IMG/VR virus record: IMGVR_UViG_3300024252_000005 | Reading direction: 5' to 3' (one strand) | From: a virus | Taxonomy: Duplodnaviria > Caudoviricetes | Length of the DNA stretch: 64,000 nucleotides | Translations under genes and position numbers: made by a program | In this document: positions 1-64,000 of the stretch, piece by piece | Numbering within the stretch: position 1 is the first letter of the stretch | Layout: each line of letters begins with the position of its first letter | The notes under the pieces: generated by a model | The model's input: the letters and a program-made list of their open reading frames with translations, nothing else | The model's database searches: none | Told to the model about the DNA's origin: nothing

Positions 1-93
1 AAAATTAAGTCTAGGCAGTTCGAGTGATACAATAAAAGAATTTTTAGATGGAGATACTGGGAGTCGAGACAAGATCAAAAAACATTTAAAGCA

Positions 94-318
94 TTAAAGA
101 AATTTAACTATTTTTTTCTTGTCAATATAACAAATCTCGTAGTCTAGATCAGGAATTATAGCTTCATAATAGTTGTTTTGATAATCATCTTGATGGTAAT
201 TATGTATACACTTTACAAAACTTATTACAGATATATATTTTTTCCCAGGCTTACCGTAAACATAGTCGACAATCGCTAAGCCCCATCCTTCATTGACGTT
301 AACGTTTACTTCTATCAA
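94..318 (-). CDS. hypothetical protein
   Basis: ORF tightly packed in the minus-strand operon 94-2714. Confidence 0.55.
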   Translation of the reverse strand: MIEVNVNVNEGWGLAIVDYVYGKPGKKYISVISFVKCIHNYHQDDYQNNYYEAIIPDLDYEICYIDKKKIVKFL

Positions 319-559
319 AACATATTCCTAACTTGTTATCACAATTAATAAGACGCTGTTTATGTTGTCTTAAACTATTTAAACATTCATCATATCTAGT
401 GTTGACATGATTTATTTCTTTGTTTGTTTCTTTTAAGAATTCATTCTCTATCTTTAGCATTAAAGCTTTTTCTTTCAACCTTTTATGATTTTCAATAGAT
501 ATACAAGACGGTAGCAAAAAACATGTTACCCATAACAATACTAATAGATTATTTTTCAT
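299..559 (-). CDS. putative lipoprotein with coiled coil
   Basis: Basic N-terminus, hydrophobic stretch, lipobox-like LLPSC, heptad-like region. Confidence 0.55.
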   Translation of the reverse strand: MKNNLLVLLWVTCFLLPSCISIENHKRLKEKALMLKIENEFLKETNKEINHVNTRYDECLNSLRQHKQRLINCDNKLGICFDRSKR

Positions 560-560
560 A

Positions 561-929
561 TTAATTTAATCTAGTGCAATTTAAGTTTTTATCTTTATCG
601 AACCAGAAAACTTTTTTAATTCCTTTTCTTTTTAATAATTTTTTACATCCTTTACAAGGTGCGCCATGTGACAAACTCCCAGCGCTTGTTATTCTAATTG
701 CAAGCATACTTGATCCATGTATTTGATGAGCTCTCAAGCCGTTCAGACAATCTCGTTCAGAATGAATAGAAAATTTTCTAGAAATTACCCCTGGCGCTGG
801 CATGTGATAATTATAACCTGCAGCTAATATTTTCTTCCCTTTCCAAATTACTGCACCATGTTTATGATTCATAGGGCTTTTTTTTGCTTGAGATAAAGCT
901 AGTGCTAATGCTCCCGCTAGTAGTTTCAA
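561..929 (-). CDS. cytidine/dCMP deaminase family zinc enzyme
   Basis: HGAVI..GYN, HSE (HxE) and PCKGC (PCxxC) motifs, C-terminal GIKKV. Confidence 0.85.
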   Translation of the reverse strand: MKLLAGALALALSQAKKSPMNHKHGAVIWKGKKILAAGYNYHMPAPGVISRKFSIHSERDCLNGLRAHQIHGSSMLAIRITSAGSLSHGAPCKGCKKLLKRKGIKKVFWFDKDKNLNCTRLN

Positions 930-933
930 TTGA

Positions 934-1308
934 TTATTCTACGTAATTCAAACGAGAGCAATGCCAAACATCTACAACATCATTTAATGTCCTATCTTCT
1001 GAAACGTCTAAGAGAAAAAACTTCATTCCATTTTTCTTTTTTAATTCGAAATTATACTTGAATATTTCATAGAAATCTTTAATATTTTTGTATACATAGT
1101 TGTTTGTATTTAAATCAATAGCTCTTGACGTAAAAAAATCATCAAATAAGAAGTCTAGTTTTTTAGACCTATCTTTAACTAATTTATTCATTAAGTTTCT
1201 AAATATAAATAGTGATGCATCATAATCAGATATGTTATAAATAGTTACTTCCTCTTTTAACTTATTACTAATTCTTGGGTGTGTAAAACCAATATATACG
1301 CTATACAT
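934..1308 (-). CDS. hypothetical protein
   Basis: 124-aa ORF in operon. Confidence 0.6.
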   Translation of the reverse strand: MYSVYIGFTHPRISNKLKEEVTIYNISDYDASLFIFRNLMNKLVKDRSKKLDFLFDDFFTSRAIDLNTNNYVYKNIKDFYEIFKYNFELKKKNGMKFFLLDVSEDRTLNDVVDVWHCSRLNYVE

Positions 1309-1310
1309 CT

Positions 1311-1535
1311 TTAACTCTCGCTTATTTCTTTTAACTCATATGGCCAAACATATCTAACAATATCTTCAACCAAGACTGGTATCATATCATAATCAACATC
1401 GTTTACATCAGCATTAGCCCATGTACACTCATATAAACAATCTAGCGTAAGGGCAAAAACATTCATATTAACTGTATTATATCCAATTGTAGAATCATAA
1501 CTTAAACAATAAAGTTTGTTTTTTTCAATTATCAA
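1311..1535 (-). CDS. hypothetical protein
   Basis: ORF abutting neighbours. Confidence 0.5.
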   Translation of the reverse strand: MIIEKNKLYCLSYDSTIGYNTVNMNVFALTLDCLYECTWANADVNDVDYDMIPVLVEDIVRYVWPYELKEISES

Positions 1536-1765
1536 AAGCTTTCTTCCCCAACTTTAACTAAAGAAAATTTTCGATTAGGAGAAGAAGGTATCCAAAACTT
1601 TTCTTTTTTTTCACAATCGAACAAAATATAATCACTTATAATTACATTATTACTAGTTTCATATGTATCTATTTCTAAAATCATAATAATTTCTTTTCTT
1701 GCTAGCAAAGAATCATAATAAGTAATGTAAACTAAATCGCTTACTTTTAAGTTTTTATCATCCAC
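1532..1765 (-). CDS. hypothetical protein
   Basis: ORF overlapping both neighbours by a few nt. Confidence 0.55.
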   Translation of the reverse strand: MDDKNLKVSDLVYITYYDSLLARKEIIMILEIDTYETSNNVIISDYILFDCEKKEKFWIPSSPNRKFSLVKVGEESF

Positions 1766-2714
1766 TCATTACATCCAAAGCCCAGTCGTAATTTCTTGTT
1801 TCTGTATAGCTATAATGACCGTAACCTCCATTGTGATATTTTGTGCTAGACATAGTAATCTTACCTAGAAATAGAATCAAATCTTCTTTTTTAAGCTTAA
1901 TAATGTCATGAAGCCTTGTTAAGCACAAATTTTCAGGAGTTAAAGTGTTGTAGAAATTTTCTTCATATACTTTGTCCCAATCATTAGTCAATACTTTTAG
2001 ACAAAATGAGCTCAAAATCTTTTGATTTCTTTCAGATTCATATAATCCATCAAGGAATTTTTTCCTTGTAAGATACTTTACAATTCTATTTCCTAACAGA
2101 GGAGAATTGCAATGTTCAAGATTCAAAGCTTTTATTGTATCAAACTTTACAGCTTCTTTGTCATAATGAAGAATGAACTTTTTATTTGAAAAAGTTAATG
2201 CATATTTGCAATTCGTAAAGTCAAAATTATTAAAGCATTCTTTTATGTTTTTGTAAAAGAATTTATTTACAAATTGCAGTTTTATATGCTGAATGTTGTA
2301 TGGTCTAAGGCTTTGAGGGGTATTTATATCTAATCCCTTTTTTTCGGGAAAGTTGATATTATTTGAAAAACAACTATCGTAATTTAACTCAAAGCAATCA
2401 TTGATCGAAACTTTCTTTGCAGCTTGATAAAGTTTACCCCTAGTAAATTTCATATAAGCATTTTTAATATTAGATAAGCTAGAACTGAATATGTCTATGT
2501 CGCCATTGCTGTAAAGATATTCTTCAATATACTTATGATTTTTACTTTGTGATAATTTAAATTCATCAAGTGCTACAATTCTTGCAAATCCCCCAGCAAT
2601 CCAAGCATTATCTTTGACTACCCTAACAAGGTTTGTATGACTAAATAGATCTAATAAGTATAAGTTTAGAGAGTTGCTCAAAGGTCTAGATATAATATTA
2701 TTTTGTATATCCAT
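1758..2714 (-). CDS. Pol-beta superfamily nucleotidyltransferase (polyA polymerase/CCA-adding-like)
   Basis: AWIAGGFAR...GDIDIF (GG..DxD) followed by LQFV and FDFTNCKYAL. Confidence 0.7.
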   Translation of the reverse strand: MDIQNNIISRPLSNSLNLYLLDLFSHTNLVRVVKDNAWIAGGFARIVALDEFKLSQSKNHKYIEEYLYSNGDIDIFSSSLSNIKNAYMKFTRGKLYQAAKKVSINDCFELNYDSCFSNNINFPEKKGLDINTPQSLRPYNIQHIKLQFVNKFFYKNIKECFNNFDFTNCKYALTFSNKKFILHYDKEAVKFDTIKALNLEHCNSPLLGNRIVKYLTRKKFLDGLYESERNQKILSSFCLKVLTNDWDKVYEENFYNTLTPENLCLTRLHDIIKLKKEDLILFLGKITMSSTKYHNGGYGHYSYTETRNYDWALDVMSG

Positions 2715-2902
2715 TTAATCCTCGCTTTAAAGAATTGTTTATTTATATTAATATTATATTAAAAAAAAAAAAATGTTGCACGCATAAATATAATAACATT
2801 TTTTCGATTTACAAATTTATACAAAAAGGTTTTTTAAGTCTAAAGTGTTTAATGTTTCATGATACTTATTACATATAATTTAAATAAAGAAAGCTTATTA
2901 TT

Positions 2903-3373
2903 TTGTCATATACATTTGATATAAGATCTAAAAAACAAACACACTTACAACCTTCAGAAGGAAACTTTTCCGGGCAAACGAGCAGCACTTCTTATACAGA
3001 TGTTTCTGGTACTGAACTTAGTTTTGAGTGTGATACCGTATCTGGATATTCAAAAGTTATATTTGAAATATCTGTACAAACTGGTTGGGGACCAGACGCA
3101 AATAACAATACAGGCGATATGAAGTTACTTGAAAGTTCTGATCAAACAAACTGGTCTGATATAGAAAATTCAAAAGTAAGAATTTCCATGTCAGCATCTT
3201 ATCATGACAGTACTTTTGAACATAAGTTTACATTAAACCCTTGGTCAGGAACTAAGTATTTTAAACTACAAATAAAATCATCTAGCAGCAGTACAGATTT
3301 TAATATCAACAAAAGAGGTAGTAGCACATATCCTTGGCTTACACCACCAACTATCAGTATTAGAGTAATATAA
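2903..3373 (+). CDS. small beta-rich virion-like protein, triplet member 1
   Basis: TTG start, S/T-rich, similar layout to the next two ORFs. Confidence 0.6.
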   Translation: MSYTFDIRSKKQTHLQPSEGNFSGQTSSTSYTDVSGTELSFECDTVSGYSKVIFEISVQTGWGPDANNNTGDMKLLESSDQTNWSDIENSKVRISMSASYHDSTFEHKFTLNPWSGTKYFKLQIKSSSSSTDFNINKRGSSTYPWLTPPTISIRVI

Positions 3374-3374
3374 T

Positions 3375-3830
3375 ATGTCTTATAATAAATATAAAAACTA
3401 TAATGCTGGAACTACGACTAATAGTTCAACTCAAACAACAACAACAGCGGGTATTGTAGTTAATGGTTTAACCTTTAGCTATATACCTGCAAAGAACTCT
3501 AGTGAAGTTATTTTTGAATACAGCTTTTATGCTGAAAAAAATAACGGTATACCTTTTATACATACTGAGATCGAATACTCAACAGACAACGGCTCATCTT
3601 TTACTAACATTGGAGAAAAATATAAAATGTATAGCTGCTCTGGGCCTTATAATAATTTCTATATACACTATAGAGTTTTATGTAAACTATCGTCATGGTC
3701 AGGTGAAAGAATAATTAGAGTTAAAGCTTTTGAGCATAACTATAGCAGCACAACTAATGTTGCAATACTTCACTATATTTCTGACTTGTCTGAATATATT
3801 AATACAAATTATATTATCTATAGCGAGTAA
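3375..3830 (+). CDS. small beta-rich virion-like protein, triplet member 2
   Basis: MSY start; VIFEYSFY and STDNGSSF echo members 1 and 3. Confidence 0.65.
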   Translation: MSYNKYKNYNAGTTTNSSTQTTTTAGIVVNGLTFSYIPAKNSSEVIFEYSFYAEKNNGIPFIHTEIEYSTDNGSSFTNIGEKYKMYSCSGPYNNFYIHYRVLCKLSSWSGERIIRVKAFEHNYSSTTNVAILHYISDLSEYINTNYIIYSE

Positions 3831-3834
3831 ATTA

Positions 3835-4287
3835 ATGTCATATGATTCAAGCCTTCCTATAAATTATCAAATTATTGAAACTGTAAATTCTTCTACACAA
3901 AGTGTATCAAACTCTTCTGTTGAATTAGAAGGTTCTAAAATAGATTATAATTTTTCAATGGGAAACTTTGTTGTATATAAATTTAGTTTTTATATGAATT
4001 GTGATGGAACTTATACATCATCTATATTTAAACTAGAAACTTCTACAGATGATTCCAGTTGGAATCATATTACGGGATGCTCGCTTTTAATTGGCGATGA
4101 TCGAGCAGCTGAAAACCAAAAAACAAATGTTAATATTTTTTTTGTTATTCCTGCTAGTAGTATTTCTAGATACTTAAGAATTGTAGGTTATTCAAAATCT
4201 GCTTCAACTAGTTTTACACTATTTCAAAGTTCATTTGAAGGAACAAACAGATACATAAATTCAATATTAGAAGTATTTACTATTTAA
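3835..4287 (+). CDS. small beta-rich virion-like protein, triplet member 3
   Basis: ATG at 3835 (MSYDSS) follows the previous stop; the track start 3730 overlaps the upstream gene. Confidence 0.65.
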   Translation: MSYDSSLPINYQIIETVNSSTQSVSNSSVELEGSKIDYNFSMGNFVVYKFSFYMNCDGTYTSSIFKLETSTDDSSWNHITGCSLLIGDDRAAENQKTNVNIFFVIPASSISRYLRIVGYSKSASTSFTLFQSSFEGTNRYINSILEVFTI

Positions 4288-4288
4288 A

Positions 4289-4444
4289 TACCATCAACAG
4301 AGATCAAACCGGTACAGCCATAAATACTCCGAGCGGGATTCGAACCCGCAAGCCATAAGGCGCCTGATTTTAAGTCAGGTTTGTCTACCAATTCCAACAT
4401 CAGAGTTAATAATTTACTGCGTCTGCCTATTCCGTCATGGTGGC
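4289..4444 (-). pseudogene. degenerate tRNA-Leu-type gene split around the intact tRNA-Leu
   Basis: 5' half GCCACCATGACGGAATAGGCAGACGC (4444-4407); 3' half TTATGGCTGTACCGGTTTGATCTCTGTTGATGGTA (4324-4289); acceptor strands GCCACCA/TGATGGT pair at 6 of 7. Confidence 0.65.
4325..4406 (-). tRNA. trnL: tRNA-Leu(UAA)
   Basis: Acceptor ACTCTGA/TCGGAGT, anticodon arm CCTGA-CTTAAAA-TCAGG, long variable arm, GGTTCGAATCC; CCA not encoded. Confidence 0.92.
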
Positions 4445-4600
4445 TTGATTAATGTCATGTTTATGCCAGTCAGGATTACAAATAGTACACCAATTATCAC
4501 ACTTCTTGCAACCGTATATCTCTTGTACGCCTTTGACACACTCATGCAAGAAAAAATCATAAGTTTTTTTGCACTTTTTACATTTTGATTTTTTGCTCAT
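4427..4600 (-). CDS. small Cys-rich (CKKC x2, CxxC) protein, 57 aa
   Basis: Translated by hand: MSKKSKCKKCKK...CKKCDNWCTICNPDW...QATMTE*; not in the ORF track. Confidence 0.55.
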   Translation of the reverse strand: MSKKSKCKKCKKTYDFFLHECVKGVQEIYGCKKCDNWCTICNPDWHKHDINQATMTE

Positions 4601-4618
4601 GAATAATATTAACCTTTA

Positions 4619-4691
4619 AGCTAATGATGGGACTCGAACCCAGAACCTCTTGTTTACAAATCAAGAGCTCTGCCAATTGAGCTACACCAGC
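4619..4691 (-). tRNA. trnT: tRNA-Thr(UGU)
   Basis: GCTGGTG/CATTAGC acceptor, loop TT-TGT-AA, GGTTCGAGTCC; one anticodon-stem mismatch. Confidence 0.9.
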
Positions 4692-4814
4692 ATGTTCTTG
4701 TTTAGATTATATATTTACATATTCATATTGTTAATTTTTTTTGTTCTTATGTAATTAATCTCCTTTTTTATTATTATAATATTAAATTAAACTATTTACA
4801 CATGAGGAAAATGC

Positions 4815-5351
4815 ATGAGAAATAAACCTAATCAAATATCTTGGGATGATGGTAATAGACTATACAGCTTAGAGACTAAAGATATAATACATGTACTTGT
4901 TAGTAATGATGTTCAAGTAAAAAATATCTCTCCAGCTGGTTCATTAAGAAGAAAAAGACATAAAGTTGGAGACTTAGACATTGTAATAGAGGTAGATAAT
5001 CCTAAATTGGCAGGTAAAATACTAGAAGACAAAATGAATTATAATTTTATTGCTAAAAGCTCTTTTTACAAAGGTAAAATTCTTAATACAGGCGTTGACT
5101 TATTTGTTGCAGGCCATCACGATTATTACGCTATGCTATTTTTCTTAACTGGTTGTGAAGATTGGAACTTAAGAATTATGAAATATTTAAAAAACAATAC
5201 TGATATTAGATACACACCATTTCAGTTTATTAATAGTAAAAACAAAAAAGTGTATAAGTTTAACTCAGAAAAAGAAATATTTAAACTAATTAATCATAAT
5301 TATGTATTACCAGTAAATAGAAAACCTAACTACGTAAAATTTGGAGATTAA
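4815..5351 (+). CDS. polX: minimal X-family DNA polymerase (PolX palm + C-terminal domain)
   Basis: AGSLRR..VGDLDIV, GVDLF, LFFLTGC..WN, SEKEIF..YVLPVNR; 178 aa. Confidence 0.85.
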   Translation: MRNKPNQISWDDGNRLYSLETKDIIHVLVSNDVQVKNISPAGSLRRKRHKVGDLDIVIEVDNPKLAGKILEDKMNYNFIAKSSFYKGKILNTGVDLFVAGHHDYYAMLFFLTGCEDWNLRIMKYLKNNTDIRYTPFQFINSKNKKVYKFNSEKEIFKLINHNYVLPVNRKPNYVKFGD

Positions 5352-7541
5352 ATGAAGTTATTAAGAGAACACTATAAAGAGCTGTTAAACGAAGAAATTG
5401 ATTATTCTTCAAAGTTGGCAACAGTATATCATCTTACAGGATTTAAAACTGAACAATATGATTCTGTTTACGCAAAACTTAAAAAGAAAACGCCTAAAGA
5501 CCTTGAAGGTGAGATTGATGCAAAATATAGCTCAAAGCCAAAGTCTAGAGCACAGAGTATTTTATCTAAAACTGAGTACAAAGCAGGACTTAAAAATTTA
5601 AAAAAATACAAAACATCAGCAGGACAAGCTTATCATATAGCAAGAAATATTAGCAATAATTTATTTGATGTAGGAAGTTATTTTCAAGCAGGCGGTGGTG
5701 CAGCATACGGATCAGGTCTTTACACTTGTTATAGATTAAATCCAAAAATAGCGCAGAATTACGGTAACGTTATTTTAAGGTTTGATGTAGACATATCAAA
5801 CTTTTTAATATTCAATGAAGGAATAGCAAGAAAAATACACGGTAATGATCATTATAAGTTAGACGACCAATTTATGCAAATTCTTAAAAGAAAAGGATTT
5901 AATCTTCGCGGACACTACGAATACTCTGATTCTGTAGAAATGTCGGACGACGCTGAAGAGAACTTAGGTGACTATATTGCTTTGCTCGATCAAATGTCTT
6001 CTTCTGATGCTTTTAAGAATAGTGATTTTAATACAGACGTAAGAACAGCAGATATGGCAAATCATGCTTTGTATGAATTTAGCAAGAAATTTAAAAACGG
6101 CAGTGCTTTAAAACTAAGAGATATCATTGATGGTGTTATATTTTATGGTTATAGTGACGGCCCTGTTTGTGTAATATATCACCCAGAATCTCTAGGAACT
6201 TATAAACTTACAGGTGCAGGTTATTTTAAGAATGGTCGGCCTGTAATAGAGTCAGACATAGAAGCTTTAGTAGGTAGAACAGGAAGAGATCTCGCAAATT
6301 CTTTTCAAACTTCACAAGAACTAGATCAAGATGCTCAAGAGCGAGCTGAAGAAAGAAATCAAAGATTTAAAGATGTTCTTACAAATTACGAAATAAACTC
6401 AAAAACTTCAGAAGAAGAGTTTATCAACAATATTCCTTCAGAACTTACTAGCATTATTGAACCCTTAAGACTGGTACTTGAAGATAATATTCCTGAAGAT
6501 ATTATGATAGAAAGGTTAAGCTCAACTACCAACTGGGATAAATTCTTACAAGGCATGGCAGATTCATATCATTACATTCAATGTATTGTTTCTATACTTG
6601 CTGAGCCAATGTTAAAATTTATTGAACATTTTGGCCCAGGTTTGGAAATAATTAGTGAGGACGAGTTTAAAGAATATTTTAAGTTATTTAAACAATATGC
6701 ACAAAATAAAACTTCTAATGCACCAAAGCTTGCAGATTTTGAGTCTAGAGGTTTGAAGTGTGTAGCACAAAACGAAGAGGAGTTTTCTAATCTTGTTGAT
6801 CAACATTTAGGAAGTCTTATTGAGAATTATAATACAATGTTAAGAGATCAGATAGGCGCATATTTTGTTGACTTCGTAGTTGCAGCCATGTTTGACGGTG
6901 AGACCAGTAGCATTAATAATTCTATTGGCAGATGTACTTTGGATACAATTGATATCAATACTGACAATGATAAAAAAGTTATCGAGAAGCACATGTCAGT
7001 TATTAACAACATACTTTCTAACGTACAAAGCAAGTTAATTGAATTTATTACAAAAACAATACCGGAAAATGTACAATCTGATGAAGGCAAAAATGCAGTT
7101 CGAATAGCATTCAGACATGTAGACGCTTTTGATGAAAATGGCAACATTTTTCTTGATGAGATTATTGAAAGATATGGCTGGTATTCTGATTGGTGTCACG
7201 CTGGTACTGAGTTATTTTATACTATACATGAAACTTTTAACGTAGGTTCTTTCGATGCTTTCACTAGTGAATTAAATTCTTACAAAATTGACAGAGAAAA
7301 ATTTGATCCTGAATTCATACTTCATGAAATGTATGAAGTTCCTAATAATAATTTATTAGGTGATGTATCTGGCTTAGTTCTAGTAATGTTTAAAAACGGC
7401 AAGGATGTCTATAAAAGAAACAACATAATGTCAACTGAATATCTATATAAACAAATTCTTGAATCAAAAGCAACTAATGTAGCATATGCTGTTCAAGAAC
7501 AATTTTATGTAGGCTCGCCTGGGGGAAGCATTGATATTTAA
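5352..7541 (+). CDS. large protein with N-terminal ADP-ribosyltransferase-like motifs; probable virion cargo
   Basis: VYH..G and G..YGSGLY motifs typical of H-Y type ART folds; leader-like MKLLREHYKELLNEE. Confidence 0.55.
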   Translation: MKLLREHYKELLNEEIDYSSKLATVYHLTGFKTEQYDSVYAKLKKKTPKDLEGEIDAKYSSKPKSRAQSILSKTEYKAGLKNLKKYKTSAGQAYHIARNISNNLFDVGSYFQAGGGAAYGSGLYTCYRLNPKIAQNYGNVILRFDVDISNFLIFNEGIARKIHGNDHYKLDDQFMQILKRKGFNLRGHYEYSDSVEMSDDAEENLGDYIALLDQMSSSDAFKNSDFNTDVRTADMANHALYEFSKKFKNGSALKLRDIIDGVIFYGYSDGPVCVIYHPESLGTYKLTGAGYFKNGRPVIESDIEALVGRTGRDLANSFQTSQELDQDAQERAEERNQRFKDVLTNYEINSKTSEEEFINNIPSELTSIIEPLRLVLEDNIPEDIMIERLSSTTNWDKFLQGMADSYHYIQCIVSILAEPMLKFIEHFGPGLEIISEDEFKEYFKLFKQYAQNKTSNAPKLADFESRGLKCVAQNEEEFSNLVDQHLGSLIENYNTMLRDQIGAYFVDFVVAAMFDGETSSINNSIGRCTLDTIDINTDNDKKVIEKHMSVINNILSNVQSKLIEFITKTIPENVQSDEGKNAVRIAFRHVDAFDENGNIFLDEIIERYGWYSDWCHAGTELFYTIHETFNVGSFDAFTSELNSYKIDREKFDPEFILHEMYEVPNNNLLGDVSGLVLVMFKNGKDVYKRNNIMSTEYLYKQILESKATNVAYAVQEQFYVGSPGGSIDI

Positions 7542-7759
7542 TCTTCAAATGCGATTTTGATATCATTATAAGGATCATTTGTATTTGCATAAAACAATGC
7601 TAGTTTACCTTTGTCGTTCAATAAACGAAAAACGCACTTACAATAGAAGCCATTCTCAACTTCTTTATGTATAACCAAATGAACATTGTTGTTTTTGCCT
7701 TTCTCATAGTTCATTCCTGTAATTTCTACTAAGTCACCAACTTTTATTTGGCCATACAT
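7538..7759 (-). CDS. small hypothetical (KOW/SH3-like) protein
   Basis: MYGQIKVGDLVEI start at 7759. Confidence 0.5.
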   Translation of the reverse strand: MYGQIKVGDLVEITGMNYEKGKNNNVHLVIHKEVENGFYCKCVFRLLNDKGKLALFYANTNDPYNDIKIAFED

Positions 7760-7849
7760 GAAATAAAAACTCGATATACTTTTGAAATTAAATTTATGTG
7801 AATCATAGAATGATAATAGCAAAAAGTATTCTAAGAAGGAAATTTATTA

Positions 7850-7999
7850 ATGAAAAATAATAATGTATTGCAAAGATATATTGAAAATATTCTATTAGAA
7901 ATAGCATCAATTGGAAAACAATCTAACTTTAAGCTAGAAGAAGAAATAGAAAGTCTTGAAAGAAGACTAATTCATATGCAAACGCATGAGAATTATTAG
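7850..7999 (+). CDS. 49-aa peptide with leader-like LQRYIENILLE
   Basis: AAGGA SD, hand-translated ORF. Confidence 0.45.
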   Translation: MKNNNVLQRYIENILLEIASIGKQSNFKLEEEIESLERRLIHMQTHENY

Positions 8000-8003
8000 T
8001 TAA

Positions 8004-8024
8004 CACACTAGACAGGACTTGAAC
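8004..8024 (-). other. orphan tRNA T-loop/acceptor fragment
   Basis: GTTCAAGTCCTGTCTAGTGTG directly after the split-tRNA 3' half. Confidence 0.45.
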
Positions 8025-8063
8025 ACGCCTATCTGGACTCGAACCAGAACTCTTGGGCTTAAG
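8024..8063 (-). pseudogene. 3' half of split tRNA (partner at 9058-9091)
   Basis: CTTAA-GCCCA-AGAGT-TCTGG-TTCGAGT-CCAGA-TAGGCGT-G; TAGGCGT pairs 7/7 with GCGCTTA at 9091. Confidence 0.75.
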
Positions 8064-8150
8064 CACCTCCTGGAGGATTCGAACCTCGCACTCTCCAATT
8101 CCCCTATATTAATGAGACCGGCTTAGAAGGCCAGTGGGGATGCAGAAGGC
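8064..8150 (-). tRNA. atypical tRNA-Arg(UCU)-like element with rearranged D-arm
   Basis: Acceptor GCCTTCT/AGGAGGT, arm CTGGC-CTTCTAA-GCCGG, GGTTCGAATCC; no canonical D-arm; 23-nt insert after the anticodon arm. Confidence 0.55.
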
Positions 8151-8226
8151 ATATAACAATATTATTATTTTTTTGTTTATTGTTAAATTATTTTTGCATT
8201 AACATTGATCTAAGCATATTTATTAT

Positions 8227-9057
8227 ATGTTCAAGTTGAGGATAAATATGTATTGCAATAAATGTGAAAAAGAGATACCCAAAAAAGAAGCTGGTAATCA
8301 TAAAAGATGGTGTGGAAATAAAAAAACTATTAAAGATTCTTACTGTAAGATATGTAATTCTCCAATAAAAAACACAAGAACAAACTCAGTTAGAAAATAC
8401 TGTGCTAGAGAATGTTTTAACAAAGGAGTATATACTAAAGAGTTTAAACAAAAAATATCTAATAGCAGAAAAAAATATCTTAAGGAAAACCCTAACAGTC
8501 ATCCTTGGTGTAAAGAAAACAAATTTAAGTCTGCGCTAAAGAAGTTTCTTAAGGAAAATAATATAGACTTCATTGAAGAGCACCAGCCTCTGAAAGATAG
8601 ATTTTTCTCTATTGATATTGCCATACCAGAAGTTATGTTTGGAATAGAAGTAAATGGTGAGCAACATTATAATAGGGATAAAACTCTTAAGAAATATTAT
8701 CAAGAAAGACATAATTTAATTAAAGCACAAGGTTGGGTGATATATGAGATTCACTACTCTAAAGTTTATGACGATATTTTTTTATCGAGTTTAATTGAAA
8801 GAATAAGAAAAAATAATTTTAATAACTTTACAATAGACTTTGAGTTACGTAAAAACAAAGTTAAAAGAAGAAAAAATGTAAAGGAAGTCTCTCTAAAGCA
8901 TAAAGAAGAAAAAGCTAAAAAGTTGCTTGAAACAAGATTAGAACATATTAGTAAGGCTGAAAAGAATTGGGGTTGGATTTCCAAAGCTTCTCGAGATCTA
9001 GATATAAGTCATACTCATGTAAGAAGGCTCGTAAACAAGTATCTTTCTGATGCGTAA
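8227..9057 (+). CDS. free-standing homing-type endonuclease, Vsr/DUF559 (EDxHD-like) with Zn-finger, NUMOD3-like and HTH modules
   Basis: CNKC/CKIC/YCAREC, KQKISNSRKKYLKENP, IDIAIP..GIEVNGEQHY..RHNLIKAQGW.I; likely start ATG 8248. Confidence 0.75.
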   Translation: MFKLRINMYCNKCEKEIPKKEAGNHKRWCGNKKTIKDSYCKICNSPIKNTRTNSVRKYCARECFNKGVYTKEFKQKISNSRKKYLKENPNSHPWCKENKFKSALKKFLKENNIDFIEEHQPLKDRFFSIDIAIPEVMFGIEVNGEQHYNRDKTLKKYYQERHNLIKAQGWVIYEIHYSKVYDDIFLSSLIERIRKNNFNNFTIDFELRKNKVKRRKNVKEVSLKHKEEKAKKLLETRLEHISKAEKNWGWISKASRDLDISHTHVRRLVNKYLSDA

Positions 9058-9091
9058 AGGCCCCTGCTTTATCCTATTAAGCTATAAGCGC
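9058..9091 (-). pseudogene. 5' half of split tRNA (ends at U33)
   Basis: GCGCTTA-TA-GCTT-AATAGGATA-AAGC-A-GGGGC-CT; abuts the endonuclease stop codon. Confidence 0.75.
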
Positions 9092-9095
9092 TGAA

Positions 9096-9141
9096 TAGAT
9101 CTTTAATCAGAATTACTATTATTCTTTATATTAAAGATCTA
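9096..9141. repeat. 12-bp inverted repeat spacer between tRNA elements
   Basis: TAGATCTTTAAT ... ATTAAAGATCTA. Confidence 0.7.
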
Positions 9142-9143
9142 AA

Positions 9144-9216
9144 TGGGCACCCTGGGATTTGAACCCAGAATCGACGCTTTATGAGAGCGCTGCCTTAACC
9201 CTTTGGCCAGATGCCC
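9144..9216 (-). tRNA. tRNA with CAU anticodon (Ile2 or elongator Met)
   Basis: GGGCATC/GGTGCCC acceptor, GCGCT-CTCATAA-AGCGT, GGTTCAAATCC; lacks initiator hallmarks. Confidence 0.9.
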
Positions 9217-9256
9217 ATATAAGACCTTTTTGCTCTAACTACTGGGCTATAGGCCC
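9217..9256 (-). pseudogene. orphan tRNA 5' half (Ile2/Met-like) fused to the CAU tRNA
   Basis: GGGCCTATAGCCCAGTAGTTAGAGCAAAAAGGTCTTATAT immediately before +1 of the intact tRNA. Confidence 0.6.
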
Positions 9257-9317
9257 GTTAAAGGTGCTAAAAGCACCTAGATAATTATATAATCAAACTT
9301 TTAAAAGTTTAACAATA

Positions 9318-9704
9318 TTAACGTGGAGATACAACAAAAGTTTGATTATTAACTTGGTATGTATTAGTAATTCCTGAAGAATTGTAATTTTGTGCAACTT
9401 GCTGAATCCTTCTCAATTGATCATTAATTCTATGAAGCTTGATAAAACTCCCATTATTAGGCTTTCGATAATTAACACATGTATACTTAGATCGATTACG
9501 TGTTGTAGTTGTAGTTGTGCTGTTGTTTGACGCTGTTACAATCTTTTCATTAGTCTTAATAATTCTATTAATAGTTCCATTCCTGTTTGCTGAGTAATAA
9601 ACGCCTGGGTTCTGTGTATCCATAAACATCATTGTACCGTTGCTAATCTGGCGAACTGTTGAAGTCTCAATAAAACGATTTGTGTCAAAATTTGTGTTTC
9701 CCAT
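9318..9704 (-). CDS. early protein, paralog family A
   Basis: FIETSTVRQ..GTMMF..YYSA..GTINR resembles 15307 and 28829. Confidence 0.6.
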   Translation of the reverse strand: MGNTNFDTNRFIETSTVRQISNGTMMFMDTQNPGVYYSANRNGTINRIIKTNEKIVTASNNSTTTTTTRNRSKYTCVNYRKPNNGSFIKLHRINDQLRRIQQVAQNYNSSGITNTYQVNNQTFVVSPR

Positions 9705-9759
9705 AAAATGTACCTTTCTTATGGTGTTGAAATATTTGGGTTACTTAGCACTTACTATA

Positions 9760-10062
9760 TTATAGTAAATCTAAGTCAGAAGAACGAATAAATATGAATT
9801 CGCTCTCATCGGAATCATCTACGACAATAGTGATTCCACCTATTGAAAACAATAAGCACTTAAAACTTTTTTTACTTTTAGCAAAATAAATAGTTCCTAT
9901 CTTATTAGCAATATTCATTATCTTGCTATAAGATTCAATATTCTCTTTGCTATTTTCAATACAAACAATATCTTCTATATTTGATCTCAAGATAGAAGAT
10001 ATTTCTTTTGTCAACATATGCTTTTTATTCTGGATATTGTTTTTGTTTTTGCTAATATTCAT
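9760..10062 (-). CDS. hypothetical early protein
   Basis: ORF downstream of the promoter copy at ~10131. Confidence 0.6.
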   Translation of the reverse strand: MNISKNKNNIQNKKHMLTKEISSILRSNIEDIVCIENSKENIESYSKIMNIANKIGTIYFAKSKKSFKCLLFSIGGITIVVDDSDESEFIFIRSSDLDLL

Positions 10063-10335
10063 TTTTTTCTTTAAAAAGCATGTTGTTTTAATTTATATTA
10101 TTATTATATAATGTGATTCAAATATTTACACATTATATAATAATTAATTTTTCTTAGCTAAACTCTTTCCCTTAATGTGCAACGGCTTGTCAGAAAAGTC
10201 AATGTACTGAATATTGTTATTCATTTCTGAATATTCTTTGTATGATAATACAATACCCATCGATGTAAGCATTATTAGTGATGATAAATAATACGTAACT
10301 AACTTGTTTTTCATTTTTATTCTTTCTATGTAGAT

Positions 10336-10641
10336 TTAATCAATGCTGTTAAGATTGTCAATATGAAGCTGTAGAATATCGTTCCAATAAAATTCTTCTT
10401 GTCCTGACCCAAAATTGACTACAGTAATTTCTGCAGAGCCATAGTCTATTTCAAATGTATACTTAATCTCACTATCAGAAACAATTTCTGTATAAAAGTA
10501 TTCTGGTAAATCATTATTTTCAAAAGTCTCGCTAGACATATTAACGTTAAATCTTTCTTCTAACTCTGGAATAATAAACAATGCTCTTTTTTTAATATCC
10601 ATTTTATTCTTAACCCTTTTGTCTTGAATGATATATATCAA
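10336..10641 (-). CDS. hypothetical acidic protein
   Basis: ORF in operon. Confidence 0.55.
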   Translation of the reverse strand: MIYIIQDKRVKNKMDIKKRALFIIPELEERFNVNMSSETFENNDLPEYFYTEIVSDSEIKYTFEIDYGSAEITVVNFGSGQEEFYWNDILQLHIDNLNSID

Positions 10642-10885
10642 TATCTTTCCAATTTAAATTGTTTTCTTTTATTGTTAGTACTATCATTTTTGCTTTATCG
10701 TTTAAAATCAACATCTTGTCATCTAGTGGGTTTATTAAATAATTAAGCTTTCTAACACTTGCAAGAAAATTTAGCAAGTATTTTTTTGTAATTACAGTAG
10801 ATTCGTTTACTTCTTTAGATAAGCAAACACCAGTATCAGTAAGAACATGAATTTTAATTGTATTCAACTTTAAATTTGCTTCCAC
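10610..10885 (-). CDS. hypothetical protein
   Basis: ORF in operon. Confidence 0.55.
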   Translation of the reverse strand: MEANLKLNTIKIHVLTDTGVCLSKEVNESTVITKKYLLNFLASVRKLNYLINPLDDKMLILNDKAKMIVLTIKENNLNWKDIDIYHSRQKG

Positions 10886-10935
10886 TTACAAAACATATAT
10901 TTCTCCTCTTTTAGCAAAAACGAACTATAAACAAG

Positions 10936-11121
10936 CTATGCTTCAATTCCGTAATAGTAATAAATAATTCGTGTAATAGATATAAACCAAAAACAAATCG
11001 ACATGCCTGCAACAAGCAAGCTATCAGTTTTTATGAACATATAACCTCCAAAAACATAACCTAAAATAAAAGCTATCATCCAATAAGGACTAATTACAAC
11101 AACGTCAACATTTTCAATCAT
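10936..11121 (-). CDS. small two-TM membrane protein
   Basis: Two hydrophobic segments; SD and promoter upstream. Confidence 0.6.
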   Translation of the reverse strand: MIENVDVVVISPYWMIAFILGYVFGGYMFIKTDSLLVAGMSICFWFISITRIIYYYYGIEA

Positions 11122-11182
11122 TATGCCTCCTATATGTACTAATTATAATATTAATATTAACAATTTTACACGTATTAGATCA

Positions 11183-11578
11183 TCAAGAGTAAGTATCTAG
11201 CACTGTTGATGGGTAATATTCGTCAGTGTAATCTGTACCAATCATTAATATAACTTCACCATTATTTGATTTTCTCAATACCCAACCACAAAAAACTTCA
11301 TATTCTTCTGTTTTTACTTCATTCCACTTTTCTAAATAAGAATCTTCATCTATGTCATTGTTAATATTGCAATCTTGATCTCCATATACAACCCAGTCTA
11401 GCTGACTCCTATTACCATCATAAGTATCTTCTATTACCTCCCAAACAATGCTTGCAAATTTAAAAGACATGTTGGCGCTAGAAAAACCTCTATACTTAAA
11501 AGTAATACCAGACAAACTTTTAAAATGATCAAACATTGAATTATTTACAGAATTATCTATTCTCATTAGCACGCACAA
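11183..11578 (-). CDS. hypothetical acidic protein
   Basis: 131-aa ORF. Confidence 0.55.
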   Translation of the reverse strand: MCVLMRIDNSVNNSMFDHFKSLSGITFKYRGFSSANMSFKFASIVWEVIEDTYDGNRSQLDWVVYGDQDCNINNDIDEDSYLEKWNEVKTEEYEVFCGWVLRKSNNGEVILMIGTDYTDEYYPSTVLDTYS

Positions 11579-11715
11579 TCACAAGCCGGTTGACGAAACG
11601 GAACGTTTACATGGTAAGTCATTTACTCAATCAACCAATTAACGTATAAAAGATAAACAAGTGTTATTAACAAACAAACAAAAAGCTCGTCATGTGTTAA
11701 ATATAAAAACTTCAA

Positions 11716-12090
11716 TTAGTCCTCTTTTCTGACTGTATAGCATAAAACTCTATGATTTAAGAATTCTTTATGCATATTATCTAAATAATCTATTTTTATA
11801 CTTGAGTTTTTTCTAGAAAAATATCTCTGGCATGTTATCTTGTTTTTATTGTAGTTCATGTCAAAAAAACATCTATTACTCTCAAAACATCTCGCTAATA
11901 CAAAATCTTTATTGTGAGACAATGTTTTGTTAATCTCTATAAAGCTAAACTCGTTTGAATTGTATCTTTTGATATTGTTACAGGTAATTTCAATATATCC
12001 TGTATTTTTTAGTGTACTTATGACATTTTGATCATCAATAGAGCAAGATATATTAAAAGCTGTAAATAATAATATTGATTTTTTTAACAT
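11716..12090 (-). CDS. putative lipoprotein
   Basis: MLKKSILLFTAFNISC lipobox-like; paired Cys. Confidence 0.6.
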   Translation of the reverse strand: MLKKSILLFTAFNISCSIDDQNVISTLKNTGYIEITCNNIKRYNSNEFSFIEINKTLSHNKDFVLARCFESNRCFFDMNYNKNKITCQRYFSRKNSSIKIDYLDNMHKEFLNHRVLCYTVRKED

Positions 12091-12097
12091 GAAATCC

Positions 12098-12406
12098 TTA
12101 GGATACTGTTTGGTTTGTGTTCTTTTTTAATTCTTTAAATCTAAAGTTGAATTTTCTTTTTAGTATGCTTAAGTTTTCTTTGCTTCCAACATATAGCCCA
12201 ACTTCATCATTATTGTAAATTACAAACTTTACTTTTATGTTTTTTTCAATATAAGCTTTTTGTCTTTTAACTTCTTTAATAATTTTATTCGCATTGAAAG
12301 ATGCTAAGAAAAGCCTGTCTGTTTCTTTTTTATTATCAACTATTTTTTTTAGCTGAAGCATAAAGTCTTCATAGCTTAAAGAATTCATTAGTATTTTATC
12401 AATCAT
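12098..12406 (-). CDS. hypothetical protein
   Basis: ORF in operon. Confidence 0.55.
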   Translation of the reverse strand: MIDKILMNSLSYEDFMLQLKKIVDNKKETDRLFLASFNANKIIKEVKRQKAYIEKNIKVKFVIYNNDEVGLYVGSKENLSILKRKFNFRFKELKKNTNQTVS

Positions 12407-12656
12407 GATGTGCGCAGCTAATCATCCTTTTATTTACTATCTCATATTCGTTTGAGGAACTAATACAAAATCCAGATTTTAGATAGATATCAGTACCACC
12501 AGATATTCTATTAATCACACTGTTCTTAGAATCAGGATCTATAAATCTTTCTTTCCTAATTAAAGGTGTATAATACGCAATAAAGTCAACATTAATCGTT
12601 ATCGGTGTATCATCATCATATCTTTGAACAGTAATAGTTTTCATTAATAAAGTCAC
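12399..12656 (-). CDS. hypothetical protein
   Basis: GTG start with AAAAGG SD. Confidence 0.55.
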   Translation of the reverse strand: MTLLMKTITVQRYDDDTPITINVDFIAYYTPLIRKERFIDPDSKNSVINRISGGTDIYLKSGFCISSSNEYEIVNKRMISCAHHD

Positions 12657-12700
12657 CTTTTGTCTTAAATTATATATTACTTTATTTATTGTACATTATA

Positions 12701-12913
12701 TTATAATATTTGTGAATATAAATTGCACGTCAATAACAGCTTTTCCTGGCCAATTCGGTTTAAAAATAAAAAGACAGTACAATATATTACTAAAGAAGCA
12801 AGTATAAATATCTTTGCGTTAGCGTTTGTTATGACAGAAATTGCGACTGTAAACATACATAAAGCGGGTATTGAAGCTGCAACAACTGTTACAATATCAT
12901 AGTAGTCAAACAT
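12701..12913 (-). CDS. small two-TM membrane protein
   Basis: Two hydrophobic segments. Confidence 0.6.
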   Translation of the reverse strand: MFDYYDIVTVVAASIPALCMFTVAISVITNANAKIFILASLVIYCTVFLFLNRIGQEKLLLTCNLYSQIL

Positions 12914-12934
12914 TCATTTTCCTTTTTAAATACT

Positions 12935-13321
12935 TTATCCACCGTATATATCGTTGTATCTTCTAGCATCAGCAAATCCAGGCGTAGACCAAGCAATCAT
13001 TGACTCAAGACTTCTTGCAACTGCAACATGACCATTACTCCAGCTTCTTGGAGGCGGTGGATATTGAGATACAATCATTGCAAGTAAAGCTTTGAGATAA
13101 GGTCTTTTAGAACCACATTCTTCTTTCCAATTACTTTTAATTACTTTACTTATAATAGAATCATAATAATAAGATGCATCAAAGTTTTTGTTGCTGCATT
13201 CTTTTACAAGCTCATCAACAATTGGCTGTAGTTTTTTCTTGCTAAAAGATATTTCTACATAATTAGAAAACCATGGTGAAGGATGAGTATCAAATTTGAT
13301 TGTAAATAAATCATTAGTCAT
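12935..13321 (-). CDS. hypothetical early protein
   Basis: Directly behind the promoter copy at ~13385. Confidence 0.7.
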   Translation of the reverse strand: MTNDLFTIKFDTHPSPWFSNYVEISFSKKKLQPIVDELVKECSNKNFDASYYYDSIISKVIKSNWKEECGSKRPYLKALLAMIVSQYPPPPRSWSNGHVAVARSLESMIAWSTPGFADARRYNDIYGG

Positions 13322-13396
13322 TGTAATGCCCTTGATATTGTTGCCTTATGTTATCATTATAATATAATTGTCATCTAAGTTACACTATAAAAGTCT

Positions 13397-13681
13397 TTAC
13401 TCGTCACCTGTAACAATCATTGTGCTATCTGTATAACACGGTCCGTGTGTCTTGACTTCAATATTGTTTACGTCGGTAAACCTCCAAACACTGTTTCTAT
13501 AACCAGTAGCACGCTCCCATTCTGACTTAACTAAATGTATCCTTATTATATGGCCCATAGGATGATTACAAACTACTTCATATACATCATCTTCATGTCT
13601 GTTTTTGTAATCTAATTTGTCGCTGTTTTTGCAAGATATTAAAAGCTGAAATGATAGAAAGATCAAGATGCATTTTTTCAA
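13397..13681 (-). CDS. putative lipoprotein
   Basis: MKKCILIFLSFQLLISC lipobox-like. Confidence 0.65.
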   Translation of the reverse strand: MKKCILIFLSFQLLISCKNSDKLDYKNRHEDDVYEVVCNHPMGHIIRIHLVKSEWERATGYRNSVWRFTDVNNIEVKTHGPCYTDSTMIVTGDE

Positions 13682-13761
13682 GTTATACCCATTTAAACAT
13701 TAAATTGTTTTTCTCATAAAGTATTATATAATACTTTTAATTTAATTACAAACTATATGTG

Positions 13762-14016
13762 TTATTTAATTGTTAGCTTTTTTTCTTGATGACATATAGA
13801 GCTTCTTACTTTAACTCCCGCGAGATTGTAGAATGACCAACCTCCTTTAAAGAAAGGATCACCATCATAAGTGTAGTACTCTACCCATCCTTTGGGCGTA
13901 AAGCACCAGATCGGTGCCCTTGTAATCTTCATTCGTTCTTTTTGTTCGCGTGCTAACTGTTTGTGCTCGCATCCTGCAAAGAGCGCAATGAGCAGAAAGA
14001 ATGTAATATGCTTCAT
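13762..14016 (-). CDS. putative lipoprotein
   Basis: MKHITFFLLIALFAGC canonical lipobox. Confidence 0.7.
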   Translation of the reverse strand: MKHITFFLLIALFAGCEHKQLAREQKERMKITRAPIWCFTPKGWVEYYTYDGDPFFKGGWSFYNLAGVKVRSSICHQEKKLTIK

Positions 14017-14025
14017 AAGATCTCC

Positions 14026-14403
14026 TTAAAATGTACTAGCATTTCCATCCATAACCCACTCACAGACAATTGTTTCTGCCATCTCACCACCGTAGTCGTT
14101 AAAAAAGTTTCGAGCAATCTGCATGCCTTCTTCGAATGTAATAGGAGCTCTAGCCATTTCTGAAGCATTATGCACAGTTAATTTACCTAACTGATCGTTG
14201 TTTGCTATTACGAGATCAAAACCCGGATGATCAATTCGATCATAGTTGTCATAACAGTAAAACCGATTGCTGTACGTATTCTGCTTCGAACCACGATAAA
14301 GGACATCAGCTGGCCAGCATTTTGCTTCATCAATGTGCTGATCAACAGCCTCCATCAACTGATTCCACTGCTCAGCAGTAATGTTATTATTTTTTGTAGA
14401 CAT
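14026..14403 (-). CDS. hypothetical early protein
   Basis: Behind the promoter copy at ~14467. Confidence 0.7.
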   Translation of the reverse strand: MSTKNNNITAEQWNQLMEAVDQHIDEAKCWPADVLYRGSKQNTYSNRFYCYDNYDRIDHPGFDLVIANNDQLGKLTVHNASEMARAPITFEEGMQIARNFFNDYGGEMAETIVCEWVMDGNASTF

Positions 14404-14559
14404 TTTAAATCCTATGAATGGCTTGTTGTTATGTTATATTATATTTTGATGTGATCTAAGTTACACGCTCAGACGTATGAAATCGCTACCTGAAGTCATA
14501 ATAACTCTAGTCTCAGCTTCACATAACTCATCTAACTCTACATACTGAACGTAATAGTT

Positions 14560-15213
14560 TCACCTACAGTTGCCACATTTGTCATCACAATTACTACAAC
14601 CGTACACTTCATTATAGACAATCGTTTCAGAACAATTATGCATAAACGTTGAATAATCTTTTCCACATTCTGTACAATAACTTGCATCCTCTTCAGCCTG
14701 ATTATTAAACCCGGAACTTGTATAACTGTCATCTGTTAGATCAATCCACTCCTCAAGAGAATCCTGCATACTATGCATGCTTCGGCCCATAAAGTCGCTA
14801 TCATCATTCAATGAAGTAATAATATGTGCATACCAATAAGACTTAGCACAATTCTTCATGTTCTCAGGTAAGAGGCTAAGAGCTTCTTCAGCTAAGCTAC
14901 TAATTTCTTCAATAATCTCTTGAAATCTTTGTTTATCTTCATTCATTGCAGTTTGATCCTTTAAATCATCTAGACTAGTAACTTCAAAGCGTTGACCGTC
15001 TTTATATATACTAAAACAATACGTGTCATTATTTTTGTCAACCCATAAGATCATTCCAACTAAAAAACTTGGCTTGCCAAGCTTTTGCGTATATTCTTCG
15101 ATTAATGCATTGACTTCTGAAATTCTTAAGTTTTCAAACAAATTTCTATCGCCAAAATTGTGCGCACCTCTAATGATGTCAGAAGTAAAATCTATTGTAT
15201 AGACATTTTTCAT
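14560..15213 (-). CDS. hypothetical protein with Cys-rich C-terminus
   Basis: CTECG..HNC..GCSNCDDKCGNC; behind promoter ~15287. Confidence 0.7.
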   Translation of the reverse strand: MKNVYTIDFTSDIIRGAHNFGDRNLFENLRISEVNALIEEYTQKLGKPSFLVGMILWVDKNNDTYCFSIYKDGQRFEVTSLDDLKDQTAMNEDKQRFQEIIEEISSLAEEALSLLPENMKNCAKSYWYAHIITSLNDDSDFMGRSMHSMQDSLEEWIDLTDDSYTSSGFNNQAEEDASYCTECGKDYSTFMHNCSETIVYNEVYGCSNCDDKCGNCR

Positions 15214-15306
15214 ATTATACCCTTTTAAATGAATGATTGTTTATGCCTTATGGTTTATTATAATATAAACTTGATCTAAGTTACACGCTTGAGGACCTCT
15301 TTGGTT

Positions 15307-15930
15307 TTATCCTCTAGTCCTATCTACATTATCAATGTGATCAATCATACGATCGACAGATTGGCGTGCTCGAGACTGAAGGTGCTGCATAACGTTGTGG
15401 ATAGCTTCAACCTTTTCTTGATGAGAGTTAAAATTAAATCGATGTCCTGGAATATCTGATAACATCTGGTCTAGACGATTCGCAATCATATTAGGTGTTT
15501 CATTAAGCATCATGCTTGAATGCACAACTTGGACAATGTATGATGGCCACTTCAGATTCTTTCTAGCGCCTGTAAACGAACGGCTCTTTGTGGTTGTTGG
15601 TCTCACATTAGTTTTAACATTTGTGTTTAACATAACTTCTTCTTTCTTTACATTTATCATATTAGGTTTAAACTTTGAACTGCGTTGATTGATAAGATCT
15701 AGACGAGCTGATTCTGTAATTAGGCGTTCACGCTTAATCATATTAGAAACACCGGGAAACGGCTTAAAGGTCTTGTTAAGCTGATAACAGTGGGAGCTTG
15801 GGTTAGTTTTTCTTCTTACATAACCTGAAGCATAGCTTCCATAAATTGCACCTGTTCTGGTGCACCTAAACATACGTGTTCCGTTTTTAGTCTGACGTGG
15901 TGTTGTAATTTCGATTAGATTGGAATTCAT
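15307..15930 (-). CDS. early protein, paralog family A
   Basis: NLIEITTPRQ..GTRMFRC..YGSYASGYVRR. Confidence 0.75.
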   Translation of the reverse strand: MNSNLIEITTPRQTKNGTRMFRCTRTGAIYGSYASGYVRRKTNPSSHCYQLNKTFKPFPGVSNMIKRERLITESARLDLINQRSSKFKPNMINVKKEEVMLNTNVKTNVRPTTTKSRSFTGARKNLKWPSYIVQVVHSSMMLNETPNMIANRLDQMLSDIPGHRFNFNSHQEKVEAIHNVMQHLQSRARQSVDRMIDHIDNVDRTRG

Positions 15931-16056
15931 ATTTAATGTCCTTTTTAAAAAATTTGTTGTTGTTGCCTTATGGTTTATTATAATATAATGTTGAACTTAG
16001 TTACACGAATATAAAATCATAATATGATTACCTTTAACGTTAGTCATAGATTACTC

Positions 16057-16275
16057 TTAAGCAACAACATATGAATCTACAGAGACTGCAACCGGTAAGT
16101 TAAACTCATCAAAAGCTTGTATAACACTAATTACAGTAGACACATTTGGTATAACTTTTGTTCCGTCATTTAGATAATGATCAATCTTAAATCGATAGCT
16201 TGCTGCTCTTGAAACAAGCATGTTGTTCTTGTCAGCGCTATAACCCGCAGGTAGTTTCCATGTTGCAATACTCAT
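16057..16275 (-). CDS. hypothetical early protein
   Basis: Behind promoter ~16343. Confidence 0.65.
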   Translation of the reverse strand: MSIATWKLPAGYSADKNNMLVSRAASYRFKIDHYLNDGTKVIPNVSTVISVIQAFDEFNLPVAVSVDSYVVA

Positions 16276-16353
16276 TGTAAGCCTTTGATTTGAATTGTTG
16301 CCTTGTGATATTATTATAATATATTGTTTATATAAGTTACACGATATTAGATT

Positions 16354-16701
16354 CTACATACTCCAATAACTTTCTGAACTGGGAGAGCAATAGCTAGGTG
16401 TATCATATCTTTCATAAAACATCTCACCAGACATTATGCTCTTCCTTTTTGTGTAAGTCTTGATGATATCAAACTTATATCCGTTTTTAGGGTTCCAGCT
16501 TTCAGAAAGAAGCTCAATAATGTCACTTTCTGACATGTCTTTAAAGTCAACGCAATTAATATACCTCAGCCCTTTTTTGTTTTTGCTATACATCTTTTTG
16601 TTTTTAATACGGAGATCAACCTTGTAAACTTCAGCAGTCATCATGTTTTCTTTAATTGGGTCATAAAGTTTAAGTTCTTGGGTAGATATATCATTTTTCA
16701 A
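16354..16701 (-). CDS. early protein, paralog family B
   Basis: Ends ERYDTPSYCSPSSESYWSM, near-identical to 28397-28708. Confidence 0.75.
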   Translation of the reverse strand: MKNDISTQELKLYDPIKENMMTAEVYKVDLRIKNKKMYSKNKKGLRYINCVDFKDMSESDIIELLSESWNPKNGYKFDIIKTYTKRKSIMSGEMFYERYDTPSYCSPSSESYWSM

Positions 16702-16808
16702 TTTAACTGTCTCCTTAAAAGCATGGCATGTATCACTTCAATTACATTCAAAGCCACTTTAGCATTTTCAATATTCTTTTTTCTAATCATGTAACATCTA
16801 TAAGCTAA

Positions 16809-17231
16809 TTATATATAAGAAACCTCTAATAAAACAGCAGTATTCTGGAGTCTTGCTGAAACTGAATATTTGAAGTCGTATACTTCACTAAACTCGTCTA
16901 CATAAAAGTTTGCTTCTTTCTTTTTCATAGAGTCCTGCGCCCACTGTTTAATATCTGACGTTATCAAGCCCAACAAACTATCAGGCCCACTAGAATCAAC
17001 ACCTTTAACTTTTCTTGTTAACTCTTCTTTAAGCTCAGATGCATTAACTCCTGTAAAAGGCTCATCATGTGGAATCTTCCAGCAAAATGCATGTGTATAA
17101 TCAATCAATCCTTTAATGAAGCTCTTACTACTGGCTTTATGTAGTTCACCACGAGCTTTGAACAAAGCTGAATAGTTTTCTGTATTCAATGTCAACTCAG
17201 AATTTTTAAATGCAGCTTTAGGTAGGATCAT
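16809..17231 (-). CDS. hypothetical protein
   Basis: 140-aa ORF. Confidence 0.6.
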   Translation of the reverse strand: MILPKAAFKNSELTLNTENYSALFKARGELHKASSKSFIKGLIDYTHAFCWKIPHDEPFTGVNASELKEELTRKVKGVDSSGPDSLLGLITSDIKQWAQDSMKKKEANFYVDEFSEVYDFKYSVSARLQNTAVLLEVSYI

Positions 17232-17524
17232 TATTATCTCGCTTTCATGTTTTATTTAGGATGTGAGTGTTTTTAGTTATAAACTCTTTTTAAGAGCTTT
17301 CGATTACCGTTTTCTAGGACACCCCAGACTGAACCATTCCAAAGGTTAATCATGTCTGCACTTGCAAAACTGCTGAAAGTCATTCTCTTAAATCTTCTGC
17401 CGGAAGTATAACTACCCGTTACGTGAAATTCTTTGAAATACATATTATTATCCTTTTGGATGAATGATTGTTGTTGCCTTATGGTTTATTATAATATAAT
17501 ATTGAACTTAATTACACGTATAAT

Positions 17525-18166
17525 TTACAACATTTCTTTTTGATTATAAGGTTTAATACTTATATCTGCAATGTCTTTCAATAAAATATTGATTGTACTA
17601 ATTAGATAAGCAGCATTTTTATAACCATAGTTGTTTAAGAAATATATGTTATGACCATAAACATCTTTTCTAAAACCCCATAAAGACTTTTTGTTTCCTG
17701 ATTCTACTAGCCAGTTATTAACAAAGTCTTCTGAAACAATTATTGGCACTACTTTTTTATTGCTTATTTCTAAACTAGCATTGCTAATTAAAGATCTAAA
17801 CAGAAAAATTAGACGAACTTTATCGTCCAAAAGATTCCAAACAGAATTAATTAAACCACCTGCAGTAGAAACAACTTCTTTATCGTCCAAAGAAACACAA
17901 AACTTTTTTATATACCTAAAGCTTTCTAATTCAATTTTATCTTTTTTTGTTTCAAAGTTTATATTGTTTAACATACTTAAAAGTTCCTTGTTCTCTATAG
18001 GATTGTTTTCAAAAGCCTGATTTGGAGAAACAAAATAATCAGCGCCAACTTTGTTTTTTAGATAATATTTACCTGCTAAAGCAGTTGCTATTGCTATTCC
18101 CAATATTTCTCCTGATCTTGAAATAATGCCTTCTCCAAATCCATTGAGTAAAGCTTCAGAAATCAT
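17525..18166 (-). CDS. hypothetical protein with N-terminal hydrophobic segment
   Basis: 213-aa ORF, GAGGAAAAG SD. Confidence 0.65.
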   Translation of the reverse strand: MISEALLNGFGEGIISRSGEILGIAIATALAGKYYLKNKVGADYFVSPNQAFENNPIENKELLSMLNNINFETKKDKIELESFRYIKKFCVSLDDKEVVSTAGGLINSVWNLLDDKVRLIFLFRSLISNASLEISNKKVVPIIVSEDFVNNWLVESGNKKSLWGFRKDVYGHNIYFLNNYGYKNAAYLISTINILLKDIADISIKPYNQKEML

Positions 18167-18423
18167 TTTCTTTTCCTCTCTAAGGAAACGTATTTTTGAT
18201 GTCTAGATATGATACCAGCTGATCAGTTGTTAATGATTCTTTTTTTGCTTAGTATATTTTAGAACAATGTCTACTAATTCATTATAATGCTCATTTGGAT
18301 ATGTATAAAATCCGCAGTTCTTTGTAGCCTGTGTCCATTTACGATTATTAATAAACTTTTTTCAAGTCTAGCATTTCTTGTTTTTCTGACATGACATTAC
18401 CCTTTACTGTCTCTTAAAATAAC

Positions 18424-18870
18424 TCAGTAACAATCATACCAGCTCTCACCTGTCTCTTCCCCCCACTGGCTTCTAGAAGCTAACATGCTTCCGCTACCAT
18501 TATAATCAGCATTACAACTAGGACAAGTATTTGTAAAACTACCTAAGCTTAACCACTCACCACAGCACTTGAGCTTTGCAGGAGTTCTCTCGAAATAATC
18601 ATAGTTAAACTCTGTAAGCTTATAGTCTCCAGACTCAATAACTTTCAAAAGATTAGTGTAAGCTAGATCTTTTGAAACATCATAGACACCATTAACAAAA
18701 CAAGACTCGTTATATGTCATCTTTGCTCTTTCTTTTTTGAACAAATCTTTAAAGACTTCAATTCCTTTTGTCGAAGACTTAACATCAAAATGAAAACCTT
18801 TAGCAATGATCTCTGTCTTGGTAAACATTACTCTTTCCATCTTAGCTTTGATAAAGTTTTTATTTGGCAT
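18424..18870 (-). CDS. hypothetical protein with C-terminal Zn-ribbon
   Basis: CCGEW...NTCPSCNADY; behind promoter ~18938. Confidence 0.7.
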   Translation of the reverse strand: MPNKNFIKAKMERVMFTKTEIIAKGFHFDVKSSTKGIEVFKDLFKKERAKMTYNESCFVNGVYDVSKDLAYTNLLKVIESGDYKLTEFNYDYFERTPAKLKCCGEWLSLGSFTNTCPSCNADYNGSGSMLASRSQWGEETGESWYDCY

Positions 18871-19223
18871 TTTTAATTCCTTGTTTGGTTTGTTGCCTTA
18901 TATTAATATTATAATATAATTTTTATCTAAGTTACACGATTCAAAATCTATCTAAATCTTTCTTTCTTTTATTACCATATATAATATCCTCAAGCTTGAC
19001 GTGAGGTTACCAAATACACTTAATTAAGTCACCTATCTTGTTCATGACTAATTGATATGCGCTAATTCATAATATATGCAATAAACTATCCCGACGCAGC
19101 AAAATGTTAACGCATAGTCAGGGTTATAAGTTATTAGTTTAATTAAACCATATATAAAGCTAAGAAGCAAGATGCCATATAGACTTAATACTAAAAAGTT
19201 CTTCATCTTAAAGCACCTGTATA

Positions 19224-19424
19224 TTATAATAAGCCAAACTTAAACTTAGCTTTTCTAATATTATATTCTAAAGTTGAATAACTACTTGCGCCCCCTGCAA
19301 TAGTCACATTCTCTGTGCCTTTAACACCTGCATATATAATATAACCGCCACTCTTTTTTGACTCTGCCCATACTGTGTGGCTGTTTCTGTTAGTCTTTCT
19401 TTTTCTTACTATGTTAGCTCTCAT
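19224..19424 (-). CDS. small basic hypothetical protein
   Basis: AAGGAG SD upstream. Confidence 0.55.
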   Translation of the reverse strand: MRANIVRKRKTNRNSHTVWAESKKSGGYIIYAGVKGTENVTIAGGASSYSTLEYNIRKAKFKFGLL

Positions 19425-19732
19425 CTATAAGCTCCTTGCTCTTCTACTAGTAGTACAAACTATCATTATTGTCTTGCTGTCGCTCAGTGACCAAAGATTC
19501 ATAAGCTAGCTTACCAGCTAATGCCCACGACTCAGAGTCACAATCCATAGGGTCAACGTATATATTGGCATGCTGCCAAAATAAATCATAGCTGAACTCC
19601 TTTGAAGCTTTATTCTTCCAGATGTCATAAATATTTAAGTAAGTGTTGGGTTTAATTGTAGATAAAGTTAATCCTTTCTAGCCTGTTATATGTTATATTA
19701 TAATATCAATGATTGCAAATATGCACGTTAAG

Positions 19733-20059
19733 TCAATCTACGAGGTGAGGCACAGCTTCTTCAATAGCTTTCTTAATCTTTTCATAATCATCTTGGCTCA
19801 AAGAATCATGTTTACCATTAAAATAAATTGCTGCAATAGGCGACACCTTGTTTTTACTCATAATAGGCATCCAAAAAGAAATGTCCAAGTGAAGTTGCTC
19901 ACCTGCTCCTTTCTTCATCTCTTCATAACTACTCAAGAGACCCGCAATCTCAGCTGAAATGTCTGACATAACACTTACTTCTTTCATAAAGAAAACAATA
20001 CACAATGATCTTATATCTATATCATAGATGATAAGAAAAAACAATGCTGTTCGTATCAC
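19733..20059 (-). CDS. hypothetical protein (true start may be 19969)
   Basis: ORF track; internal MSDISAE. Confidence 0.5.
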   Translation of the reverse strand: MIRTALFFLIIYDIDIRSLCIVFFMKEVSVMSDISAEIAGLLSSYEEMKKGAGEQLHLDISFWMPIMSKNKVSPIAAIYFNGKHDSLSQDDYEKIKKAIEEAVPHLVD

Positions 20060-20131
20060 ACGAAAGCTATCGTTGTCTTGACGAAACCAAGGGCGGTAAT
20101 ATCAAGACAGTAGCTAGATACCTGTTATATC

Positions 20132-21187
20132 TCAGAAGATATCATCATTCAAATCATCATCAACACTAACGAAGTCTTCATAAACATTCTGAAGATTCTC
20201 TGGATCTAAACGATCTAACACAACTTCAGAATCGTCAACAACCTCTTCAGAAACTAGCACGTCGATTTCATCTCCAGCTGCTGATACTTCATCCTTTACA
20301 ACAACCTCAAACTTCAAAGATCTAGGCGTCCCACCCATAGATCTGATTGTCTCATCAAGAAGCTCAACGGGAATCAAGTGAAGCTGCTTAGGATGATCAG
20401 ATGTAGATCCACCAGTTCGAACCTCAAATGCTGCTGATTGCTTGCCATCTTCTGATACACGAGCTCCAGAATAACGGATCCAAGCTCCTCCCTGCATCTC
20501 AATTAGCGTCTTATAATCATCACAATCGACACCTTCTGATTCGAGCTGAGCAATAGTAGGATTAATCTCAGATAACGCAACTATCACCCACTTTGCTCCC
20601 TTCCCAGAAAAACGAGCCTTAAGCTTAGATCTCCAATCAGATCCATCAGCTGCCTTTCCAGACCTATGACACAAAGCCTTAACATTATCATTAATCAATG
20701 TATTAAGATGCATCTTAAAAGCTGTTACCTTAGGATCTCCACCCTCAGCCAAAAAACTCTTAAACATGCTCACAATCATATCTTGCTGAGACATAACTTC
20801 CTCATTATTATTTAGATTATCAACAGTAAAGCCAGAATCATTATCTGCCATAGAAATCTCCTCATTTGAACTAGGGGCTGAAATAGTTAAGTTGTCCATT
20901 TGATCCTCCAAAGGATTGATTGTTTGTGCCTGATGGTTTATTATATCAATGTCTTTATCTAAGTTGCACGCCTCATTAATCACCTCCCAGTTATTAACTA
21001 ACCAACCATACTCATCACTCAAAGCATCAGTAATCTGAAATTCGTCTGTGTTCTCAGGATCTTCAAAGTAATCGCTGAGATTAACTTCAAGAGGAATACC
21101 ATTATCAAAAGCAAACTTATCATGCTCTTCATCATAATAATCTACTGTAGTAGGCAAATCAAATTCCCATTGTATTTTAATCTTCAT
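20132..21187 (-). CDS. read-through fusion of family D domain and family C protein (family C also has its own promoter, SD and ATG at 20899)
   Basis: N-terminus matches 28037 and 29912; C-terminal part matches 30335 and 34022; promoter copy inside at 20931-20970. Confidence 0.8.
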   Translation of the reverse strand: MKIKIQWEFDLPTTVDYYDEEHDKFAFDNGIPLEVNLSDYFEDPENTDEFQITDALSDEYGWLVNNWEVINEACNLDKDIDIINHQAQTINPLEDQMDNLTISAPSSNEEISMADNDSGFTVDNLNNNEEVMSQQDMIVSMFKSFLAEGGDPKVTAFKMHLNTLINDNVKALCHRSGKAADGSDWRSKLKARFSGKGAKWVIVALSEINPTIAQLESEGVDCDDYKTLIEMQGGAWIRYSGARVSEDGKQSAAFEVRTGGSTSDHPKQLHLIPVELLDETIRSMGGTPRSLKFEVVVKDEVSAAGDEIDVLVSEEVVDDSEVVLDRLDPENLQNVYEDFVSVDDDLNDDIF

Positions 21188-21279
21188 ATTATTTAATCCT
21201 TGTTGGATGTGGGGTGGTGATGGTTTATTATAATATATTGTAGGTTGTTGTTACACGAAATACTTTTTATTAAATCTAA

Positions 21280-21687
21280 TTATTTATTTTTTTCTATCCA
21301 GATATCATCAAATTCAACATTGCTTATGTCACAGCAAATAATGTTGAATTTGATGATGGTTACAGCACTTTCCCAATTTACTCTTTTTAATCCTAGACTG
21401 CATGCTGTAGTAAAAAGCCTTTTTCTTGATTCTATGACATTATCTTCCATAATATCTATTCCATATAAGCTTCTTAAAGATTCTATTATAGAGTTACCGT
21501 GAAATACTTTTTTCTTTAAAATCTCTACTAAAAAGTTTCCTGTTCCGCAAGTAGGCTCTAAAAAACTTTTGTTAAGTTTCCAGTAGTTAGAAGGAATATT
21601 GTTTAACATTTTTTCTATTATAAACTCAGGCGTAAAAACTTCACCTAAATTATCTACTCTTTCTTTTGATTTAATTAAGCTTTTCAT
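21280..21687 (-). CDS. N6-adenine DNA methyltransferase, SAM-binding (motif I) half
   Basis: GEVFTP, FLEPTCGTGNF, LYGIDIMEDN; no NPPY. Confidence 0.75.
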   Translation of the reverse strand: MKSLIKSKERVDNLGEVFTPEFIIEKMLNNIPSNYWKLNKSFLEPTCGTGNFLVEILKKKVFHGNSIIESLRSLYGIDIMEDNVIESRKRLFTTACSLGLKRVNWESAVTIIKFNIICCDISNVEFDDIWIEKNK

Positions 21688-21691
21688 TTCA

Positions 21692-22843
21692 TTAAACCAC
21701 AAACTTATTATTTAGTATAAAGTCAATTGTATCTTGTGTTAAATTGTATTTAGAAAACAACATCTGATCTGTCCACTTTACGTTCCAGTCAACAATAGGC
21801 GTTGAACAAAACTTAGGATGAAAGTCTCTTTTCTTTATAAGCAGCATAGCTTTTGCAAAACGAGTATCTAAATAACTAACAAAATTCTCAGCCTCATTTT
21901 TGCTTTTAAACTCAAAATTATATGTTCTTGATAGACATTTATCTCCTGCGCTCATAACTTTTATCTTAGACTTACTGTAGTAAGTAAAAAAGTCATCTTT
22001 AAAAAACTTATTTTTGTCACCAACATTTCCTCTAAGTTTAGGAAGACCAACGTAGAAATAATTTGTTTTTTCTACATCGCTTTTTTTTAGCTTAATACTC
22101 TTCAAGCTTTTACTTAATTCTAAGTTGAAAAACATATCATGTAGCTGTTTATAACCTCTTAAACCTGTAAAAACATCTGGAGACATTGTTTTTTTGTTTA
22201 TTCCAGTTATCTCGTTTGAATAATCAACACTTGATGTGATGTGGTTTTTGTCAAAATATGTAATGCAGACTAATGATTGTATTTTAGCATCTGGAAATGA
22301 AGTTGATGAATTTACTATTTCAATACTAGACAAAGGCAAATCAATTTTTTCTAAATGCTTCTTGTATATGTTCTTTTTTCGCTGATCTAGAAAAGGATTA
22401 GAAGGTTGTATAAATGTAAGTATGTCACATTTTTTACTTAACTTGGATAAAATTTCTAGATGGAAATTCTTCTTATAAGGCGGGTTTCCTAAAATAACAT
22501 CAAATTTTGGCATTTTCTCTTCTTCCATATTTAACATAAACTCAATTAGATTTCTTTTCCATCTTGAACTTGTAATATTGCATTCTTTAACAGCATAAAT
22601 CTTTGATTGATGGTCTGCTAAAAAACTTATAGCGTCAGGTGAAACATTGAAATCTTCTACAAGAGAAATTACAATTTCGGGATTGAAAATAACAAGAAAC
22701 TTTTTCTTCTCAGACAATTTATTAATTTTAGAAATCATTTTTTTTATTAAAGAAAAAGTTGTGTGCTCATTTTGATCAGCACCCTCAAAAATTTGCAAAG
22801 ATCTTTCTGTTAGAAGCTTTCTTGTATAATCAATTTTGCTCAT
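21692..22843 (-). CDS. Eco57I-like methyltransferase catalytic/TRD half
   Basis: FDVILGNPPY motif IV; no FxGxG motif I. Confidence 0.75.
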   Translation of the reverse strand: MSKIDYTRKLLTERSLQIFEGADQNEHTTFSLIKKMISKINKLSEKKKFLVIFNPEIVISLVEDFNVSPDAISFLADHQSKIYAVKECNITSSRWKRNLIEFMLNMEEEKMPKFDVILGNPPYKKNFHLEILSKLSKKCDILTFIQPSNPFLDQRKKNIYKKHLEKIDLPLSSIEIVNSSTSFPDAKIQSLVCITYFDKNHITSSVDYSNEITGINKKTMSPDVFTGLRGYKQLHDMFFNLELSKSLKSIKLKKSDVEKTNYFYVGLPKLRGNVGDKNKFFKDDFFTYYSKSKIKVMSAGDKCLSRTYNFEFKSKNEAENFVSYLDTRFAKAMLLIKKRDFHPKFCSTPIVDWNVKWTDQMLFSKYNLTQDTIDFILNNKFVV

Positions 22844-22910
22844 GTCGTTCCTAATTGTTAAATTATTGATATTACTTTTTATTATATACTTTTATTATAA
22901 GTGTTACACT

Positions 22911-23561
22911 TTAAGTTAACTCATTGTAGAAGTTTTTCCAGAAGTTGCTATTATTGTTTCCAATGACTTTTTTAATTTTATCGTAGCCAAATACGGTAAT
23001 GCTTTCATGATACATGTGTTTATATGTATTTATATTTAAACCTTTACAAGTTGTAAATAAATACATTTGAGAATCTCTGAAAGCTTTGCTTGTCATTGTA
23101 TAAGCAACAAAATTAGAGATATGATCTTTGTTTGCTTCTAGTAAACTAGTTACATTTGACCTATACTTGCATTGAACTGTTACGCTTCTATCACTACCGT
23201 TCATCTTACCAACACCATCAACACCCCAATCTTCACCGAACTCAGAACTATCCCAAGGATGATAATCAGAAATTCCAATTCTAGGATCGCTGCTAAATGT
23301 TTTAATAAAATACTCTACAAAAATTTCAAATGCTGAACCTTTGAATTCATCAATAGCGTTGCTTCCGTATATATTGTGTGTAGTAAAGTTATCTTCGACT
23401 AATTCTTTATCACACTCAATTATCTTTTTTATATTACGCATAAAATCTTTTAACGATAAAACATTATGACACAATTTTTTTTTAAGAGACAAAGGGCAAG
23501 ACAACTTAAAATCATGATCTAACATACTAAATCCTTGTTCCTGCAGATACGCATTTTTCAT
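22911..23561 (-). CDS. Mrr-like PD-(D/Q)xK restriction endonuclease
   Basis: GSAFEIFV, DWGVDGVG, VQCKY. Confidence 0.7.
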   Translation of the reverse strand: MKNAYLQEQGFSMLDHDFKLSCPLSLKKKLCHNVLSLKDFMRNIKKIIECDKELVEDNFTTHNIYGSNAIDEFKGSAFEIFVEYFIKTFSSDPRIGISDYHPWDSSEFGEDWGVDGVGKMNGSDRSVTVQCKYRSNVTSLLEANKDHISNFVAYTMTSKAFRDSQMYLFTTCKGLNINTYKHMYHESITVFGYDKIKKVIGNNNSNFWKNFYNELT

Positions 23562-25047
23562 ACATCAAAGTGAATATGTCTATTTTGCTGTTTTTCTTTG
23601 ATTGCTCTATGATATTACTTAGTTCCTCTTCTTCTATATCTTTTTCTATTAAATGTTTTGCATCATCTAGTTTCTTTTGAACATTTTTCCTATGCTCTTC
23701 AGTTGATATTAGATCACATAAGTCTTGTTCTTCTTTTAAATTAAACAATTCTTTTGTATCTTTTACAAACTCTCGTGAAATATCAAATTCTTCGTTTAAA
23801 GGAAAACCGCCTAGTCTTAAAGCTATTAAATGCTTTTGAACATTAACCCAGTCATCCCTGTTTTTATTCCAAGCAACAATTGTTACTAAAGCATATTCTT
23901 TCTTATTTATACCTTTTACCTTATAAAGCCTTAAAGATCTTCCAACTGTTTGCAACAACTTACAAGTATTCATAGCTCTTAATATTACAACTCCAGTGAT
24001 CCCCGGAACATCAATACCTTCAGACAATATATCATAATGGAATATTAGACAGTTTTTTGATTCTTTTACTTCTTCTAAGAATTCATTTCTATTACTTATT
24101 TCTTTTCCATTTTTTGTTGCCTTTATTTCTTCTCTAGAATGAATAATAAATATATCATGATTAGGCAGAAATTCTTTGAATGATTCTTGACAACTCAATA
24201 CTTCTTTTATTTCACTAGATCCCGACATTGAAAATAAAGTTTTGCTGAATCCTAACATTTTATTGAATTTTTTGTTATGATAAACAGCAATTTTTTTACA
24301 TAAATCTAATGTTTTGTTTTTTCTATCTTCATCTGAAGTTTCTAATATATGAATTCTAGGCTTTACAATAATTTCTTTTTCTATTAGGACAGAAGCTTTT
24401 ACTTCATAAATTCTAGGCCCAAAAACACTTTCGTTATTTAAACCAAGCCCACAATCACTTTCTGTCCATTTTTCTGTAGCTGTAAAACATATCTTTTTAT
24501 TTGCAGATATTTTGCTATAAACATTATGATACTTTTCATGAACTAGAAATTGGCTTTCGTCTGCTATCATAACATCAAAAAGAATATCAGTTAGTTTGTA
24601 ATAGCTGTGATAAGTACTGAAAACTATTACATAATTTCCTTTTCTTTTTTGCAATTCAATAAATTCTTGCAGAACGCTACTTTTTGTTGTACTACACTCC
24701 GAGTATTTGCTTTTTCCCTTAGGAACATAATGTTCGCCACTATGGAAAGCTGCAGCAACCCAGTTGTCAATTCCAATCCACTCTCTAAAACCTTTTTTTT
24801 CTTGAATAGAAGATCCTAGGCCTACATGCTGTTGCCCTAAAGCTATGCGATGAAATAAAACTAGACTTGCACCTACATTGTTTTCTTTTTTAATTCCAAA
24901 CTCGTCAATTACCAAGCTTTCAATTCTTGACTTGCCTCCGCCAGTAGGAATTACAACTCTTGAAGAAACTTTTTTTTCGTCTAAGTAAAAGTTTCTAATC
25001 GCTAAAAGGCAGTCTTCTTGATGTCTATAGAGGGGAAGCGTAGTCAT
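23527..25047 (-). CDS. SF2 helicase/translocase (type III Res / ISP-like)
   Basis: PTGGGKS, IADESQ, TAT, LSEGIDVP, QTVGRSLR; start MTTLPLY at 25047. Confidence 0.85.
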   Translation of the reverse strand: MTTLPLYRHQEDCLLAIRNFYLDEKKVSSRVVIPTGGGKSRIESLVIDEFGIKKENNVGASLVLFHRIALGQQHVGLGSSIQEKKGFREWIGIDNWVAAAFHSGEHYVPKGKSKYSECSTTKSSVLQEFIELQKRKGNYVIVFSTYHSYYKLTDILFDVMIADESQFLVHEKYHNVYSKISANKKICFTATEKWTESDCGLGLNNESVFGPRIYEVKASVLIEKEIIVKPRIHILETSDEDRKNKTLDLCKKIAVYHNKKFNKMLGFSKTLFSMSGSSEIKEVLSCQESFKEFLPNHDIFIIHSREEIKATKNGKEISNRNEFLEEVKESKNCLIFHYDILSEGIDVPGITGVVILRAMNTCKLLQTVGRSLRLYKVKGINKKEYALVTIVAWNKNRDDWVNVQKHLIALRLGGFPLNEEFDISREFVKDTKELFNLKEEQDLCDLISTEEHRKNVQKKLDDAKHLIEKDIEEEELSNIIEQSKKNSKIDIFTLMYEKCVSAGTRI

Positions 25048-25240
25048 TTTTTTACCTTCGTCTTTGTTTTTCTTTTTAGTAAATAAATTCCTGATAAGAC
25101 TTTTAAGCAATATATACTCAACTTTCAATACATAAACAATATTTAATCGTTAAAATATTTTAACAATTAAATTAAAATTATTAATTCCTATTTACATTAG
25201 TATTATAACAACAAATGTTTTTCATTACACGAATATTAAC

Positions 25241-25510
25241 TCACATACTTATTAATTTAACAGATAAAACAGATGCAAACTGCCCAAACAAAAAACCGGA
25301 GAAGAAACATAAAAGAGAATTAAAACCCATCTCAGGATTAAATATATCTAACGCTAAACCACCAAAACATAACCCAAGCAATAAACCAAATATAACAAGC
25401 AAAGGCAAAGAACTAACATCTAACTTAACTTTCCAAACTACTCTCATAAAACCAAAAAAAGATAGTCTACACATTATATAACACCTTCCAAACCCAACCA
25501 AACCTACCAC
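25241..25510 (-). CDS. small membrane protein
   Basis: Two G/F/L-rich hydrophobic segments; start uncertain. Confidence 0.45.
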   Translation of the reverse strand: MVGLVGFGRCYIMCRLSFFGFMRVVWKVKLDVSSLPLLVIFGLLLGLCFGGLALDIFNPEMGFNSLLCFFSGFLFGQFASVLSVKLISM

Positions 25511-25543
25511 TCAAATCTTCACGAAAAACTTTAACAAACATAA

Positions 25544-25774
25544 TCAAACTCCCTCAATAACTCTAATGATAGCTACCTCAACAAAAAACGTTGACAAAGT
25601 TAATAACAAAATCCAATACACAGATAAATTACCCTCAACTAATGAATCAACGTATAAAGGCACAACAAAAGGCATGATTATCAATAAGACAAAACAAAAA
25701 GTCATACCAAAAATAAAAAAGCCACAAGCTAAACTAACACCAAATTCACGGGCAGTATCAAAAAGAAATTTCAA
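25544..25774 (-). CDS. small membrane protein
   Basis: Two hydrophobic segments. Confidence 0.5.
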   Translation of the reverse strand: MKFLFDTAREFGVSLACGFFIFGMTFCFVLLIIMPFVVPLYVDSLVEGNLSVYWILLLTLSTFFVEVAIIRVIEGV

Positions 25775-25811
25775 AATAACTCCACAATAAAAAGAAAAGG
25801 CAGCAGCTAAA

Positions 25812-26180
25812 TCAATAATAAAACCTAATCAACTCAATAAACTTCTCCAATAACATATAATCACTCTCTAACTCATACTGATCAGCTAACTCAGGATCAC
25901 ACACAATCTCTACTCCCTCCCTTAACAATATCTCAAATAACTCCTCACACGCCTTCTCATACTCCACTCCCATATCATAACTTATATATATCACCTCATC
26001 ATATACTCCATCACTTACCCCTACCTTGTAACCCTCATGCTGAATCAATACTAAACTACCATCTACTCGCTCAATAGTTCCACAACCACTCGGCGGAGAT
26101 CTATAATCCACAACAAATAATACCCTCCCCTCCAAACATAATCTACTCATAACCAAAACCTTTCTATTCTTATTCAACAA
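25812..26180 (-). CDS. hypothetical acidic protein
   Basis: 122-aa ORF, G/T-rich coding strand. Confidence 0.55.
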   Translation of the reverse strand: MLNKNRKVLVMSRLCLEGRVLFVVDYRSPPSGCGTIERVDGSLVLIQHEGYKVGVSDGVYDEVIYISYDMGVEYEKACEELFEILLREGVEIVCDPELADQYELESDYMLLEKFIELIRFYY

Positions 26181-26421
26181 GTGGCCAAAAAGACGTTCTG
26201 TGGGAACTTCTCAAAAAACATATGTTATACCTTATCTAGTTTATTCTAATTAAACGTAGATTAACGTCGTAACTGTTAACGCAACGCTAGGCTGATGACT
26301 CGGGACAAAGCTGAGCGCTGACTCGGAATATGAATCTCTATTCATTAGACTTTTTTTGACACCGGGTTGCGCAGAAGCTAGATCAATAGCTGTGCTACGT
26401 GCGCAGAATCGGCATAGAGCT

Positions 26422-26700
26422 TTAGATGGGATTATTGGTATTGTATTCGCGGAGAGCTTCGGCGACTTCTAACATTCCCGTCAGTGCTTTTCTGGTTGTG
26501 ATCTCGCGCTGATCAAACTTTCGTTTAGTCGACTGCACACCAGATGTTTGACCTTGTATTACCATGGATCTCATTACTTCGAGAGCAAGCTCTGAATCCT
26601 CTTCCCTGACATGAAGGTGTATTCTTCGGTCGCCGGGTGCGATATCGATGTAGGCTATGGCATACTTTGATTCAGTGTTAATGTTTCGAATTGAGGGCAT
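26422..26700 (-). CDS. hypothetical protein
   Basis: AAGGA SD. Confidence 0.65.
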   Translation of the reverse strand: MPSIRNINTESKYAIAYIDIAPGDRRIHLHVREEDSELALEVMRSMVIQGQTSGVQSTKRKFDQREITTRKALTGMLEVAEALREYNTNNPI

Positions 26701-26728
26701 ATTTTATTTCCTTATAATGCTATAGTTT

Positions 26729-26953
26729 TCAGAGATTATCCATATACTCCGTGACATCCCTTGCAACATCTTCGTATGAATCTGTAACATGGATGCATTT
26801 GCCGTTGTTAAAGTGTATCCAGCAAGTCTCGCCCAGCTTTTCAATAGTATTCTCTTTGCACTGATTGACATGAGAGATAGAGTCGAAGGGGACAAGAACG
26901 TTGATGTTAGAGTTGACTGTATTGTATGTTGTGTATCGTGAAGCGTTTGTCAT
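26729..26953 (-). CDS. hypothetical protein
   Basis: AAAGGATC SD. Confidence 0.65.
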   Translation of the reverse strand: MTNASRYTTYNTVNSNINVLVPFDSISHVNQCKENTIEKLGETCWIHFNNGKCIHVTDSYEDVARDVTEYMDNL

Positions 26954-27036
26954 GATGATGATCCTTTATTTATTTAAGAAAAGCTGCGACTAGATCTATG
27001 CGCAAGTAGATTAAAAGTTGTGTAGCGAACGAAGAG

Positions 27037-27243
27037 TTAGTCTTCGCTATTTTCGTCTAGTTGTTGTTGTAAGAGTAAGACATGGTTCATAATAGAAATG
27101 GCGATCTCTATGTCACCATCGATGAAAGCACTGTTAACTTTACCTTGAAGTGCTTTCATCTTTTTACGGATCTCTTGTTTATTAAAATATTGCTTTTTAA
27201 GTTTTTTGTTATCGCGAGGTTTGTGATTATCGGATTGAGACAT
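27037..27243 (-). CDS. hypothetical basic protein
   Basis: Start MSQSDNH; the track's longer N-terminus is the promoter copy. Confidence 0.6.
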   Translation of the reverse strand: MSQSDNHKPRDNKKLKKQYFNKQEIRKKMKALQGKVNSAFIDGDIEIAISIMNHVLLLQQQLDENSED

Positions 27244-27365
27244 ATCATCCACCTTGTGTGTGTGTTGTTGTTGATATATTATATCAATGATATTATGTAT
27301 TTGCACGTCGGGTTGATGACGCAGAGGGTTGTAGCCTCGAGGCTGCTTTTTCCCTGGGTGAAGAC

Positions 27366-27584
27366 TTAGTTTTGTTTAGGGTACATGAGTAGTTGAGCTT
27401 CGTGAGAAGACATCCAGTGGATATTCATTGCGTCGCCATCGTCGAAGACTTCTTGTCCGCCGCGAATATGAATTGGTTCTTTGAAGTCGATGGTTTGAAC
27501 AGGAGGCATGTTGTGTTTAACTGCGAAGAAAGCGCCAATTGAAAGAGTAAAGGAGATGAGGAGTGCGATTAAGTTACCTTGCAT
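27366..27584 (-). CDS. small protein with N-terminal TM/signal segment
   Basis: LIALLISFTLSIGAFFAV. Confidence 0.6.
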   Translation of the reverse strand: MQGNLIALLISFTLSIGAFFAVKHNMPPVQTIDFKEPIHIRGGQEVFDDGDAMNIHWMSSHEAQLLMYPKQN

Positions 27585-27610
27585 ATGTAGATCTTTCTTT
27601 AGTGTAGTGA

Positions 27611-27925
27611 TTAAATAAATAGTGCAGAAGCGACTAGGTTTAGCCAGGGAGAAGTCTTAGCGTTGTTATTCTTTGCTGGTTCATGTGTAACCTTGCACAC
27701 TTCAGCCCTTTGAATATCCTTGTAATATCTTGCTGTTAGCTCATCCTTGCATTGTAGAGCTTCTTGGGCATCGTTAAAATAGAAGCATCGTGAAGGTTTC
27801 TTCATGTCTGGGTGAAGTAATACATGAACTGCGAAAGTGTACTGTTCAGATGAGCTAAGCCATGAGACTTTGTCACCGTGAGAGTTAATAGCGATATTGT
27901 AGTATGAAGCGTGTTCGTCAAACAT
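27611..27925 (-). CDS. hypothetical protein
   Basis: 104-aa ORF behind class-2 promoter. Confidence 0.65.
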   Translation of the reverse strand: MFDEHASYYNIAINSHGDKVSWLSSSEQYTFAVHVLLHPDMKKPSRCFYFNDAQEALQCKDELTARYYKDIQRAEVCKVTHEPAKNNNAKTSPWLNLVASALFI

Positions 27926-28036
27926 ATTGTTAGCCTTGTAATGTTATTGTAAAAGTTGCGACCAGATCTACGCAAAAGTAGATCAAAAGCTGTTTCTTCT
28001 TATTTAGGATGACACGTTAGCGTTGATATACGCGAG

Positions 28037-28252
28037 TCACTCTGTATCTAGACTGTACCAATCATTGACCAACCAGCCATGCTCATCGCTCAGCGCGTCT
28101 GTAACTTGGAAAAGTGTAACTGTGCTCATGTCTTCGAAGTAATCAGATAGATCAACTTCGAGTGGCACTCCGTTAGCATTAGCAAATTGATCATGCTCTT
28201 CAGGTGTATGATTGGAAGGTAAGTCGAAGTCCCATTGGATTTGAATGATCAT
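28037..28252 (-). CDS. small acidic protein, paralog family D
   Basis: IQWDFDLP..GVPLEVDLSDYFED..QVTDALSDEHGWLVN. Confidence 0.75.
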   Translation of the reverse strand: MIIQIQWDFDLPSNHTPEEHDQFANANGVPLEVDLSDYFEDMSTVTLFQVTDALSDEHGWLVNDWYSLDTE

Positions 28253-28396
28253 GTTGATCCTTGATTGTTTGGGTAGTGGTGATGGTTTATTATAATATGA
28301 TATTAAGTTGGATTACACGTTAGAGCTGTCGACCAATATTTTTACCTAATCTATGCTTGAATAGTTAAAGTAGTGTTAGCTATATGTGTAACGATA

Positions 28397-28708
28397 TCAC
28401 ATGCTCCAATAAGACTCTGATGAAGGTGAGCAGTAAGAAGGTGTATTATACCTTTCCTTATACTCTTCACCTGACATCATGTTCTTTCGAATGACATAAG
28501 TTTCGTAGATATTTGTAACAAAGCGCTCAGCTTCAGGATACTGTGCTTTACATAATTCTTCAACTTCTTTCCTGCTCAATCCTTCATGATCATGAAATTC
28601 AACAAATCTTAATCCAGCCTTGTTCTTTCCCGAGCGAATAGACTTAGACCTAGATGTAATACGATTGTCTTTTTTGTATACTTCAACAGTAAATTGATTA
28701 GTTGTCAT
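28397..28708 (-). CDS. early protein, paralog family B
   Basis: Ends ERYNTPSYCSPSSESYWSM. Confidence 0.75.
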   Translation of the reverse strand: MTTNQFTVEVYKKDNRITSRSKSIRSGKNKAGLRFVEFHDHEGLSRKEVEELCKAQYPEAERFVTNIYETYVIRKNMMSGEEYKERYNTPSYCSPSSESYWSM

Positions 28709-28828
28709 ATTAAAGCTTTCTTGGTTGATTGATTTTTTGATGTTGCCTTATGATATATTATACACAACGAATTAACTAGTTTACACGCACAGAGTGCGAC
28801 GATGCCAGCCGTTGCCAGGCCAAGTCAG

Positions 28829-29239
28829 TTACTTCATGATGAGGGTGTGGCCAGGATTAGTGAATCGGCCGCGATACCCCTTGTAGTTAGCTGAGATACG
28901 ATCGATCATATCCATCCGAGCTTGAGCACAAGGTTCTTTGATAACTTTTTTAGAATTGAATCCCCACTGAGTTGGAATGCTCTTGCGACGATTGATAACG
29001 AACTGATCTTGGACCTTGTAGGTCTTAGACACACCTTCAGGTGGAGGAAAGGAGTTATAGATAGGATTGGTGTATTCTGCGTTGATCTCACGTCGTACGT
29101 AGCCATTAGCATATGAGATGTAAGATACTTTATGTTGTTGGCAGAAGAACTGTTGGTTGCCGCGACGTGCTTGGACTGGTGTTGTGGTCTCGATGAGGTT
29201 TGTGTTTTGAGGCTGAATGGTGTGGATATTGGTGTCCAT
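28829..29239 (-). CDS. early protein, paralog family A
   Basis: NLIETTTPVQ..SYISYANGYVRR. Confidence 0.75.
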   Translation of the reverse strand: MDTNIHTIQPQNTNLIETTTPVQARRGNQQFFCQQHKVSYISYANGYVRREINAEYTNPIYNSFPPPEGVSKTYKVQDQFVINRRKSIPTQWGFNSKKVIKEPCAQARMDMIDRISANYKGYRGRFTNPGHTLIMK

Positions 29240-29318
29240 GATGGTCCTTATTGGATGAGCGGTGTTGATGGTTTATTATAATATACGTGTTATTTAAGTT
29301 GCACGACCTAGTTATAAC

Positions 29319-29585
29319 TTAGCGCTTGATGAGCATATTTTCGTTGTTGAAAAAGTGTGCGTATGTGACAGCAAAAGAATCTACAAACTCTCTCTTTCGA
29401 TTATAGATGCACACATTGTAATCGTTATGCAGTTTCATCGATCGTGTTGTCATGCTCTTGCCTGAGTCAATGTCAGTAACTAAAACCTTGTGACCAGTAG
29501 CGAACGGTGCTTTGGAGCTTAGCCATAGAACGTGAGCCTGTAGAGGTTTAGGTGTGTCAACAATAATAATGTTTTGTGAATCCAT
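29319..29585 (-). CDS. hypothetical early protein
   Basis: Own promoter ~29651 and SD. Confidence 0.7.
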   Translation of the reverse strand: MDSQNIIIVDTPKPLQAHVLWLSSKAPFATGHKVLVTDIDSGKSMTTRSMKLHNDYNVCIYNRKREFVDSFAVTYAHFFNNENMLIKR

Positions 29586-29673
29586 GATGATCCTTATTGG
29601 ATGAGTGGTGGTGATGGTTTATTATAATATGGAAGTTAACTTAGTTACACGACGTGGGTTGGCGAGAGGATTG

Positions 29674-29859
29674 TTATAGATAGATTCCTCTGCTGATTTG
29701 AGACTTAAGCGACTCCTTGCGTTGCGAGATGTCTTCAAGCTTACCGGTCAAACCGTTTTTGTGTAGCTCTTTAGTGTAAGAAGCTGTAGCTTGACGAAGT
29801 AACTCTTTGAGTTCGTTGCGAGTGTGGACGATGATCATTGATTGTTTGTTGGAGTTCAT
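29674..29859 (-). CDS. hypothetical early protein
   Basis: Own promoter ~29922. Confidence 0.65.
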   Translation of the reverse strand: MNSNKQSMIIVHTRNELKELLRQATASYTKELHKNGLTGKLEDISQRKESLKSQISRGIYL

Positions 29860-29911
29860 GTTGAACCTTATTGTTTGGGTGGTGATGGTATATTATAATA
29901 TGATTATTAAC

Positions 29912-30223
29912 TTAGTTGCACGAAGGCTCGTGCCATGCGTAGTTATTGATGAGCCAGCCGAATTCGTCGCTGAGAGCATCAGTGATTTGCTCAGGTGAAA
30001 CACTTCGTGGGTCTTCAAAGTAATCAATGAGATCGACTTGTTGTGGGACACCGAATAACATTGAAACGTCTCGTTTATACCCAGCTAATCGCTCGGGATC
30101 TTCCAGGATGACCTCGATGTCTCCTTCAGATAGACCAAGCATCTCTTGAGTTTGTTCATCCTGTTCGATGTCAAACTCCCAGTCAATGTTAATGATTGTT
30201 GATTGTGTGTTTGGTGTTTCCAT
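29912..30223 (-). CDS. small acidic protein, paralog family D
   Basis: Start METPNTQ; IDWEFD..VDLIDYFEDP..QITDALSDEFGWLIN; stop codon lies inside the next promoter. Confidence 0.75.
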   Translation of the reverse strand: METPNTQSTIINIDWEFDIEQDEQTQEMLGLSEGDIEVILEDPERLAGYKRDVSMLFGVPQQVDLIDYFEDPRSVSPEQITDALSDEFGWLINNYAWHEPSCN

Positions 30224-30334
30224 TATATTAAATCCTTTGTTGGATAAGTAGTGGTGATGGTTTATTATAATATATGTGTTATCTAAGTTACACGAATAGG
30301 GTTGATGACGCCGCTGGTTGAACGGCCAAGACAA

Positions 30335-31141
30335 TTAAAAGATGTCGTCGTTGAGCTCATCGTCGGAGTTATCTTCAAGATCTGGATCTGCAAGACCTTC
30401 GGCTGCTAGAAATGCTTCCCATTCCTCAGGGTTGTCTGATGTTGGAGCTTCGTTTAGTTCTTCAAAAGGATCAGAATCTGTTTCTTTTACGTTAGGTCCA
30501 ATGACAACGTCAGCACGAGTTACAGCGCTTTTTTCCTTAGGCTCAGGCTTAACATCTTCAGGCTTAACATCTTCAGATTCAGCTTTTGCTGAGCTACTGG
30601 ACTCAAGGCCGAGAGCATGAGGGGTTTTATTCATTGGGCGAATTGCCTCATCAAGGACATCAATTGCGATATAGTGAAGTTGCTTAGTATGATCAAGTTT
30701 AGACCCACCAGTTCTGACTTCAAAAGCTGCACAGTTTTTCCCATTTGAGACTCGAGGTGCAGAAAATCTGATCCAAGCAGCACCTTTAGCTTCAGTGTTA
30801 GTTATGTAATCACTGCAATCAATGCCTTGAGATTGAAGTTCAGTTATAGTCAGACTGATCTCTTGAAGAGAAACGAAAACCCATTTAGCACCGGTGCCAG
30901 AAAACTTTGCTTTGACATCGCGTCGCCAAACTGCTTCGCCTTCTCCGGTCTTGCCTGATCTTGTTGTTAGATGCTTGATGTGACTGTCAATCAGTTCGTT
31001 AAGATGCTTCTTGAAGCCAGTTACGGAAGCTTTGTGTCCTTCAGCAATGAAGTTATCAAAAAGACCGCGGATCATTTCGTCGTCGTACTTATTCATTTCA
31101 GTTCCTTGACTGTTTGATTGTGGGAGAGAATTGTTATTCAT
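30335..31141 (-). CDS. family C protein with acidic tail ending NDDIF
   Basis: VTGFKKH..SGK..KFSGTGAKWV..AWIRFS..AAFEVRTGGS; internal EDVKP x2. Confidence 0.8.
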   Translation of the reverse strand: MNNNSLPQSNSQGTEMNKYDDEMIRGLFDNFIAEGHKASVTGFKKHLNELIDSHIKHLTTRSGKTGEGEAVWRRDVKAKFSGTGAKWVFVSLQEISLTITELQSQGIDCSDYITNTEAKGAAWIRFSAPRVSNGKNCAAFEVRTGGSKLDHTKQLHYIAIDVLDEAIRPMNKTPHALGLESSSSAKAESEDVKPEDVKPEPKEKSAVTRADVVIGPNVKETDSDPFEELNEAPTSDNPEEWEAFLAAEGLADPDLEDNSDDELNDDIF

Positions 31142-31224
31142 ATTGAATCCTTATTTATTGTTGGTTTGAAGGTGTGCCTTATGGATGTATTATATGTTAT
31201 GTTGATTGAAACTTACACGCGGTA

Positions 31225-31431
31225 TTAAACCTCATCATCTTTTTTGTTTTCTAGAACTTCATCGATGACACCAGTTTCTTTTAGATGGAACTCAAGAGCT
31301 TGACGTCCTTCCTCTGTGATGCTGATGTATTCTTCTTCGTTGCACATTGCTTCCTGATAGTAATCGAAGATCTTGCAGCCAAGGACAAAGCCTAAAGCTA
31401 GAATGATGATGTAGATTAGAGTGGAAAACAT
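31225..31431 (-). CDS. small single-TM protein
   Basis: N-terminal hydrophobic helix, acidic tail. Confidence 0.65.
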   Translation of the reverse strand: MFSTLIYIIILALGFVLGCKIFDYYQEAMCNEEEYISITEEGRQALEFHLKETGVIDEVLENKKDDEV

Positions 31432-31546
31432 TTGAATCCTTGTTGAGTGTTTGTTTGTTGTTGTCCTTACTTATATATTATATAATAAGGAATAACTTCG
31501 TTACACGAAGTGTCGACGACCTAGGTGGCTAACCCGTCAAGGAAGA

Positions 31547-31960
31547 TTACTGAACGAAGTTTCGTTTGATCTCTTCTTGATTAGCGATGTCAACGAGCTG
31601 TTTGCTGTGCTTAAGTGCAATCTTTCGTGCTCTGAACATAACAGACTTTCCTTGAGCATAGTGACCTAGAACGCGCTCGCATAATGGGTGTCGAAGATCC
31701 TTTTGTGGGTAGCGAACTTCGTTGCGATCGTTCATCCCAAGGAGCCACCGAGCCATGCGAGTCCCAGCTTTAGCGTCAGCAGCTGAGAAGCCGACAGAGT
31801 TCTCATACTTGGTCGTTGAAGTCTTAACTTCATCAGAAGTCTGCAAATTGAAGAGTCGCACGATAGCTCTCATCACCGCGATGTCGTTGTCGTTTAGAAG
31901 TTGATCGATCTCAGATCGTGTCCATATGCGTAGTGTCTTTGTTGATGTCTTGTCAGTCAT
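31547..31960 (-). CDS. hypothetical phage protein
   Basis: Own promoter ~32040. Confidence 0.7.
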   Translation of the reverse strand: MTDKTSTKTLRIWTRSEIDQLLNDNDIAVMRAIVRLFNLQTSDEVKTSTTKYENSVGFSAADAKAGTRMARWLLGMNDRNEVRYPQKDLRHPLCERVLGHYAQGKSVMFRARKIALKHSKQLVDIANQEEIKRNFVQ

Positions 31961-32040
31961 AGTTAATCCTTGATGGAGTGTTGAAATGTTGTTTTGGACC
32001 TTATGTTCTTATTATATATCAATGCAAGTTAAGTTGCACG

Positions 32041-32238
32041 TTATAGGTAACTCTCTGTCTCTGTGATGTATGTGTTGATTGGAGTGAGTTGCTCACCAGT
32101 ATGCAGTGTCATCCACTTATCCTGAACGTGAGTATATCCAGAACTCTTAAGCTCTTTAAGCTTATTAACACGTTGCTCAACGTCGTGGGGAAGATTAATG
32201 TTTTGATCATCTTGATCGTAGTGGACATGAAATACCAT
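32041..32238 (-). CDS. hypothetical early protein
   Basis: Own promoter ~32302; stop abuts the next promoter. Confidence 0.65.
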   Translation of the reverse strand: MVFHVHYDQDDQNINLPHDVEQRVNKLKELKSSGYTHVQDKWMTLHTGEQLTPINTYITETESYL

Positions 32239-32322
32239 GTTAAGTTCCTTTAGTGATATGGATTATGGTTTATTATAATACCTTTATTAACTGAGTTGCA
32301 CGCCAACTCGACGACCCAGAGC

Positions 32323-32847
32323 CTATGCAGGCTGTGTAAGATCCTCGTTGCGTGCCTTAACATCCTCTAGGAAATCAAGGATCTTCTTCTCATGGCCGTC
32401 AATGTGCGAAGTATCGAGACCACCAGAAGCCTGAACATCACGCATCTTGTCGAGGCGAAGCTGAAACCATTGGAATCCGTCAAGCAAGATAGTCTTTGGT
32501 GAAATGTTTACCGGAGTAAACTCTTCGCTCATATCGATGTCTTTGTTGTTCATGTGATCCCATTTGTTGACACCGTGATAGTGACCCAAGATGTCTTCAT
32601 AATCAGTACAATTCGACCAACCTGAGTTCCAGTAAACGTAGCCATGAACTTCTTTCATGAAAGCGTTCGCATCGTTGAATGACTTGCGAAGACCCGGATC
32701 AAGTGACTCGATGAAGTTGTCACGGATATCTCTGAGCTCTTGCGTCTCTCGGAATCGTTCACGTGGTGTCTCAATTGAGCTCCACTTTTCGTTATACGTA
32801 TTGTGGTTATATGTAATTGTATCTCGAACTTGTTGTCTCGTTGGCAT
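32323..32847 (-). CDS. hypothetical protein
   Basis: AAGGA SD, 174 aa. Confidence 0.7.
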   Translation of the reverse strand: MPTRQQVRDTITYNHNTYNEKWSSIETPRERFRETQELRDIRDNFIESLDPGLRKSFNDANAFMKEVHGYVYWNSGWSNCTDYEDILGHYHGVNKWDHMNNKDIDMSEEFTPVNISPKTILLDGFQWFQLRLDKMRDVQASGGLDTSHIDGHEKKILDFLEDVKARNEDLTQPA

Positions 32848-33110
32848 GTCAGTTTCCTTTAGTGAAGTGTTTTACGAATAGGCAGAGCGATAGAGTCATC
32901 GTACGACTTAAGAAGCTTTCGAACTTCTTGACGATCAATACGCGTGAAAAGTCGCAACTCATTACGACCAACTGCTGTATAACCAAGTCGTTTATTTGTA
33001 TGAGATCGCGAACCGAGGCGATGAGAGTGTCGATTAATTGCTGCCAAGTCACTGTCCTTTGTTGATGTTGATTATGGTTTATTATACCACGTCGTTAAAC
33101 GTATTACACG

Positions 33111-33335
33111 TCAAATGATCTTGGTTGTCGGGTTCTGATCGTCCATCACACCATCACAAATCTCTCCTGGGTCGAATTCGTAGAGATGAAAACTCCCGTC
33201 GCTCATAACAACTGTTATTACGTTACCACGCGTCGTCACAGTCTTTACTTCACGAGGATTCACGTTCAATTCGTCACACACTTCTTGAAGGTCGATCTCT
33301 ACTCGAGTTGAGTAAGTTATTTGAATCGTTGACAT
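33111..33335 (-). CDS. hypothetical early protein
   Basis: Own promoter ~33413. Confidence 0.65.
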   Translation of the reverse strand: MSTIQITYSTRVEIDLQEVCDELNVNPREVKTVTTRGNVITVVMSDGSFHLYEFDPGEICDGVMDDQNPTTKII

Positions 33336-33448
33336 AGTTAACCTTTCGAAACGTCGTTAATGATTGGTTGTCCTTACATCTATATTATAGACTAAGGTAT
33401 TGTTATTTGCACGCCGAGCTCGACGCTACAAGCCGTAGCCACTGCGAA

Positions 33449-33868
33449 TCAGTAACCCATGACTTCGTTGTAAGCTTCACACCCACCCATCATACCAGCC
33501 TCCATCGCGATCTCACGTCTCCAGTCTTCCATCCAGTCATCGTCATCACCATCCTCCGTCGCTTCACGAACAAGCTTGATGTCGTCAGTGTCCCAAGGAT
33601 TGAACTTTTGACCATATCTCACACCGCCGTTGAGGAGCTCCATATTCTTTCCCATGGCGTTTTCCTTGTCCTCCCAGTCTTCGCCTTCGTAAACCCAGAT
33701 CGCGTCACCATCACCACACCTCGCAAGACTCACCAACTCTTCGAGAGTATACTCTCTGCCCACCTCGAGAATAACCGTGTCACACCAGTCGTCGTTGTGA
33801 ATTGGGTCGACGTTGCTCCCAGTAGTCATTAAACATTTGATGATTCCCATAGTAAAACCTTTCGTCAC
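33449..33868 (-). CDS. hypothetical acidic early protein
   Basis: Own promoter ~33929. Confidence 0.7.
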   Translation of the reverse strand: MTKGFTMGIIKCLMTTGSNVDPIHNDDWCDTVILEVGREYTLEELVSLARCGDGDAIWVYEGEDWEDKENAMGKNMELLNGGVRYGQKFNPWDTDDIKLVREATEDGDDDDWMEDWRREIAMEAGMMGGCEAYNEVMGY

Positions 33869-34021
33869 GTTGTTAATGTTTGTTTGTCCTTACATCTATA
33901 TTATAGACTAAGGAATTGATTGTTACACGTCGTTTCGACGACGTGGAGCCTTGTCACGGCGAATCAGATCTTTGTAAGATCGATCCTATCGAAGCGAGGC
34001 CAAACGACCTAGGTCTTTGAA

Positions 34022-34801
34022 TCAGAAGATGTCATCGTTGAGGTCGTCGTCGTAGTCATCCTCGAACTCGTCGTTACTGAGGCCTTGTGATGAGAGGTAA
34101 GCTTCCCAAGCTTCAGGATCATCAGAGTCAGGGACATCACTCGGAGTCTCGTCGTCTGGTGTCTCCACCTCGTCAACGACTTCAGTTGTCTCGGTCTCCT
34201 CAGCTTCAGGCTCTTTGGCTTCGCTCGGTGAGGCAATGACCTCGAGCTTCTCTGAGTGGGGAGTTCCTCCTAATGGAGAGATCACATCGTCAAGTCCAAC
34301 AGCAGGTAAGATAAGCAACTGCCTTTGATGATCATCTTTGGATCCACTTGTTCGAACTTCGAAGGCTGCCATATGAGCCTTGCTTTTAGGGTCGACGCGA
34401 GGTCCTGAGTAGCGAACCCATGCGTAGCCAGCTTGCGTCGTCCATGCCTTGTAGGCTGAGCAATCGATGCCATCCTCCTCGAACTCGTCAAGACTTGGGT
34501 TAACGACGTCAAGGGCAACTTGAACCCACTTCGCTCCGCGACCAGCAAACATTGCCTTCTGCTCACGACGCCAATCGGAGCCAGATCCATTGGCAGTCTT
34601 GCCAGATCCTGAGCAAAGGTGCTTGATGTCAGTCTTGATGAGACCATCAATATGCTTCTTGAAAGCAGTTACCTTAGGATCGCCTCCAGCTGCAATAAAC
34701 TGCTCGAACAAAGCTTTAATATGATTAACTTCTGTCATTGTATCCTCAATTGTTGGGTTTGATGTTGGGATGTTTTGGGTAGATTGAGTATCAGTTGTCA
34801 A
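34022..34801 (-). CDS. family C protein with acidic tail ending NDDIF
   Basis: GGDPKVTAFKKH..GAKWV..AWVRYSG..AAFEVRTSGS; TTG start with AGGAG. Confidence 0.8.
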   Translation of the reverse strand: MTTDTQSTQNIPTSNPTIEDTMTEVNHIKALFEQFIAAGGDPKVTAFKKHIDGLIKTDIKHLCSGSGKTANGSGSDWRREQKAMFAGRGAKWVQVALDVVNPSLDEFEEDGIDCSAYKAWTTQAGYAWVRYSGPRVDPKSKAHMAAFEVRTSGSKDDHQRQLLILPAVGLDDVISPLGGTPHSEKLEVIASPSEAKEPEAEETETTEVVDEVETPDDETPSDVPDSDDPEAWEAYLSSQGLSNDEFEDDYDDDLNDDIF

Positions 34802-35195
34802 AATGACTCCTAAATGGTTGGGGTGATGTTTTATTATAATAGGATTAGATTAATGTTACACGATAGATGATGGACCTGTTGTTTCCTTAATAATTAACTT
34901 TGATTCATATTTAACTCCTTTCCTCTAGTACTTTTTATTATACCATCTGTCTCAATTAGTTACACGATCCAACTCGACGACCCGAAGGGCTGTCAACGCA
35001 AGTTCTCGAGATCAATGATGATCGATGCAGCTAAGAAGAGAATAATCAAGGTAAGCATATGATGCCTTTCAACTTAAGGCTCTAACATGAGGACGAAGGC
35101 CTCGTTTTTGCCTGACCTGTTATTATATAACCTTCAGGCGATAGTTACACGATTAATACGCCGGACGCCAGAGTTCTCACATCATCACCAAGAAA

Positions 35196-35500
35196 CGTGT
35201 AACTTGGTAATTCAACTGACCGGGAAACCAACGATGTCAAAGATCTGAAGGGAAGAGGCATGCCTCTTTTGGAACCACCGTTCCTATCCCCCCTTATGTT
35301 CTTATTATAATATGCCACGTCGCCGGTTACACGTAGGCCCCGGGGCTCTAGAGGGCCCCTTTTAGGCCCCCTCTGCGTGTATCTAAAACTCAGTGGGACT
35401 CCGGCCCAGGGGGGGTTTAGTCCGCTACCAGCATTTTCTTCCCGGGAACTTTTCGAAAAGCTTTTAGGTATCACATTTGAATACATCTAATTTGTGAAAA
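35196..35500. other. GC-rich palindrome cluster at the divergent transcription junction
   Basis: AAGAGGCATGCCTCTT (35253-35268), CCCCGGGG, CTCTAGAG, TTCCCGGGAA (35439-35448), CTTTTCGAAAAG (35449-35460); inverted promoter half-site at 35196. Confidence 0.7.
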
Positions 35501-35584
35501 AAACTCCAGGAGACTTTTTTAATAACTTTTTGATATTTAGAGATATATTTATATTTAGTTATATTAATAGAAAGAGTTTTAAAT

Positions 35585-36280
35585 ATGAGAATAACTGAGA
35601 GTAAATTACGAAGTTTGATAAGGAGTGTGATTAAAGAAACATTTGATCACGTAGGAAAATTTGCCGCAATGTATATGATGCCTAAAAGAGGAATATCATC
35701 AAGAGATATTAAAAACTTATGTCCTTCTAGAGAATGTGAATTTATATCTGTTGGAAATGTTGACAGTTATGATAGTTATAGACCTTTTGAAGATGATCAT
35801 GGTTTTTTCATAGATGCTTTTGAAAATTGTGTTAATCAAATTGACATAGGCGAAGGAAACGAAGAAGCTGAACGTGTTGTTAGTAGTTCTGGTTTTGTTA
35901 GTAGTATTATGCCTTTAAAAGTTTTTTATGATTCTAATGATGGTGGTCGTTTAGTATACTGTACAAAAGGTACCTTTAATACATCAGAGGGTGAAGGAAA
36001 TGTTTGGTTTAGTTTACCTATAGATACGCAAAAGTTTGAAAGAAGATGTAATAATGAGTTTGGTCAAATCAATTCATCAGGAGTTGAATATGAATCAATG
36101 ATTCATTCTAGAGAAAGAGAAGAGCAGGCAAAAAGAAGAGATAGATTAGATCGAGAATTTGGTCGAGGAGTCTATGCTAATCCTTACTCAGGAGAGACAG
36201 AAGCAGAAACTAGAGCAAGACTTCGAAGAGATGATACTGAGCGTGATCATCTAAGAAAAATTAGAAAAGAAATGCTTTAG
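35585..36280 (+). CDS. leader-family protein (putative internal virion protein)
   Basis: MRITESKLRSLIRSVIKE. Confidence 0.75.
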   Translation: MRITESKLRSLIRSVIKETFDHVGKFAAMYMMPKRGISSRDIKNLCPSRECEFISVGNVDSYDSYRPFEDDHGFFIDAFENCVNQIDIGEGNEEAERVVSSSGFVSSIMPLKVFYDSNDGGRLVYCTKGTFNTSEGEGNVWFSLPIDTQKFERRCNNEFGQINSSGVEYESMIHSREREEQAKRRDRLDREFGRGVYANPYSGETEAETRARLRRDDTERDHLRKIRKEML

Positions 36281-36411
36281 TATTTGCAAATAATTTAATT
36301 CTTGTCGAGCTGGGTGTCTCCTGAGTCATGACGTTTATGTGAGTTAAATATTTTATATTGACATGATTAAACATATGTAGTTGTGTTGAAATATTTAACA
36401 GGGATAACATT

Positions 36412-36915
36412 ATGAATCGAAAAGAAACAAAATTATTGGTTGAAGGTTGGAGAAATCTATTAAAAGAGACGCGTGAGACTGCAATAGCTAGTGATGTTGA
36501 AGTGGTATTTCCTGATGGCATACCGGAAGACTTGTTAATGAAGGGAGATTCTGATGGTGAGATAAGTGGTTTTGTTTATCCTCATGATGTGAGTAGAGCT
36601 CGAGGGGGAATATATTGGAGAGGTGACTTAGTTGGGTTTATGACGCCTAGAGAAGAGAAAGGCGGGTGGAGAGTTGGAGCTGTTTATATTGATAGTGAAG
36701 CGAGAGAGAGAGTCAAGGGTATAGGGAGTATAGCGATATCGAAGTTTTTCGAGTGTAGAGAAGCTGCTGATTTGCTTATTGGAGTCGATAATATTTCTTC
36801 GCAGAGAGCGTTTAGTAATGCTGGATTTGAAGATACAGGAAAGAAGTATGTTGATAAAAGTGATGGTTGGGAAGCGACTGTGTGGAGTAGGGTGTCTCTA
36901 GAGTCACAGACGTAA
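36412..36915 (+). CDS. GNAT-family acetyltransferase with variant leader
   Basis: VGAVYID..RVKGIGS, IGVDNISSQRAFSNAGFE; N-terminus KLLVEGWRNLLKE. Confidence 0.75.
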   Translation: MNRKETKLLVEGWRNLLKETRETAIASDVEVVFPDGIPEDLLMKGDSDGEISGFVYPHDVSRARGGIYWRGDLVGFMTPREEKGGWRVGAVYIDSEARERVKGIGSIAISKFFECREAADLLIGVDNISSQRAFSNAGFEDTGKKYVDKSDGWEATVWSRVSLESQT

Positions 36916-37051
36916 CAGAATAGTTTTGAGTTTGTTAAACTGTTTTGCTGAATTTGTGAAAAAAACTTCGGGAGAAATTTCGGAAAACTTTTTGTATGTT
37001 TAGTAATAAATAGAGTTATACAATATTGTTAAACAAAGAGAGGCTTAAGGA

Positions 37052-37153
37052 ATGAAAATAACTGAGAGAAGATTGAGAAGTCTTATAAGACAAGTGGTGG
37101 TTACAACACGCCCGGGAATCCTGACGATTATTGATCTTATTGTTAATTTATAG
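37052..37153 (+). pseudogene. orphan leader (MKITERRLRSLIRQVV) without cargo
   Basis: 33-codon ORF with AAGGA SD; overlapping out-of-frame tail GGYNTPGNPDDY*. Confidence 0.6.
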
Positions 37154-37255
37154 AGCTGGGTGCCTCCTGAGTCACGACGTTTATGCTTGTTAAATGTTTT
37201 ATATTGATTTGATTGTATATATATAGTTATGCTATAAGTTTAAGCAGGAGACAAT

Positions 37256-37657
37256 ATGAGAATATCTGAAAGAAGATTAAGATGCATGATAAGAGAAATT
37301 ATTATTGAGAGTGGAGAGGTTGATCCTTGGGTAAAAATCCAGAGAGACAATATAAATAAAGCAAATAGAAATATAGAGTCTCAGTATACTGTTGATGATG
37401 ATGAGACGGTCTTGGGCGTAGGATTATATGACTATGCTATTAGAGTTTTAGATAGATGTTCAAGCTTAGACTATACTAGGACATTTGTTGATGATGATTC
37501 AATGTTTTTGAAAGAGCCAATACAGATTGGAAAATCTTATAGAGACTTAGTTGATATTAGAGATGTTTTGAATAATTGTTTTAAAAATAGCATGTCTATA
37601 AGAGACTGTGCTGATGATTGTATTTTAAAATGGAAGAATATTAATAATATTAATTAA
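37256..37657 (+). CDS. leader-family protein
   Basis: MRISERRLRCMIREIIIE. Confidence 0.75.
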   Translation: MRISERRLRCMIREIIIESGEVDPWVKIQRDNINKANRNIESQYTVDDDETVLGVGLYDYAIRVLDRCSSLDYTRTFVDDDSMFLKEPIQIGKSYRDLVDIRDVLNNCFKNSMSIRDCADDCILKWKNINNIN

Positions 37658-37670
37658 GTAGAGATAAAAT

Positions 37671-38468
37671 ATGTTGTTAAGAGAATATGTTTCGCGATAT
37701 ATTAAAGAAGCTATATCATATAGCTTGTTAAATTTAGTTTCAACAGAGTTGAATAATATAACGAAAAATTATAAAGTTTCGAATAATAATCATCATATAT
37801 ATTATGATTTAGTTAAAGTTGTTGACAAGTTTGGTCTTAAGCCTATAGGCGCTGGAGTTTATCGTCATGTATATTCTATACCAGAAGAGGATTGGGTTTT
37901 AAAGTTTTCTTATGAAGGTAGTGGAGGCGAGTGGGCAAATGCTGAAGAGGTTGCAATTAGTGTTGGAAGTCACGGAATAGGAGCGCGAGATTTATTTGTT
38001 AAGATATTTGAATGGGACAAGATAAGTGAAAATCCAGAATGGATTATTGCAGAAAAAGTGATAACATTATCAGCAGCTGGAAGATCAATGTCATTTTCAG
38101 TCTTAAAGAAAATATTTCCTACTTTTTGGGATGCGTTATATAATGATGCAAACGAAAAAACTTCTGTCAGCTTTTTCTGTGATTTTGTTGCTGATACTTT
38201 GCGTGAGCTTAGTATAGAATCTGAGCCAGAGCAAAATGCTAGCGGCTTAAATGCTGAAGCATTTTATATTGCAATGAAGGAAGCAGCAATCTCAGAATTA
38301 AACATCATGCCTTTTGAAGCAATTAGATTTAGTGAAGATTTTTATATAATTGCTAGAGCATGTGCATATAGCAGGCCAGATGACATGCATAGCGGTAATA
38401 TTGGAATAATACCTTCAAGCCAACCTAGCCCAAAAGACATTGTTATTCTTGATTATCTAATATCTTGA
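37671..38468 (+). CDS. protein-kinase-like (ePK/APH fold) with variant leader
   Basis: IGAGVYRHVY, VLKF, NAEE, DDMHSGNIG, ILDY. Confidence 0.75.
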   Translation: MLLREYVSRYIKEAISYSLLNLVSTELNNITKNYKVSNNNHHIYYDLVKVVDKFGLKPIGAGVYRHVYSIPEEDWVLKFSYEGSGGEWANAEEVAISVGSHGIGARDLFVKIFEWDKISENPEWIIAEKVITLSAAGRSMSFSVLKKIFPTFWDALYNDANEKTSVSFFCDFVADTLRELSIESEPEQNASGLNAEAFYIAMKEAAISELNIMPFEAIRFSEDFYIIARACAYSRPDDMHSGNIGIIPSSQPSPKDIVILDYLIS

Positions 38469-38508
38469 AACATATATAGATATATTGAAAGATTAAACAG
38501 GAGTTAGT

Positions 38509-39804
38509 ATGTACATGACAGAGTGTAGACTGAGACAGATTATAAGAAGCGTTTTGATTGAAAACAGAAAGAATAGTATTTTAAAAGAAAGTAATGGATT
38601 AAAAAAAAGCATCCATGTTGATATGTTTACTACTTTTTGTGAACTAACTTTTTATCTTAAGAATGCTTTGCTTAATGAAGATGCTTCTCACAGTGTGTTT
38701 TTTTTTATTGCAAGTAAAATTTTAAGAAAAACTCATGAACCTATTTATATTAATGAAAACTTTATATCAAAGTCTAAAGAATTTTTAAAAGCAATTGGTG
38801 AAGTATTTTCAGTATATAAAAACAGTCTAGATGATGACTTACTTGATGAAAAAAATATTAATGTTTCAAATTATTTAGACGAAAATTATTCTTTTAGAAG
38901 TGATAGTAGAATAGCTTTGGAGAAATATTTTAGTTTAGTTTTGTATTTGAAAAGCAATGCAAATTTTCAAAAGTGCCTAAACGTTTTAAAAAAAAGGTTA
39001 AAGTCTATATCTATTTTTGATGAGTTTAATATTAACAATGTCAAAGGAAAACAATTAATCAATACAGCAACAGAGTTTTTAAATTACTTTTCTAAAGTAA
39101 ACAAGCTTTTAGATAAAAATAAAAAAGATTTCCCTTCAGAAGGAAGAACAAATATTGTCAAAGTTTTAAAAGTCATAGACAGATATTTAGAGAAATTACC
39201 AAAGAGCGTTGACATAGAAGCTCAAGAAATATTTGAAAAAGGTTTTATATTACAACGAAAATGGATGATTTTTACTAAAACCATAGAATCAGAAGATAAA
39301 GTGATTTATACAGAGCAGCCTTTTGATTTGAGTAGGATTTCTAGCATAGCGCTGAAGCAAGGATTAAAACCTGATGGTGTTTGGTATTCTTTTGGTAATG
39401 ATTGGGATGATTTCTGTCAGCAAAATAGATTTAATACTAATAAATATAATTTCAAGTATCTTATAGAAGTTGATGAATCTAAAATTTTTACAATTAGTGA
39501 TGAAAGTGATCTTAAGCAATTTGAAAGCTTATATTATATTGAACCTGATGAGATTGGTTTAGATTATATTGATTGGGGAAAAGTTGAAAATGACGGGTAT
39601 TCTGGTTTTCAAATAAAAAACTGGGATACTTTAATGTATAAAGCAATAAAAAATATGCAAACAGGACAAAACTGGCTATCAAAATATGATATTAGTTCTG
39701 GATGTATATGGAATAAAAATGTCGTAATAGATTTTCATGATTTGAGCTATAAATATACACCTGCTATTTTTGCACGTAACAAGCAAAAATTAGAAAATCT
39801 ATAG
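38509..39804 (+). CDS. leader-family protein with Trp-rich C-terminal domain
   Basis: MTECRLRQIIRSVLIE; KPDGVWYSFGNDW..IDWGKV..GCIWN. Confidence 0.7.
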   Translation: MYMTECRLRQIIRSVLIENRKNSILKESNGLKKSIHVDMFTTFCELTFYLKNALLNEDASHSVFFFIASKILRKTHEPIYINENFISKSKEFLKAIGEVFSVYKNSLDDDLLDEKNINVSNYLDENYSFRSDSRIALEKYFSLVLYLKSNANFQKCLNVLKKRLKSISIFDEFNINNVKGKQLINTATEFLNYFSKVNKLLDKNKKDFPSEGRTNIVKVLKVIDRYLEKLPKSVDIEAQEIFEKGFILQRKWMIFTKTIESEDKVIYTEQPFDLSRISSIALKQGLKPDGVWYSFGNDWDDFCQQNRFNTNKYNFKYLIEVDESKIFTISDESDLKQFESLYYIEPDEIGLDYIDWGKVENDGYSGFQIKNWDTLMYKAIKNMQTGQNWLSKYDISSGCIWNKNVVIDFHDLSYKYTPAIFARNKQKLENL

Positions 39805-39881
39805 TTTAAAAAATAATTGAAGAAATAGGCGGTTGTGAAGCGTGGATAGATAAATTGTATTAAAGATATTTTTAAATAATG

Positions 39882-40832
39882 TGTTGATAAATATATAATA
39901 GATAAAAGGAGTTTATTTATGCGTATTACTGAAAGGAAACTAAGAAATATTATAAAAAGTATTATTTGTGAAAAAAGGAGTAATAAGAAATTAAATGTTG
40001 AAATTGATAGACGAATACTAAAACAAGTAGAATATATGTTTGAATATAATTATTCTATTTTTGTAGAAGACAAAGAAAACCAATTAATTGTAGCTATGCA
40101 TAAGATGGATAGAGTTCGTAAAAGCCAAGAAGAACGTAAATTAAATACAATTGGAAGATTTAAAAGAAAGCCTGGCAAAAAAGTTGGTTCTGTTATTTTT
40201 GATAAATACACCAGAAAAGAAGGTAAAGTAATTCCTTTAGGGGTTAAAGTTGGTGGTAGTAAAAGAAAAGGTGTTTGGTGCGTTGGTTTATCAGAGCTTA
40301 AAAATCATGATGAATTAGGTTTAGGGCCTATCATGTATGAAGTTGGTATAGAGTATATAAGTAGGCATAAAAACTGTGCTGTTGGTGCTCATTTTAATGG
40401 TGGTTCATCTAAACATGCTTTTAGAGTCTGGGAAAAATTTGACAACAGAGAAGACTTTGAAAAATATCAATTTGATATAGATTTAGATTACGAAGACTTT
40501 AAGGGTAACAAGAGAGAGGAAAATAATTTAACAAAAAATATTTCTCAAATAACACCTGAAGATGATAGTGATGATATTGGATTTGGTTTGAACAACTTAA
40601 ATTACACTTTGAATTTAAAAAAGTCTGAATTTGTAAAAAGTTGGTTTAAATCACCTTTGACAAGAGGTTTTTTTAACAATAAAGGTAGAGTTATTAAGCT
40701 GTTACATTCTAAAGATTTAATATTTAAATGTTGACATTAATTAAGTATAGATAGATTATGTTGATAAATATATAATAGATAAAAGGAGTTTATTTATGCG
40801 TATTACTGAAAAGAAACTAAGAAATATCATAA
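39882..40832 (+). repeat. 74-bp near-identical promoter/SD/leader repeat (39882-39955 and 40759-40832)
   Basis: TGTTGATAAATATATAATAGATAAAAGGAGTTTATTTATGCGTATTACTGAAA(G/A)GAAACTAAGAAATAT(T/C)ATAA. Confidence 0.9.
39919..40734 (+). CDS. leader-family protein, possible divergent GNAT fold
   Basis: MRITERKLRNIIKSIICE; LGLGPIMYEVGIEY..SSKHAFRVWEKF. Confidence 0.65.
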   Translation: MRITERKLRNIIKSIICEKRSNKKLNVEIDRRILKQVEYMFEYNYSIFVEDKENQLIVAMHKMDRVRKSQEERKLNTIGRFKRKPGKKVGSVIFDKYTRKEGKVIPLGVKVGGSKRKGVWCVGLSELKNHDELGLGPIMYEVGIEYISRHKNCAVGAHFNGGSSKHAFRVWEKFDNREDFEKYQFDIDLDYEDFKGNKREENNLTKNISQITPEDDSDDIGFGLNNLNYTLNLKKSEFVKSWFKSPLTRGFFNNKGRVIKLLHSKDLIFKC

Positions 40833-41536
40833 GATATGTTTTGGCTGAAGCTGTTGTGCGACCAAAAGCTAGAGTAGATCATAAATTTATGTTCGATCAA
40901 TGGTTGCACACTGTATTTTTAGGTGTTGAAGATAATTTTAGACCTTACGTCAAAGCTGTATATAAGACAAAATCAAAGCAAGACAGGCTTTTAGCGAGAT
41001 GGATGCTGCTTAAGAGTAAAAAGAATCAAACTAACGAACCATTAGAAGTATTTTATGAATATATTAGCAATAGAGTAGAAAACAATGGAGATCTTTTTAA
41101 AAAAGAAATGCTAGGTGACTTTTTCATGGATAATGATGTTAATCCTTATGATATATTTTATTATTTGAAATATTTTATTAAACCTAAAAAAGATTTTAGC
41201 AAATTCAATAAAAATAAAATTCCTTCATCTACTGCTTCTTCTAAAGATTTTGCTATTGAAATTGATGTATTGGGTTGGGATATGTTAAAGTCAGTTAGAG
41301 AAAAGTACGGAAATGAAAGACTTGATCTTAATAATTTACAAGATAAAACTCATATTGACAATGATATGTATAATGATGATAGTGATGAAGTGCTCAAGAG
41401 ATTTTGCAAATTAATTGGAATTGACTTTAATGACAAAAGAGCACTAGCAAACTACTTTTCAGATCAAGCTGCTTCTTCAGGCGTTGATAGCTGGGGAAAT
41501 AGATTACCTAAAATAGATACTTACGAAGAACAATAA
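40796..41536 (+). CDS. leader-family protein
   Basis: MRITEKKLRNIIRYVLAE. Confidence 0.75.
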   Translation: MRITEKKLRNIIRYVLAEAVVRPKARVDHKFMFDQWLHTVFLGVEDNFRPYVKAVYKTKSKQDRLLARWMLLKSKKNQTNEPLEVFYEYISNRVENNGDLFKKEMLGDFFMDNDVNPYDIFYYLKYFIKPKKDFSKFNKNKIPSSTASSKDFAIEIDVLGWDMLKSVREKYGNERLDLNNLQDKTHIDNDMYNDDSDEVLKRFCKLIGIDFNDKRALANYFSDQAASSGVDSWGNRLPKIDTYEEQ

Positions 41537-41550
41537 AAAGGATACTAAAT

Positions 41551-41931
41551 ATGAGAATTACAGAGAAAAAATTAAGAAAGCTAATAAGAGAAACAATAGA
41601 GTCAACAATGAGGGAGTCAGATTATGACGAGTATAGCTCAGACCCTAGATTTAGAGATTTTGGAGATTCTGCAGCTATTGGGAGTGAAGATGACGAGCTA
41701 GAAGATAATGACATGTACGCTGAAGAACACTACATGTCTGACATGGAATCTTCTGATTTAAATTCATCTGGTACTTCTGGAATAGTACCAGATGACCTAG
41801 ATGATTGGAGAAATACAGATTCATACAGGGGTTTAGATGATGAAGAATTACAACCAGATGATTATAATCTAGATTTAATTGAAGACCCTATGTATATGGA
41901 TGCAGAAGATACTGATTATTTTGAAAACTAA
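41551..41931 (+). CDS. leader-family, extremely acidic protein
   Basis: MRITEKKLRKLIRETIE then a D/E-rich body. Confidence 0.75.
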   Translation: MRITEKKLRKLIRETIESTMRESDYDEYSSDPRFRDFGDSAAIGSEDDELEDNDMYAEEHYMSDMESSDLNSSGTSGIVPDDLDDWRNTDSYRGLDDEELQPDDYNLDLIEDPMYMDAEDTDYFEN

Positions 41932-42107
41932 GTTTAATTATTGCATAATACATTTACTGACTTGTCTATTTTAAGACGCTCTTCAGCTGTGAATGTATTT
42001 CTTTTAACAGCTTCTTCTAGAATAGCTATTAATATGTTAACACATTTAACTTGATTGTGGTTTATAACATATAAATTTATTTTTGTCATGATATTTATTT
42101 TATTGTT

Positions 42108-42350
42108 ATGAAAAAGTTTTATATATTATTGATAGTTTTGTTTTCTTTTACAATTAATTGTGATGACAAAAATAACAACGAAGATAAAAAGTCTTCTGAG
42201 TGTCAAAAAATAATAGAAAAAGTTGAAGATTGCATGAATTTACACAGAGGAGCATTTAGTTATATTAATTCATGTGGAAAAGTAGAAATAAATGAAGTTA
42301 ACAGACTAAATTCATGTGATCAGTTATTAGAATATATTCTTGGCAAGTAA
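42108..42350 (+). CDS. putative Cys-rich lipoprotein
   Basis: MKKFYILLIVLFSFTINC; four further Cys. Confidence 0.65.
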   Translation: MKKFYILLIVLFSFTINCDDKNNNEDKKSSECQKIIEKVEDCMNLHRGAFSYINSCGKVEINEVNRLNSCDQLLEYILGK

Positions 42351-42352
42351 AG

Positions 42353-43120
42353 TTACCAACTAAAAATTATTCCACCTTTCAGCATAAAGTCTGTATTTTC
42401 TACTTTTTCTGACGGTACTGTGTCGTACAAATAAGTAATAGCTGTATCTATTCCTAGACTATATTCACTTCTATTAACAATAGAAGATCTAAGTTTAATC
42501 TCGCTATTAATTCTATAGTCACTATGATTAAACAATAAGGGCTGATAGTAAGTTACAACAGAGACAAAACTGGAATCATTTTCATTGAAATATTTTGTTA
42601 AAGTAAAATAAGAAGTTATTCTTGAGTGTGTTGTTGTTTCATAAGATAATTGCTCATGATCTGACATTATGCCTAAACCTGAAGATATTTGGAAAAGATT
42701 ATTGTTTTGTAGAGGCTTTTCAAATCTTATACCGACACCATTGAGTTGTCTTAAGCTTAAGTCTCTAAATTCATTATACTGAGTTTGAGTAAATATTTCA
42801 TATCCTAAAAATTCATGCAACATAATAGTATATCTAAAGTGGACAAAAGCGTTATTCTTGTAAATCTCTTTGTCTTGAAATCCTTTGCTTGCTGAACCCT
42901 TTAGCAAGATATGATTTTTGTTTAATTTATAGTGTAAGTCTTTTTTAATTTCGTATACTTGAGAATTAACATTGCCTTTTTGAAATTGAATATTTACTTT
43001 AAACTCTCCGTAAAAGCCTGTTTTAGTTGCTGAGTTCCTAAAAGATTCAATGTTTACTTGCGCAAACAAAGTATTGCAAGAAAGCAATACTATTATTAAT
43101 GTTGATATTATGCTTTTCAT
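42353..43120 (-). CDS. DUF481-like outer-membrane beta-barrel protein
   Basis: Signal peptide ..LFA/QVNIE, alternating amphipathic strands, C-terminal GGIIFSW beta-signal. Confidence 0.7.
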   Translation of the reverse strand: MKSIISTLIIVLLSCNTLFAQVNIESFRNSATKTGFYGEFKVNIQFQKGNVNSQVYEIKKDLHYKLNKNHILLKGSASKGFQDKEIYKNNAFVHFRYTIMLHEFLGYEIFTQTQYNEFRDLSLRQLNGVGIRFEKPLQNNNLFQISSGLGIMSDHEQLSYETTTHSRITSYFTLTKYFNENDSSFVSVVTYYQPLLFNHSDYRINSEIKLRSSIVNRSEYSLGIDTAITYLYDTVPSEKVENTDFMLKGGIIFSW

Positions 43121-43137
43121 TTAAATTCCATTTGATC

Positions 43138-44532
43138 TTATAAGTTTCTCTGCAATTTGGGAAATACAGCTTTTAAGTTTTTAGGTAGTTTAACTCTACT
43201 ACTGTTTTTAATTTGATCTATAACTTCTTTAGACAAAGTTATGGCTTTAGGAGCAGATCCAAATATTTCTTTAAGATTAAGTATTTGTGCAATTTCTGGC
43301 ACACCTTTTTTACTCCCATCAATATATTTTTTATGTGAATAAACTGTGCCCCCACCACCTTCTGTATTTCCTTCTACAGTTTCATACCACATTCTACCTG
43401 ATTTGTTGTCTATTCCTACATCTTTGACAATAGCAAAATGTTGTGCATAAGGAGAATGTTTTTTAGGATAAAGTGCAACTATGCTCCCAACGAACAATAC
43501 TTTTTTAATTGCATTTGATTTTTCTTTAATAGATCTGTCTTTAAAATCTTCATGATTATAAGCCATATCTTCGCTATCTATATAATTTTTATATACTCGG
43601 CGAGCGCTAGCAAAAGATGATATTTTCGTATCTATTTCACCTCTAGATAGAATTCCAGCAATCATTACACCACACCAAGATACTTTCTCTAGACTGTCTG
43701 GAACTTTATCTGTGCTTATTCCTAAATCATTTTTTATATTTTTATAAAGGTCTTCTGTGAGCCATACTGTAATTGTGTTAGTTCTTGCAGTTGAAGCAAT
43801 AGATGAAACCATTGCTGAATATTCTTTCCATTTAGGGTGAGACTGACATTCTTTTTTAATTTCTGACATTTCTTTGTTTGATTCTATTGATTTCCCATCG
43901 TTAACTGTATACTTATAGAACAACTTGTATCTATTTTCTCTATTTAGCTCTAATGCTCTTTGACCCTTTTTAGCGCTACCTATTGTCTGGTAAAGTAATT
44001 TGTTTTTTGCAAAAAGTGTAGTTATCCATATAGATTTAAGATAAGGGTCGTTTTGATACTCTTGATAATCAGAAGTTTGTCCTTTGGCCGCTGACAAGAC
44101 TTTTCTAACTTTTTCTACTTGTTCCTCTATTTCTTTTGCTTTGTTTAACTTGCTTTTTAATGAAGCACCTTTTACTTTGCCTCTTTCAGAATATTTTTCT
44201 ATGTCTTTTTTTATTTCGTCAATTAACTCTTTTGGTGACTTCTTGCTCTTGTCAACAGTACCTGAATCACCGTCAACAGAAGCTATTTTTTCTAAATGCT
44301 TTATAGAATCCTTAGGCATTTCACTACTGATATCGCTCGTAGAATTACCAGCTAATATACCAGTTCCTATACCTGAGAGTAGAGCTGCCAAAGCTAACTC
44401 TTTTGTTCCTTCATTTAACAAAAGATCTTCTTCTATTTGTTCAAACAGCTTATCACTTTTATATGAAACATTATTTTTTTTCATTGACAATAGCTTTTTA
44501 TATGTTTCTATTTCTAGACTTTTTACTTTCAT
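43138..44532 (-). CDS. CHAP-like amidase with N-terminal hydrophobic segment
   Basis: SWCGVMI, QHFAIV, TVEGNT; LLLNE then LALAALLSGIGTGILAG. Confidence 0.7.
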   Translation of the reverse strand: MKVKSLEIETYKKLLSMKKNNVSYKSDKLFEQIEEDLLLNEGTKELALAALLSGIGTGILAGNSTSDISSEMPKDSIKHLEKIASVDGDSGTVDKSKKSPKELIDEIKKDIEKYSERGKVKGASLKSKLNKAKEIEEQVEKVRKVLSAAKGQTSDYQEYQNDPYLKSIWITTLFAKNKLLYQTIGSAKKGQRALELNRENRYKLFYKYTVNDGKSIESNKEMSEIKKECQSHPKWKEYSAMVSSIASTARTNTITVWLTEDLYKNIKNDLGISTDKVPDSLEKVSWCGVMIAGILSRGEIDTKISSFASARRVYKNYIDSEDMAYNHEDFKDRSIKEKSNAIKKVLFVGSIVALYPKKHSPYAQHFAIVKDVGIDNKSGRMWYETVEGNTEGGGGTVYSHKKYIDGSKKGVPEIAQILNLKEIFGSAPKAITLSKEVIDQIKNSSRVKLPKNLKAVFPKLQRNL

Positions 44533-44591
44533 TTTATTCCTTTATAAATAATTTTAATACAATACTTTAATTATTAAACAAAGAATGGAAA

Positions 44592-44894
44592 ATGAAAGTA
44601 AAAGATAATTTATATATAATACAGTCTGATTTAACTGGAATGATAAAAATAGGTAGATCTAAAGATCCAGCGAAAAGATTAAAACAGCTTCAAACTGGTA
44701 ATCCTAATAAACTAAAATTGATCGCTTGTTTTGAAGGTGAAGGATGGAAAGAAAAAATATTACATGAAAGATTAGAAAAGTTTAGATTGCAAGGCGAATG
44801 GTTTAGTTATAGTTGCGTAGGAAGTATACCTGATAGTATTTATGAAAAAATAAATTGGGGATCTTTTGATAATTGGTGGGAAAGTAATATTTAG
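44592..44894 (+). CDS. GIY-YIG/T5orf172-domain protein
   Basis: LYIIQ..IKIGRSKDP.KRLKQLQTGNP..EKILH..GEWF. Confidence 0.85.
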   Translation: MKVKDNLYIIQSDLTGMIKIGRSKDPAKRLKQLQTGNPNKLKLIACFEGEGWKEKILHERLEKFRLQGEWFSYSCVGSIPDSIYEKINWGSFDNWWESNI

Positions 44895-44915
44895 CTTTAA
44901 AAGAAAGGAATCTTA

Positions 44916-45390
44916 ATGAAAGTTTTTTTTAGAAGAAATTCGTAAAAGAGGCGGCTTTTCATGTCATCATGCACATTTTGATAAAGCTTACCTTGTAGAT
45001 AAAGAAAATTTTATAAGGTCACAGGCTTCTTTACAAGATAAAATAAAAATAGATATTGCAATTCAACCTTTAGAAGGCCTAGAAGATATAAAAAGTAGAG
45101 AAAATTTTATAGAAGCATGTAATAAAGCTGATTATATAGGAGGTTTGTCTGATAGGGACTCATCATCTGAGATCAGCACATACTACATTTGCGATGTTAC
45201 TATCTCAGGTGACTGTATTGCAAAGTTGAGCGGTGCTGCTAGTGCAAGCGGCTGTGACTTGTATGCTACATCAACAGGTCTATTGACAGCGTCTGCATCA
45301 CGTGATGTTGTTGCAATGCTAGCGCCTCGAGCTTATCCATTATTGAATGACTATGCAGACTCAGAGCTTGTCTCAGTAGTGATCAGATGA
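44916..45390 (+). pseudogene. metal-dependent amidohydrolase (cytosine-deaminase-like) remnant
   Basis: GGFSCHHAHFDKAY..SLQDK|IDIAIQPLEG..ADYIGGL in one frame; ATG 44916 is out of frame across a T8 run; tail diverges. Confidence 0.6.
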
Positions 45391-45408
45391 TCAATATCAA
45401 GTAACCTT

Positions 45409-45894
45409 TTAAATATCTTTTTCTCTATCAGTTTCTGGCAACCATTCAGCGACGTGTTTATTCAATATGATATCTTCTTCTGTATTGTGTTTTATTATTT
45501 TTTTTCCGTTCCATATAGGCAGTTTTTCAACTAGCGCAGTTTGAATGTCATTCAACTGCTCAGTTTTAAGTTGGATTTGTATTTGAGCATCTCTAAGTCT
45601 TCCTATTAGTGCTTCTCGATCAGCATTAGCAGCTGATAGCTTGTCTTTTAGCTCATCTATTTCTGCTGGGTCTTTACCTGCAGCAATCGAGAGCATGCTT
45701 GAAATGCTGCCAGTTAACATTCCTATTATACCTATTAGTATATCACGGTTTTCTTCTTGTATTTTAACGTACGTTAAAAATATGATCAATGCGACTATTA
45801 AAAGCATAAAGACTACAGACGCCCACCATCCCCTTTTAGCTTTTTCTATCTGATTAAACTGTTTATTTGTTTTTTCTTCTTTTTGATCGTTCAT
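45409..45894 (-). CDS. two-TM protein with coiled-coil tail (holin/spanin-like)
   Basis: WWASVVFMLLIVALIIFLTY and ILIGIIGMLTGSISSMLSI. Confidence 0.55.
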   Translation of the reverse strand: MNDQKEEKTNKQFNQIEKAKRGWWASVVFMLLIVALIIFLTYVKIQEENRDILIGIIGMLTGSISSMLSIAAGKDPAEIDELKDKLSAANADREALIGRLRDAQIQIQLKTEQLNDIQTALVEKLPIWNGKKIIKHNTEEDIILNKHVAEWLPETDREKDI

Positions 45895-45906
45895 TAGTAA
45901 ATCTCT

Positions 45907-46341
45907 TTATATGTCAACTTTTTTAATTAGAAGATAAGAGAAGTCGTTGTTTATAGAACATGTACCACCTACAGCAGTAACTTTTACTTTAACGGTCTTT
46001 GTACCTGACTCAACTGTTACAGCTGCAACAGATCCATCTATTCCTACTTTATTGTCTTGTGTAGATGAACCTTTAGTGTCTTGCTCAACATTGTCTACTA
46101 GTATGTTCCATTCAGCATAGTTTGAAATATTGTTTGAATTATTTATACCTAGACAACACTCTATAAGATAGTGTCCAGAGGATATAACAATATTATCTGA
46201 ATTTATTGTTGTTCCATTGGTATTATTATAAATAGCTGCAGTATTAAAGTCAACTAAGTCATTTAAAGACAAATTGCCTGAGTTGTTTGTTTTTATAAAC
46301 GCAACCTTCATCGTTTTATATTCTACAGATATATGTGTCAT
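45907..46341 (-). CDS. C1q/BclA-CTD-like small structural protein, triplet member
   Basis: Start MTHISV at 46341; SGHYLIECCLG. Confidence 0.6.
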   Translation of the reverse strand: MTHISVEYKTMKVAFIKTNNSGNLSLNDLVDFNTAAIYNNTNGTTINSDNIVISSGHYLIECCLGINNSNNISNYAEWNILVDNVEQDTKGSSTQDNKVGIDGSVAAVTVESGTKTVKVKVTAVGGTCSINNDFSYLLIKKVDI

Positions 46342-46342
46342 G

Positions 46343-46843
46343 TTAAAGTCTCCATATACAACATCTTGCTCTTCCTGCGTAGATTTGACTCGAGTCATCA
46401 TCGTCAATATCATCTATACCAACTGCGTTTAGTATTCTTAGCTCATATGCGTTGTTTTGATTTGTTATAAATATTGCTTTTTCATCAGCTACAGTACCGA
46501 ACGTTCTGCCTTCATTATAATTATAAGATCCAGCGATAAAAGCTTTTATTCCTACATAAGCAGCATTTGTTACGTCATACCACTGGTATGTTACATATGA
46601 ATCAAGTCCTCCACTAGCTAGATGTGTATTAGAAGTCAAATTAGCTTCTAAAATATATGTTTTGCTGTCATTTGGCAATGTAAATTGTGCTCCGTTTTTT
46701 GTTAAAGAAAAATTATTGCTAAAACTAGAGTCTAAACTAGACCATGTAACAGGTTCATCTTGCCCTATTGTCGCTGAACCGCTGTGATAAATATTTAGAT
46801 TTCCATTTATTTTTTTGTTAATAATGTCTTTAATATAAGTCAT
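46343..46843 (-). CDS. C1q-like small structural protein, triplet member
   Basis: MTYIK start; FTLP..TYILEANL. Confidence 0.6.
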   Translation of the reverse strand: MTYIKDIINKKINGNLNIYHSGSATIGQDEPVTWSSLDSSFSNNFSLTKNGAQFTLPNDSKTYILEANLTSNTHLASGGLDSYVTYQWYDVTNAAYVGIKAFIAGSYNYNEGRTFGTVADEKAIFITNQNNAYELRILNAVGIDDIDDDDSSQIYAGRARCCIWRL

Positions 46844-47256
46844 GACAGATCTATTCTTATTATTTTCATATTTGCTCTTTCAACATCTTGTGCTAGTGTT
46901 ATTGAAAGAGAGTTTTGATATTTTGGATAGTGTGAATTACCGTTATAAATAGCAATGTCATCGCTTCTTACAGATGCGCCAGCACCAGTAATAGAACTTT
47001 CAGGCATATTTGATCCCATTAGATGTAAATTACTAGTATTGCCGCTGTAATGAATTCTAGCTAGTCCGTAAGCATTTGAGTTTGGAGAAAAACAAGCCTC
47101 ACTATAATAGCTGCTATTATCAGAGGATAGTATATTGTCTCCACTCAAGCTTAACCAGTTAACATTAAAAGTATTAAACGTGGCGTCTGTAGTTCCTGAT
47201 ATTTTTCCTATATCGAAAGGTGAAACTTCTCTAGCAGTATTTTTTATATAAGTCAT
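46840..47256 (-). CDS. small structural protein, triplet member
   Basis: MTYIK start, S/N-rich. Confidence 0.6.
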   Translation of the reverse strand: MTYIKNTAREVSPFDIGKISGTTDATFNTFNVNWLSLSGDNILSSDNSSYYSEACFSPNSNAYGLARIHYSGNTSNLHLMGSNMPESSITGAGASVRSDDIAIYNGNSHYPKYQNSLSITLAQDVERANMKIIRIDLS

Positions 47257-47333
47257 TTTTCACCTACAGCCGTAGCATATCCATCTATTCCTGTTTTATT
47301 TTTTTGCTTCTTTATAGAAATCATTTTTTTTCT

Positions 47334-48200
47334 TTATATTATGTCTTTTATTTTTCTTATTAGAGGTTTTAAATTTTCAACAATGAAATCCCTTACTACA
47401 TCTAAGTATTCGAAAGGTTTTAATATTAAATAGTCGACACCCCAGAGATTTTTCGATTCGCTGTTAGAGATAAAAGGCCAAGTTATGCATATAATATAAA
47501 ATATTGATATAACAGCAAGTTTTGGTAGCAACCATAGTGTCAATTCTTTTATTTTTTTATCTCGCAGCTTACTTTTTACTTTTTTTGGTCCACCAAGTCT
47601 TTTAGCTTTTTCGTTGCCCTCTGGAGGTTGTAGTGATTCGATTAATTCTCCTACAGCGTATATAACTTGAGTCTCTGCTACACCTTTAAACTTATATAGA
47701 CCCACCATTACATATCTAGTGCCTTTTGGTGTCCAATGATTAGTTCTATTCTTAATTGCTGAAAATGCTTCTTTAGTCAAAAGAACTTGCTTTGGACCAC
47801 AAATGCTCATAGTTCGAGCAGCGATATTTTTGCCAATTCCTTCGAGTTCAACGCCCTTAGCACCCATAAGTGCATATAGTTCATCTTGTTGAACTTCTAT
47901 TACTTTACCCCAGTGAATACCTATTCTTGTATCTAATTTTGTTTTTTGTGGTATAGTTTTTTGGTAGTGCAAGGCAAAATTAACAGCGTCTATTGTAGTG
48001 TCAAAAGACATTAAGAAGCCGTCACTTCTATCTATTTCTCTTCCTTGAAATTTATAGCATAGATTTCTTGCCATTCTGTCGTGATATTGAAACCACTCAG
48101 CAGCTTTTACAGCGCCATACTTTTGAACAAAAGCAGTTGAGTCTATTATATCTAATAGAACTATAGCAAGATTTTTTTCTTTTAAAGTTATAGGTGACAT
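47334..48200 (-). CDS. class III nucleotide (adenylate/guanylate) cyclase with C-terminal TM
   Basis: LLDIIDST, SDGF, RIGIHWG, GKNIAAR, QVLLTKEA; hydrophobic segment near the C-terminus. Confidence 0.88.
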   Translation of the reverse strand: MSPITLKEKNLAIVLLDIIDSTAFVQKYGAVKAAEWFQYHDRMARNLCYKFQGREIDRSDGFLMSFDTTIDAVNFALHYQKTIPQKTKLDTRIGIHWGKVIEVQQDELYALMGAKGVELEGIGKNIAARTMSICGPKQVLLTKEAFSAIKNRTNHWTPKGTRYVMVGLYKFKGVAETQVIYAVGELIESLQPPEGNEKAKRLGGPKKVKSKLRDKKIKELTLWLLPKLAVISIFYIICITWPFISNSESKNLWGVDYLILKPFEYLDVVRDFIVENLKPLIRKIKDII

Positions 48201-48250
48201 ACTTATTACTTCTTAAATGTATAGTTATAATTATAATGTAGGAGTCTTAC

Positions 48251-48532
48251 ATGCAAGACAAAATGCCCTTGAAATCAAAAAAGTTCATTGCTTATCTATT
48301 AGCAGAGTTTGGATGGAAGTTAATAATTTTATTCCTGTTGTATCAAATACAAGGAAAGATTGATCATTATTCACTTGCGCTTTTAGTTACAACTGTCATA
48401 GTATCTGGATTCATTCAGATAGGTTATATACTAGGACAGGCAGCGCTGGACAAATATGTTAATGCTGCAGTAGAAATATTTGATAAAGACGAAGAAAAGC
48501 CAATAGAGCAACAAAAAAATGAAAAAAAATAA
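48251..48532 (+). CDS. small two-TM membrane protein
   Basis: Two hydrophobic helices, charged tail. Confidence 0.6.
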   Translation: MQDKMPLKSKKFIAYLLAEFGWKLIILFLLYQIQGKIDHYSLALLVTTVIVSGFIQIGYILGQAALDKYVNAAVEIFDKDEEKPIEQQKNEKK

Positions 48533-49016
48533 TAAAATTATCTTAAATGAGTTAAGATATAATAGGTGTTCTATTCTATTGGATGAAGTTAGCAATAAAT
48601 ATTTAAATGAAGAAATCAATAGACTAGCAAAAGAAAAGAATCTAAACCTAACTAGAATTGAACAATTAATAGAAAACATCTATATTAATAACGATATAAG
48701 ATATTTTAATAGTAGTCATATTACTGCTATATCTAAAGACATATTGGATAGAGTTAAAAAAAAACTAAGTGAAGCAGTTGGAAGAAATTTGCATACTGTA
48801 AATACAGATCCTATAGGCAATGAAGCAATTCTTACTTTAAATACTTTAAAGTCAGCTGATGACGCTGTTCCTGTATTTAAAAGCATAGAAGCCACAATAT
48901 GTCCTAATACGGGAAAGTGGACTGTAACATATATAATTGACACATCAAGAGAAGTAAAATACTTCAATACAGAAGCAGAATCAAATTTATTCATTCAGAA
49001 TTTAAGGAAATTTTAA
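48519..49016 (+). CDS. hypothetical protein with multiple (I/L)xE motifs
   Basis: ILNE, LLDE, YLNEE, LIE, LSE. Confidence 0.55.
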   Translation: MKKNNKIILNELRYNRCSILLDEVSNKYLNEEINRLAKEKNLNLTRIEQLIENIYINNDIRYFNSSHITAISKDILDRVKKKLSEAVGRNLHTVNTDPIGNEAILTLNTLKSADDAVPVFKSIEATICPNTGKWTVTYIIDTSREVKYFNTEAESNLFIQNLRKF

Positions 49017-49261
49017 ATCTTAGATTTCCAAATATTTCTTTCTTTATACATTAAATCAAAAAATGCTTGCATTACTTCTTTAGATACTTCTTCAATTTTT
49101 TTTTCATAGTTTTTGTCTATATCTTTTAAATCTTTAAATTCTTTTTTAACAATTGATTTTATTTTTTTCTCCAACTCTTTTTTCTTGAAATCTTTTATTT
49201 CTTTTTTAATCATTTTTTTTATTTTTGATATATCTTTTCTTGTCAAATCTTCATTAATCAT
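49013..49261 (-). CDS. highly charged coiled-coil protein
   Basis: K/E-rich, IKKMIKKE. Confidence 0.6.
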   Translation of the reverse strand: MINEDLTRKDISKIKKMIKKEIKDFKKKELEKKIKSIVKKEFKDLKDIDKNYEKKIEEVSKEVMQAFFDLMYKERNIWKSKI

Positions 49262-49299
49262 TTATTATAAACCTTTAAAGTTGAAAGCAAATTTATTAT

Positions 49300-50925
49300 A
49301 TGAGCAATACATGGATTAAATATTTTCCTTATGAGAAACCTAGAGAGCAACAAACTAATGTTATTGATAAAGTGCTTAAAGAATTTGAGAGTGGCAAAAA
49401 ATATGCTGTTATAGATTGCGGAACAGGAGTTGGTAAGTCTGCAATTGGTTTAACTATTGCAAGCAAAATAAACAATTCTTCTAATTTTGAAGGAAATTAT
49501 GAAAATGGTGCATATTTTTTAACGACACAAAAGATACTACAAAATCAGTATGAAAAAGATTTTTCAAAAAACGGATTAATTTCTCTTTATTCTTCTTCTA
49601 ATTATACTTGTACTACAGATAAAAAAGCTTCTTGCAAAGAAATACAGACTGGAATTAGATCTAACAGTCTTCCTGAAAAGTATAAGTCTTGTAGTTATAA
49701 TTGTGTTTATAAACAAAAAAAGAAAAGTTTTATAGAGAAAGATTTAGGAATAACAAACTTCAGTTACTTTCTTACAGAGAAGAATTATAGTAAAAAATTA
49801 CCGCATAAGAAAGTTTTAATAGTTGATGAAGCGCATAATTTAGAGAACGAACTTTCTAGATTTATAGAGATTAGTGTATCTTCCCACTTTTCAGACAAAA
49901 TATTAAAAACAAAAATACCTAGTGAGATTAACACTCAGTTTAAAGCATTTAAGTGGATTAAAGATGTTTATTTAGATAAAGTTACTTCAAAAGTTAATTT
50001 TATTAATGCACAAATAGAAAAATTTGGAATTACCTCTTCTAAGCTAGACGACTTTAAAAAGATAACAGCTAGGCTTGATATGTTATCTTCACATCAAAAG
50101 AAAATAAGTCAATTTATAGAGATATATGACAAAGACAACTGGGTTTTTGATTTTGAAAAATCATCAAAAGACAATTTCAAGTTTATTTTTAAGCCTATAG
50201 ATATATCTTCTTATGCAAAACAATATTTGCTTGATTTTGCAGACTATGTAATCTTTATGTCTGCTACAATTATATCACACGAAGGATTTAGTATATCTTT
50301 AGGTTTGTCTTATGAAAAAACTGTATTTATCAAAGAAGAATCACCTTTTCCAGTAGAAAATAGACCTGTTTTGTTTTGTCCTGCAGGCAGCATGTCATAT
50401 AGAGCTATAGATAAGACTTTGCCTAATTTAGTAAAAATGTTAGAAGCAATATTTGATAATCACAAAGAAGAAAAAGGTATTGTTCATACACATAGCAATA
50501 AAATTGCTTATTACATTAAGAATAATATAAACAAAAAGTATAAGAGAAGAATACTGCTTGCATTTGGTGAAGATCGAGAAAAAATGTTATTAAAACATAA
50601 GAACTCTAATCAGAAAACTGTTTTGATTTCTTCTTCTATGTCTGAAGGTGTCGATTTAAAAGGTGAGCTTTCAGAGTTTCAAGTATTATGTAAAATACCT
50701 TTTCCGTTTCTTGGCGACAAAGTCGTAAAAAAGAAGATGAACAAGTGGAGTTGGTGGTATAACACGGAAACTGTTAGAACTATTATACAAAGTATTGGAA
50801 GAAGCATAAGATCTGAAGATGACAAAGCAGTCACATATATACTTGATGGTGACTGGAAAAGAATCAAATCAAAATCATCAGGTATGCTTCCAAGCAACTT
50901 TTATAAAAACTATCACGAGTATTAA
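49300..50925 (+). CDS. dinG: DinG/XPD-family SF2 helicase
   Basis: GTGVGKS, DEAH, MSAT, SEGVDL, KIPFP, QSIGRSIR; Cys cluster. Confidence 0.88.
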   Translation: MSNTWIKYFPYEKPREQQTNVIDKVLKEFESGKKYAVIDCGTGVGKSAIGLTIASKINNSSNFEGNYENGAYFLTTQKILQNQYEKDFSKNGLISLYSSSNYTCTTDKKASCKEIQTGIRSNSLPEKYKSCSYNCVYKQKKKSFIEKDLGITNFSYFLTEKNYSKKLPHKKVLIVDEAHNLENELSRFIEISVSSHFSDKILKTKIPSEINTQFKAFKWIKDVYLDKVTSKVNFINAQIEKFGITSSKLDDFKKITARLDMLSSHQKKISQFIEIYDKDNWVFDFEKSSKDNFKFIFKPIDISSYAKQYLLDFADYVIFMSATIISHEGFSISLGLSYEKTVFIKEESPFPVENRPVLFCPAGSMSYRAIDKTLPNLVKMLEAIFDNHKEEKGIVHTHSNKIAYYIKNNINKKYKRRILLAFGEDREKMLLKHKNSNQKTVLISSSMSEGVDLKGELSEFQVLCKIPFPFLGDKVVKKKMNKWSWWYNTETVRTIIQSIGRSIRSEDDKAVTYILDGDWKRIKSKSSGMLPSNFYKNYHEY

Positions 50926-50926
50926 T

Positions 50927-51406
50927 ATGGAAAAAAAACAAAAGCCTTCAGGTGCAGGAATAGTATGTTACTTTGATAATAGGTCTGGTGATATAAAAAA
51001 ACATGAAAAAGATATTCTATATCTATGTTTAACAACTCATAAAGGAAGATACGACTTCCCTAAAGGAGCGATTGACTATAAAGAAGAAATTGAAGCATGC
51101 GCGCTTAGAGAAACATATGAAGAGTGTAATTTAGATCTTTTTGACTTTGCAAGTTTATCTGACTACAGCTTTCAGTGTGGAAGAGGATTGTTCATGTTTC
51201 TAGGAGAGATAAAGTCAAGTTCTATAAAGAGCATAAAGATAAAAATGAATCCTAAAATTAAAATATACGAACATACGGGATTTAAGTTTCTTACTATTGA
51301 AAGTATATTAAAAAAAGATGAAATTCTAGGCAAACAAAGACTTTACAGTTATCTAATAGATTCTCTAAAATGGGCAGATTATATTATACGTGATGCTCTA
51401 GAATAA
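50927..51406 (+). CDS. NUDIX hydrolase
   Basis: FPKGAIDYKEEIEACALRETYEECNL Nudix box; start MEKKQK at 50927. Confidence 0.88.
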   Translation: MEKKQKPSGAGIVCYFDNRSGDIKKHEKDILYLCLTTHKGRYDFPKGAIDYKEEIEACALRETYEECNLDLFDFASLSDYSFQCGRGLFMFLGEIKSSSIKSIKIKMNPKIKIYEHTGFKFLTIESILKKDEILGKQRLYSYLIDSLKWADYIIRDALE

Positions 51407-51432
51407 TATAATAAAATAAAAAAAGAGTAAAA

Positions 51433-52626
51433 ATGAATAGCAACTTATTATCATTACATAGTGCATTAAAAGTTTTATGCAAAAAAAACAAAGAAAATAA
51501 GTTTAGGTATTATACAAACAAAAATGTATATAACAGCAAGTTTTTGTTTTTTAACAATATTTTGTTAGACGAAAGAATAAAAGATAATCCGTATAGAAAT
51601 TTATTATTTAATTATCTTTTAAAGGCTGAGAATTATGTTCCAGGAGGATCTTATATACTGTCAGAAATGTTTTTAGAAATTTTTAATAGTAACAATAACA
51701 TTGAAGAAAAAAGATTAACTGGTAAAAAAATAGAAACATTTAAAAAGTTGCTCGATCAATTCGTAATGGAAGAAAAAAATAGAAGGCTAATTTTCAATAT
51801 ACTGAATTTCTCTGGTCCCGATGCTTCTATTGTTTGTATTCCTAGTAAGAACAATGAAATAGAAATTAAAAAGAGCAATCAGCCTAAGATAAGCATTAAC
51901 ATACACGAAGATTTTAGAGGAATATACTTTTCTAATCAAAAAACTACAACCAAAGATTTTATAACTGTAGCAATGGATTCTTACATAGAGCGAGAATCAG
52001 AAATAAATGAAATATTTGAACATGCAAAATTAAACAATCTTCCTATAGTTTTGTTCTGCAGAGGAATATCAGATAGTGCGATTAGAAATATAAAAAGTAT
52101 ATTATTAAAAAATAACATAAAGCTATATCCTTATTTGATAAAGTTTGATAATAATGATCCTTTTTTATTAAGCGACATATCTAAAGCCTTGGGCTCAAAG
52201 CTATTGTCTGTAGAGTCTGGCGGGTCTTTTAATAAAGATTTAGTCGGAAACTCTTCTATTAAAAAATTAAGATTAAGCACAGCTTTCATTGAAATATTCG
52301 AGCCAGAAGATGATTTGTCAAAAGAAATAAATGAAAAGCTAGCTGTAGTTAGTGATAAAGACTTATTAAAGTATTTACATAAAAGAAAGAAAAGGATATC
52401 ACCTAATATTGTTGAAGTAAAGATTCCTGAAAGTGATATTAGACTTATAAATGAAATAAAATCAATTATAAGGTATTATAATAATGCAGCAATTTCAGGC
52501 TTTACAGTATATAATGGTTTTTTATACCCAAAAAACGTAATAAACGCAATGAAAAACTTATCAATTAGCATGAAGAAAAATTTCAATAATATTGGATATG
52601 TCTTAAAGATTAAAGAAGATGAATAA
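51433..52626 (+). CDS. divergent GroEL/chaperonin-like protein
   Basis: Apical-domain-like DSYIE..EINEIFE..PIVLFCRGIS..LSDISKALG; no GDGTT. Confidence 0.5.
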   Translation: MNSNLLSLHSALKVLCKKNKENKFRYYTNKNVYNSKFLFFNNILLDERIKDNPYRNLLFNYLLKAENYVPGGSYILSEMFLEIFNSNNNIEEKRLTGKKIETFKKLLDQFVMEEKNRRLIFNILNFSGPDASIVCIPSKNNEIEIKKSNQPKISINIHEDFRGIYFSNQKTTTKDFITVAMDSYIERESEINEIFEHAKLNNLPIVLFCRGISDSAIRNIKSILLKNNIKLYPYLIKFDNNDPFLLSDISKALGSKLLSVESGGSFNKDLVGNSSIKKLRLSTAFIEIFEPEDDLSKEINEKLAVVSDKDLLKYLHKRKKRISPNIVEVKIPESDIRLINEIKSIIRYYNNAAISGFTVYNGFLYPKNVINAMKNLSISMKKNFNNIGYVLKIKEDE

Positions 52627-53101
52627 TAATCAATACGTTAAACATTTAGTAGAATGTCAATGCACATTACCTATTTTTAAAAACAAAACAGCTCCTGTAT
52701 ACCACAAGATCCCTGTTTTTTCTAAAGTTTTAGATGAAAACGATGAAATAGAAGAAAAGTATATTATCTGTGAAAATTGTGATATTGTTCATAAAGTACA
52801 CGAGGTTTTTAAAAGTGATCTTAAGTGGGGAATAGAAGGATTAAACAGCTTAGTATTGACAAAAGAAGACGTAAAGTTTAATTTAGTATCACAAGGTTAT
52901 GAAAGACTTGTCGATGTTTTAGAAAAAAATCAACTCCACGTTTCAGACTGGGAATTGACAGAATTCTTGATTGAAAACGAACAATCAGGAAACATTGTCC
53001 TAGAAAAAAACGAAACAGATAATAATATAATAATTAACATGTTGTCAATAGACAAAGGAAAATTTAAAATAAAAAAAGAGATTGTACAAAGGTATTTGTA
53101 A
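52619..53101 (+). CDS. hypothetical Zn-binding protein
   Basis: HLVECQC, ICENC. Confidence 0.65.
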   Translation: MNNNQYVKHLVECQCTLPIFKNKTAPVYHKIPVFSKVLDENDEIEEKYIICENCDIVHKVHEVFKSDLKWGIEGLNSLVLTKEDVKFNLVSQGYERLVDVLEKNQLHVSDWELTEFLIENEQSGNIVLEKNETDNNIIINMLSIDKGKFKIKKEIVQRYL

Positions 53102-53337
53102 TGAATTTAGATCCAAATAATCCAGACGACTTTGCTTCCTTTGAAAAATGTAGAAGCATACACAAAGAAATAATTGACTTTGGCATCAACCAAAAAGAAA
53201 TTATAAAAATAATAGAACTTTTATCTTTAGAGCTAGAAGATGTATCTACGATGAAAGATATTATTTCTATTATTAAAAAAGAAGAGGATAAAGAAAACAA
53301 AAAAGATTTACAGAAAGCTGAACAGCTGATATTATAA
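53101..53337 (+). CDS. hypothetical protein
   Basis: Stop/start overlap. Confidence 0.65.
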   Translation: MNLDPNNPDDFASFEKCRSIHKEIIDFGINQKEIIKIIELLSLELEDVSTMKDIISIIKKEEDKENKKDLQKAEQLIL

Positions 53338-53365
53338 TGCAATATTATATGAAAGGAATACTTAC

Positions 53366-53587
53366 ATGAGTATTGAAGAAACACTAATCGAAGAAGATAC
53401 TACTCTACCCACTCCTGATTCTGTAGAGGCTTATTATGGTAGGCTAAGACTGTTAGTTGAGTCAATGGAATCTGACGCTTTGAAGTCAAACAAAGGTAAC
53501 AAAGCTGCTGGAATTAGATTGAGAAAAGGTCTTCGTCACCTAAAAGGTTTTTCAGGGGACTTTGTTAAGTTTACATTGCAAAAGTAG
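53366..53587 (+). CDS. Hc1 (histone H1-like) family N-terminal-domain protein
   Basis: LVESMESDALKSNKGNKAAGIRLRKGLRHLK. Confidence 0.75.
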   Translation: MSIEETLIEEDTTLPTPDSVEAYYGRLRLLVESMESDALKSNKGNKAAGIRLRKGLRHLKGFSGDFVKFTLQK

Positions 53588-53819
53588 CTTTTTTTCTTAT
53601 CTTAGCTATTGATTGTTTTTCTATTTGACACACTCTCATTCTAGTAATACCAAATAGATTACCAACTTCCTGTAGTGTAAAATCTTCTTGCTTTTTGACT
53701 TTGTTTAGAATGCAATTAGATGAATCATTTAAATCGTGCCAAAATCTGCACGATTTATTTTGGCACGATTTGTTATTCTCTTCGTGAGCAGCAAAGCATG
53801 CTAATTTATTTGTTGACAT
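53571..53819 (-). CDS. stand-alone sigma70 region-4 HTH protein with Cys-rich N-terminus
   Basis: FTLQEVGNLFGITRMRVCQIEKQSIAKIR; C..C..C..C. Confidence 0.8.
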   Translation of the reverse strand: MSTNKLACFAAHEENNKSCQNKSCRFWHDLNDSSNCILNKVKKQEDFTLQEVGNLFGITRMRVCQIEKQSIAKIRKKATFAM

Positions 53820-53886
53820 ATTTTTAACCTTTCTAAATTGAAAAATATTTATATATTATCTTAGAATCATTTGAAAGGTTTTATAA

Positions 53887-55218
53887 ATGATACCAAATAA
53901 AAGCAAAAAACTTTTTATTGTCGATACGAGCGTTTTATTGTATGATAAAAATTGTATCAATAATTTAAAAAACAATGATATAGTAATCCCTATGATTGTT
54001 TTAGAAGAGCTTGATAAGTTTAAGTCAAGAGAAGGAATATTGGGCGAGAACTCTAGATATTTCAATAGATTTCTAGATGAAGCAAGGGCACATGGAAACT
54101 TACAGAAAGGTATTTACATAAAAGAGACAAATGCTTCAATAAAAGTTGAGGCAAATCAGAGCTGGGATAAAATAGAAGTTCTAGATAGAAGCCTTAATGA
54201 TAATATTATTATGTCTAATGTAAATTATTTGCAAAACAATTTTTCAGAACAATATTCAGATATTATTCTTATAACAAAAGATATCAATCTTAGAGTTAAA
54301 TGTGATGCAGCAAATATTGCAGCCAATGATTATTACGCTGATTATGAATTTATTGAAGAAGATAATTTATTCAAAGGCATGGCTAGCGTAGACTCTTCTC
54401 TTGATGTTATAAACGGTCTATACTCTAATAAAGTAATTAGAATAGAAAAACTAGAAATGCAGTCTTCTGATCTTTGTGAAAACGAGTGTCTTGTAGTAAA
54501 GTCAAATGAAAGCATTTCGTCTTCAGCGCTATGCATAAAGAAAAGAGATCATTTAAAGCTAGTACTTAGCAAAAGTGAAATACAGAAAAAGACTGGGATT
54601 GAGCCAAAAAACAAAGAGCAGATATTTGCTTTGAATTTATTACTAGACAAAGATATATCACTTGTTACTCTTACAGGTGTTCCTGGCAGTGGTAAAACTT
54701 ATTTGACTTTGATGACAGCTTTGAAAGAAATTGAAAAAGAAACTAAAAAAAGAATAATATTTACAAGGCCTATACAGACTGTGGGCAAAGATATTGGTTT
54801 TCTTCCAGGAACACTTAATGAAAAAATGGCACCATGGTTAGCACCTATTGTTGACAACTTCAGAAATCAGTTTGGTGATCTGTCTTATTTTGACATAATG
54901 ATAGAAAAAGGATTGATAGATGTAGCACCTTTATCTTACATAAGAGGAAGAAGCTTTAATGATGCTATAATTATAGTTGATGAAGCGCAGAATGCTACTG
55001 TCCATGAGTTAAAGACTGTTATTACAAGAACAGGAAGAAATTCAAAAATAATACTATTAGGCGATATTGAACAAGTAGATCTGCCATATGTAAATAAGTA
55101 TTCAAATGGTTTGACTATTGTTGCTGAAAAATTAAAAAACGAGACTTTAACTGGTCATGTTAACTTTGAAAAAGGTTACAGATCAGATCTTGCAAATATT
55201 GCAGCATTAAAGCTGTAG
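53887..55218 (+). CDS. phoH: PIN-PhoH protein (PhoH2/YlaK-like)
   Basis: VDTSVLL PIN, LITKDINLR, GVPGSGKT, YIRGRS, DEAQN, LLGDIEQVD. Confidence 0.92.
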   Translation: MIPNKSKKLFIVDTSVLLYDKNCINNLKNNDIVIPMIVLEELDKFKSREGILGENSRYFNRFLDEARAHGNLQKGIYIKETNASIKVEANQSWDKIEVLDRSLNDNIIMSNVNYLQNNFSEQYSDIILITKDINLRVKCDAANIAANDYYADYEFIEEDNLFKGMASVDSSLDVINGLYSNKVIRIEKLEMQSSDLCENECLVVKSNESISSSALCIKKRDHLKLVLSKSEIQKKTGIEPKNKEQIFALNLLLDKDISLVTLTGVPGSGKTYLTLMTALKEIEKETKKRIIFTRPIQTVGKDIGFLPGTLNEKMAPWLAPIVDNFRNQFGDLSYFDIMIEKGLIDVAPLSYIRGRSFNDAIIIVDEAQNATVHELKTVITRTGRNSKIILLGDIEQVDLPYVNKYSNGLTIVAEKLKNETLTGHVNFEKGYRSDLANIAALKL

Positions 55219-55226
55219 GAGTTATT

Positions 55227-55553
55227 ATGACAAAAATATATGATTTAAGTAGAATTAAAAAGACTTATCCTCTGTTGAGAGAAAAGCCTATTTATAAGCA
55301 ATTGTGTGATAGTGATGGTACTGTTTCATCAGGAATTGACGCTGAAGTAGAAATTTTAAACTTTGACAATACACATACTGGATCATATACTTTTAAAAAG
55401 ACTTATACGTCTATACCAATAATTGCTGCTACAGCTGCTGATGAAAATGTCAATGTTTTTGTGACATCATTAAATCTAACTTCAGTAACAATAGAATCTT
55501 CGGCAGAATTTACTGGTAAAGTACATCTACAAGTATTTAAGGATGACGAGTAA
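55227..55553 (+). CDS. small structural protein (H-type lectin-like tail accessory)
   Basis: YTFKKTYTSIP.I.AT, NVFVTSL. Confidence 0.55.
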   Translation: MTKIYDLSRIKKTYPLLREKPIYKQLCDSDGTVSSGIDAEVEILNFDNTHTGSYTFKKTYTSIPIIAATAADENVNVFVTSLNLTSVTIESSAEFTGKVHLQVFKDDE

Positions 55554-55762
55554 TGAAATCTGAAAAAGGTAAAGTTACCTTAAATAATGTGTCTGAGATA
55601 ACTGTAAATCTCAATAAGACGTACATTAAACCCGTTATAAAAATAACACCGAGTGAAGATATTAATGTTTACTTGTCTGAAGTGACTAATAGTTATTTTA
55701 AAATTAGTTCTAGTTCTGAAGTTAGTTCAGATATTTATTATGTAGTAATAGAAGGAAACTAA
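55553..55762 (+). CDS. small structural protein similar to the preceding ORF
   Basis: NKTYIKP.IKITP..NVYLS. Confidence 0.55.
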   Translation: MKSEKGKVTLNNVSEITVNLNKTYIKPVIKITPSEDINVYLSEVTNSYFKISSSSEVSSDIYYVVIEGN

Positions 55763-55764
55763 AA

Positions 55765-56292
55765 ATGGCAAAAGACTTTAAGAGTAATCAAGTTAAAGTA
55801 AAAAAAATAATAGCTTCAGGTTTAAACTCTAGCGATGAGCCTAAGCTGATTGTTTATGGAGACTCTAGTTCAACTGACAGTGTTGGTGGCATTAACACTG
55901 ACATGCTAAACAATGTTGGCAACGACGTATTTTTATTTGTTAGTGGATCAATTTGTGGCAAACAAAACAATATACCAAAGTCAGTAACGGTATTTGGTGG
56001 TGACGTTGTAGTAAGTGGATCACTTTATGGTTTGAAGTCTGATGCTACTTTATGGGAAATAGATTCTGTGTTTGATGACAGTTTAACACCTACAAATATA
56101 CTTGATGGTGATACAGGATTGTTTGCTATTGATTTTAATGAGTTTACTGATATTGACAGTACATTTATATATTCTCAGTATACAATGACGAATAGAAGAG
56201 AAGCAGCTGATAAGTATTTTGAATTTGATAGTGATGGTAATGTAATGCCTAGAGACTTAGTTGCAGATGCAGCTTTATGTCAAACTTCATAG
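55765..56292 (+). CDS. putative tail structural protein
   Basis: VFGGDVVVSGSL; FEFDSDGNVMPR. Confidence 0.6.
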   Translation: MAKDFKSNQVKVKKIIASGLNSSDEPKLIVYGDSSSTDSVGGINTDMLNNVGNDVFLFVSGSICGKQNNIPKSVTVFGGDVVVSGSLYGLKSDATLWEIDSVFDDSLTPTNILDGDTGLFAIDFNEFTDIDSTFIYSQYTMTNRREAADKYFEFDSDGNVMPRDLVADAALCQTS

Positions 56293-56376
56293 GTCAATAT
56301 TTTTAATTCTTTTTAAATAATACAATTGGCTAGAATAATTAAAATAAAACAATAATATATTAGGAGTCTTCATAAG

Positions 56377-59300
56377 ATGGCAACAAAAAATTTAGTACCA
56401 AGAGCAGACAATGAAGGTAAATTAGGCCTAAGAGATACAACGCCTAAAAGAAGATGGCTAGAGTCAAACGCTGTAAGTGGTTCTTTTGATTATTTAAGAA
56501 CAGATGAATTAAAAAACTTAAGCAATTTTGATTTATTAGAAGCTGGTGACAATATAACGATTGCTAGAGAGGAAGATGCAAATGAAGGCTGGAGATACAA
56601 AATATCTTCAACAGCTTCAGGCGGAAGTTCAGCTGAAACTCATAGGATATTTGCAGATGATACTGGAACAAGAAGCGAAGTTTTAGTATCAGATGACAAT
56701 ACACAAAGTAATACTTTTATTAATTTTAAGTTAGACGGAAATGATCAGTGGAGAATCTCAAAAACTAGTAGTAATGAGTTCCCATTCTTGCCTATGACAG
56801 ATGCTAGCGATTTAGGTAGCATAACAAATGAAGTAAGATCTTTATACGTCAAAAACACAGCTTCTTCAGGAGAATCATTTGGTATAAACTTTTCTGATGG
56901 AACTGAATGGAAGTCAAACTTAAGCTTAAGTTCTACAAATAGACTAAGATTTTCTAGCACAAAAGATGGCAGCAATTTAGTATTTGATAACATACCAGTT
57001 TTTAAAGAGCCTGTTAAAGTTGCGACAAAAGAAAACTTAAACTATACTTATAACTCTTCTACAGGAGAGTTAACTGAAGTTGCGACAACAGGTACATTAA
57101 GTATTGACGGTATAACTTCTTTTGTTGTCGGCGATAGAATTCTTGTTAAAAATCAAACAAGTTCAGTTCATAATGGCTTATATAAAGTAAAAACAATGAC
57201 AACTAGTTCATCTGTTGTCCTAGAAAGAGATATTGATTTAAAAGTAGGCGAAGACTTTGAAAACATTATAGTTTTTGCTTTACAAGGAACAAAAAATAGT
57301 GGAACATGCTTTATTTCTCGTCCTGACGGAGTGACAGCAAACACTGTAGGGTCTCATAATTTAAATTGGTCTACAACTACTTCAAGAGGAATTGAGTCTG
57401 TTAGCGAAGATACTGCTCCGTCACTGGGTGGTGATTTAAATGTAGGAACAAATTCAATAAAATCATCATCTAGCAGCATTAAATTTTTACCTGGAAGTCA
57501 AACTTTAAACGGCACAGAGATTTCTGATGGCTTAGTTTCAATAAACAATAACAGTACATCTGGTTCAGAGTTAAGGCTTTATACAAATAACTCTTCTAGT
57601 TCTAACTTATATGTTAGCATAAAAGCACCGGAAAATAGCTCAAACAGCATATTTGCAAATAATAGCAACATCACTCTAAATCTACCTACCCATGATGGCT
57701 CTAATAATAATACTTTAGCAACAGAAGAATGGGTTGATTTAAGAGGTTATGCTACAGAATCATGGGTAGGTATTCAAGGATTTATAACAAGCTCTTCGCT
57801 TAATGGTTATGCTACAGAATCATGGGTAGGTAGTCAAGGATTCATAACAAACTTGACCAACTATTCAACTACAACACAGATGAATGCAGCAATTGATAGT
57901 AAAATATCTGGATTTGATGAAATACTAACCCCGGTAAAAGCTGCAACAGAACAGAATCTAGGTTTTACATATAATAATTCATCACAAACTCTCACAGGAT
58001 CAGGCACTTCACTTGTAGTTGATACGAGTTACACAGTTTCAGCTGGTGATAGAATACTTGTTAAAAATCAGGCAGACAAGAAACATAATGGCGTCTATAC
58101 AGTAACAGCTTTAACGCCTGCAGTAGTATTAACAAGAGCAGATTTTGTATCTAACCCAGCAGCTGCAATAGATACAAAATTTGTTTTTGTAGAAGATGGT
58201 GCGTCTAATAAAGATTCTGGTTTTATATCGTCAGGAACTGGAAACGTAGGCGCTGTTGACCTTGAATTTAGAAAATTCTCTTCAGCAGCAAACTTTTCTG
58301 CTGGACTAGGATTAAGTCAAATTGGGAACACAATATCAGCAAAATTAAAATCAGCAGGTGGTTTAGCAGTATCTACAGATGGTTTATCAATAGCAACATC
58401 AGGTGTTACAAATGCAATGTTAGCTGGATCTATTGCTGATACAAAATTAAGTAAGATAACAACATCAGATAAAATAGGAATTACTGCTATTGATATAGAC
58501 GGTGGTACTGAGCTATCGTCTGATACACTTAAGTCTACTGGGCTTATTATTGCTGACATTGATGGGCAAGGAAACAATAGAAAAGTAAAAATATCAGAAC
58601 TATCTAATGTTATATTTGGAAGCAGCTCAAATAATGTTTCTTCTTGGGGTTTAAATATAGGAAGTGGCGGAGAAGTTTACTTAGACTCTGGAGGTTCTTC
58701 ACCTTTATTAAAAATTGTTGATAGTAAAGTAACTACTTCTAAGCTAGCTGATGGCTCTGTATCAAGTTCAAAGCTTAATAGCAATTTAATAACTGGCATT
58801 ACTAATACAATAACAGCAACTAATTTAAAAATTAACAGATCATCAACAAGGCTTTTAGTAGAATATAATAATGCTTTATATAAGCCTACAATATCTGATT
58901 TATTAACTGACGTGTTGAATATAGATAGTTATCCTACATACGCATCAGCTAGTCAAACGATATCAAAAGACAATGATATGCTTGTTGTTTATGATCTAGA
59001 CAAGCAAGTGCATAGAAAGGCATCAGTTTCTGAAATAGTTTCTGCAGCTGCAGATGCTATAACAAGCACAAGCAATCTAACGTTTGAAACATTTGACTAT
59101 AGTAATAATCATCTTCCTGGCACAAATAATTACTCTAATAATGAACCACTTAGCACAGACGGTGAAGATTTAATTTCTAATAGAGTTCATACAGTAATAC
59201 AAAGAAGTAATGCCGGCTTTTCTACAGCAAGTGGAGGTTATGTTCATAGATTTAATCTTCCTGCTATTAACAATATACACTCAAAAACTGGTGATCTTAT

Positions 59301-61488
59301 AATAATAAGATTTCAAATAAAAGATCACCCTAATCAAAGCAATAATATAAGTACTACAACAAGCACTTTTCAAACAAAGTATGGTGATAAACATAGTTTT
59401 GGCCTTCATGGAAGATTAGATATTAGGCCCAAAAGTGGTAGTGGTACATTAGCTTCATATGACATTAACAAGCTAGTAAACGGTGAAGTTTTATTAAGAT
59501 TTAATGGCACTGAATGGCTATTACCAAGTACTGTAACTAAAGAAGAAATACATCATACACCCGCTACTACATTAATTTTAGCGACTGGCGGGGTATCTTT
59601 GTGGGGAAAGACAGTCTTATTTACAGCAGAACAAGAAACGCCTAGAACAATTTATCTTCCTCCGCCAGACTTTGCCATTCATGGCAAGTCTTCTATGCGA
59701 ATTATTTCTTGGGGTAAAAGCCAGACATTTACAATTAATACAGGAGACGGTTCTGAGTCTATTCTTGATCATAAAAACTCTCCAGGCAATTCAGTCTCGC
59801 CAAGCCTTTCAAAAAGTATAACAATAAATTCTGGCCCAGGAATAATAGAAATTATTTATAGTAATTTAAATATTACAGCAGGCAGCAATGGTACACATAA
59901 TTTTCAATGTTGGGTAATTTCTTACCCTGAATCCGGAACATTTACAACACAAACTTTCCTTACAGCAATGAAGGGATCACCTCAAAGTGGAGATTCAGGA
60001 TTAAATGATAAGATTCCAACATTTCAAAGTAATTCGCCTACAGTAATTGAAGCTAGAAAAGTATACACAAACTTAATAGAAGACAGTGCAATAACAACAG
60101 GTAAAATTTTAGATGATGCAATAAGTTCAGGCAAACTACAATCCAGTGCAGTTGTAACTGCAAAGATATCAGATAGTGCAGTTATTGCTAGTAAAATTGC
60201 AGACAATGCTGTTGTGACATCAAAGATTCTTGACGACAATATTACAAAAGCGAAAATAGAAAAGATAAGTCCATATAAGATTTTAGGAAATGTACCACAA
60301 GATCCTACAGTATCAAATTCAAATGCAAACCCACTAGAAACGACTGTTGATGTAGAACTAGATGCACAAAATGTTGCTGGAAATCACTCTTCAATAGCAA
60401 CTACGAGAGCTATAAAATCTTATGTTATTCAAAAACTACAAGACTTTCAACCATCTGCTACTAGCGACCAATACAAATATATAACATTTAATGAAAGCAC
60501 ACCTCCGGGACAAATTTACTCAGTATCTGCTAACGATTTTATAGGTGATACAGCACATGTAGTAGTTAAAAACGAACGATGGAGAAGGAACCTTTCAGTC
60601 AATAAAATAAATCCTAGTTCAGAATCATGGGCAAACAAAGCTCCGACCGCAAGGTATAAAGATACAAGCACAGATGGATTTTTTCAAGGCAGATACCCTG
60701 TTTACCCAGTAATGTCAGGTGGTTATCAACAATTAATGGGTATAGAACTGCCTAAAACTTCTAATATTACTCCCGGAATAAAAATATGCTTCTACTATAT
60801 TTCTACAATAAATACGTCTTCACTTGACACAAGCTTAACTGGATCTTACACACACATTCCCGGTAATATAAAGCTGTTTACAAACAAAAACGATAAAATA
60901 TACCAAAATTTTAATGAAAAATATGTAGCATATAACCTTCATAATCCTAATAATACTCATGGTTACAGTGATAAATTTCAAGTAGATCTAAGTGATTCTA
61001 GCATTTATGATTCTAGCAAGTCTGAACAAGAAAACATGATTACAATATATAACAGTATTAAAAGTGCTATTACTAGCATAAATTTGCCAAGAACGGGTTT
61101 ACATGTTTATAATACTTATAATGCAATGCAATCAATAATGGTACCTAAAGGCTTCAGAGACTTTTCAGATACTAGTTTGATAACTTCTAATCTAAAAGAA
61201 GCGACGTTTATTAGGAGCTATACGGGGAGATTGCCATATCAGTCAGGTTTAATGGGTCTCACAAATCACCATTCAAGCAGTTATAGTCGAAACAATGGTG
61301 CTGATTCAGGATATATACAATACTTCAGAGGCCCAGGTATGGGCGCGCCGAGGAGATTTCCATCATCAACGCAACAAAACACGCATTGCGTTAAAAATAC
61401 TTATGAACTAGTTCATGAAAGAAATCTTGGCGTAACATGGAGATTTATGCTTGCTGAAGTCGTTGAAATACCAAGCACAATATCATAA
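56377..61488 (+). CDS. very large tail fibre-like protein (1703 aa)
   Basis: S/T/N-rich; two VK.AT..NL..GDRILVKNQ..NG.Y modules; AGLGL repeat; VTTSKLAD/AVVTAKI repeats. Confidence 0.8.
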   Translation: MATKNLVPRADNEGKLGLRDTTPKRRWLESNAVSGSFDYLRTDELKNLSNFDLLEAGDNITIAREEDANEGWRYKISSTASGGSSAETHRIFADDTGTRSEVLVSDDNTQSNTFINFKLDGNDQWRISKTSSNEFPFLPMTDASDLGSITNEVRSLYVKNTASSGESFGINFSDGTEWKSNLSLSSTNRLRFSSTKDGSNLVFDNIPVFKEPVKVATKENLNYTYNSSTGELTEVATTGTLSIDGITSFVVGDRILVKNQTSSVHNGLYKVKTMTTSSSVVLERDIDLKVGEDFENIIVFALQGTKNSGTCFISRPDGVTANTVGSHNLNWSTTTSRGIESVSEDTAPSLGGDLNVGTNSIKSSSSSIKFLPGSQTLNGTEISDGLVSINNNSTSGSELRLYTNNSSSSNLYVSIKAPENSSNSIFANNSNITLNLPTHDGSNNNTLATEEWVDLRGYATESWVGIQGFITSSSLNGYATESWVGSQGFITNLTNYSTTTQMNAAIDSKISGFDEILTPVKAATEQNLGFTYNNSSQTLTGSGTSLVVDTSYTVSAGDRILVKNQADKKHNGVYTVTALTPAVVLTRADFVSNPAAAIDTKFVFVEDGASNKDSGFISSGTGNVGAVDLEFRKFSSAANFSAGLGLSQIGNTISAKLKSAGGLAVSTDGLSIATSGVTNAMLAGSIADTKLSKITTSDKIGITAIDIDGGTELSSDTLKSTGLIIADIDGQGNNRKVKISELSNVIFGSSSNNVSSWGLNIGSGGEVYLDSGGSSPLLKIVDSKVTTSKLADGSVSSSKLNSNLITGITNTITATNLKINRSSTRLLVEYNNALYKPTISDLLTDVLNIDSYPTYASASQTISKDNDMLVVYDLDKQVHRKASVSEIVSAAADAITSTSNLTFETFDYSNNHLPGTNNYSNNEPLSTDGEDLISNRVHTVIQRSNAGFSTASGGYVHRFNLPAINNIHSKTGDLIIIRFQIKDHPNQSNNISTTTSTFQTKYGDKHSFGLHGRLDIRPKSGSGTLASYDINKLVNGEVLLRFNGTEWLLPSTVTKEEIHHTPATTLILATGGVSLWGKTVLFTAEQETPRTIYLPPPDFAIHGKSSMRIISWGKSQTFTINTGDGSESILDHKNSPGNSVSPSLSKSITINSGPGIIEIIYSNLNITAGSNGTHNFQCWVISYPESGTFTTQTFLTAMKGSPQSGDSGLNDKIPTFQSNSPTVIEARKVYTNLIEDSAITTGKILDDAISSGKLQSSAVVTAKISDSAVIASKIADNAVVTSKILDDNITKAKIEKISPYKILGNVPQDPTVSNSNANPLETTVDVELDAQNVAGNHSSIATTRAIKSYVIQKLQDFQPSATSDQYKYITFNESTPPGQIYSVSANDFIGDTAHVVVKNERWRRNLSVNKINPSSESWANKAPTARYKDTSTDGFFQGRYPVYPVMSGGYQQLMGIELPKTSNITPGIKICFYYISTINTSSLDTSLTGSYTHIPGNIKLFTNKNDKIYQNFNEKYVAYNLHNPNNTHGYSDKFQVDLSDSSIYDSSKSEQENMITIYNSIKSAITSINLPRTGLHVYNTYNAMQSIMVPKGFRDFSDTSLITSNLKEATFIRSYTGRLPYQSGLMGLTNHHSSSYSRNNGADSGYIQYFRGPGMGAPRRFPSSTQQNTHCVKNTYELVHERNLGVTWRFMLAEVVEIPSTIS
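57718..57850 (+). repeat. 60-bp-period tandem repeat (GYATESWVG.QGFIT)
   Basis: Units at 57745 and 57805, partial unit at 57718. Confidence 0.85.
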
Positions 61489-61517
61489 GAAATTATACTA
61501 AGACTAAAGGTAAAGAA

Positions 61518-63005
61518 ATGAACATAAATTTTTTAAAGATAACTGATAATATAGAATTTACAGACGACGACGGAAGAGTTTTCTATGAAATAGAAGGATA
61601 CAGCGGTGATTATGATGATCTAAACTCTGAATATTATGATGTATCAGAAGTACTGAAATTAGGTGATATTGAAAGCTTAGGCGACGTAAGTATAACAAGC
61701 ATAGCTGATAGTCATTTCTTTGTATACGATAATGCATCATCAAATTGGATAAATAAACAACCTTCAGATGCTATAATATCTTTAGGCATTACTGCAACAG
61801 CTGCTGAACTTAACTATTTAGATGTAACAACATTAGGTACTTCTGAAGCTGGCAAAGCAATTACTGTTAATGCAAGTGGAGATTTAATCATACCAGATAG
61901 TGATAAATTCCTGTTTGGTGCCGGGCTAGACATGACGTTATATCACGACGGTACAGACTCATATATCACAAACTCTACAGGCACTCTAAAGCTTGCAACA
62001 GAAACTAGTGGAATTGCAGTTCAAATAGGTCATGAAACGTCTGAGGTCACAATTGGTGATAACTTAACTGTAACTGGTAACTTAACAGTTAATGGTACAA
62101 CAACTACAGTTAACTCTACTGTAACAACATTAGACGACCCGATCATTACGCTCGGCGGTGATACAGCTCCTTCTTCAGACGATAACAAAGACAGAGGTGT
62201 AGAGTTTAAGTGGCACAACGGTTCATCAGCTAAAGTTGGCTTCTTTGGATATGATGATTCAGCATCAAAGTTTACATTTATTCCAGACGCTACAAATTCA
62301 TCAGAAGTATTTAGTGGTTCAGCAGGTGATGTTACATTTGGTGCTGCAGATTTTAGTGGAACAGTAACAACAACTTCAGACGTAGTCATAGATAACGCAA
62401 AGTCACTTAAATTAAGTGAGTTAGATTCTAATGGCTCGCATACTGTTTCTATCAAGGCACCAGATTCTGTTACAGCAGACATAACTCTAGTACTTCCTGA
62501 TGGCACGGGTTCAAATGGCCAAGCTCTTACAACTAACGGAAGTGGTGTTTTAAGTTGGTCAACAGTATCAGGTGGTTTAACTTCTACAGATATTACTGGT
62601 CAAACAGCAAAAACAACAGTACATAATGATGACTTAGTAATTTTAGCAGACTCACAAGACTCAAATAATCTAAAGAAGATGACAAGAGCAAATTTTGTTG
62701 ATGGTTTAACGGCAAACAAAACTTATTCTTCTAAAACATCAAACTTCACAGCTGCTGTAAACTATCATTATAGTGTTAATACAACAAGTGGTGCGATTAC
62801 TGTTAGTTTACCACAACTTTCAGCAACAACTTCAGGTGAAAGTATTACTATTAAATTTAGAGCAGGAACAAACTTTTTAACAATGACACCTTACTCAGGT
62901 AATACAATAGAAGGTTTAAACAATCTAATCTTAACTGATTCAGCAGCGCCTGGACAGAGTATAACTCTTGTTTCAAACGGATCTACAGCTTGGGAAATAA
63001 TTTAA
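61518..63005 (+). CDS. tail fibre-like protein
   Basis: LTVTGNLTVNGTTTTVNST, DPIITLG, NKDRGVEF, LPDGTGSNGQALTTNGSGVLSW. Confidence 0.8.
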   Translation: MNINFLKITDNIEFTDDDGRVFYEIEGYSGDYDDLNSEYYDVSEVLKLGDIESLGDVSITSIADSHFFVYDNASSNWINKQPSDAIISLGITATAAELNYLDVTTLGTSEAGKAITVNASGDLIIPDSDKFLFGAGLDMTLYHDGTDSYITNSTGTLKLATETSGIAVQIGHETSEVTIGDNLTVTGNLTVNGTTTTVNSTVTTLDDPIITLGGDTAPSSDDNKDRGVEFKWHNGSSAKVGFFGYDDSASKFTFIPDATNSSEVFSGSAGDVTFGAADFSGTVTTTSDVVIDNAKSLKLSELDSNGSHTVSIKAPDSVTADITLVLPDGTGSNGQALTTNGSGVLSWSTVSGGLTSTDITGQTAKTTVHNDDLVILADSQDSNNLKKMTRANFVDGLTANKTYSSKTSNFTAAVNYHYSVNTTSGAITVSLPQLSATTSGESITIKFRAGTNFLTMTPYSGNTIEGLNNLILTDSAAPGQSITLVSNGSTAWEII

Positions 63006-63020
63006 TCAAAGGAAAAACAC

Positions 63021-63296
63021 ATGTCTACAGGTATAAAAAAAATAAACGTTGACGAAAACAATAACGCATTTGCTACAACAACAAAAGTTGCAGGTGATGG
63101 TAGTGTTTTCATAAAAAGTGGTGATGATTATATCCTTCAAGATGATCTTAGAAACGGAACGGGAATATTCTTGGTTGATATTACAACAACAAATTCTTCT
63201 GGCGTACTTACTGTAAGTCCTCCAGTGAGTGTATTAACAAATTTAGATTCTAATTTTGAACTAGATTCAAATAATGATATTACACCAAAAACATAG
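63021..63296 (+). CDS. small structural protein
   Basis: FELDSNNDITPK resembles the motif in 55765. Confidence 0.6.
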   Translation: MSTGIKKINVDENNNAFATTTKVAGDGSVFIKSGDDYILQDDLRNGTGIFLVDITTTNSSGVLTVSPPVSVLTNLDSNFELDSNNDITPKT

Positions 63297-63345
63297 CTTA
63301 TATAATATATAATAACGTATTTACAGATCAAAAGGATATTAATTA

Positions 63346-64000
63346 ATGGCAAATTTAGTACCAAAGGTGGACAACAGTGGCACGCTAGGCACAAGCGCTA
63401 AAAAGTGGGCAAACGTTCATGCTACAACTTTAACACCAAGCGCTCAAGCTTCGTCGCTGAGCTTGAATTCTCAAAAAATAACAGACTTGGCAGCACCAAC
63501 ATCAGCAAATGATGCTGCAACAAAACAATATGTTGATCAAACTTCACAAGGACTAGACGTTAAAGCATCTGTAAGGGTTGCTACAACAGCAAACATTACA
63601 ATAGCAACAGCACTTAATGTTGGTGATGCTATTGATGGAGTAACTCTTGCTGATGGTGATCGTGTCTTAGTTAAAGATCAATCGACAGCATCACAAAATG
63701 GCATTTATGTAGCAGGTGCATCACCAGCAAGATCAGCAGACATGGCAGCTTCTTCAGAAGCTGCCGGTGTTTTTGTCTTTGTCGAAGAAGGCTCTACAAG
63801 CGCTGATCATGGATTTGTATGTACTACTAATGATAGTGCTGATACTGTTGGTACACACAGTTTAGCATTTGTACAGTTTTCTGGTGCAGGTCAAATTACT
63901 GCTGGCAGTGGTTTATCAAAAGCAGCAAACACACTTTCAGTTGATATTCCTGGATCCGCTGAGATGACCGGTGACGTCGCAGACACAGATGAGCTTTTAG
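63346..64000 (+). CDS. tail fibre-like protein, 3' truncated by window
   Basis: Hand-translated MANLVPKVDNSGTLG..DAATKQYVD..VRVATTANI..GDRVLVKDQ; N-terminus parallels 56377. Confidence 0.85.
   Translation, partial: MANLVPKVDNSGTLGTSAKKWANVHATTLTPSAQASSLSLNSQKITDLAAPTSANDAATKQYVDQTSQGLDVKASVRVATTANITIATALNVGDAIDGVTLADGDRVLVKDQSTASQNGIYVAGASPARSADMAASSEAAGVFVFVEEGSTSADHGFVCTTNDSADTVGTHSLAFVQFSGAGQITAGSGLSKAANTLSVDIPGSAEMTGDVADTDELL

What the first reader, a model, noticed from the sequence alone, without database searches (positions are those of the whole stretch)
8024..9091. tRNA split exactly at U33|34 by a ~1-kb antisense endonuclease cassette
The 5' half (9091-9058) and 3' half (8063-8024) form a complete cloverleaf when joined: acceptor 7/7, D-stem GCTT/AAGC, stem GGGGC/GCCCA, loop CT-CTT-AA (Lys CUU anticodon on an Arg-like body with GGAUA D-loop and G73). 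The 994-bp insert is a Vsr/EDxHD-like endonuclease on the opposite strand plus a tRNA-Arg-like element. Both halves look intact rather than decayed, which raises the possibility of RNA-level rejoining. The junction is exon-U / insert-G like group I introns, and 33|34 is also the PrrC cut site (established), yet no group I core is visible. This is a candidate intron-less homing element that targets tRNA genes and carries a replacement tRNA.
Basis: partly seen in the sequence, partly recalled or inferred. Interest (0 to 1): 0.82.

Follow-up and report, generated by a model that had tools for sequence, protein, structure and literature searches.

The report
Endonuclease cassette carrying rewired tRNA-Arg
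A selfish DNA-cutting-enzyme gene has split this marine phage's arginine tRNA gene in two and brought along its own, oddly wired replacement arginine tRNA, a tRNA design that standard tools miss but that recurs in many phages next to such enzymes.

Summary
The two halves are real and join into a clean cloverleaf. They are the relics of a tRNA-Arg(UCU) gene, not tRNA-Lys(CUU). Related contigs (L002, L003) and seawater reads hold the unbroken gene, whose anticodon loop reads CTTCTAA.

In the window, 995 bases (8062-9056) replace C35. The insert holds an intact Vsr/I-Bth0305I-like homing endonuclease gene on the + strand, a 97-base spacer, and an 87-base tRNA-Arg(UCU)-like gene (8064-8150, - strand).

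RNA rejoining is not supported:
- Rfam finds no intron core in the insert.
- Relatives carry mismatched, truncated or decayed halves.
- The joined form in reads is the intact DNA allele.

The 87-base RNA is conserved, and every helix covaries. It has an 8/4 acceptor/T branch, normal anticodon and T loops, and a D stem whose two strands lie on either side of the anticodon arm. The same design occurs in at least 68 distinct viral sequences, including cultured phages that encode its CCA end. It lies next to endonuclease genes of several families more often than ordinary tRNAs do.

More distant relatives of the enzyme sit beside tRNA-Arg(UCU) genes that carry a group I intron at the same 34|35 site.

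Best reading: intron-less homing with a replacement tRNA. This scan noted similar cassettes on other DNA. I found no paper describing them.

The parts
9057..9091 (-). 5' relic of the resident tRNA-Arg(UCU) gene: acceptor, D arm, anticodon stem 5' strand, and loop bases C32 T33 T34. T34 (9057) doubles as the first base of the complement of the endonuclease stop codon.
   Evidence: 97.5% identical to the 5' part of the intact gene in L002. ARAGORN cloverleaf. The read joint ends at 9057.
8248..9057 (+). Homing endonuclease gene, 269 aa from the ATG at 8248, which is preceded by GAGGA (an upstream in-frame ATG at 8227 gives 276 aa). N-terminal zinc-ribbon-like CxxC pairs, central Vsr-like nuclease domain, C-terminal helix-turn-helix.
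   Evidence: ORF. Weak Pfam MTES_1575/RAP matches. 180 homologues, some named very-short-patch-repair endonuclease by their source. AlphaFold model with pLDDT 86. Foldseek matches to 3r3p, 3hrl and 1vsr. It carries every position that is invariant across the 38-member family alignment A3.
8151..8247 (.). AT-rich spacer with two divergent sigma-70-like hexamer pairs. TTAACA/TAATAT on the - strand lies 8 nt upstream of the tRNA-like gene. TTAACA/TATTAT on the + strand lies upstream of the endonuclease gene.
   Evidence: Consensus scan (the number of sites is not above chance). The - strand hexamers are kept in L001, L004/L021, L006, L015 and L024. The spacer is 87-89% identical in close relatives.
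8064..8150 (-). 87-nt noncanonical tRNA-Arg(UCU)-like gene. It has an 8-bp acceptor stem and a 4-bp T stem (12 bp in all), the T loop TTCGAAT, and a 5-bp anticodon stem with loop CTTCTAA. TCCCC (before the anticodon arm) pairs with GGGGA (after it). GGGGA is followed by a D-loop-like AATTGGAGAG. The discriminator is G and no CCA is encoded.
   Evidence: Not found by ARAGORN or Rfam tRNA. 8 close copies: 100% of 176 pair cells are standard pairs and 4 pairs are compensatory. 12 copies including cultured phages: 99.6% paired, 13 of 22 pairs compensatory. 68 distinct viral copies: 95% paired.
8024..8063 (-). 3' relic of the resident tRNA-Arg(UCU) gene. 8061-8024 run from T36 to the discriminator. 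8063-8062 (CT) are junction bases that vary among relatives.
   Evidence: 100% identical to L002:1606-1642. The junction reads CTT, ATT or CTC before AAGCCC in relatives. The read joint starts at 8061.
8003..8023 (-). Stub of the T loop and acceptor 3' strand of yet another tRNA gene. It resembles the 3' end of the tRNA-Thr that follows the cassette in L008.
   Evidence: Read directly from the sequence. Not tested further.

Best explanation
A mobile cassette sits in the anticodon loop (34|35) of this marine phage's tRNA-Arg(UCU) gene. It consists of a free-standing Vsr/I-Bth0305I-like homing endonuclease gene and, read divergently, a structurally rewired tRNA-Arg(UCU) gene of its own.

Inferred mechanism. 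In a mixed infection the enzyme cuts the intact tRNA-Arg(UCU) gene of a cassette-free phage at or near the anticodon loop. Repair copies the cassette from the carrier genome. The resident gene is left as two dead halves, and the cassette's tRNA supplies AGA decoding.

The cassette tRNA keeps the acceptor/T helix, the T loop, the anticodon arm, the G18-G19-A20-like motif and a D stem. The segment 'D-stem 5' strand plus D loop' has changed places with 'D-stem 3' strand plus anticodon arm'. The RNA can therefore probably still fold as an L, while the DNA on both sides of the anticodon loop no longer looks like a tRNA gene to the enzyme. The rewired tRNA would thus do the job that a self-splicing group I intron does in relatives of the same enzyme family.

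Shown: the insertion, the empty allele, the recurrence of the cassette in several tRNA genes, the fold of the enzyme, the covariation and spread of the RNA, and its enrichment next to endonuclease genes.

Inferred: cleavage by the enzyme, immunity of the rewired gene, and aminoacylation and use in translation.
For: Empty allele
- The intact tRNA-Arg(UCU) lies at the orthologous place in L002 and L003.
- Alignments of the window, L021 and L024 to L002 break at L002 1601-1606, which is the anticodon loop.
- In seawater run X4 the intact form (joint 8061->9057 with one base between) coexists with pieces of the endonuclease gene.

The cassette travels
- Endonuclease and element are found together in the window, L001, L015, L006/L007 and L008-L014 (55-86% aa identity).
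- The flanking tRNA halves differ among these: acceptors GCATCCT, GCACCTA/TAGGTGC and GCGACTT/AAGTCGT.
- In L004/L021, L023 and L024 the endonuclease gene is lost but the element is kept, and the 5' half has decayed in L004/L021 and L024.
- In L025 the element stands alone in a tRNA cluster.

The enzyme
- Model pLDDT 86. The best compact fold match is the I-Bth0305I catalytic domain, followed by Vsr.
- Distant family members (L016, L017, L020) lie directly upstream of tRNA-Arg(UCU) genes that carry a group I intron, read as CTT|intron...G|CTAA.

The RNA
- The element is 86-94% identical where the endonuclease gene is 65-84% identical.
- All substitutions in helices keep pairing.
- The D-stem-equivalent helix reads TCCCC/GGGGA, TCCCT/AGGGA, CCAAC/GTTGG, CCCAC/GTGGG or CCCTC/GAGGG.
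- CCA follows the discriminator in Salicola phage SCTP-2, Vibrio phage pv27 and a Melvirus phage.
- There are 81 model matches in the first 100 of 117 or more viral loci.
- Those loci hold 521 canonical tRNAs but only 4-5 canonical Arg(tct).
- The 211-kb relative has no canonical tRNA-Arg(UCU).

Link to endonucleases
- At least 24 of 84 ORFs beside rewired copies are HNH, GIY-YIG, EndoVII or Vsr-like. About 8 of 127 ORFs beside canonical tRNAs in the same loci are (Fisher p 2e-5).
Against: - There is no experimental or RNA evidence. The two RNA libraries laid did not cover the element.
- The element's own anticodon region (GGCCTTCTAAGCC) is identical to 13 bases of the presumed target. Immunity must therefore rest on flanking sequence, which is untested.
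- Cleavage specificity is unknown. The promoter hexamers are weak and not above chance by count.
- Covariation counts on model-fitted alignments lean towards the model. The 117-locus set was retrieved with a pattern that fixes TGGA and the T loop.
- A competing pairing of the linker with the D-loop-like stretch (CTCAYYA with TGGAGAG) is not excluded.
- The enrichment next to endonuclease genes does not correct for relatedness among loci.
Confidence: 0.65

Rival explanations
1. The insert behaves as an intron. The two tRNA halves are rejoined at the RNA level by a cryptic ribozyme, or by processing at the tRNA-like element followed by an RNA ligase, to give a working tRNA.
For: In this window the halves pair perfectly. 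The element's discriminator abuts the 3' half, so a tRNA 3'-processing cut would fall at the junction. Relatives of the enzyme do accompany true group I introns at this site.
Against: - Rfam finds no group I or II match in the insert even at E up to 10, while the same search finds the introns of L016 and L017.
- Joining gives CTCTTAA or an 8-base loop, not the native CTTCTAA.
- Halves in L001 and L015 cannot pair with each other, the L006 5' half stops in the D loop, and the L004/L024 5' halves are decayed.
- Loop bases of the 3' relic vary freely.
- The joined form in reads carries C35 and stands in a DNA run.
Confidence: 0.04
2. The cassette and the relics are as described, but the 87-nt RNA is not a translating tRNA. 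It is a tRNA-like RNA with another role: a decoy for host anticodon nucleases, a regulator or cofactor of the endonuclease, or a processing signal.
For: It lacks a canonical D arm and is missed by tRNA finders. Its tight linkage to endonuclease genes of several families could reflect a direct functional tie to them. Phage tRNAs are known to counter tRNA-targeting defences (established knowledge).
Against: - The anticodon loop [C/G]TTCTAA is kept in the 12 copies found through the endonuclease or by BLAST. The G-G-A motif at the place of G18-G19-A20 is kept in the 4 BLAST-found phage copies, where no search pattern imposed it; A20 and C35 are the bacterial ArgRS identity elements (established knowledge).
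- The acceptor/T branch is 12 bp, and CCA is encoded in three cultured or complete phages.
- It fills the otherwise empty Arg(UCU) slot in large phage tRNA clusters.
Confidence: 0.2
3. There is no site-specific homing. The arrangement is a by-product of ordinary illegitimate recombination among the many similar tRNA genes of phage tRNA clusters, and the endonuclease gene is an unrelated or dead passenger.
For: These clusters are full of tRNA stubs and chimeras. Cleavage has not been shown.
Against: - The same junction (CTT | stop codon ... discriminator | 35) recurs in at least four different host tRNA genes.
- The ORF is intact and has every position that is invariant across the 38-member alignment A3.
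- Distant relatives sit beside introns at the very same tRNA position.
- Intact and occupied alleles coexist in one sample.
- Endonuclease genes are enriched beside rewired tRNAs.
Confidence: 0.1

Closest known systems
I-Bth0305I, prototype of the EDxHD homing endonucleases (Bacillus phage 0305phi8-36 recA group I intron; PMC3239194)
   Same: Phage homing endonuclease with several domains and a Vsr-like catalytic domain. It is the best compact structural match (3r3p). Its long footprint of about 60 bp would fit recognition that reaches beyond the anticodon arm.
   Different: I-Bth0305I is encoded inside a self-splicing intron of a protein gene. This enzyme is free-standing, antisense, inside a split tRNA gene with no intron. 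There is no significant sequence similarity to any PDB chain. Here the nuclease domain is central, flanked by zinc ribbons and a C-terminal helix-turn-helix. The EDxHD residues were not mapped.
Phage T4 SegB, a free-standing GIY-YIG homing endonuclease of the tRNA gene cluster (PMC2330249)
   Same: A free-standing endonuclease in a phage tRNA cluster that recognises conserved tRNA-gene sequence and drags neighbouring tRNA genes along during co-infection.
   Different: SegB lies between tRNA genes, belongs to another nuclease family, and recognises the T-arm motif. It does not split a tRNA gene or bring a structurally altered replacement.
Collaborative homing of a free-standing endonuclease with an ORF-less group I intron (F-CphI and the cyanophage psbA intron, PMC6083498; mobE and I-TevIII, PMC2790892)
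   Same: Distant relatives of this enzyme (L016, L017, L020) show this layout: the endonuclease gene directly upstream of a tRNA-Arg(UCU) gene whose group I intron occupies the presumed target site.
   Different: In the window the protecting and function-saving role of the intron is taken by a separate replacement gene, and the target gene is left dead.
Allo-tRNAs and other 8/4 tRNAs of bacteria and phages (Mukai et al. 2017, PMC5389517)
   Same: A 12-bp acceptor branch split 8/4 instead of 7/5. These tRNAs occur in phage tRNA clusters and are missed by ordinary searches.
   Different: Allo-tRNAs keep a D arm like that of tRNA-Sec and have a long variable arm. Here the D-stem strands lie on either side of the anticodon arm, and there is no conserved variable hairpin (the linker is only 7 nt in SCTP-2). 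One subtype of the rewired family is 7/5.
D-armless mitochondrial tRNA-Ser(AGY), and permuted or split tRNA genes of Cyanidioschyzon and Nanoarchaeum (established knowledge; reviews PMC4013460, PMC3400036)
   Same: They depart from the cloverleaf or from gene collinearity. No hairpin precedes the anticodon arm.
   Different: Mitochondrial forms have lost the D-loop contacts, whereas this RNA keeps a D stem and a GG-A loop in a new order. Permuted and split genes are processed into canonical tRNAs, whereas here the mature chain itself would be rewired.

Membership tests
EDxHD / Vsr-like homing endonucleases | Vsr-like (PD-(D/E)xK-related) nuclease fold | tested here: met
   The AlphaFold model (pLDDT 86) matches 3r3p with TM 0.75 by target and probability 1.0, and also matches 3hrl and 1vsr. 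Pfam MTES_1575 and RAP matches are weak and below their cut-offs.
EDxHD / Vsr-like homing endonucleases | Conserved E, D, H, D catalytic residues | tested here: inconclusive
   The family alignment A3 has invariant D123, E134, N136, G137, Q139 and H140. I did not map these residue by residue onto I-Bth0305I.
EDxHD / Vsr-like homing endonucleases | Cleaves the empty allele next to its own insertion site | not testable with these tools
   The empty allele is identified (L002:1570-1644). A cleavage assay is needed.
Group I intron | Catalytic core (P3-P9) recognisable by covariance model | tested here: not met
   No RF00028 match in 3500-10500 at E up to 10. The same model scores 54.6 and 48.7 bits in L016 and L017. 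Only 163 nt of the insert are non-coding.
Canonical tRNA (Rfam RF00005) | Four-arm cloverleaf with a D hairpin between acceptor and anticodon arms | tested here: not met
   No ARAGORN or Rfam hit at 8064-8150. Only CA plus TCCCCA lie between the acceptor and anticodon stems.
Canonical tRNA (Rfam RF00005) | 12-bp acceptor/T branch, T loop TTCRANY, 5-bp anticodon stem, 7-nt loop with U33 | tested here: met
   Structure counts on A2, A5 and A6.
Canonical tRNA (Rfam RF00005) | 3' CCA end and aminoacylation | tested here: inconclusive
   CCA is encoded after the discriminator in L026, L028, L029 and many IMG/VR copies but not in the window. The window's canonical tRNA-Met also lacks CCA. Charging cannot be tested here.
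Allo-tRNA (8/4, 9/3) of Mukai et al. | 8/4 or 9/3 acceptor branch together with a long V arm and a tRNA-Sec-like D arm | tested here: not met
   8/4 is met. No D hairpin is present. The linker is too short for a V arm in L026.
Free-standing homing endonuclease element | Occupied and empty alleles at one orthologous site, with intact flanks | tested here: met
   L002 against the window, L021 and L024. Both forms are present in run X4.
Free-standing homing endonuclease element | Biased inheritance after cleavage in mixed infection | not testable with these tools
   This needs a cultured carrier and a cassette-free relative.
Split or permuted tRNA genes whose pieces are rejoined as RNA | The pieces are conserved as a matching pair across relatives | tested here: not met
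   Halves are mismatched or decayed in L001, L015, L006, L004/L021 and L024.

The most novel reading that the evidence does not exclude
The swapped-D-arm tRNA-Arg(UCU) is a working tRNA with a chain topology not described for any tRNA. It has spread through phages because its gene cannot be cut by endonucleases that recognise canonical tRNA-Arg genes. Homing endonucleases of at least four unrelated families use it as a portable replacement gene. This would be a general alternative to self-splicing introns and inteins for invading an essential gene.
Probability: 0.4. Interest if true: 0.9.

Novelty: new variant of a known kind. Interest (0 to 1): 0.8.

Why it matters
Homing endonucleases are thought to enter essential genes only when a self-splicing intron or intein hides the damage. 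This cassette suggests a third way: kill the gene and bring a cut-proof copy.

The copy is itself remarkable. If it is charged and used on the ribosome, the L-shaped tRNA core can be built from a chain threaded in a different order. That bears on tRNA evolution, on what processing enzymes, synthetases and the ribosome really need, and on the design of orthogonal tRNAs.

There is also a practical point. ARAGORN and the Rfam tRNA model did not report the window's copy, and the copies looked at in four deposited phage genomes are not annotated as tRNA. Phage codon-usage and tRNA-complement analyses may therefore under-count tRNA-Arg(UCU).

Tried and rejected
- INPHARED blastn with 7000-10500 found no match.
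- IMG/VR was searched with the flanking 729-aa protein. It found no relative, so the phage itself has no close relative there by that route.
- Rfam in E-value mode over 3500-10500 found no intron or other RNA family in the insert.
- A PDB sequence search with the endonuclease found nothing meaningful, and NCBIfam found nothing.
- Single-sequence folding of the element alone gave z-scores near zero and was uninformative. Covariation was decisive instead.
- I considered the element as tRNA-Sec-like, as a tRNA-Ser-type class II tRNA with a long variable arm, as a tmRNA-like domain, and as a remnant of an intron 3' end. I rejected these because the anticodon is fixed as UCU, the linker is short in some members, and the D-loop-like G-G-A is conserved.
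- I first thought that the Arg 3' half 'travels with the cassette' because L001 has a foreign 5' half. I revised this after finding different 3' halves in L006 and L008. Chimeric flanks are better read as footprints of homing into, or recombination between, non-identical tRNA genes.
- RNA evidence was sought in two RNA libraries (X23, X24). Their contigs did not cover the element or show a spliced form beyond the intact allele, so they say nothing about expression.
- ARAGORN's intron mode mislabels the intron-bearing tRNA-Arg genes of L016, L017 and L020 as Ser or Val, because it takes intron bases into the anticodon loop. I used the rule that a group I intron ends in G instead.
- Complex prediction was not used, because no protein-protein claim is made.
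Full report
**What is there**

On the - strand the window reads, in order:
- a 34-nt tRNA 5' part (9091-9058);
- the reverse complement of an 810-830-nt ORF;
- a 97-nt AT-rich spacer;
- an 87-nt tRNA-like stretch (8150-8064);
- a 40-nt tRNA 3' part (8063-8024).

ARAGORN accepts the joined halves as a 74-nt tRNA and, with long introns allowed, finds them in place with a 994-nt insert. The window is an uncultured marine phage. It encodes PhoH, helicases and structural proteins. It has no DNA match in INPHARED, and the runs that hold it are seawater metagenomes.

**Which tRNA, and where exactly it is broken**

Scanning IMG/VR for the 3' half found the unbroken gene in two contigs, L002:1570-1644 and L003:5199-5272. 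It is tRNA-Arg(UCU) with the loop CTTCTAA. The 'Lys CUU' reading arises only because the junction is not clean.

L002 is syntenic with the window, L021 and L024. Their alignments to L002 break at L002 1601-1606, the anticodon loop.

Seawater contigs laid on the window give one joint, 8061->9057 with a single base between, which restores CTT-C-TAAG. That joint stands in a DNA run (X4) that also holds pieces of the endonuclease gene. Three things follow:
- 8062-9056 (995 nt) replace C35.
- The site is 34|35, and T34 is shared with the stop codon of the ORF.
- Empty and occupied alleles coexist in nature.

**No intron, no rejoining**

Rfam at E up to 10 finds no group I or II match in the insert. 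The same library finds group I introns in related loci.

In relatives that carry the same cassette, the halves do not form a pair:
- L001 and L015 combine the Arg 3' half with foreign 5' halves that cannot pair with it.
- The L006 5' half stops in the D loop.
- In L004/L021 and L024 the endonuclease gene is gone and the 5' half has about 8 changes in 34 nt.
- The loop bases of the 3' relic read CTT, ATT or CTC.

The halves are relics. Their good state in this window points to a young or recently converted copy.

**The enzyme**

The ORF is 269 aa from the ATG at 8248, which has a GAGGA ribosome-binding site. It has 180 homologues at E up to 0.001, and some are named very-short-patch-repair endonuclease by their source. 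It carries every position that is invariant across the 38-member family alignment A3.

The AlphaFold model (pLDDT 86) has these parts:
- N-terminal zinc-ribbon-like hairpins;
- a central alpha/beta domain, whose best compact Foldseek match is the catalytic domain of the homing endonuclease I-Bth0305I (3r3p, TM 0.75 by target), followed by ngo0050 and Vsr;
- a C-terminal helix-turn-helix.

I-Bth0305I footprints about 60 bp (PMC3239194).

**Where the enzyme family lives**

- Close relatives (55-86% aa identity) are always antisense inside a split tRNA gene. The left junction is always CTT | stop codon. The host genes differ: Arg(UCU), a gene with acceptor GCACCTA/TAGGTGC and a TTAA-type loop, and a gene with acceptor GCGACTT/AAGTCGT.
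- L019 (53% identity) has the enzyme alone inside a Lys-like tRNA gene.
- Relatives at 40-46% identity (L016, L017/L018, L020) lie on the same strand directly upstream of tRNA-Arg(UCU) genes that carry a group I intron. Rfam RF00028 scores 54.6 bits in L016 and 48.7 bits in L017; in L020 the intron rests on sequence likeness only. I read these genes as CTT | intron ending in G | CTAA, the same 34|35 site.

That last layout is the known 'collaborative homing' arrangement of a free-standing endonuclease with an ORF-less intron (PMC6083498, PMC2790892). The whole family therefore appears specialised on this spot in tRNA-Arg/Lys-type anticodon loops.

**The 87-nt element**

The element accompanies the endonuclease in every close relative. 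It outlives the endonuclease in L004/L021, L023 and L024. In L025 it stands alone in a tRNA cluster. It is more conserved (86-94% identity) than the spacer (68-89%) or the endonuclease gene (65-84%).

Its eight close variants have no indels. All 176 pair cells form standard pairs, and four pairs show compensatory double changes.

The fold has four parts:
- an 8-bp acceptor stem (GCCTTCTG with CAGGAGGT) stacked on a 4-bp T stem, with the T loop TTCGAAT;
- a 5-bp anticodon stem with loop CTTCTAA;
- a 5-bp helix between TCCCC, just before the anticodon arm, and GGGGA, 13 nt after it;
- after GGGGA, the stretch A-A-Y-T-G-G-A-G-A-G-T-G-Y, which reads like a D loop (A14, R15, Y16/17, G18, G19, A20, A21) followed by the last variable-loop bases.

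The tRNA-Arg(UCU) genes of the relatives have the D loop AACAGGATA. A20 and C35 are the main bacterial ArgRS identity elements (established knowledge).

In tRNA terms the order [10-21][22-43] has become [22-43]-linker-[10-21]. TCCCC is continuous with the 5' strand of the anticodon stem, as 22-26 are in a normal tRNA. GGGGA is followed by the D loop, as 10-13 are. My inference is that the chain can trace the usual L-shaped core with three reconnections: 8 to 22, 43 to 10 through the linker, and 21 to 45-48. I wrote this reading down before I saw that other first-stage notes on this window say much the same.

**The design is widespread**

- blastn of the element against INPHARED found unannotated homologues in Salicola phage SCTP-2, Vibrio phages pv27, phiTY18 and phiKT1024, a Melvirus phage and Vibrio phage 424E50-1.
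- Their D-stem-equivalent helices read CCAAC/GTTGG, CCCAC/GTGGG and CCCTC/GAGGG. Three of them encode CCA right after the discriminator.
- With these added, 13 of 22 pairs are compensatory and 99.6% of cells pair.
A covariance model built from the close copies matches 81 sites in the first 100 loci. 68 of them are distinct, 95% of cells pair, and all five D-equivalent pairs covary.
- Caveats: that alignment is fitted to the model, and the scan pattern fixes TGGA and the T loop.
- The set includes an 8/4 subtype like the window's and a 7/5 subtype.
- Those loci hold 521 canonical tRNAs but only 4-5 canonical Arg(tct). The 211-kb relative of the window has none.

The rewired gene therefore occupies the Arg(UCU) slot.

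**Link to endonucleases**

I took ORFs of at least 110 aa within 350 nt of a rewired copy. Of 84 such ORFs, Pfam tallies HNH_2 in 11, HNH_3 in 7, HNH in 4, SegE GIY-YIG in 2 and Endonuclease VII in 1. Ten more match the Vsr-like family by phmmer. The HNH tallies may overlap, so the minimum is 24 of 84.

Of 127 ORFs beside canonical tRNAs in the same loci, at least 1 kb away from the rewired copy, about 8 are endonuclease-like. Fisher p is 2e-5 for the minimum count. This test does not correct for relatedness among loci.

**Most likely mechanism**

The enzyme cuts intact tRNA-Arg(UCU) genes. Repair copies the cassette into the break. The resident gene dies, and the rewired tRNA replaces it. Later the endonuclease gene decays (L004, L024) while the replacement tRNA has to stay.

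Because the element's anticodon region is identical to 13 bases of the target, its immunity must come from the rearranged flanks. That would explain why a rewired tRNA, rather than an ordinary one, is the partner. Cleavage, immunity and charging are all inferred.

**Comparison and novelty**

The parts are known kinds: Vsr-like homing endonucleases, free-standing endonucleases in phage tRNA clusters (SegB, PMC2330249), collaborative homing, and 8/4 tRNAs (PMC5389517). I found no paper on a homing cassette that carries a replacement tRNA, or on a tRNA with swapped D-arm segments. The library searched is incomplete.

Earlier unchecked notes of this scan describe similar cassettes on other DNA, including an HNH gene fused to a rewired tRNA-Arg(UCU) in a Pseudomonas phage. 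This window is therefore a further, independent instance with a different nuclease family. It adds a clean empty allele and a direct comparison with intron-bearing relatives.

Noticed in passing
window 4289-4444 (- strand): The intact tRNA-Leu(UAA) (4406-4325) seems to lie inside the two halves of a dead Leu-type tRNA. Upstream is a Leu-like 5' part ending in ...GCAGTAAATT. Downstream are TTATGGCT, a decayed T arm and TGATGGT, which pairs 6/7 with ACCATGA. No endonuclease gene lies inside. A small zinc-finger ORF (about 4600-4430, - strand) overlaps the outer 5' part.
   Followed up: partly
window 9220-9257 (- strand): A tRNA 5' fragment (acceptor GGGCCTA, D arm GCCC/GAGC, loop-like CTTATAT) runs straight into the complete tRNA(CAU) at 9217-9143. 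It looks like another tRNA gene overwritten at its anticodon loop.
   Followed up: no
L002:360-1240 (+), and L004 about 4737-4093 (- strand): Other zinc-finger plus Vsr-like endonuclease genes lie between tRNA genes of related contigs, on the same strand as the tRNAs. They are surrounded by several tRNA stubs, for example a broken Asn-like gene in L002. These clusters look like graveyards of repeated endonuclease-driven replacements.
   Followed up: no
L026 (Salicola phage SCTP-2, MF360958 about 331404-331483); L028 (Vibrio phage pv27, OR413349 about 88358-88443); L029 (PQ867846 about 1854-1938); L027 (OX241437 about 129800-129883): Rewired tRNA-Arg(UCU) genes in deposited phage genomes are unannotated or overlaid by short 'hypothetical protein' calls.
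   Followed up: partly
window 9092-9142: Between tRNA-Met and the 5' relic lies an inverted repeat, AGATCTTTAAT ... ATTAAAGATCT. In relatives a tRNA-Lys(UUU) gene occupies this place. The repeat could be a hairpin or the scar of a deletion.
   Followed up: no
L087 and L041 (IMG/VR loci): A few pattern hits are not members of the rewired family, for example sequences with a TTTCTAA loop and no matching acceptor stem. The raw count of 117 therefore overstates membership. 81 sites in the first 100 loci passed the covariance model.
   Followed up: partly

Follow-up and report, generated by a model that had tools for sequence, protein, structure and literature searches.

Homing endonucleases are known to reside in phage tRNA regions. 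SegB, a free-standing homing endonuclease of the GIY-YIG family, is encoded in the tRNA array of T-even phages, where it cuts within tRNA genes and causes the tRNA region to be rearranged or preferentially inherited (PMC13096335). Group I introns occupy the anticodon loops of bacterial tRNAs, and one endonuclease example among them is I-Ssp6803I in tRNA-fMet (cited in PMC2677866). tRNAs lacking the D arm have been reviewed from mitochondria only, phages being unmentioned in that review (PMC7609411, PMC5389517).

The DNA analysed here, referred to as the window (64,000 nt), comes from an AT-rich marine phage and contains its tRNA cluster, where tRNA genes have probably been broken and replaced repeatedly at the anticodon region. 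The clearest case is a tRNA-Arg(UCU) gene split by a mobile cassette carrying an endonuclease gene and a tRNA-like RNA (Table 1). Among the loci compared, W denotes the window itself, L-numbers denote loci of relatives and X-numbers sequencing runs. As the whole-tRNA covariance model R1 detects half tRNAs poorly in local mode, both strands of the window were searched with profiles of 5' halves, 3' halves and T arms, the 5'-half profile being derived from 27 phage tRNAs. The tRNA pieces recovered in the cluster are identified as real relics on sequence grounds. Low-threshold ARAGORN calls at 3232–3503 fall inside coding sequence, do not look like tRNAs and were dropped. An excess of half-tRNA fragments over chance, as the earlier note had expected, is seen in 82 matches outside called tRNAs against about one expected (E<=0.5, 0.55 Mb), many of these matches being duplicates or intron exons. 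Cultured phages yielded no close DNA-level relatives of the cluster or of the cassette RNA, and no relatives of a 729-aa neighbour protein were found in viral contigs. Contigs of the RNA run X23 span only 7400–7603 and 8617–8767 of the window and have no bearing on expression or joining.

Table 1. Features of the tRNA cluster discussed in the text (window coordinates).
Feature	Position	Strand	Basis
Intact tRNA-Leu(UAA) (4406-4325) within Leu-like outer pieces (4447-4407 and 4324-4289)	4289..4447	-	ARAGORN/Rfam; similarity tests
Relic of a T arm and 3' acceptor strand from a neighbouring tRNA	8004..8023 (fragment 8024-8004)	-	positional homologues
tRNA-Arg(UCU) 3' half, C35 to discriminator	8024..8063	-	half-profile E=0.003
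87-nt D-arm-less tRNA-Arg(UCU)-like RNA	8064..8150	-	RNAalifold; model R2
AT-rich stretch before the endonuclease gene, presumably its promoter and leader	8151..8226	+	conserved among relatives
Predicted Vsr-like (I-Bth0305I-type) homing endonuclease gene, 276 aa	8227..9057	+	ORF, antisense to tRNAs
tRNA-Arg(UCU) 5' half, positions 1-34, ending at U34	9057..9091	-	ARAGORN -i; half-profile E=0.007
Spacer with 12-bp inverted repeat	9092..9142	-	compared with L040/L001
Intact tRNA, anticodon CAU	9143..9216	-	ARAGORN 9217-9143; Rfam 9216-9144, 62.4 bits
Ile2/Met-type CAU tRNA relic, 5' part, positions 1 to ~40, decayed anticodon stem-loop	9217..9256	-	half profile and homologue

The split tRNA (9091-8024, minus strand) is the sole extra gene in the 64 kb when ARAGORN allows introns. 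Its insert of 993 nt lies between U34 and C35 of tRNA-Arg(UCU), i.e., in the anticodon loop, and is made up of an antisense gene for a Vsr-like endonuclease and the 87-nt tRNA-Arg(UCU)-like RNA. The last base of the 5' half overlaps the endonuclease stop codon, and at the other end the discriminator of the 87-nt RNA directly adjoins the 3' half of the broken gene. The flush ends described in the earlier note hold at 8064/8063, as they do at 9217/9216, whereas on its left the Arg insert ends with the stop codon of the endonuclease and not with a tRNA end. The spacer on the far side of the 5' half occupies the place of a tRNA-Thr, two small ORFs and a tRNA-Lys(UUU) in relatives.

Empty-site alleles are present in one seawater metagenome contig (X4) and two viral contigs (L118 and L119). 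In the 143-nt DNA contig from run X4 a single letter separates 8061 from 9057, 995 nt being skipped, and the loop reads CUUCUAA across the junction. Its loose end is the 3' end of a tRNA-Lys(UUU), as in relatives, and cassette-bearing contigs also occur in the same sample. The uninterrupted gene of L118 and L119, called Arg-tct by ARAGORN, has one difference from the window halves (one difference in the 5' half, identity from U36 onward in the 3' half), and L118 keeps the Lys-Arg order of the filled relatives. Compared with the empty or uninterrupted allele, the window 3' half carries one extra T (8062) in the anticodon loop. On the evidence of these alleles the isotype of the split tRNA is Arg(UCU); the Lys(CUU) identity given by ARAGORN is ruled out, and the "Arg/Lys" label of the earlier note has to be narrowed to Arg. 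Neither the window at the gathering score nor the region 3500–10000 at up to E=10 gave a match to the Rfam model Intron_gpI, and the ORF leaves only 163 nt of the insert uncovered. A self-splicing intron was rejected on these two grounds, and since the insert contains no ribozyme, the broken Arg gene cannot be restored by self-splicing.

The protein encoded in the insert gives weak Pfam matches to REase_MTES_1575/RAP and none to GIY-YIG families. Its 103 homologues include some labelled Vsr endonuclease at source, with DUF559/Vsr names among them. The AlphaFold model (pLDDT 81.7) matches 3r3p (TM 0.75 by target, probability 1.00, E 3.5e-3) as well as the Vsr structure 1vsr, which identifies the modelled catalytic fold as Vsr/restriction-endonuclease-like. 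A search of the endonuclease profile against PDB sequences returned nothing meaningful, the similarity to 3r3p lying below the detection of sequence searches. In the family alignment, residues D130, E141, N143, Q146 and H147 are invariant in 23 homologues. Alignment with the family further reveals an in-frame deletion of four residues in a conserved motif upstream of the domain; with these conserved residues missing, the window endonuclease may be inactive. A 12-nt longer allele occurs in run X6. Conservation of the region upstream of the gene was judged from an alignment by eye of W, L001, L003, L006, L007 and L040.

At least eight distinct metagenomic loci share the split-gene and endonuclease architecture and, set against the empty X4, L118 and L119, constitute a presence/absence polymorphism at one defined site. 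In nine filled loci (W, L001, L003, L006, L007, L040, L042, L043, and L045) the left junction follows CTT (L003 being truncated), after which come the antisense endonuclease and a 3' piece with a matching acceptor, except that the acceptor strands of L001 do not match. Cassette identity between W and L001 is 85%, as opposed to ~69% for the flanking genes. A different order is found in L065/L080, where a 5' half is followed by the endonuclease, a canonical tRNA-Arg(UCU) and the 3' half. In L015, L016, L025 and L050, the U34|C35 position of Arg(UCU) is occupied by group I introns, beside members of the endonuclease family, and L050 and L051 match the Rfam group I intron model. Across the family, a tRNA lies within 300 nt in 51 of 79 non-redundant loci, most often Arg(UCU), and Arg-tct accounts for 24 of the 56 tRNAs within 150 nt of these genes. 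In cultured T4-like phages, an endonuclease homologue abuts tRNA-Arg(tct); Escherichia phage vB_EcoM_WFL6982 also encodes a homologue. Against the cassette explanation, L119 contains a related-looking ORF beside its uninterrupted Arg gene. The concordance of isotypes across relatives on which the earlier note had made its proposal depend is borne out: every filled locus read has Arg within Arg, and the CAU relic discussed below matches the intact CAU allele of a relative.

The 87-nt RNA, hereafter the passenger, folds into an 8-bp acceptor stem, a long arm composed of a 5-bp helix and a 5-bp stem with the loop CUUCUAA, and a T stem of 4 bp. There is no D arm in the consensus fold, and the long arm is followed by a D-loop-like GGA motif. 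The T arm bears a GGTTCGA-type loop, and the 7-nt anticodon loop has U33 and a purine at position 37. Model R2 finds 20 distinct members, so that the family numbers at least 20, and the loop CUUCUAA is found in most of them. Covariation is strong: 95% of cells are paired, against 68% for shuffles, and in 20 of the 22 pairs both sides have changed. The RNA is called neither by ARAGORN nor by the Rfam tRNA model, although a distant member in L020 reaches the Rfam tRNA threshold at 38.5 bits. As standard tRNA finders miss this family, estimates of phage tRNA content and of the capacity to decode AGA are probably too low. No RNA of this type is present in L118, which is without the endonuclease; in L045, by contrast, the endonuclease lies inside the split gene and the passenger is absent, so the passenger is not obligatory. 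We tentatively propose, while holding the reading to be somewhat doubtful, that the passenger is a working tRNA-Arg(UCU) in which the function of the D loop has moved behind the anticodon arm. The cassette would then be a self-compensating gene drive, which eliminates the resident tRNA gene while providing a replacement that resists cutting, and the other two scars would go back to the same process at CAU and Leu(UAA) tRNAs. A 13-nt core around the anticodon loop, common to the passenger and the target gene, counts against a cut-resistant passenger.

The explanation of cassette and break-and-replace as a whole, which we regard as likely, would run as follows. When relatives with an uninterrupted Arg(UCU) gene co-infect, the endonuclease would cut that gene in its anticodon region, and repair of the break would copy the cassette into the cut gene, splitting the target and thereby rendering the carrier immune. 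The passenger would stand in for the destroyed tRNA-Arg(UCU) in a phage where AGA makes up 68% of Arg codons, and the two Arg halves would be dead remnants carried along as homology arms. Compensatory changes in the split gene, located in the D stem and pair 1-72 of L040 vs W/L042, could mean that the halves are under selection. They would also fit a split gene that is still functional, in which RNase P and a 3' end nuclease free the intron-like embedded RNA and the acceptor-held halves are joined by RNA ligase, as would the 7/7 pairing of the half acceptor strands in W, L003, L007, L045 and L065 and the precise fit of the embedded RNA's end to the start of the 3' half. Acceptor strands that match are to be expected in any case if the cassette homes into different intact alleles. 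A functional split gene is very unlikely in view of the ~900 nt of antisense endonuclease sequence trailing the 5' half with no defined processing site, the unpaired half anticodon stems in L001, L006, L007, L040 and L065, and the additional mismatch of the acceptor strands in L001. Furthermore, the 5' piece of L003 stops in the D loop, L045 is without positions 35 to ~46, the window anticodon loop has its extra T, and no ribozyme was found in the Rfam search up to E=10. More improbable still is the notion that the pieces are remnants of integrase-mediated site-specific integration into tRNA genes, as known from islands and prophages. tRNA anticodon loops are classical integration sites, yet the ORFs scanned around the cluster contain no integrase-like domain and the insert encodes a homing-type nuclease. 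Integration would moreover be expected to leave an intact tRNA and a distant 3' duplicate, whereas the pieces of the cluster have the opposite polarity: a 5' half comes first and an intact tRNA after it, or else the gene itself is interrupted by the insert.

At the CAU locus, the stretch 9256-9231 is the third best match to the 5'-half profile on both strands of the whole window (E=0.14, the next having E=29). Over its first 25 nt the relic agrees at 23/25 with the beginning of the intact CAU tRNA in L040/L041, and the two have the acceptor strand in common (E=7e-4 in a search of ~0.55 Mb). The whole-tRNA covariance model did not list 9256-9217 at E<=10, and support for the relic therefore comes from the half profile and the homologue, which together identify it as a true relic of a CAU tRNA. 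A Lys-like reading of this half, based on a small comparison set, was dropped on the L040 sequence. The base following the relic is G1 of the intact CAU tRNA, and the junction of an Ile2/Met-like 5' half to +1 of an intact CAU tRNA, first pointed out in the earlier note, is thereby confirmed. The intact gene is of a different allele type from the relic, resembling L001/L119, with 86–89% identity to parts of the CAU tRNAs of L119, L001 and L042. The relic is unique to the window, being absent in front of the CAU tRNA of L001, L042, L118 and L119. Three different CAU alleles at one locus among close relatives (L040, L042, and W) point to replacement rather than decay.

At the Leu locus, the outer pieces lie in the right order and on the right strand around the intact gene, and their acceptor strands pair at 6/7. 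Their similarity to the inner Leu is modest, 4.5% (4447-4407) and 0.28% (4324-4289) of random window pieces scoring as high, and the fetched loci contain no intact counterpart of them. The recurrence of a half tRNA with a tRNA of the same isotype, which had been counted three times in the cluster, is largely confirmed. No endonuclease gene or remnant is present at the CAU and Leu sites; a small Cys-rich ORF at 4427-4600, considered as an endonuclease remnant, proved unrelated (hhalign probability 2.5%). The third kind of piece, the orphan T-arm fragment said to abut the split tRNA, is indeed a relic, although an older one unrelated to the insertion. Taken alone it is weak (E 1.3–1.6, the fifth best T-arm-like site in the window), but its first 15 nt are identical (15/15) to the T arm of the tRNA-Thr of L007, and a T-arm/acceptor relic occupies the same place after the same tRNA in L001, L040, L043, L118 and an X5 contig. 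As the relic of L118 adjoins an uninterrupted gene, it predates the insertion.

For Arg, the cassette, the empty-site alleles and the recurrence among relatives demonstrate a systematic turnover mechanism, and the proposed like-for-like replacement at the anticodon region holds up. Its extension to CAU and Leu is only inferred, because neither site has an endonuclease or a remnant of one: the CAU relic, joined as it is to a CAU tRNA of another type, and the Leu gene nested in Leu-like pieces may be older break-and-replace scars from which the endonuclease has gone. The junctions also differ, lying at 34/35 for Arg and at ~38–40 for CAU and Leu, which counts against a common mechanism. A less probable alternative is ordinary decay of a dense tRNA array: the relics at the CAU and Leu sites, together with the T-arm piece, would be tandem duplicates or neighbouring genes shortened by deletion, with no part played by an endonuclease at the CAU and Leu sites, and the flush look would arise from spacers of 0–5 nt. 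Spacers of 3–5 nt do separate tRNAs and pieces in L001, L006, L007 and L118, and L118 contains a deletion-type chimera in which a Pro-like 5' piece is fused to a T-arm relic; the missing endonuclease remnants, the weak outer Leu pieces and the restriction of the CAU relic to the window agree with decay as well. The nested Leu order, in which an outer 5' piece, the whole inner gene and an outer 3' piece with paired outer acceptors follow one another, would however call for either an insertion or a pair of exact deletions. In both the CAU and Leu cases the relic also has the same anticodon as its replacement, the CAU locus has its three alleles, and the neighbouring Arg case represents an active replacement process in the same cluster.

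Break-and-replace would provide a concrete mechanism for the turnover of phage tRNA repertoires, namely selfish endonucleases aimed at anticodon loops. Three survival routes appear to exist at one site: a group I intron, an endonuclease gene with a surrogate tRNA, and a linked tRNA allele that is presumed to be resistant. The analysis also brings to light a family of at least 20 structured D-arm-less tRNA-like RNAs, and since homologues lie next to tRNA-Arg(UCU) in cultured T4-like coliphages, these ideas are open to bench testing.

Compared with the systems described above, the cassette resembles SegB in that an endonuclease gene resides in a phage tRNA cluster and its family is widely co-located with tRNAs (PMC13096335). 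It differs in having a predicted Vsr-like instead of a GIY-YIG fold, in lying inside a tRNA gene rather than between genes, in being tied to one isoacceptor, Arg(UCU), where SegB has no isotype preference, and in bringing a putative replacement RNA of the same anticodon. The Vsr-like endonucleases of fractured genes and I-Bth0305I (PMC2677866; PDB 3r3p) probably have the same catalytic fold, as judged from the structural model. Both the fractured-gene systems and this cassette come from marine phage metagenomes, in both an endonuclease gene splits a host gene in two, and members of either family also lie beside or inside group I introns. Split inteins rescue the fractured protein genes (PMC2677866), whereas here a tRNA is fractured and any rescue would have to come from the passenger, a tRNA-like gene in its own right. 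The group I introns of bacterial tRNAs and the insert of this locus both lie in the anticodon loop, the introns of relatives lying at exactly U34|C35, while the insert of the window differs in being without a ribozyme. Like D-arm-lacking mitochondrial tRNAs and 8/4 allo-tRNAs, the passenger has an acceptor stem, a T arm and an anticodon-type loop but no D arm, and with the latter it shares acceptor and T stems of 8+4 bp (PMC7609411, PMC5389517). What sets the passenger apart from them is a helix closing around the anticodon arm, followed by the D-loop-like GGA motif, in an RNA with a putative role in translation.

With introns allowed, ARAGORN adds one gene to the 64 kb, a tRNA at 8024–9091 with a 994-nt interruption, which it calls Lys(CUU). 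Contigs of four seawater metagenome runs, placed on positions 7400–9900, revealed one joint, in a 143-nt DNA contig of run X4 where 9096–9057 is followed by one letter and then by 8061–8025. On the tRNA strand, its joined anticodon loop reads CUUCUAA, giving the anticodon UCU; upstream lies the 3′ end of a tRNA-Lys(UUU) and downstream the start of another tRNA. Run X4 also contains contigs that match the window exactly over the endonuclease gene, so that filled and empty alleles occur in one sample. A pattern spanning the joint turned up in two viral contigs (L118 and L119), both with an uninterrupted gene which ARAGORN calls Arg(tct) and which differs from the window's halves in one D-loop base and in the absence of the window's T at 8062. 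The joint and the uninterrupted genes therefore place the insert between U34 (9057) and C35 (8063). In L118, Lys(UUU), four bases and Arg(UCU) follow one another, an order shared by the filled relatives L001, L006, L040, and L042. Judged by its empty alleles, the split tRNA is Arg(UCU), and Lys(CUU) is ruled out; the earlier note, which had left the locus as Arg/Lys, was right about a tRNA split at the anticodon but not about Lys.

Coordinates of the window's genes, of introns in related tRNA-Arg(UCU) genes and of endonuclease homologues in T4-like phages
Feature	Locus	Position	Strand	Remark
Endonuclease ORF	Window	8227–9057	+	Stop codon overlaps U34
87-nt RNA	Window	8150–8064	− (tRNA strand)	Upstream of the ORF, past an AT-rich conserved stretch
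tRNA-Leu(UAA)	Window	4325–4406	−	Standard tRNA tools
tRNA-Thr(UGU)	Window	4619–4691	−	Standard tRNA tools
CAU tRNA	Window	9143–9217	−	Standard tRNA tools
Group I intron in Arg(UCU)	L015	2013–2308		
Group I intron in Arg(UCU)	L016	3446–3713		
Group I intron in Arg(UCU)	L025	1928–2207		
Group I intron in Arg(UCU)	L050	82–351		
T4-like homologue	L120	1501–2207		Klebsiella phage vB_KpnM_17-11
T4-like homologue	L121	1492–2218		Escherichia phage vB_EcoM_WFL6982

The insert encodes a nuclease of the homing type. The protein has 103 homologues, of which some bear the name very-short-patch-repair endonuclease in their sources; the alignment exhibits a Cys/His module at the N terminus, invariant D, E, N, Q, and H residues in the central domain, and an end resembling a helix-turn-helix at the C terminus. 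The structure model (pLDDT 81.7) matches the catalytic domain of I-Bth0305I (TM 0.75 by target) and Vsr, which assigns the predicted protein to the Vsr-like family, whose first description came from “fractured genes” of marine phages (PMC2677866). The window's protein lacks four conserved residues, which a contig of seawater run X6 supplies with 12 more bases at 8534; the window's copy may therefore be a decaying allele.

The second component of the insert, present once in the window, is an 87-nt RNA. In six distinct copies, RNAalifold predicts an 8-bp acceptor stem, a 5-bp helix around a 5-bp stem with the loop CUUCUAA, a GGA motif within an unpaired stretch, and a T arm made of a 4-bp stem and a standard loop. 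A covariance model found 20 distinct members adjoining endonuclease homologues in other contigs, none of which is called by ARAGORN, and its G-U pairs assign the RNA to the tRNA strand. In the members' alignment, which was fitted to the model and somewhat favors it, 95% of cells pair as opposed to 68% after shuffling and no more than 55% when partners are slid, and both sides have changed in 20 of 22 pairs, including all five of the enclosing helix. The RNA was looked for and not found in L118, which has no endonuclease match. Two tandem copies of this D-arm-less Arg(UCU)-like RNA lie beside one endonuclease gene in L020 (2292–2456) and L106 (3386–3564), one of the L020 copies reaching the Rfam tRNA threshold.

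The window is AT-rich (33% G+C) and occurs in seawater metagenome runs. A search of cultured phages found no close relative, and the local genes have their closest relatives in contigs from marine metagenomes and viruses, including one viral contig of 211 kb. Among related loci, the same build recurs in L001, L003, L006, L007, L040, L042, and L043: an Arg 5′ half ending in CTT, the antisense endonuclease (55% identical to the window's in L007, 78–86% in the others), the 87-nt RNA, and a 3′ half that pairs with the 5′ half along its acceptor strand. L045 has the build without the 87-nt RNA and with a shortened 3′ piece, and in L065 and L080 the endonuclease lies on the tRNA strand, followed by a canonical tRNA-Arg(UCU) and a 3′ half. 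In four further loci (L015, L016, L025, and L050), the endonuclease homologue stands beside an Arg(UCU) gene that a group I intron interrupts at precisely U34|C35, the intron being confirmed by Rfam for L050; a similar intron occupies a tRNA-Lys(UUU) in L051 (2812–3088). In L052 (1502–1620), the anticodon loop of the tRNA-Arg(UCU) beside the homologue is interrupted by 47 nt that form a hairpin; a group I ribozyme would need far more sequence. In 51 of 79 non-redundant loci, a tRNA is called no farther than 300 nt from the endonuclease gene, and Arg(tct) is by far the commonest neighbor (24 of the 56 tRNAs within 150 nt). A shorter homologue also occurs in cultured T4-like phages whose hosts are Klebsiella, Escherichia, Acinetobacter, and Enterobacter. 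Two of these records were read, one from a Klebsiella and one from an Escherichia phage: the gene lies immediately against tRNA-Arg(tct), overlapping the tRNA start, and is unannotated in one and hypothetical in the other. A 13-nt stretch just upstream of its start repeats an Arg-type D-arm motif in antisense.

Presence and absence of the cassette thus alternate at one site in the Arg(UCU) anticodon. Between the window and L001, the cassette is 85% identical, compared to about 69% for the flanking genes; the 3′ halves alongside it are identical in the window, L001, L006, and L043, and their 5′ halves differ. The endonuclease would cut uninterrupted Arg(UCU) genes, repair would then copy the cassette into the cut gene, and the two tRNA halves would serve as homology arms that later decay. 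Such homing and arm decay would explain why anticodon stems beside the junction are often unpaired, why the 3′ half of L001 does not fit its 5′ half, and why L003 and L045 contain truncated tRNA pieces. Acceptor strands far from the junction still match, presumably because they are inherited from the invaded allele. AGA makes up 68% of the Arg codons in the window, and a same-anticodon passenger, be it the RNA or a tRNA, may make up for the lost Arg(UCU) in this AGA-rich phage.

The earlier note had extended the pattern of a new tRNA placed at the anticodon region of an older, similar one to the CAU and Leu loci. A 5′-half profile built from 27 phage tRNAs of related loci and run over the whole window yielded only three matches with E below 29: tRNA-Thr, the split tRNA's 5′ half (E=0.007), and 9256–9231 (E=0.14). 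This last piece is missing from the hits of a whole-tRNA covariance model run in local mode, and the case for a CAU relic therefore rests on the half profile and a homologue. This homologue is the intact CAU tRNA of L040 and L041 (endonuclease 86% identical to the window's), which has the same acceptor strand and matches 23 of the relic's first 25 bases. A Lys-like identity, our first guess, proved wrong, and the Ile2/Met-like reading of 9256–9217 stands. The relic is decayed past position 25 and reaches roughly tRNA position 40, where G1 of the window's intact CAU tRNA follows at once, as the proposed direct fusion implied. This intact tRNA represents a different allele type, near the CAU tRNAs of L119, L001, and L042; the relic is absent from all relatives read. 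L040, L042, and the window have three different CAU alleles, of which those of L040 (3985–4057) and L042 (2255–2331) occupy the same place in front of tRNA-Thr, suggesting allele replacement, not point divergence. The spacer that stands in place of the relatives' tRNA-Thr, two small ORFs and tRNA-Lys(UUU) has, at 9096–9139, a 12-bp inverted repeat that could be a terminator or a deletion scar.

The orphan T-arm fragment (8024–8004) scores poorly alone, but its place is taken by a relic in L001, L040, L043, and L118 and in a contig of seawater run X5. The L118 relic adjoins an uninterrupted Arg gene; the fragment is therefore a remnant of a neighboring tRNA that is older than the cassette event and no part of it. 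L118 also carries, beside its Arg gene (1645–1700), a Pro-like tRNA 5′ piece fused in the D loop to the T-arm/acceptor piece of another tRNA, which is another layer of relics; its undeleted 5′ part seemingly occurs in run X4.

At the Leu locus, the outer pieces (4447–4407 and 4324–4289) that flank the intact Leu(UAA) follow the expected order and their acceptor strands pair at 6 of 7 positions, but they are only modestly Leu-like, 4.5% and 0.28% of random window pieces scoring as high. Nesting of Leu within Leu-like pieces is accordingly rated probable. The junctions of both the CAU and Leu scars lie at about positions 38–40, and an endonuclease remnant, sought at both sites, is not present; plain deletion in a tightly packed tRNA array is a fair rival for these two scars. 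Two ORFs adjoin these tRNAs: a small Cys-rich one (4427–4600, − strand, 57 aa) between tRNA-Thr and the Leu pieces, overlapping the outer 5′ piece at its end and without a family match, and one directly beside the cluster (4815–5351, + strand) with weak matches to palm/thumb domains of DNA polymerase beta-type nucleotidyltransferases.

That group I introns can occupy tRNA anticodon loops is established. SegB, an endonuclease of phage tRNA arrays, cleaves inside tRNA genes and is widely associated with tRNAs (PMC13096335). Vsr-like homing endonucleases have been described as fracturing protein genes (PMC2677866), whereas the window's Vsr-like gene fractures a tRNA gene and is accompanied by a putative same-anticodon replacement. 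Neither this combination nor a D-arm-less tRNA-like family in phages was found in the papers searched.

Follow-up and report, generated by a model that had tools for sequence, protein, structure and literature searches.

Few features in biology are as conserved as the connectivity of the tRNA cloverleaf, and the exceptions known to us have either lost arms or changed the length of their stems. The RNA described here, an 87-nt tRNA-Arg(UCU)-like molecule encoded by a metagenomic phage, shares individual traits with several described systems. Its 12-bp 8/4 branch is also seen in allo-tRNAs and tRNA-Sec-like molecules (8/4 or 9/3; Mukai et al. 2017, PMC5389517; PMC7609411), and allo-tRNAs, like this RNA, come from metagenomic data only and are missed by standard expectations. 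However, allo-tRNAs keep a D hairpin with a long stem and a small loop, together with a long helical variable arm (Ser identity), and the 87-nt RNA has neither; in 5 of 8 variants, the outer pair of the only candidate variable-arm helix (TCTC/GAGA) is a C:A mismatch, and the consensus fold lacks this helix. D-armless mitochondrial tRNAs such as metazoan tRNA-Ser(AGY/N) (PMC4013460) also do without a D hairpin and form a three-way junction, but they have lost the D-stem and G18-G19, whereas our RNA keeps both D-strands and G18-G19-A20 in a new place. Segment order is likewise non-canonical in the permuted tRNA genes of Cyanidioschyzon merolae and other organisms (PMC3978253), where the whole gene is permuted, with the 3' half before the 5' half, and a circular intermediate leads to a normal mature tRNA. 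By contrast, the 87-nt unit carries its acceptor strands at both ends; since these ends are terminal and the permutation is internal, the mature RNA must still be permuted.

Endonucleases of the SegB type make their cuts within tRNA genes, where they drive the amplification of segments in tandem (PMC13096335). As at our locus, SegB of T4/T6 is found among phage tRNA genes, with breaks inside tRNA genes and rearranged or duplicated segments nearby, but it is a GIY-YIG enzyme encoded between genes, whereas the enzyme described here is Vsr-like/PD-(D/E)XK and belongs to a cassette located inside an anticodon, together with an RNA of the same anticodon. The Vsr-like (EDxHD) enzymes of marine-phage "fractured genes" (PMC2677866; I-Bth0305I, PMC3239194) are of the same nuclease class, with modular DNA-binding add-ons, and there too a marine phage gene is broken by a free-standing endonuclease gene (PMC2677866). 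The fractured protein genes are mended by split inteins, whereas the broken tRNA gene of our phage is left unmended, an oddly built second gene being provided instead. Searches of the openly accessible literature returned no tRNA with re-ordered core strands and no endonuclease cassette bearing a substitute tRNA, and the permuted form is absent from a review of non-canonical tRNAs (PMC7609411). The strand-swapped shape has probably not been described before.

The locus lies in a 64,000-nt stretch of AT-rich DNA (about 30% G+C; IMG/VR record IMGVR_UViG_3300024252_000005), hereafter the window, i.e. the whole stretch that was analysed. Its features, with related contigs and records designated by L and G numbers, are as follows:

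8064–8150, minus strand (read from 8150 to 8064): strand-swapped tRNA-Arg(UCU)-like RNA of 87 nt, from base-by-base reading and the consensus structure
8150–8143 with 8072–8065, minus strand: acceptor of this RNA, 8 bp
Between the acceptor strand and the D-like helix, minus strand: linker CA
8141–8135, minus strand: ATCCCCA, the sole D-strand ahead of the anticodon arm
8140–8136 with 8104–8100, minus strand: D-like helix, with the anticodon arm enclosed within it
8134–8130 with 8122–8118, minus strand: anticodon stem, 5 bp (arm 8134–8118)
8129–8123, minus strand: anticodon loop CTTCTAA, with the anticodon TCT at 8127–8125
8117–8105, minus strand: unpaired bulge of 13 nt
8106–8095, minus strand: TAGGGGAATTGG, complement of the ATCCCCA strand, 3' of the anticodon arm
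8099–8088, minus strand: connector AUUGGAGAGUGC, containing G18-G19-A20-like residues
8087–8084 with 8076–8073, minus strand: T stem, 4 bp
8083–8077, minus strand: T loop TTCGAAT
8064, minus strand: discriminator G
8159–8186, minus strand: promoter-like TTAACA-16-TAATAT, ending 8 nt before the first base of the 87-nt RNA
8248–9057, plus strand: Vsr-like/PD-(D/E)XK putative homing endonuclease of 269 aa, divergent from the 87-nt RNA
9057–9091, minus strand: 5' part of a canonical tRNA-Arg(UCU), positions 1–34, matching the intact gene of L025/L026 and the joined DNA form
8024–8063, minus strand: 3' part of the canonical tRNA-Arg(UCU), beginning directly after the discriminator of the 87-nt RNA
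8004–8023, minus strand: orphan T-loop and acceptor 3' fragment, Thr-like (compare the tRNA-Thr 3' end in L009)

Read in its own direction, the 87-nt RNA consists of an acceptor strand (7–8 nt), a short linker, TCCCC, A, the anticodon arm, and a 13-nt unpaired stretch, followed by GGGGA, ATTGGA, GAGTG plus one pyrimidine, the T arm, the acceptor 3' strand, and the discriminator. Judged by its sequence, it is an internal circular permutation of tRNA nucleotides 8–43 (standard numbering). Specifically, block 21–43 (the 3' D-strand, position 26, and the anticodon arm) comes ahead of block 8–20 (U8, A9, the 5' D-strand, and the D-loop to A20), and an 11-nt linker joins the two. The 5' strand of the D-like helix runs on through position 26 into the anticodon stem, like in an ordinary tRNA. 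Canonical bacterial and phage tRNA-Arg(UCU) (L025, L026) share with it the loop CUUCUAA, the Arg-type GG-A20 motif, the T loop, G/A73, the lack of an encoded CCA, and the place in a phage tRNA array, and differ from it in the order of the two blocks, in having no such linker, and in the 7/5 rather than 8/4 branch. Compared with the phage's own canonical gene, the sequence is unlike, save for the anticodon loop region and universal tRNA motifs.

The preliminary description of this DNA had placed only the ATCCCCA strand before the anticodon arm and its complement after it, and both positions hold; the supposed 23-nt insert does not, as 29 nt separate the anticodon stem from the T stem. It had also called the acceptor, anticodon, and T arms normal. 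All three are present, but the T stem has only 4 Watson-Crick pairs, with C:C or U:C at 49:65, and an eighth acceptor pair (G8143-C8072) offsets the short stem, producing the 8/4 stack. This pair, G8-C79 in the alignment, forms in 8/8 variants. The first pair of the RNA, G1:U72, is unusual.

Gene finders pass over the RNA: the Rfam tRNA model (RF00005) leaves it unmatched even at E ≤ 10, and ARAGORN makes no call there in standard, intron, or relaxed modes. A different 64-nt reading returned by the mitochondrial mode of ARAGORN was unsupported and was rejected. Both ARAGORN and the Rfam model recognise three conventional tRNAs encoded on that strand (Leu-UAA, Thr-UGU, and Met-CAU), and none of the phage tRNAs encodes CCA. 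The D hairpin that lies between acceptor and anticodon stems in a four-arm cloverleaf is missing from the 87-nt RNA, the D-strands of which flank the anticodon arm. Other tRNA hallmarks are found in all 8 variants, i.e. a 7-nt anticodon loop, U33, a purine at 37, a T loop of the form UUCRANY closed by G53-C61, and a 12-bp stack (8+4). The covariance model R1 scores 115 bits at the RNA and finds no second match within the window. Folding had been proposed as a check, and its outcome is mixed: the MFE fold of the window RNA does contain the acceptor helix and a TCCCC/GGGGA helix wrapping the anticodon stem, but shuffled sequences fold equally well (z = -0.85). As such, the window sequence alone does not exclude chance, and the comparative data decide.

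The same arrangement, which the preliminary description had suggested looking for in other phages, was found in contigs of endonuclease homologues and by pattern scans, giving 8 distinct full-length variants from marine and other metagenomic phage contigs (the window, L006, L009, L015, L016, L019, L020, and L021). The 22 proposed pairs hold in every variant, with standard pairs in 176 of 176 pair cells, and the 87-nt alignment contains no indels. Both sides have changed in 4 pairs (acceptor 4-83 and 6-81, swapped D-stem 15-47, and anticodon stem 17-33), 3 further pairs show wobble-preserving single changes, and pairing is kept at all 13 variable stem columns. None of 500 shuffles did as well, and controls with a slid register were 37–63% paired. 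RNAalifold predicts the same structure de novo from the variants. Support for the swapped D-stem amounts to one compensatory event, a change from C-G to U-A in the TCCCC/GGGGA helix of L009, and this event and the de novo fold together bear out the pairing and the permuted topology that had been proposed from the window sequence. Invariant parts include the loop CUUCUAA (U33, A37), the T loop UUCGAAU (G53-C61), the GAGG/CCTC T stem, the connector, and an A14-A15-Y16-U17-G18-G19-A20-like motif; the discriminator is G or A (A in L015 and L021).

Identity to the window is 83–97% for the RNA, compared with 65–82% for the adjacent endonuclease gene, 58–87% for the spacer between the two, and 62–80% for the canonical tRNA-Thr and tRNA-Met of these phages. 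The RNA is thus slower-evolving than DNA of shared history, which argues for selection on it. The eight variants are nevertheless closely related (83–97%), and horizontal spread with the cassette inflates their apparent conservation. A ninth, more diverged copy is found at positions 1–22 (minus strand) of L051. It starts GCCCTTTGCACCCTCACCAGCC and differs in the D-like 5' strand and in the anticodon stem; the contig ends after 22 nt, leaving the partner strands unreadable, and the neighbouring endonuclease is 53% identical to that of the window.

The 87 nt are found unchanged in separate assemblies from at least three samples, i.e. L001 (ENA ERZ27250246) and L004/L005 (Logan SRR7618074 and SRR7620419), one of which may be the window's own source, and a further seawater run holds a one-base variant. 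The RNA is not a misassembly, nor, given these copies and the variants in other phages, is it unique to this assembly, as had been considered at the outset. Exact and degenerate pattern scans recovered it from IMG/VR in L015 and L016 only and from five metagenome contigs, while the pattern scan of 185,579 prokaryote genomes returned none, and a search of INPHARED phages with the 2.4 kb around the RNA gave no match. The anticodon and T arms resemble those of ordinary bacterial tRNA-Arg(UCU) genes. A search for a canonical ancestor sharing both of these arms found none in IMG/VR and, in genomes, only generic bacterial tRNA-Arg(UCU) genes. No relatives of a 729-aa neighbour protein were found in IMG/VR.

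Within tRNA arrays the RNA always lies at the end or inside, in the orientation of the tRNAs. It occurs without the endonuclease in L015/L017 and in L020, and L021 carries a stand-alone copy behind a DNA methyltransferase-like ORF, with unrelated flanks, no tRNA halves, and its own promoter-like site (TTGACA-17-TAACTT); relatives of the ORF beside this copy (L030–L039) lack the RNA. Conversely, endonuclease homologues with 41–53% identity are found in tRNA arrays of L027 and L028 that lack the RNA. Because the two occur apart, the RNA is a gene of its own rather than a structural component of an intron or of the endonuclease element. Both hexamers of the promoter-like site in the window recur at equal spacing in 5 more variants, with TAGTAT in one, and L009 and L021 have other promoter-like sites at the equivalent place; in this AT-rich stretch, the 9 sites found are barely above the 7.5 expected by chance. 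The RNA run X20 yielded a single 151-nt contig, which lies inside the endonuclease gene and is uninformative on the expression of the RNA.

Beyond what the preliminary description covered, the RNA belongs to a homing-endonuclease cassette in a canonical tRNA-Arg(UCU) gene, and the two tRNA 3' fragments downstream of it belong to this context. The cassette of the window, made up of the endonuclease and the 87-nt RNA, is 995 nt long and lies inside the anticodon. The 5' part of the canonical gene (9091–9057) has the wobble U as its last base and is flush with the stop codon of the endonuclease, and the 3' part (8024–8063) holds the rest of the anticodon loop, the 3' anticodon strand, the variable loop, the T arm, the acceptor 3' strand, and the discriminator. 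The Thr-like fragment at 8004–8023 looks like a remnant of an earlier rearrangement, and relatives have a different orphan fragment in its place. The endonuclease ORF, which an upstream ATG at 8227 would extend to 276 aa, combines a zinc-finger-like CxxC region at its N-terminus with an HTH-like tail at its C-terminus, shows weak Pfam matches to MTES_1575 and RAP, and is labelled a "very-short-patch-repair endonuclease" in the source; a PDB sequence search with it gave no meaningful match. Its many homologues carry NUMOD3, HTH, or RAP modules and are found in tRNA arrays, including those at 41–55% identity.

Contigs from four runs were compared at the cassette region. In one contig of DNA run X3, 9057 is followed by one other base and then by 8061, the 995 nt being absent; this joined form has a depth of 15.9, the filled form one of 6.5. 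With its loop CTTCTAA, the joined gene is a canonical tRNA-Arg(UCU). A reading of the split tRNA as Lys was rejected, the intact allele being Arg(UCU). The uninterrupted allele is thus present as DNA in seawater samples that also hold the cassette, and ARAGORN calls an uninterrupted tRNA-Arg(UCU) in two IMG/VR phages (L025, 1570–1644; L026, 5199–5272). L025 is syntenic with L020, with shared flanks, and the two differ at exactly the cassette point: L025 has tRNA-Lys and then the canonical tRNA-Arg, whereas L020 has tRNA-Lys, a spacer, the 87-nt RNA, and, of the canonical gene, the 3' part alone. There is thus presence/absence polymorphism at one precise site with a nuclease ORF within the insert, as in a homing cassette, with cleavage being putative. 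At least three or four different tRNA bodies carry the cassette, in every case in the anticodon loop (the window, L006, L009, and the mosaic L016). In L016, a 211-kb relative, the acceptor strand of the 5' piece before the endonuclease stop (6521–6556) is unpairable with the 3' part behind the RNA, so the two flanks derive from different tRNA genes.

Searches of whole records reveal an either/or pattern. The 87-nt RNA is present and the canonical tRNA-Arg absent in G001 (211 kb, 84% complete) and G002, the reverse is true of G003 and G004, and none of the searched records has both. Insertion of the cassette into the canonical gene produces this pattern automatically, and it is therefore not independent proof of replacement. 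Run X3 also shows alternative continuations at 8025 and 9096 (a tRNA-Lys 3' end and other fragments), and several arrangements of the tRNA array thus co-exist within one sample. Logan contigs from two runs both break within the T arm that belongs to the 3' part of the split tRNA-Arg (8032–8054), with a 23-nt overlap.

In E. coli, the tRNA-Arg identity set for ArgRS consists of A20, C35, U/G36, and A/G73. All 8 variants carry the corresponding elements, i.e. an A after GG (column 57), C35, U36, and G/A at column 87, the spatial placement of which within the permuted fold we infer. AGA makes up 65% of Arg codons in the ORFs of the window (25 per 1000 codons). Given a probability of roughly one half (0.52), our main reading is that the RNA works as a tRNA-Arg(UCU) of non-canonical structure, which would decode AGA. 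Among the options first offered (a functional odd tRNA, a decoy for anticodon nucleases or synthetases, and a recombination scar), this one is now the best supported. A fuller version is more tentative, and we would give it somewhat less than even odds: a topologically permuted tRNA, charged with Arg and reading AGA, would form part of a self-compensating Vsr-like homing cassette and replace the tRNA-Arg(UCU) that is destroyed. An RNA that is tRNA-like and functional without decoding, acting as a decoy for host anticodon nucleases or other tRNA-targeting defences, as a titrator of ArgRS or modification enzymes, or as a processing or termination module of the array transcript, seems less likely to us, although it accounts for the constraint just as well and several observations are compatible with it. 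Structure-preserving evolution constrains the fold and says nothing on decoding, a decoy would need the intact anticodon loop too, and the fold departs from every tRNA model; in T6, moreover, phage tRNA arrays and homing endonucleases have been linked to defence evasion (PMC13096335). However, an invariant ArgRS set, a 12-bp stack, the T loop, and a G18-G19-like motif are more than a nuclease decoy should need, and the anticodon is that of the very gene destroyed by the cassette, in an RNA that outlasts loss of the endonuclease.

The neighbourhood is rich in tRNA fragments and mosaics (8024–8063, 8004–8023, the mixed pieces of L016, and the truncated 5' piece of L006), endonucleases have been shown to drive the amplification of segments within tRNA genes (PMC13096335), and the variants are all at least 83% identical. 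These data would fit a non-functional tRNA pseudogene, i.e. a break-repair scar that only seems conserved through hitch-hiking with a recently spreading cassette. This reading is already disfavoured, and we regard it as improbable: a scar should not keep 13 variable stem columns paired with 4 double changes (0/500 shuffles), nor 87 nt without indels while the spacer and the endonuclease gene diverge faster, and the RNA persists without the endonuclease in three contexts, with L021 sharing no flank. Insertion at 34/35 also brings introns to mind, this being the position of the classic tRNA-Leu(UAA) group I introns. Were the 995-nt insert a group I-like self-splicing intron with the RNA as its 3' domain, splicing would restore the canonical tRNA; the final bases, U in the 5' exon and G in the insert (8064), are as such an intron would have them, and group I introns are known to carry PD-(D/E)XK and Vsr-like endonucleases (PMC2677866; PMC3239194). 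Nonetheless, we consider this hardly tenable. No P3–P9 ribozyme core was detected, with no intron-family match at E ≤ 10 on either strand, and about 830 nt of the insert lie antisense to the ORF. The exons are also faulty, with part of the 5' exon missing in L006, exon pieces of two different tRNAs in L016, no 5' exon in L015 and L020, and no exon at all in L021, and yet the RNA is conserved. Finally, its last base is A in L015 and L021, against the terminal G of an intron.

If the RNA is a working tRNA, its D-stem would still form and stack on the anticodon stem, closing around the anticodon arm rather than a D-loop. The G18-G19-A20 stretch would lead directly into a variable-loop-like GAGUG and then the T arm, and the acceptor/T stack would stay at 12 bp through the shift from 7/5 to 8/4. 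Based on tRNA geometry, the D/anticodon arm could remain coaxial, the acceptor/T arm could keep its 12 bp, and the elbow between G18-G19 and the T loop could survive, and an L-shape with the usual elbow contacts is plausible. The permutation probably arose by tandem duplication and collapse during repair of endonuclease-induced breaks in a tRNA array; for example, duplicating 8–43 and then losing the outer copies would yield exactly the permutation observed. The resulting tRNA may substitute for the canonical gene destroyed by the cassette, and we infer that it is because of this replacement that the RNA is kept after loss of the endonuclease. A working tRNA of this kind would imply that the translation machinery requires the L-shape and not the chain path, would offer a naturally divergent scaffold usable for tRNA engineering, and would mean that current tools under-count phage tRNA sets. 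A cassette that breaks a tRNA gene while carrying a substitute with the same anticodon would also be a novel means by which a selfish element makes up for the damage that it causes.

Other parts of the window also hold tRNA fragments. The intact tRNA-Leu(UAA) (4406–4325, minus strand) stands between two pieces that read as degenerate tRNA parts (4289–4444), a Leu-type 5' piece upstream and, downstream, a variable/T/acceptor piece. The outer acceptor strands pair at 6 of 7 positions, i.e. a tRNA is nested in a dead tRNA, and a Cys-rich small ORF (4600–4427) extends into the outer 5' piece. At 9217–9256 (minus strand), a tRNA 5' fragment (acceptor, D-arm, and part of the anticodon stem) directly adjoins the first base of the intact tRNA-Met/Ile2(CAU) at 9217. 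A 178-aa ORF between tRNAs (4815–5351, plus strand) has a weak match to the DNA polymerase beta palm/thumb, below the cut-off (E about 1e-3), and may be a small nucleotidyltransferase. The region 26000–36000 has few ORFs of at least 150 aa (table 11), with none between 25129 and 30334, and a G+C content of 40–44% vs about 30% elsewhere. Lastly, a 318-aa ORF at 1758–2714 (minus strand), a few kb from the tRNA array, matches Pfam Gad2 (PF26128) in the gene tables of L001, L002, and L006 and is a candidate anti-defence gene.

Follow-up and report, generated by a model that had tools for sequence, protein, structure and literature searches.

A lineage-specific promoter repeated before the small genes of an uncultured marine T4-like jumbo phage, and its probable second role as a point of cassette exchange

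Gene Content and Organization of the Array

The window, a stretch of 64,000 nucleotides from IMG/VR record IMGVR_UViG_3300024252_000005, belongs to an uncultured marine T4-like jumbo phage of ca. 255 kb; it contains an array of 33 promoter copies and ca. 55 small genes (10103..35333) that probably constitutes the hyperplastic pre-late gene region of this phage. The array and all features located below lie on the minus strand. A gp23-type capsid gene, detected in the syntenic relative G001 and four further relatives (Gp23, PF07068; E 1e-64 to 1e-67), identifies the lineage as T4-like. Five of five syntenic IMG/VR contigs terminate 0.1–2.3 kb into the array, and its gene content and order differ strongly among relatives. 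Each unit consists of a promoter, an A/C-rich leader, a Shine-Dalgarno site, and then one to a few small genes, mostly without known relatives, and carries all sequence signals needed for its own expression; the distance between promoters has a median of ca. 690 nt (range 104–2321). The initial annotation had assigned a promoter to nearly every one or two small genes. The first three promoters precede no ordinary genes, and promoter 27307 (27278..27307; promoters are named by their upper coordinate) is followed by six genes before the next promoter at 25231.

At the array head, promoter 1 (35304..35333) precedes a conserved non-coding first transcript of ca. 150 nt, a candidate small RNA (35152..35298); promoter 2 (35122..35151) is followed by a hydrophobic micro-ORF of 21 codons (34993..35058), and promoter 3 (34937..34966) by a micro-ORF of 4 codons here and 25 codons in relatives. 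Downstream of promoter 4 (34833..34862) lies a B-family gene (34022-34801), which together with 20132-20905 is a paralogue of the 268-aa B-family gene (30335..31141) behind promoter 31189..31219; the latter gene has 159 metagenomic homologues. The A-family gene (29912..30223) has a paralogue at 28037-28252 and is missing from the variants L012 and X22 that are described below. Members of both families are combined in a fused ORF (20132..21187), where a translated promoter (20940..20970) lies between A-family residues 1-67 and B-family residues 129-297; a fused form of 358 aa occurs also in L013. A low-GC variable module (21280..25128), missing from the L013 and X22 variants, codes for a ResIII/helicase (23527-25128), an Mrr-type nuclease (22911-23525), and pieces of an N6-methyltransferase (21280-22843). 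Paralogous cassettes stand in differing orders, and no recombinase gene was found among the array proteins. A stand-alone sigma-70 region 4 protein of 82 aa, a candidate reader or modulator of the promoter box, is encoded at 53571..53819.

Promoter Motif, Geometry and Leader

The exact motif CGTGYAA-N16-20-TATAAT was matched 30 times, always on the minus strand, compared to an expectation of 0.04 matches derived from dinucleotide shuffles; 29 matches lie at 11.1–35.3 kb and one at 2.8 kb. When any first base or one box change was allowed, the array yielded 33 copies (10103-35333), which bears out the more than 30 minus-strand CGTG(T/C)AA-N~18-TATAAT cassettes counted initially. The relaxed motif also located two copies outside the array, one at 2753..2782 with a 318-aa gene downstream (1758-2714), the other with a TGTGTAA box upstream of a tRNA cluster (4773..4802); it had no matches on the plus strand (35 minus vs. 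0 plus). Variant boxes within the array are AGTGTAA (22881..22910 and 13356..13386), CGTGCAT (19697..19727), and TGTGTAA in the final array promoter (10103..10132); motif matches without further distinction are found at 32272..32302, 31477..31507, 18908..18938, 16313..16343, 15257..15287, 14438..14467, 12700..12729, and 11142..11172. By information content, the consensus is CGTGYAAC-N16/17-(at)TATAATAaA.C. As described in the initial annotation, the -10 element is canonical and the -35 element is not TTGACA: all copies have a perfect TATAAT at a spacer of 17 or 18 nt, and the -35 position is occupied by GTGYAA, a 3/6 match to TTGACA.

Transcription probably starts at the CA of a conserved CATAAGG, and the leader that comes next, ca. 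35–45 nt long, is rich in A/C and poor in G; promoter and leader together amount to ca. 100 nt per copy. In most units the ATG start codon follows 21–56 nt past the -10 element, after an AAGGA-type ribosome site. The suggestion that downstream sub-types cluster by position survives as a weak trend (Spearman -0.11, permutation p 0.03). Upstream ORFs extend to or into the next promoter, as had been noticed before: three stop flush with the box (promoters 33081..33110, 32011..32040, and 22910), the A-family gene has its stop codon inside promoter 29892..29922, 11 nt into the box, the fused ORF at 20132-21187 reads through its promoter, and many ORF ends lie 0–20 nt from the next box. The absence of a stem-loop that had been stated for these units was also found here: the 52 nt upstream of the box did not fold better than shuffles (mean z -0.14 vs. 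-0.21 for controls), and intrinsic-terminator-like sites were not enriched (7 found vs. 10.4 expected). Stem-loops or terminators between units were not found; transcripts would run on into neighbouring cassettes.

From these sequence features we infer that the copies would fire as promoters, early or mid infection. In other parts of the genome, copies precede unrelated operons, without exception in sense direction. The box is more conserved than sigma-70 would need, as might be the case if the repeat were a binding or recombination site of a phage protein (a site-specific recombinase or a replication/packaging factor) and resembled a promoter by chance; yet this is hardly credible for a repeat that is always oriented as the genes are (35 to 0), stands at a constant distance from ribosome site and start codon, has a perfect -10 element at 17–18 nt spacing, precedes unrelated operons in sense direction, and occurs in an array without a recombinase gene.

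Breakpoints and Joints at Promoter Copies

The array was compared to a ca. 90% identical relative represented by contigs of three separate runs (L012, L013, and L014), which are mutually consistent throughout. Promoter elements, at 13.9% of the DNA, contain 11 of 19 homology breakpoints (P 1e-5), and six of eight events are promoter-bounded on both sides, including that of the 4-kb helicase/nuclease/methylase module. This module has its upstream edge at promoter 25202..25231 and, in L013, its downstream edge at promoter 21227..21257, with promoter 22910 inside; promoters 28757..28787 and 28289..28319 delimit a cassette that variants have lost or replaced, and promoters 29621..29651 and 29275..29305 coincide with breakpoints. 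The tandem promoters 33900..33929 and 33384..33413 bracket a cassette that is present or absent among relatives (its gene, 33449-33850, is missing from L012), and L012 has an additional cassette at promoter 33110. The other eight breakpoints are located outside promoter elements; four of them are hundreds of nt from any promoter (26.1–26.7 kb and 25516), and one, 32864, is 151 nt away.

Contigs with joints were obtained from four other seawater runs, i.e., three DNA runs and one RNA-library run. Joint ends fall inside promoter elements in 18 of 33 cases (P 5e-8; elements account for ca. 14% of the DNA), and both ends do so in 7 of 16 joints, compared to 2% expected. Promoter 33413 provides one such joint end, promoter 17488..17518 is the site of a rearrangement joint, and promoter 30264..30294 forms a hybrid with 29922 in variants; several joints lie within the 17–18 nt spacer and are in register, so that hybrid promoters result. 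In the X22 contig, where promoter 20970 is the downstream deletion edge, the 18 letters between 25225 and 20945 rebuild a box-N18-TATAAT promoter. X22 lacks the same cassettes as L012, L013, and L014, with joints at or within ca. 40 nt of theirs, and one X7 joint equals an X22 joint within 9 nt. Many joints carry new letters between their two sides. A lack of relation between synteny breakpoints and the motif had been named beforehand as a refuting outcome; the result was the opposite, with breakpoints and joints concentrated in promoter elements.

Judged from these contig comparisons, the promoter-leader copies are sites of cassette insertion, deletion, replacement, duplication, and reordering, between phages as well as within natural populations. 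Promoter copies share exact stretches of 20–33 nt and near-identical stretches of 60–120 nt, and exchange would proceed by homologous recombination at such common stretches, as proposed for the promoter-early stem-loop (PeSL) cassettes of T4-type phages. The enrichment could alternatively be a by-product, either of repeat mis-joins during assembly or of illegitimate events filtered by selection, in which case a junction survives only if it lies between genes and rebuilds a promoter. The sequences compared are all short-read contigs, in which repeats of at least 30 nt could cause mis-joins; however, exact matches of at least 30 nt exist in only two promoter pairs of the window (33929/33413 with 30 nt; 17518 and 15977..16007 with 33 nt), one of which flanks the present-or-absent cassette, while joints have formed among many other pairs. 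The selection version gains from the near-coincidence of intergenic and promoter positions: nearly all intergenic gaps of the array are promoters, and consequently the two kinds of position are not fully separable. The by-product reading also draws on events at promoter-free gene boundaries (32347/32864, 17532/18167, 26.1–26.7 kb) and from one junction with only 12 nt of common ribosome-site sequence. The recurrence of the same junctions in separate runs (L012/L013/L014, X22, X7) and the register preserved by joints inside the spacer argue against a by-product of either kind, which we regard as improbable.

Distribution of the Promoter Class and Candidate Readers of the Box

Of 20 related records of T4-like, gp23-type phages with split sigma factors (GC contents of 25–56%), 15 carry the GTGYAA-N17/18-TATAAT class; the strict motif has 140 matches in these 15 records vs. 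2 control matches. Five split-sigma records (G011, G012, G013, G016, and G026) lack the strict motif; G013 has kept the box and pairs it with TAAATT rather than TATAAT. This promoter with its leader is also present in arrays of more distant relatives, exclusively on the gene strand. All 20 records encode an RpoD-like sigma with its -35-reading helix detached as a small protein of its own: the sigma breaks off behind region 4.1, and 40 of 41 loci, with identities as low as 38%, have a conserved helix-turn-helix partner next in line; sigma region 2 retains the RpoD-type -10-reading residues. The sigma gene itself has this promoter 25 nt upstream; a GTGTAA box with an A/T-rich -10 element (N17-18) precedes sigma in most loci with at least 55% sigma identity and in at least three distant loci (L047, L052, and L059).

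The chances are about even that the box is read by the phage two-piece sigma, in which case host sigma-70 would set off the circuit by means of the perfect -10 element. Such a starter would be required by a sigma gene that stands behind its own promoter, which counts against the phage sigma, as do the five split-sigma records without the strict motif and the missing covariation between recognition helix (S or A) and box (T or C). A plausible though doubtful alternative is that these are ordinary T4-type early promoters read by the host primary sigma alone, that the phage sigma serves a later class, and that the odd -35 element is a lineage flavour comparable to T4's own TTTACW. The perfect TATAAT and the 17–18 nt spacing suit sigma-70; the sigma gene lies behind the promoter, as would be expected of an early gene made before any phage sigma exists; the genes served belong to T4-early classes (unknown small genes, ligase, RNase H, deaminase); and published PeSL promoters likewise deviate from TTGACA (PMC4122927). 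Against host sigma alone, no further recurrent promoter class, sigma-70-like or other, was seen that the phage sigma could read, G013 pairs the box with TAAATT, and a box with only a 3/6 match to TTGACA has been kept across phages that all carry the split sigma and span 25–56% GC, and hence probably different hosts. Another reader of the box, such as the region 4 protein encoded alone at 53571-53819, is unlikely.

The fuller form of the phage-sigma reading, in which a two-piece sigma of RpoD-like core and detached region 4.2 protein reads GTGYAA and the unit is a portable homology block, is tentative and falls somewhat short of an even chance. This sigma would drive its own gene and all pre-late genes throughout a large marine clade of T4-like jumbo phages; a gene captured behind a promoter copy would be expressed at once under phage control and be exchangeable among co-infecting relatives, and new, GC-richer cassettes may gather at the array head.

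Implications

Altogether, it is quite likely that a lineage-specific promoter of sigma-70 architecture is repeated before nearly all of the functionally uncharacterized small genes and doubles as a cassette exchange point in the manner of PeSLs. With these results, cassette shuffling mediated by promoters, a process documented in a few cultured T4-like phages, extends to an abundant uncultured group of ocean phages, with population-level evidence from several independent seawater samples. In this phage group, the compact, searchable promoter signature labels the pre-late genes and points to fast-turnover genes with likely host-takeover and anti-defence functions; it also provides a candidate target sequence for the split sigmas of gp23-type jumbo phages, so that the sigma question can be addressed in vitro even with no host in culture.

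Comparison with Known Systems

The closest counterparts are the PeSL cassettes of the T4-like phages RB49/phi1, T4/PST, and KVP40/nt-1 (Arbiol et al., 2010, PMC2839356; Comeau et al., 2014, PMC4122927). In both systems, a repeated promoter, early in PeSLs and putatively early or middle in the array, stands with ribosome site and start codon ahead of small variable genes in the hyperplastic regions of a gp23-type lineage; the repeats are where close relatives differ by indels and replacements, and copy-to-copy homologous recombination is the proposed mechanism. The PeSL-like modular shuffling suggested in the initial annotation is in accord with the T4-like lineage, the sigma-70 geometry, and the concentration of breakpoints and joints in promoter elements. 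Unlike PeSLs, the array lacks the stem-loop/terminator part, has GTGYAA in place of a TTGACA-like -35 element, includes a conserved A/C-rich leader in the repeat, and is denser and longer (33 copies in 25 kb); its promoter class is conserved across a wide split-sigma clade and also precedes the sigma gene. The early promoters of T4, which depend on host sigma-70, resemble those of the array as many strong, near-identical copies with (near-)perfect -10 and lineage-specific -35 elements that serve small host-takeover genes without terminators in between; the array box is further from TTGACA, and T4 lacks an RpoD-like sigma.

The host-takeover module of Bacillus phage SPO1 consists of about two dozen small early genes, with a strong promoter and ribosome site for each gene or pair, and its promoters are canonical for host sigma-A. 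The array shares the compact small genes, singly or in pairs behind their own promoters; the SPO1 block is not known to be a hot spot of recombination. Lambdoid morons and integron arrays resemble the array in that modular units are gained and lost between conserved flanks and vary in order. Morons, in contrast, carry a terminator and are scattered; integron cassettes are promoterless and moved by an integrase at attC, whereas each array unit has its promoter, and neither a recombinase among the array proteins nor an attC-like or conserved folded site was found.

Two-piece sigmas are known as SigO-RsoA in B. subtilis and as the split sigma of Tn916 (bioRxiv 10.64898/2026.10.01.756105), and gp23-type jumbo phages have 'minimal' and RpoD-like sigmas (PMC7824862). 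As in these systems, the phage sigma stops after region 4.1 with a separate small helix-turn-helix protein next to it, and a stand-alone region 4 protein is encoded as well. The published work compared here links no promoter class to the sigmas of gp23-type jumbo phages (PMC7824862); the tie between the GTGYAA promoter class and the split sigma is proposed here from their co-occurrence.

Promoter Motif and Layout

The array of predicted promoters is real and strongly non-random: in a pattern search of the window, exact CGTGYAA-N16-20-TATAAT occurs 30 times, on the minus strand only, against 0.04 in shuffles, which bears out the minus-strand array of promoter copies described in the initial annotation. 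When the first base is left free or one mismatch to the box is tolerated, 33 copies are found within the array (10103-35333) and extra ones outside it at 2753-2782 and 4773-4802; the plus strand of the window has zero copies of this relaxed motif. TATAAT is perfect in all copies and is separated by 17 or 18 nt from the box at the -35 position, whose best spelling is CGTGYAAC. Conservation goes on downstream of the -10 as TATAATAaA.C, followed by a CATAAGG-type motif; the leader is A/C-rich and G-poor and ends in an AAGGA-type ribosome site, with the start codon 21-56 nt from the -10 in most units. Leader sub-types clustered by position had also been proposed; the leader itself is present, and the positional clustering of its sub-types is weak. 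Promoter copies follow each other at a median spacing of ~690 nt, and some ORFs end flush with the next box (n=3) or inside it (n=1), as noted at the outset; ORF 20132-21187 (minus strand) runs through one complete promoter.

The proposed lack of a stem-loop was upheld by two measures: the 52 nt 5' of each box show no stronger folding than shuffled sequence (mean z -0.14 vs. -0.21 in controls), and intrinsic-terminator-like sites are not enriched (7 vs. 10.4 expected). A scan for canonical sigma-70 promoters likewise showed no enrichment (57 vs. 64 expected). As a separate candidate, the T4 late promoter class was considered; TATAAATA is not enriched (19 vs. ~21 expected), and therefore no late class is claimed, the copy upstream of 53819 included.

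Source Phage and Array Gene Content

This DNA, with a GC content of ~30%, comes from a T4-like marine jumbo phage that has not been cultured. Cultured phage records contain no megablast match to 12 kb of the array; a protein identical to a member of the B family, a paralogous gene family of the array, was found on a 255,678-bp contig, and window positions 35-50 kb are syntenic with five IMG/VR contigs. A T4 gp23-type capsid gene is present in one of these five contigs and in four further relatives. Scans of the array proteins against Pfam, PHROG, and PADLOC returned almost no names outside a 4-kb block with matches to a ResIII-type helicase, an Mrr-type nuclease, and N6-methyltransferase pieces. 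This block (21280-25128, minus strand) has low GC, with the methyltransferase split over two overlapping ORFs, and resembles a restriction-modification or anti-restriction module; the window phage carries it, and two population variants lack it. Locus searches of viral contigs with the array helicase and the B-family alignment as queries found nothing, Rfam yielded three tRNAs only, and a search for the promoter with its leader in species genomes, meant as a clue to the host, gave ten single, chance-level matches in unrelated bacteria.

The B-family paralogues (30335-31141, 34022-34801, and 20132-20905, minus strand) have an acidic C-terminal tail, ..DDDLNDDIF, reminiscent of the tip at the C-terminus of bacterial SSB; neither Pfam nor PHROG matches the family, and most of its 159 metagenomic homologues are located on short contigs. 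Elsewhere in the window, the gene at 1758-2714 (minus strand), which encodes 318 aa and follows a promoter copy, is listed with a Gad2 (PF26128) match in a precomputed table, and a 288-aa gene (47334-48200) weakly matches a nucleotide cyclase.

The head of the array (26000-36000, compared with 10000-26000) has 40-46% GC against ~30% for the genome, and GC declines from head towards tail; head genes reach a GC3 of 0.58 and have more C than G in the coding strand. The GC-rich head is common to all close relatives (L001-L004 from the syntenic contigs, and L012 from a ~90% identical relative) and is therefore not a one-off import. The first promoter leads into a predicted ~150-nt transcript (35152-35298, minus strand). 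Six relatives keep its first 40 nt, which include a GGAAC..GTTCC hairpin, almost unchanged, and its 3' helix shows compensatory changes; conserved GC-rich hairpins lie directly upstream (35340-35500, minus strand). The divergent junction may comprise a small RNA together with a regulatory region. Behind promoters 2 and 3 are tiny hydrophobic ORFs of 21 codons (34993-35058, minus strand) in the window and 25 codons in relatives (L001, L003, L004); the one behind promoter 3 is shortened to 4 codons in the window phage.

Cassette Turnover

Several minus-strand array genes are paralogues: B-family members at 34022-34801, 30335-31141, and the second half of 20132-21187, and A-family members at 28037-28252, 29912-30223, and the first 67 residues of 20132-21187; further paralogue pairs are 16354-16701 with 28397-28708, and 15307-15930 with 28829-29239. 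The order of promoters (P) and A- and B-family genes is P-B-P-A at 31 kb vs. P-A-P-B at 21 kb. The arrays of more distant relatives carry NGTGTAA-N17/18-TATAAT with a leader as in the window, on the gene strand only; gene families common to these arrays and the window are arranged in scrambled order.

L012-L014, three other-sample contigs of a close relative, match window positions 19-35.6 kb at ~90% identity, in colinear blocks interrupted at promoter copies. With the promoter element defined as box -10 nt to +95 nt (13.9% of the DNA), 11 of 19 distinct breakpoints fall inside elements (P ~1e-5), and promoters bound both sides in six of eight events. Among these promoter-bounded events are the presence or absence of single cassettes (33449-33850, 29912-30223, 29319-29585), an additional cassette in L012 at promoter 33110 (promoters are named by their upper coordinate), one replacement (28397-28708), and the entire 4-kb module, flanked by promoters 25231 and 21257.

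Contigs from four further seawater runs, three of DNA and one of an RNA library (X22), were mapped to 16000-35900; joint ends lie in promoter elements in 18 of 33 cases (P ~5e-8), in an array where almost all intergenic gaps are promoters, and both ends do so in 7 of 16 joints (~2% expected). Breakpoints are tied to the motif in both comparisons, as the initial annotation had suggested, with every sequence compared being a short-read contig and some events located at gene boundaries without a promoter. In one variant, 18 letters between 25225 and 20945 re-form a box-N18-TATAAT promoter; exact identity of at least 30 nt is found in two promoter pairs only, and junctions were seen again in separate runs. 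Given these variant joints, the array locus has at least three structural alleles. All five syntenic IMG/VR contigs end 0.1-2.3 kb within the array, which fits a polymorphic region rich in repeats; metagenome assembly breaks systematically at the array. In X22, a 6.1-kb contig over 26.7-35.1 kb begins 13 nt past the -10 of promoter 35151, and a second contig continues across untranscribed upstream DNA; this library was set aside as evidence of transcription or its start, since contigs cannot show starts.

Sigma Factor Genes and the Reading of the Box

The 82-aa protein encoded at 53571-53819 matches Sigma70_r4 (E 3.9e-10). This stand-alone region 4 protein has an N-terminal Cys/His cluster, and its gene is convergent with an Hc1-like histone-type gene (PF07432), the pair spanning 53366-53819. 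The sigma gene was reached by a contig walk of four exact-protein matches, via the phage's own 255-kb contig and then an other-sample contig linked by an identical SNase protein. Its 250-aa product comprises regions 1.2, 2 (RpoD-like), and 3 and stops just past region 4.1, and a gene for a 92-aa helix-turn-helix protein comes next; tblastn of the sigma against cultured phages gave mostly bacterial-type rpoD matches and no close cultured relative. The truncation and the partner are kept in 40 of 41 sigma loci of viral contigs, down to 38% identity. A CGTGTAA-N18-TATAAT copy lies ~25 nt upstream of the sigma gene, and further copies, always in sense direction, precede further operons, among them those of ligase and RNase H. 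Most loci with at least 55% sigma identity, and at least three of the distant loci, have GTGTAA upstream of sigma, followed at N17-18 by an A/T-rich -10. The sigma-gene promoters (17204-18224 in locus L021; loci L022-L060) have a conserved TAATTATTGA-type spacer, often with TTGACA, that is missing from other promoter copies and may give the sigma gene an additional site of control.

Over whole records, the strict motif has 140 matches (2 in the control) in 15 of 20 phages with split sigma factors, that is, an RpoD-like protein plus a separate small helix-turn-helix partner, at 25-56% GC; one record pairs the box with TAAATT, and an unsplit-sigma phage has zero matches. Because the promoter is conserved across phages of such different composition, a phage-encoded reader is favored, and there is about an even chance that the phage's two-piece sigma reads the box after a start by the host. 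Three points speak against it: a sigma gene that sits behind its own promoter requires host sigma-70 as starter, five of the 20 split-sigma records lack the strict motif, and the Ser/Ala of the partner's recognition helix does not covary with T/C at box position 4. That host sigma-70 alone reads the box is a somewhat less likely possibility. Other readers are improbable; the stand-alone region 4 protein is widespread, occurring in four of five records checked, and does not discriminate between readers. The array uses a promoter class specific to one clade of T4-like marine jumbo phages, those with split sigma factors.

Comparison with PeSL Cassettes

In the promoter-early stem-loop (PeSL) cassettes of T4-like phages, a stem-loop precedes a sigma-70-like early promoter, ribosome site, and start codon; these cassettes are concentrated in hyperplastic regions, at indel breakpoints, and their excision as mini-circles has been demonstrated (PMC2839356, PMC4122927). 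The array resembles PeSLs in context, promoter-to-start architecture, and breakpoint association, and differs by the absent stem-loop, another -35, an added conserved leader, and higher density, which makes it a PeSL variant and not a PeSL member; the initial comparison with denser, stem-loop-free PeSLs therefore stands. The array is best understood as a stem-loop-less, PeSL-like series of promoter-leader-gene cassettes that would both express and shuffle small accessory genes.
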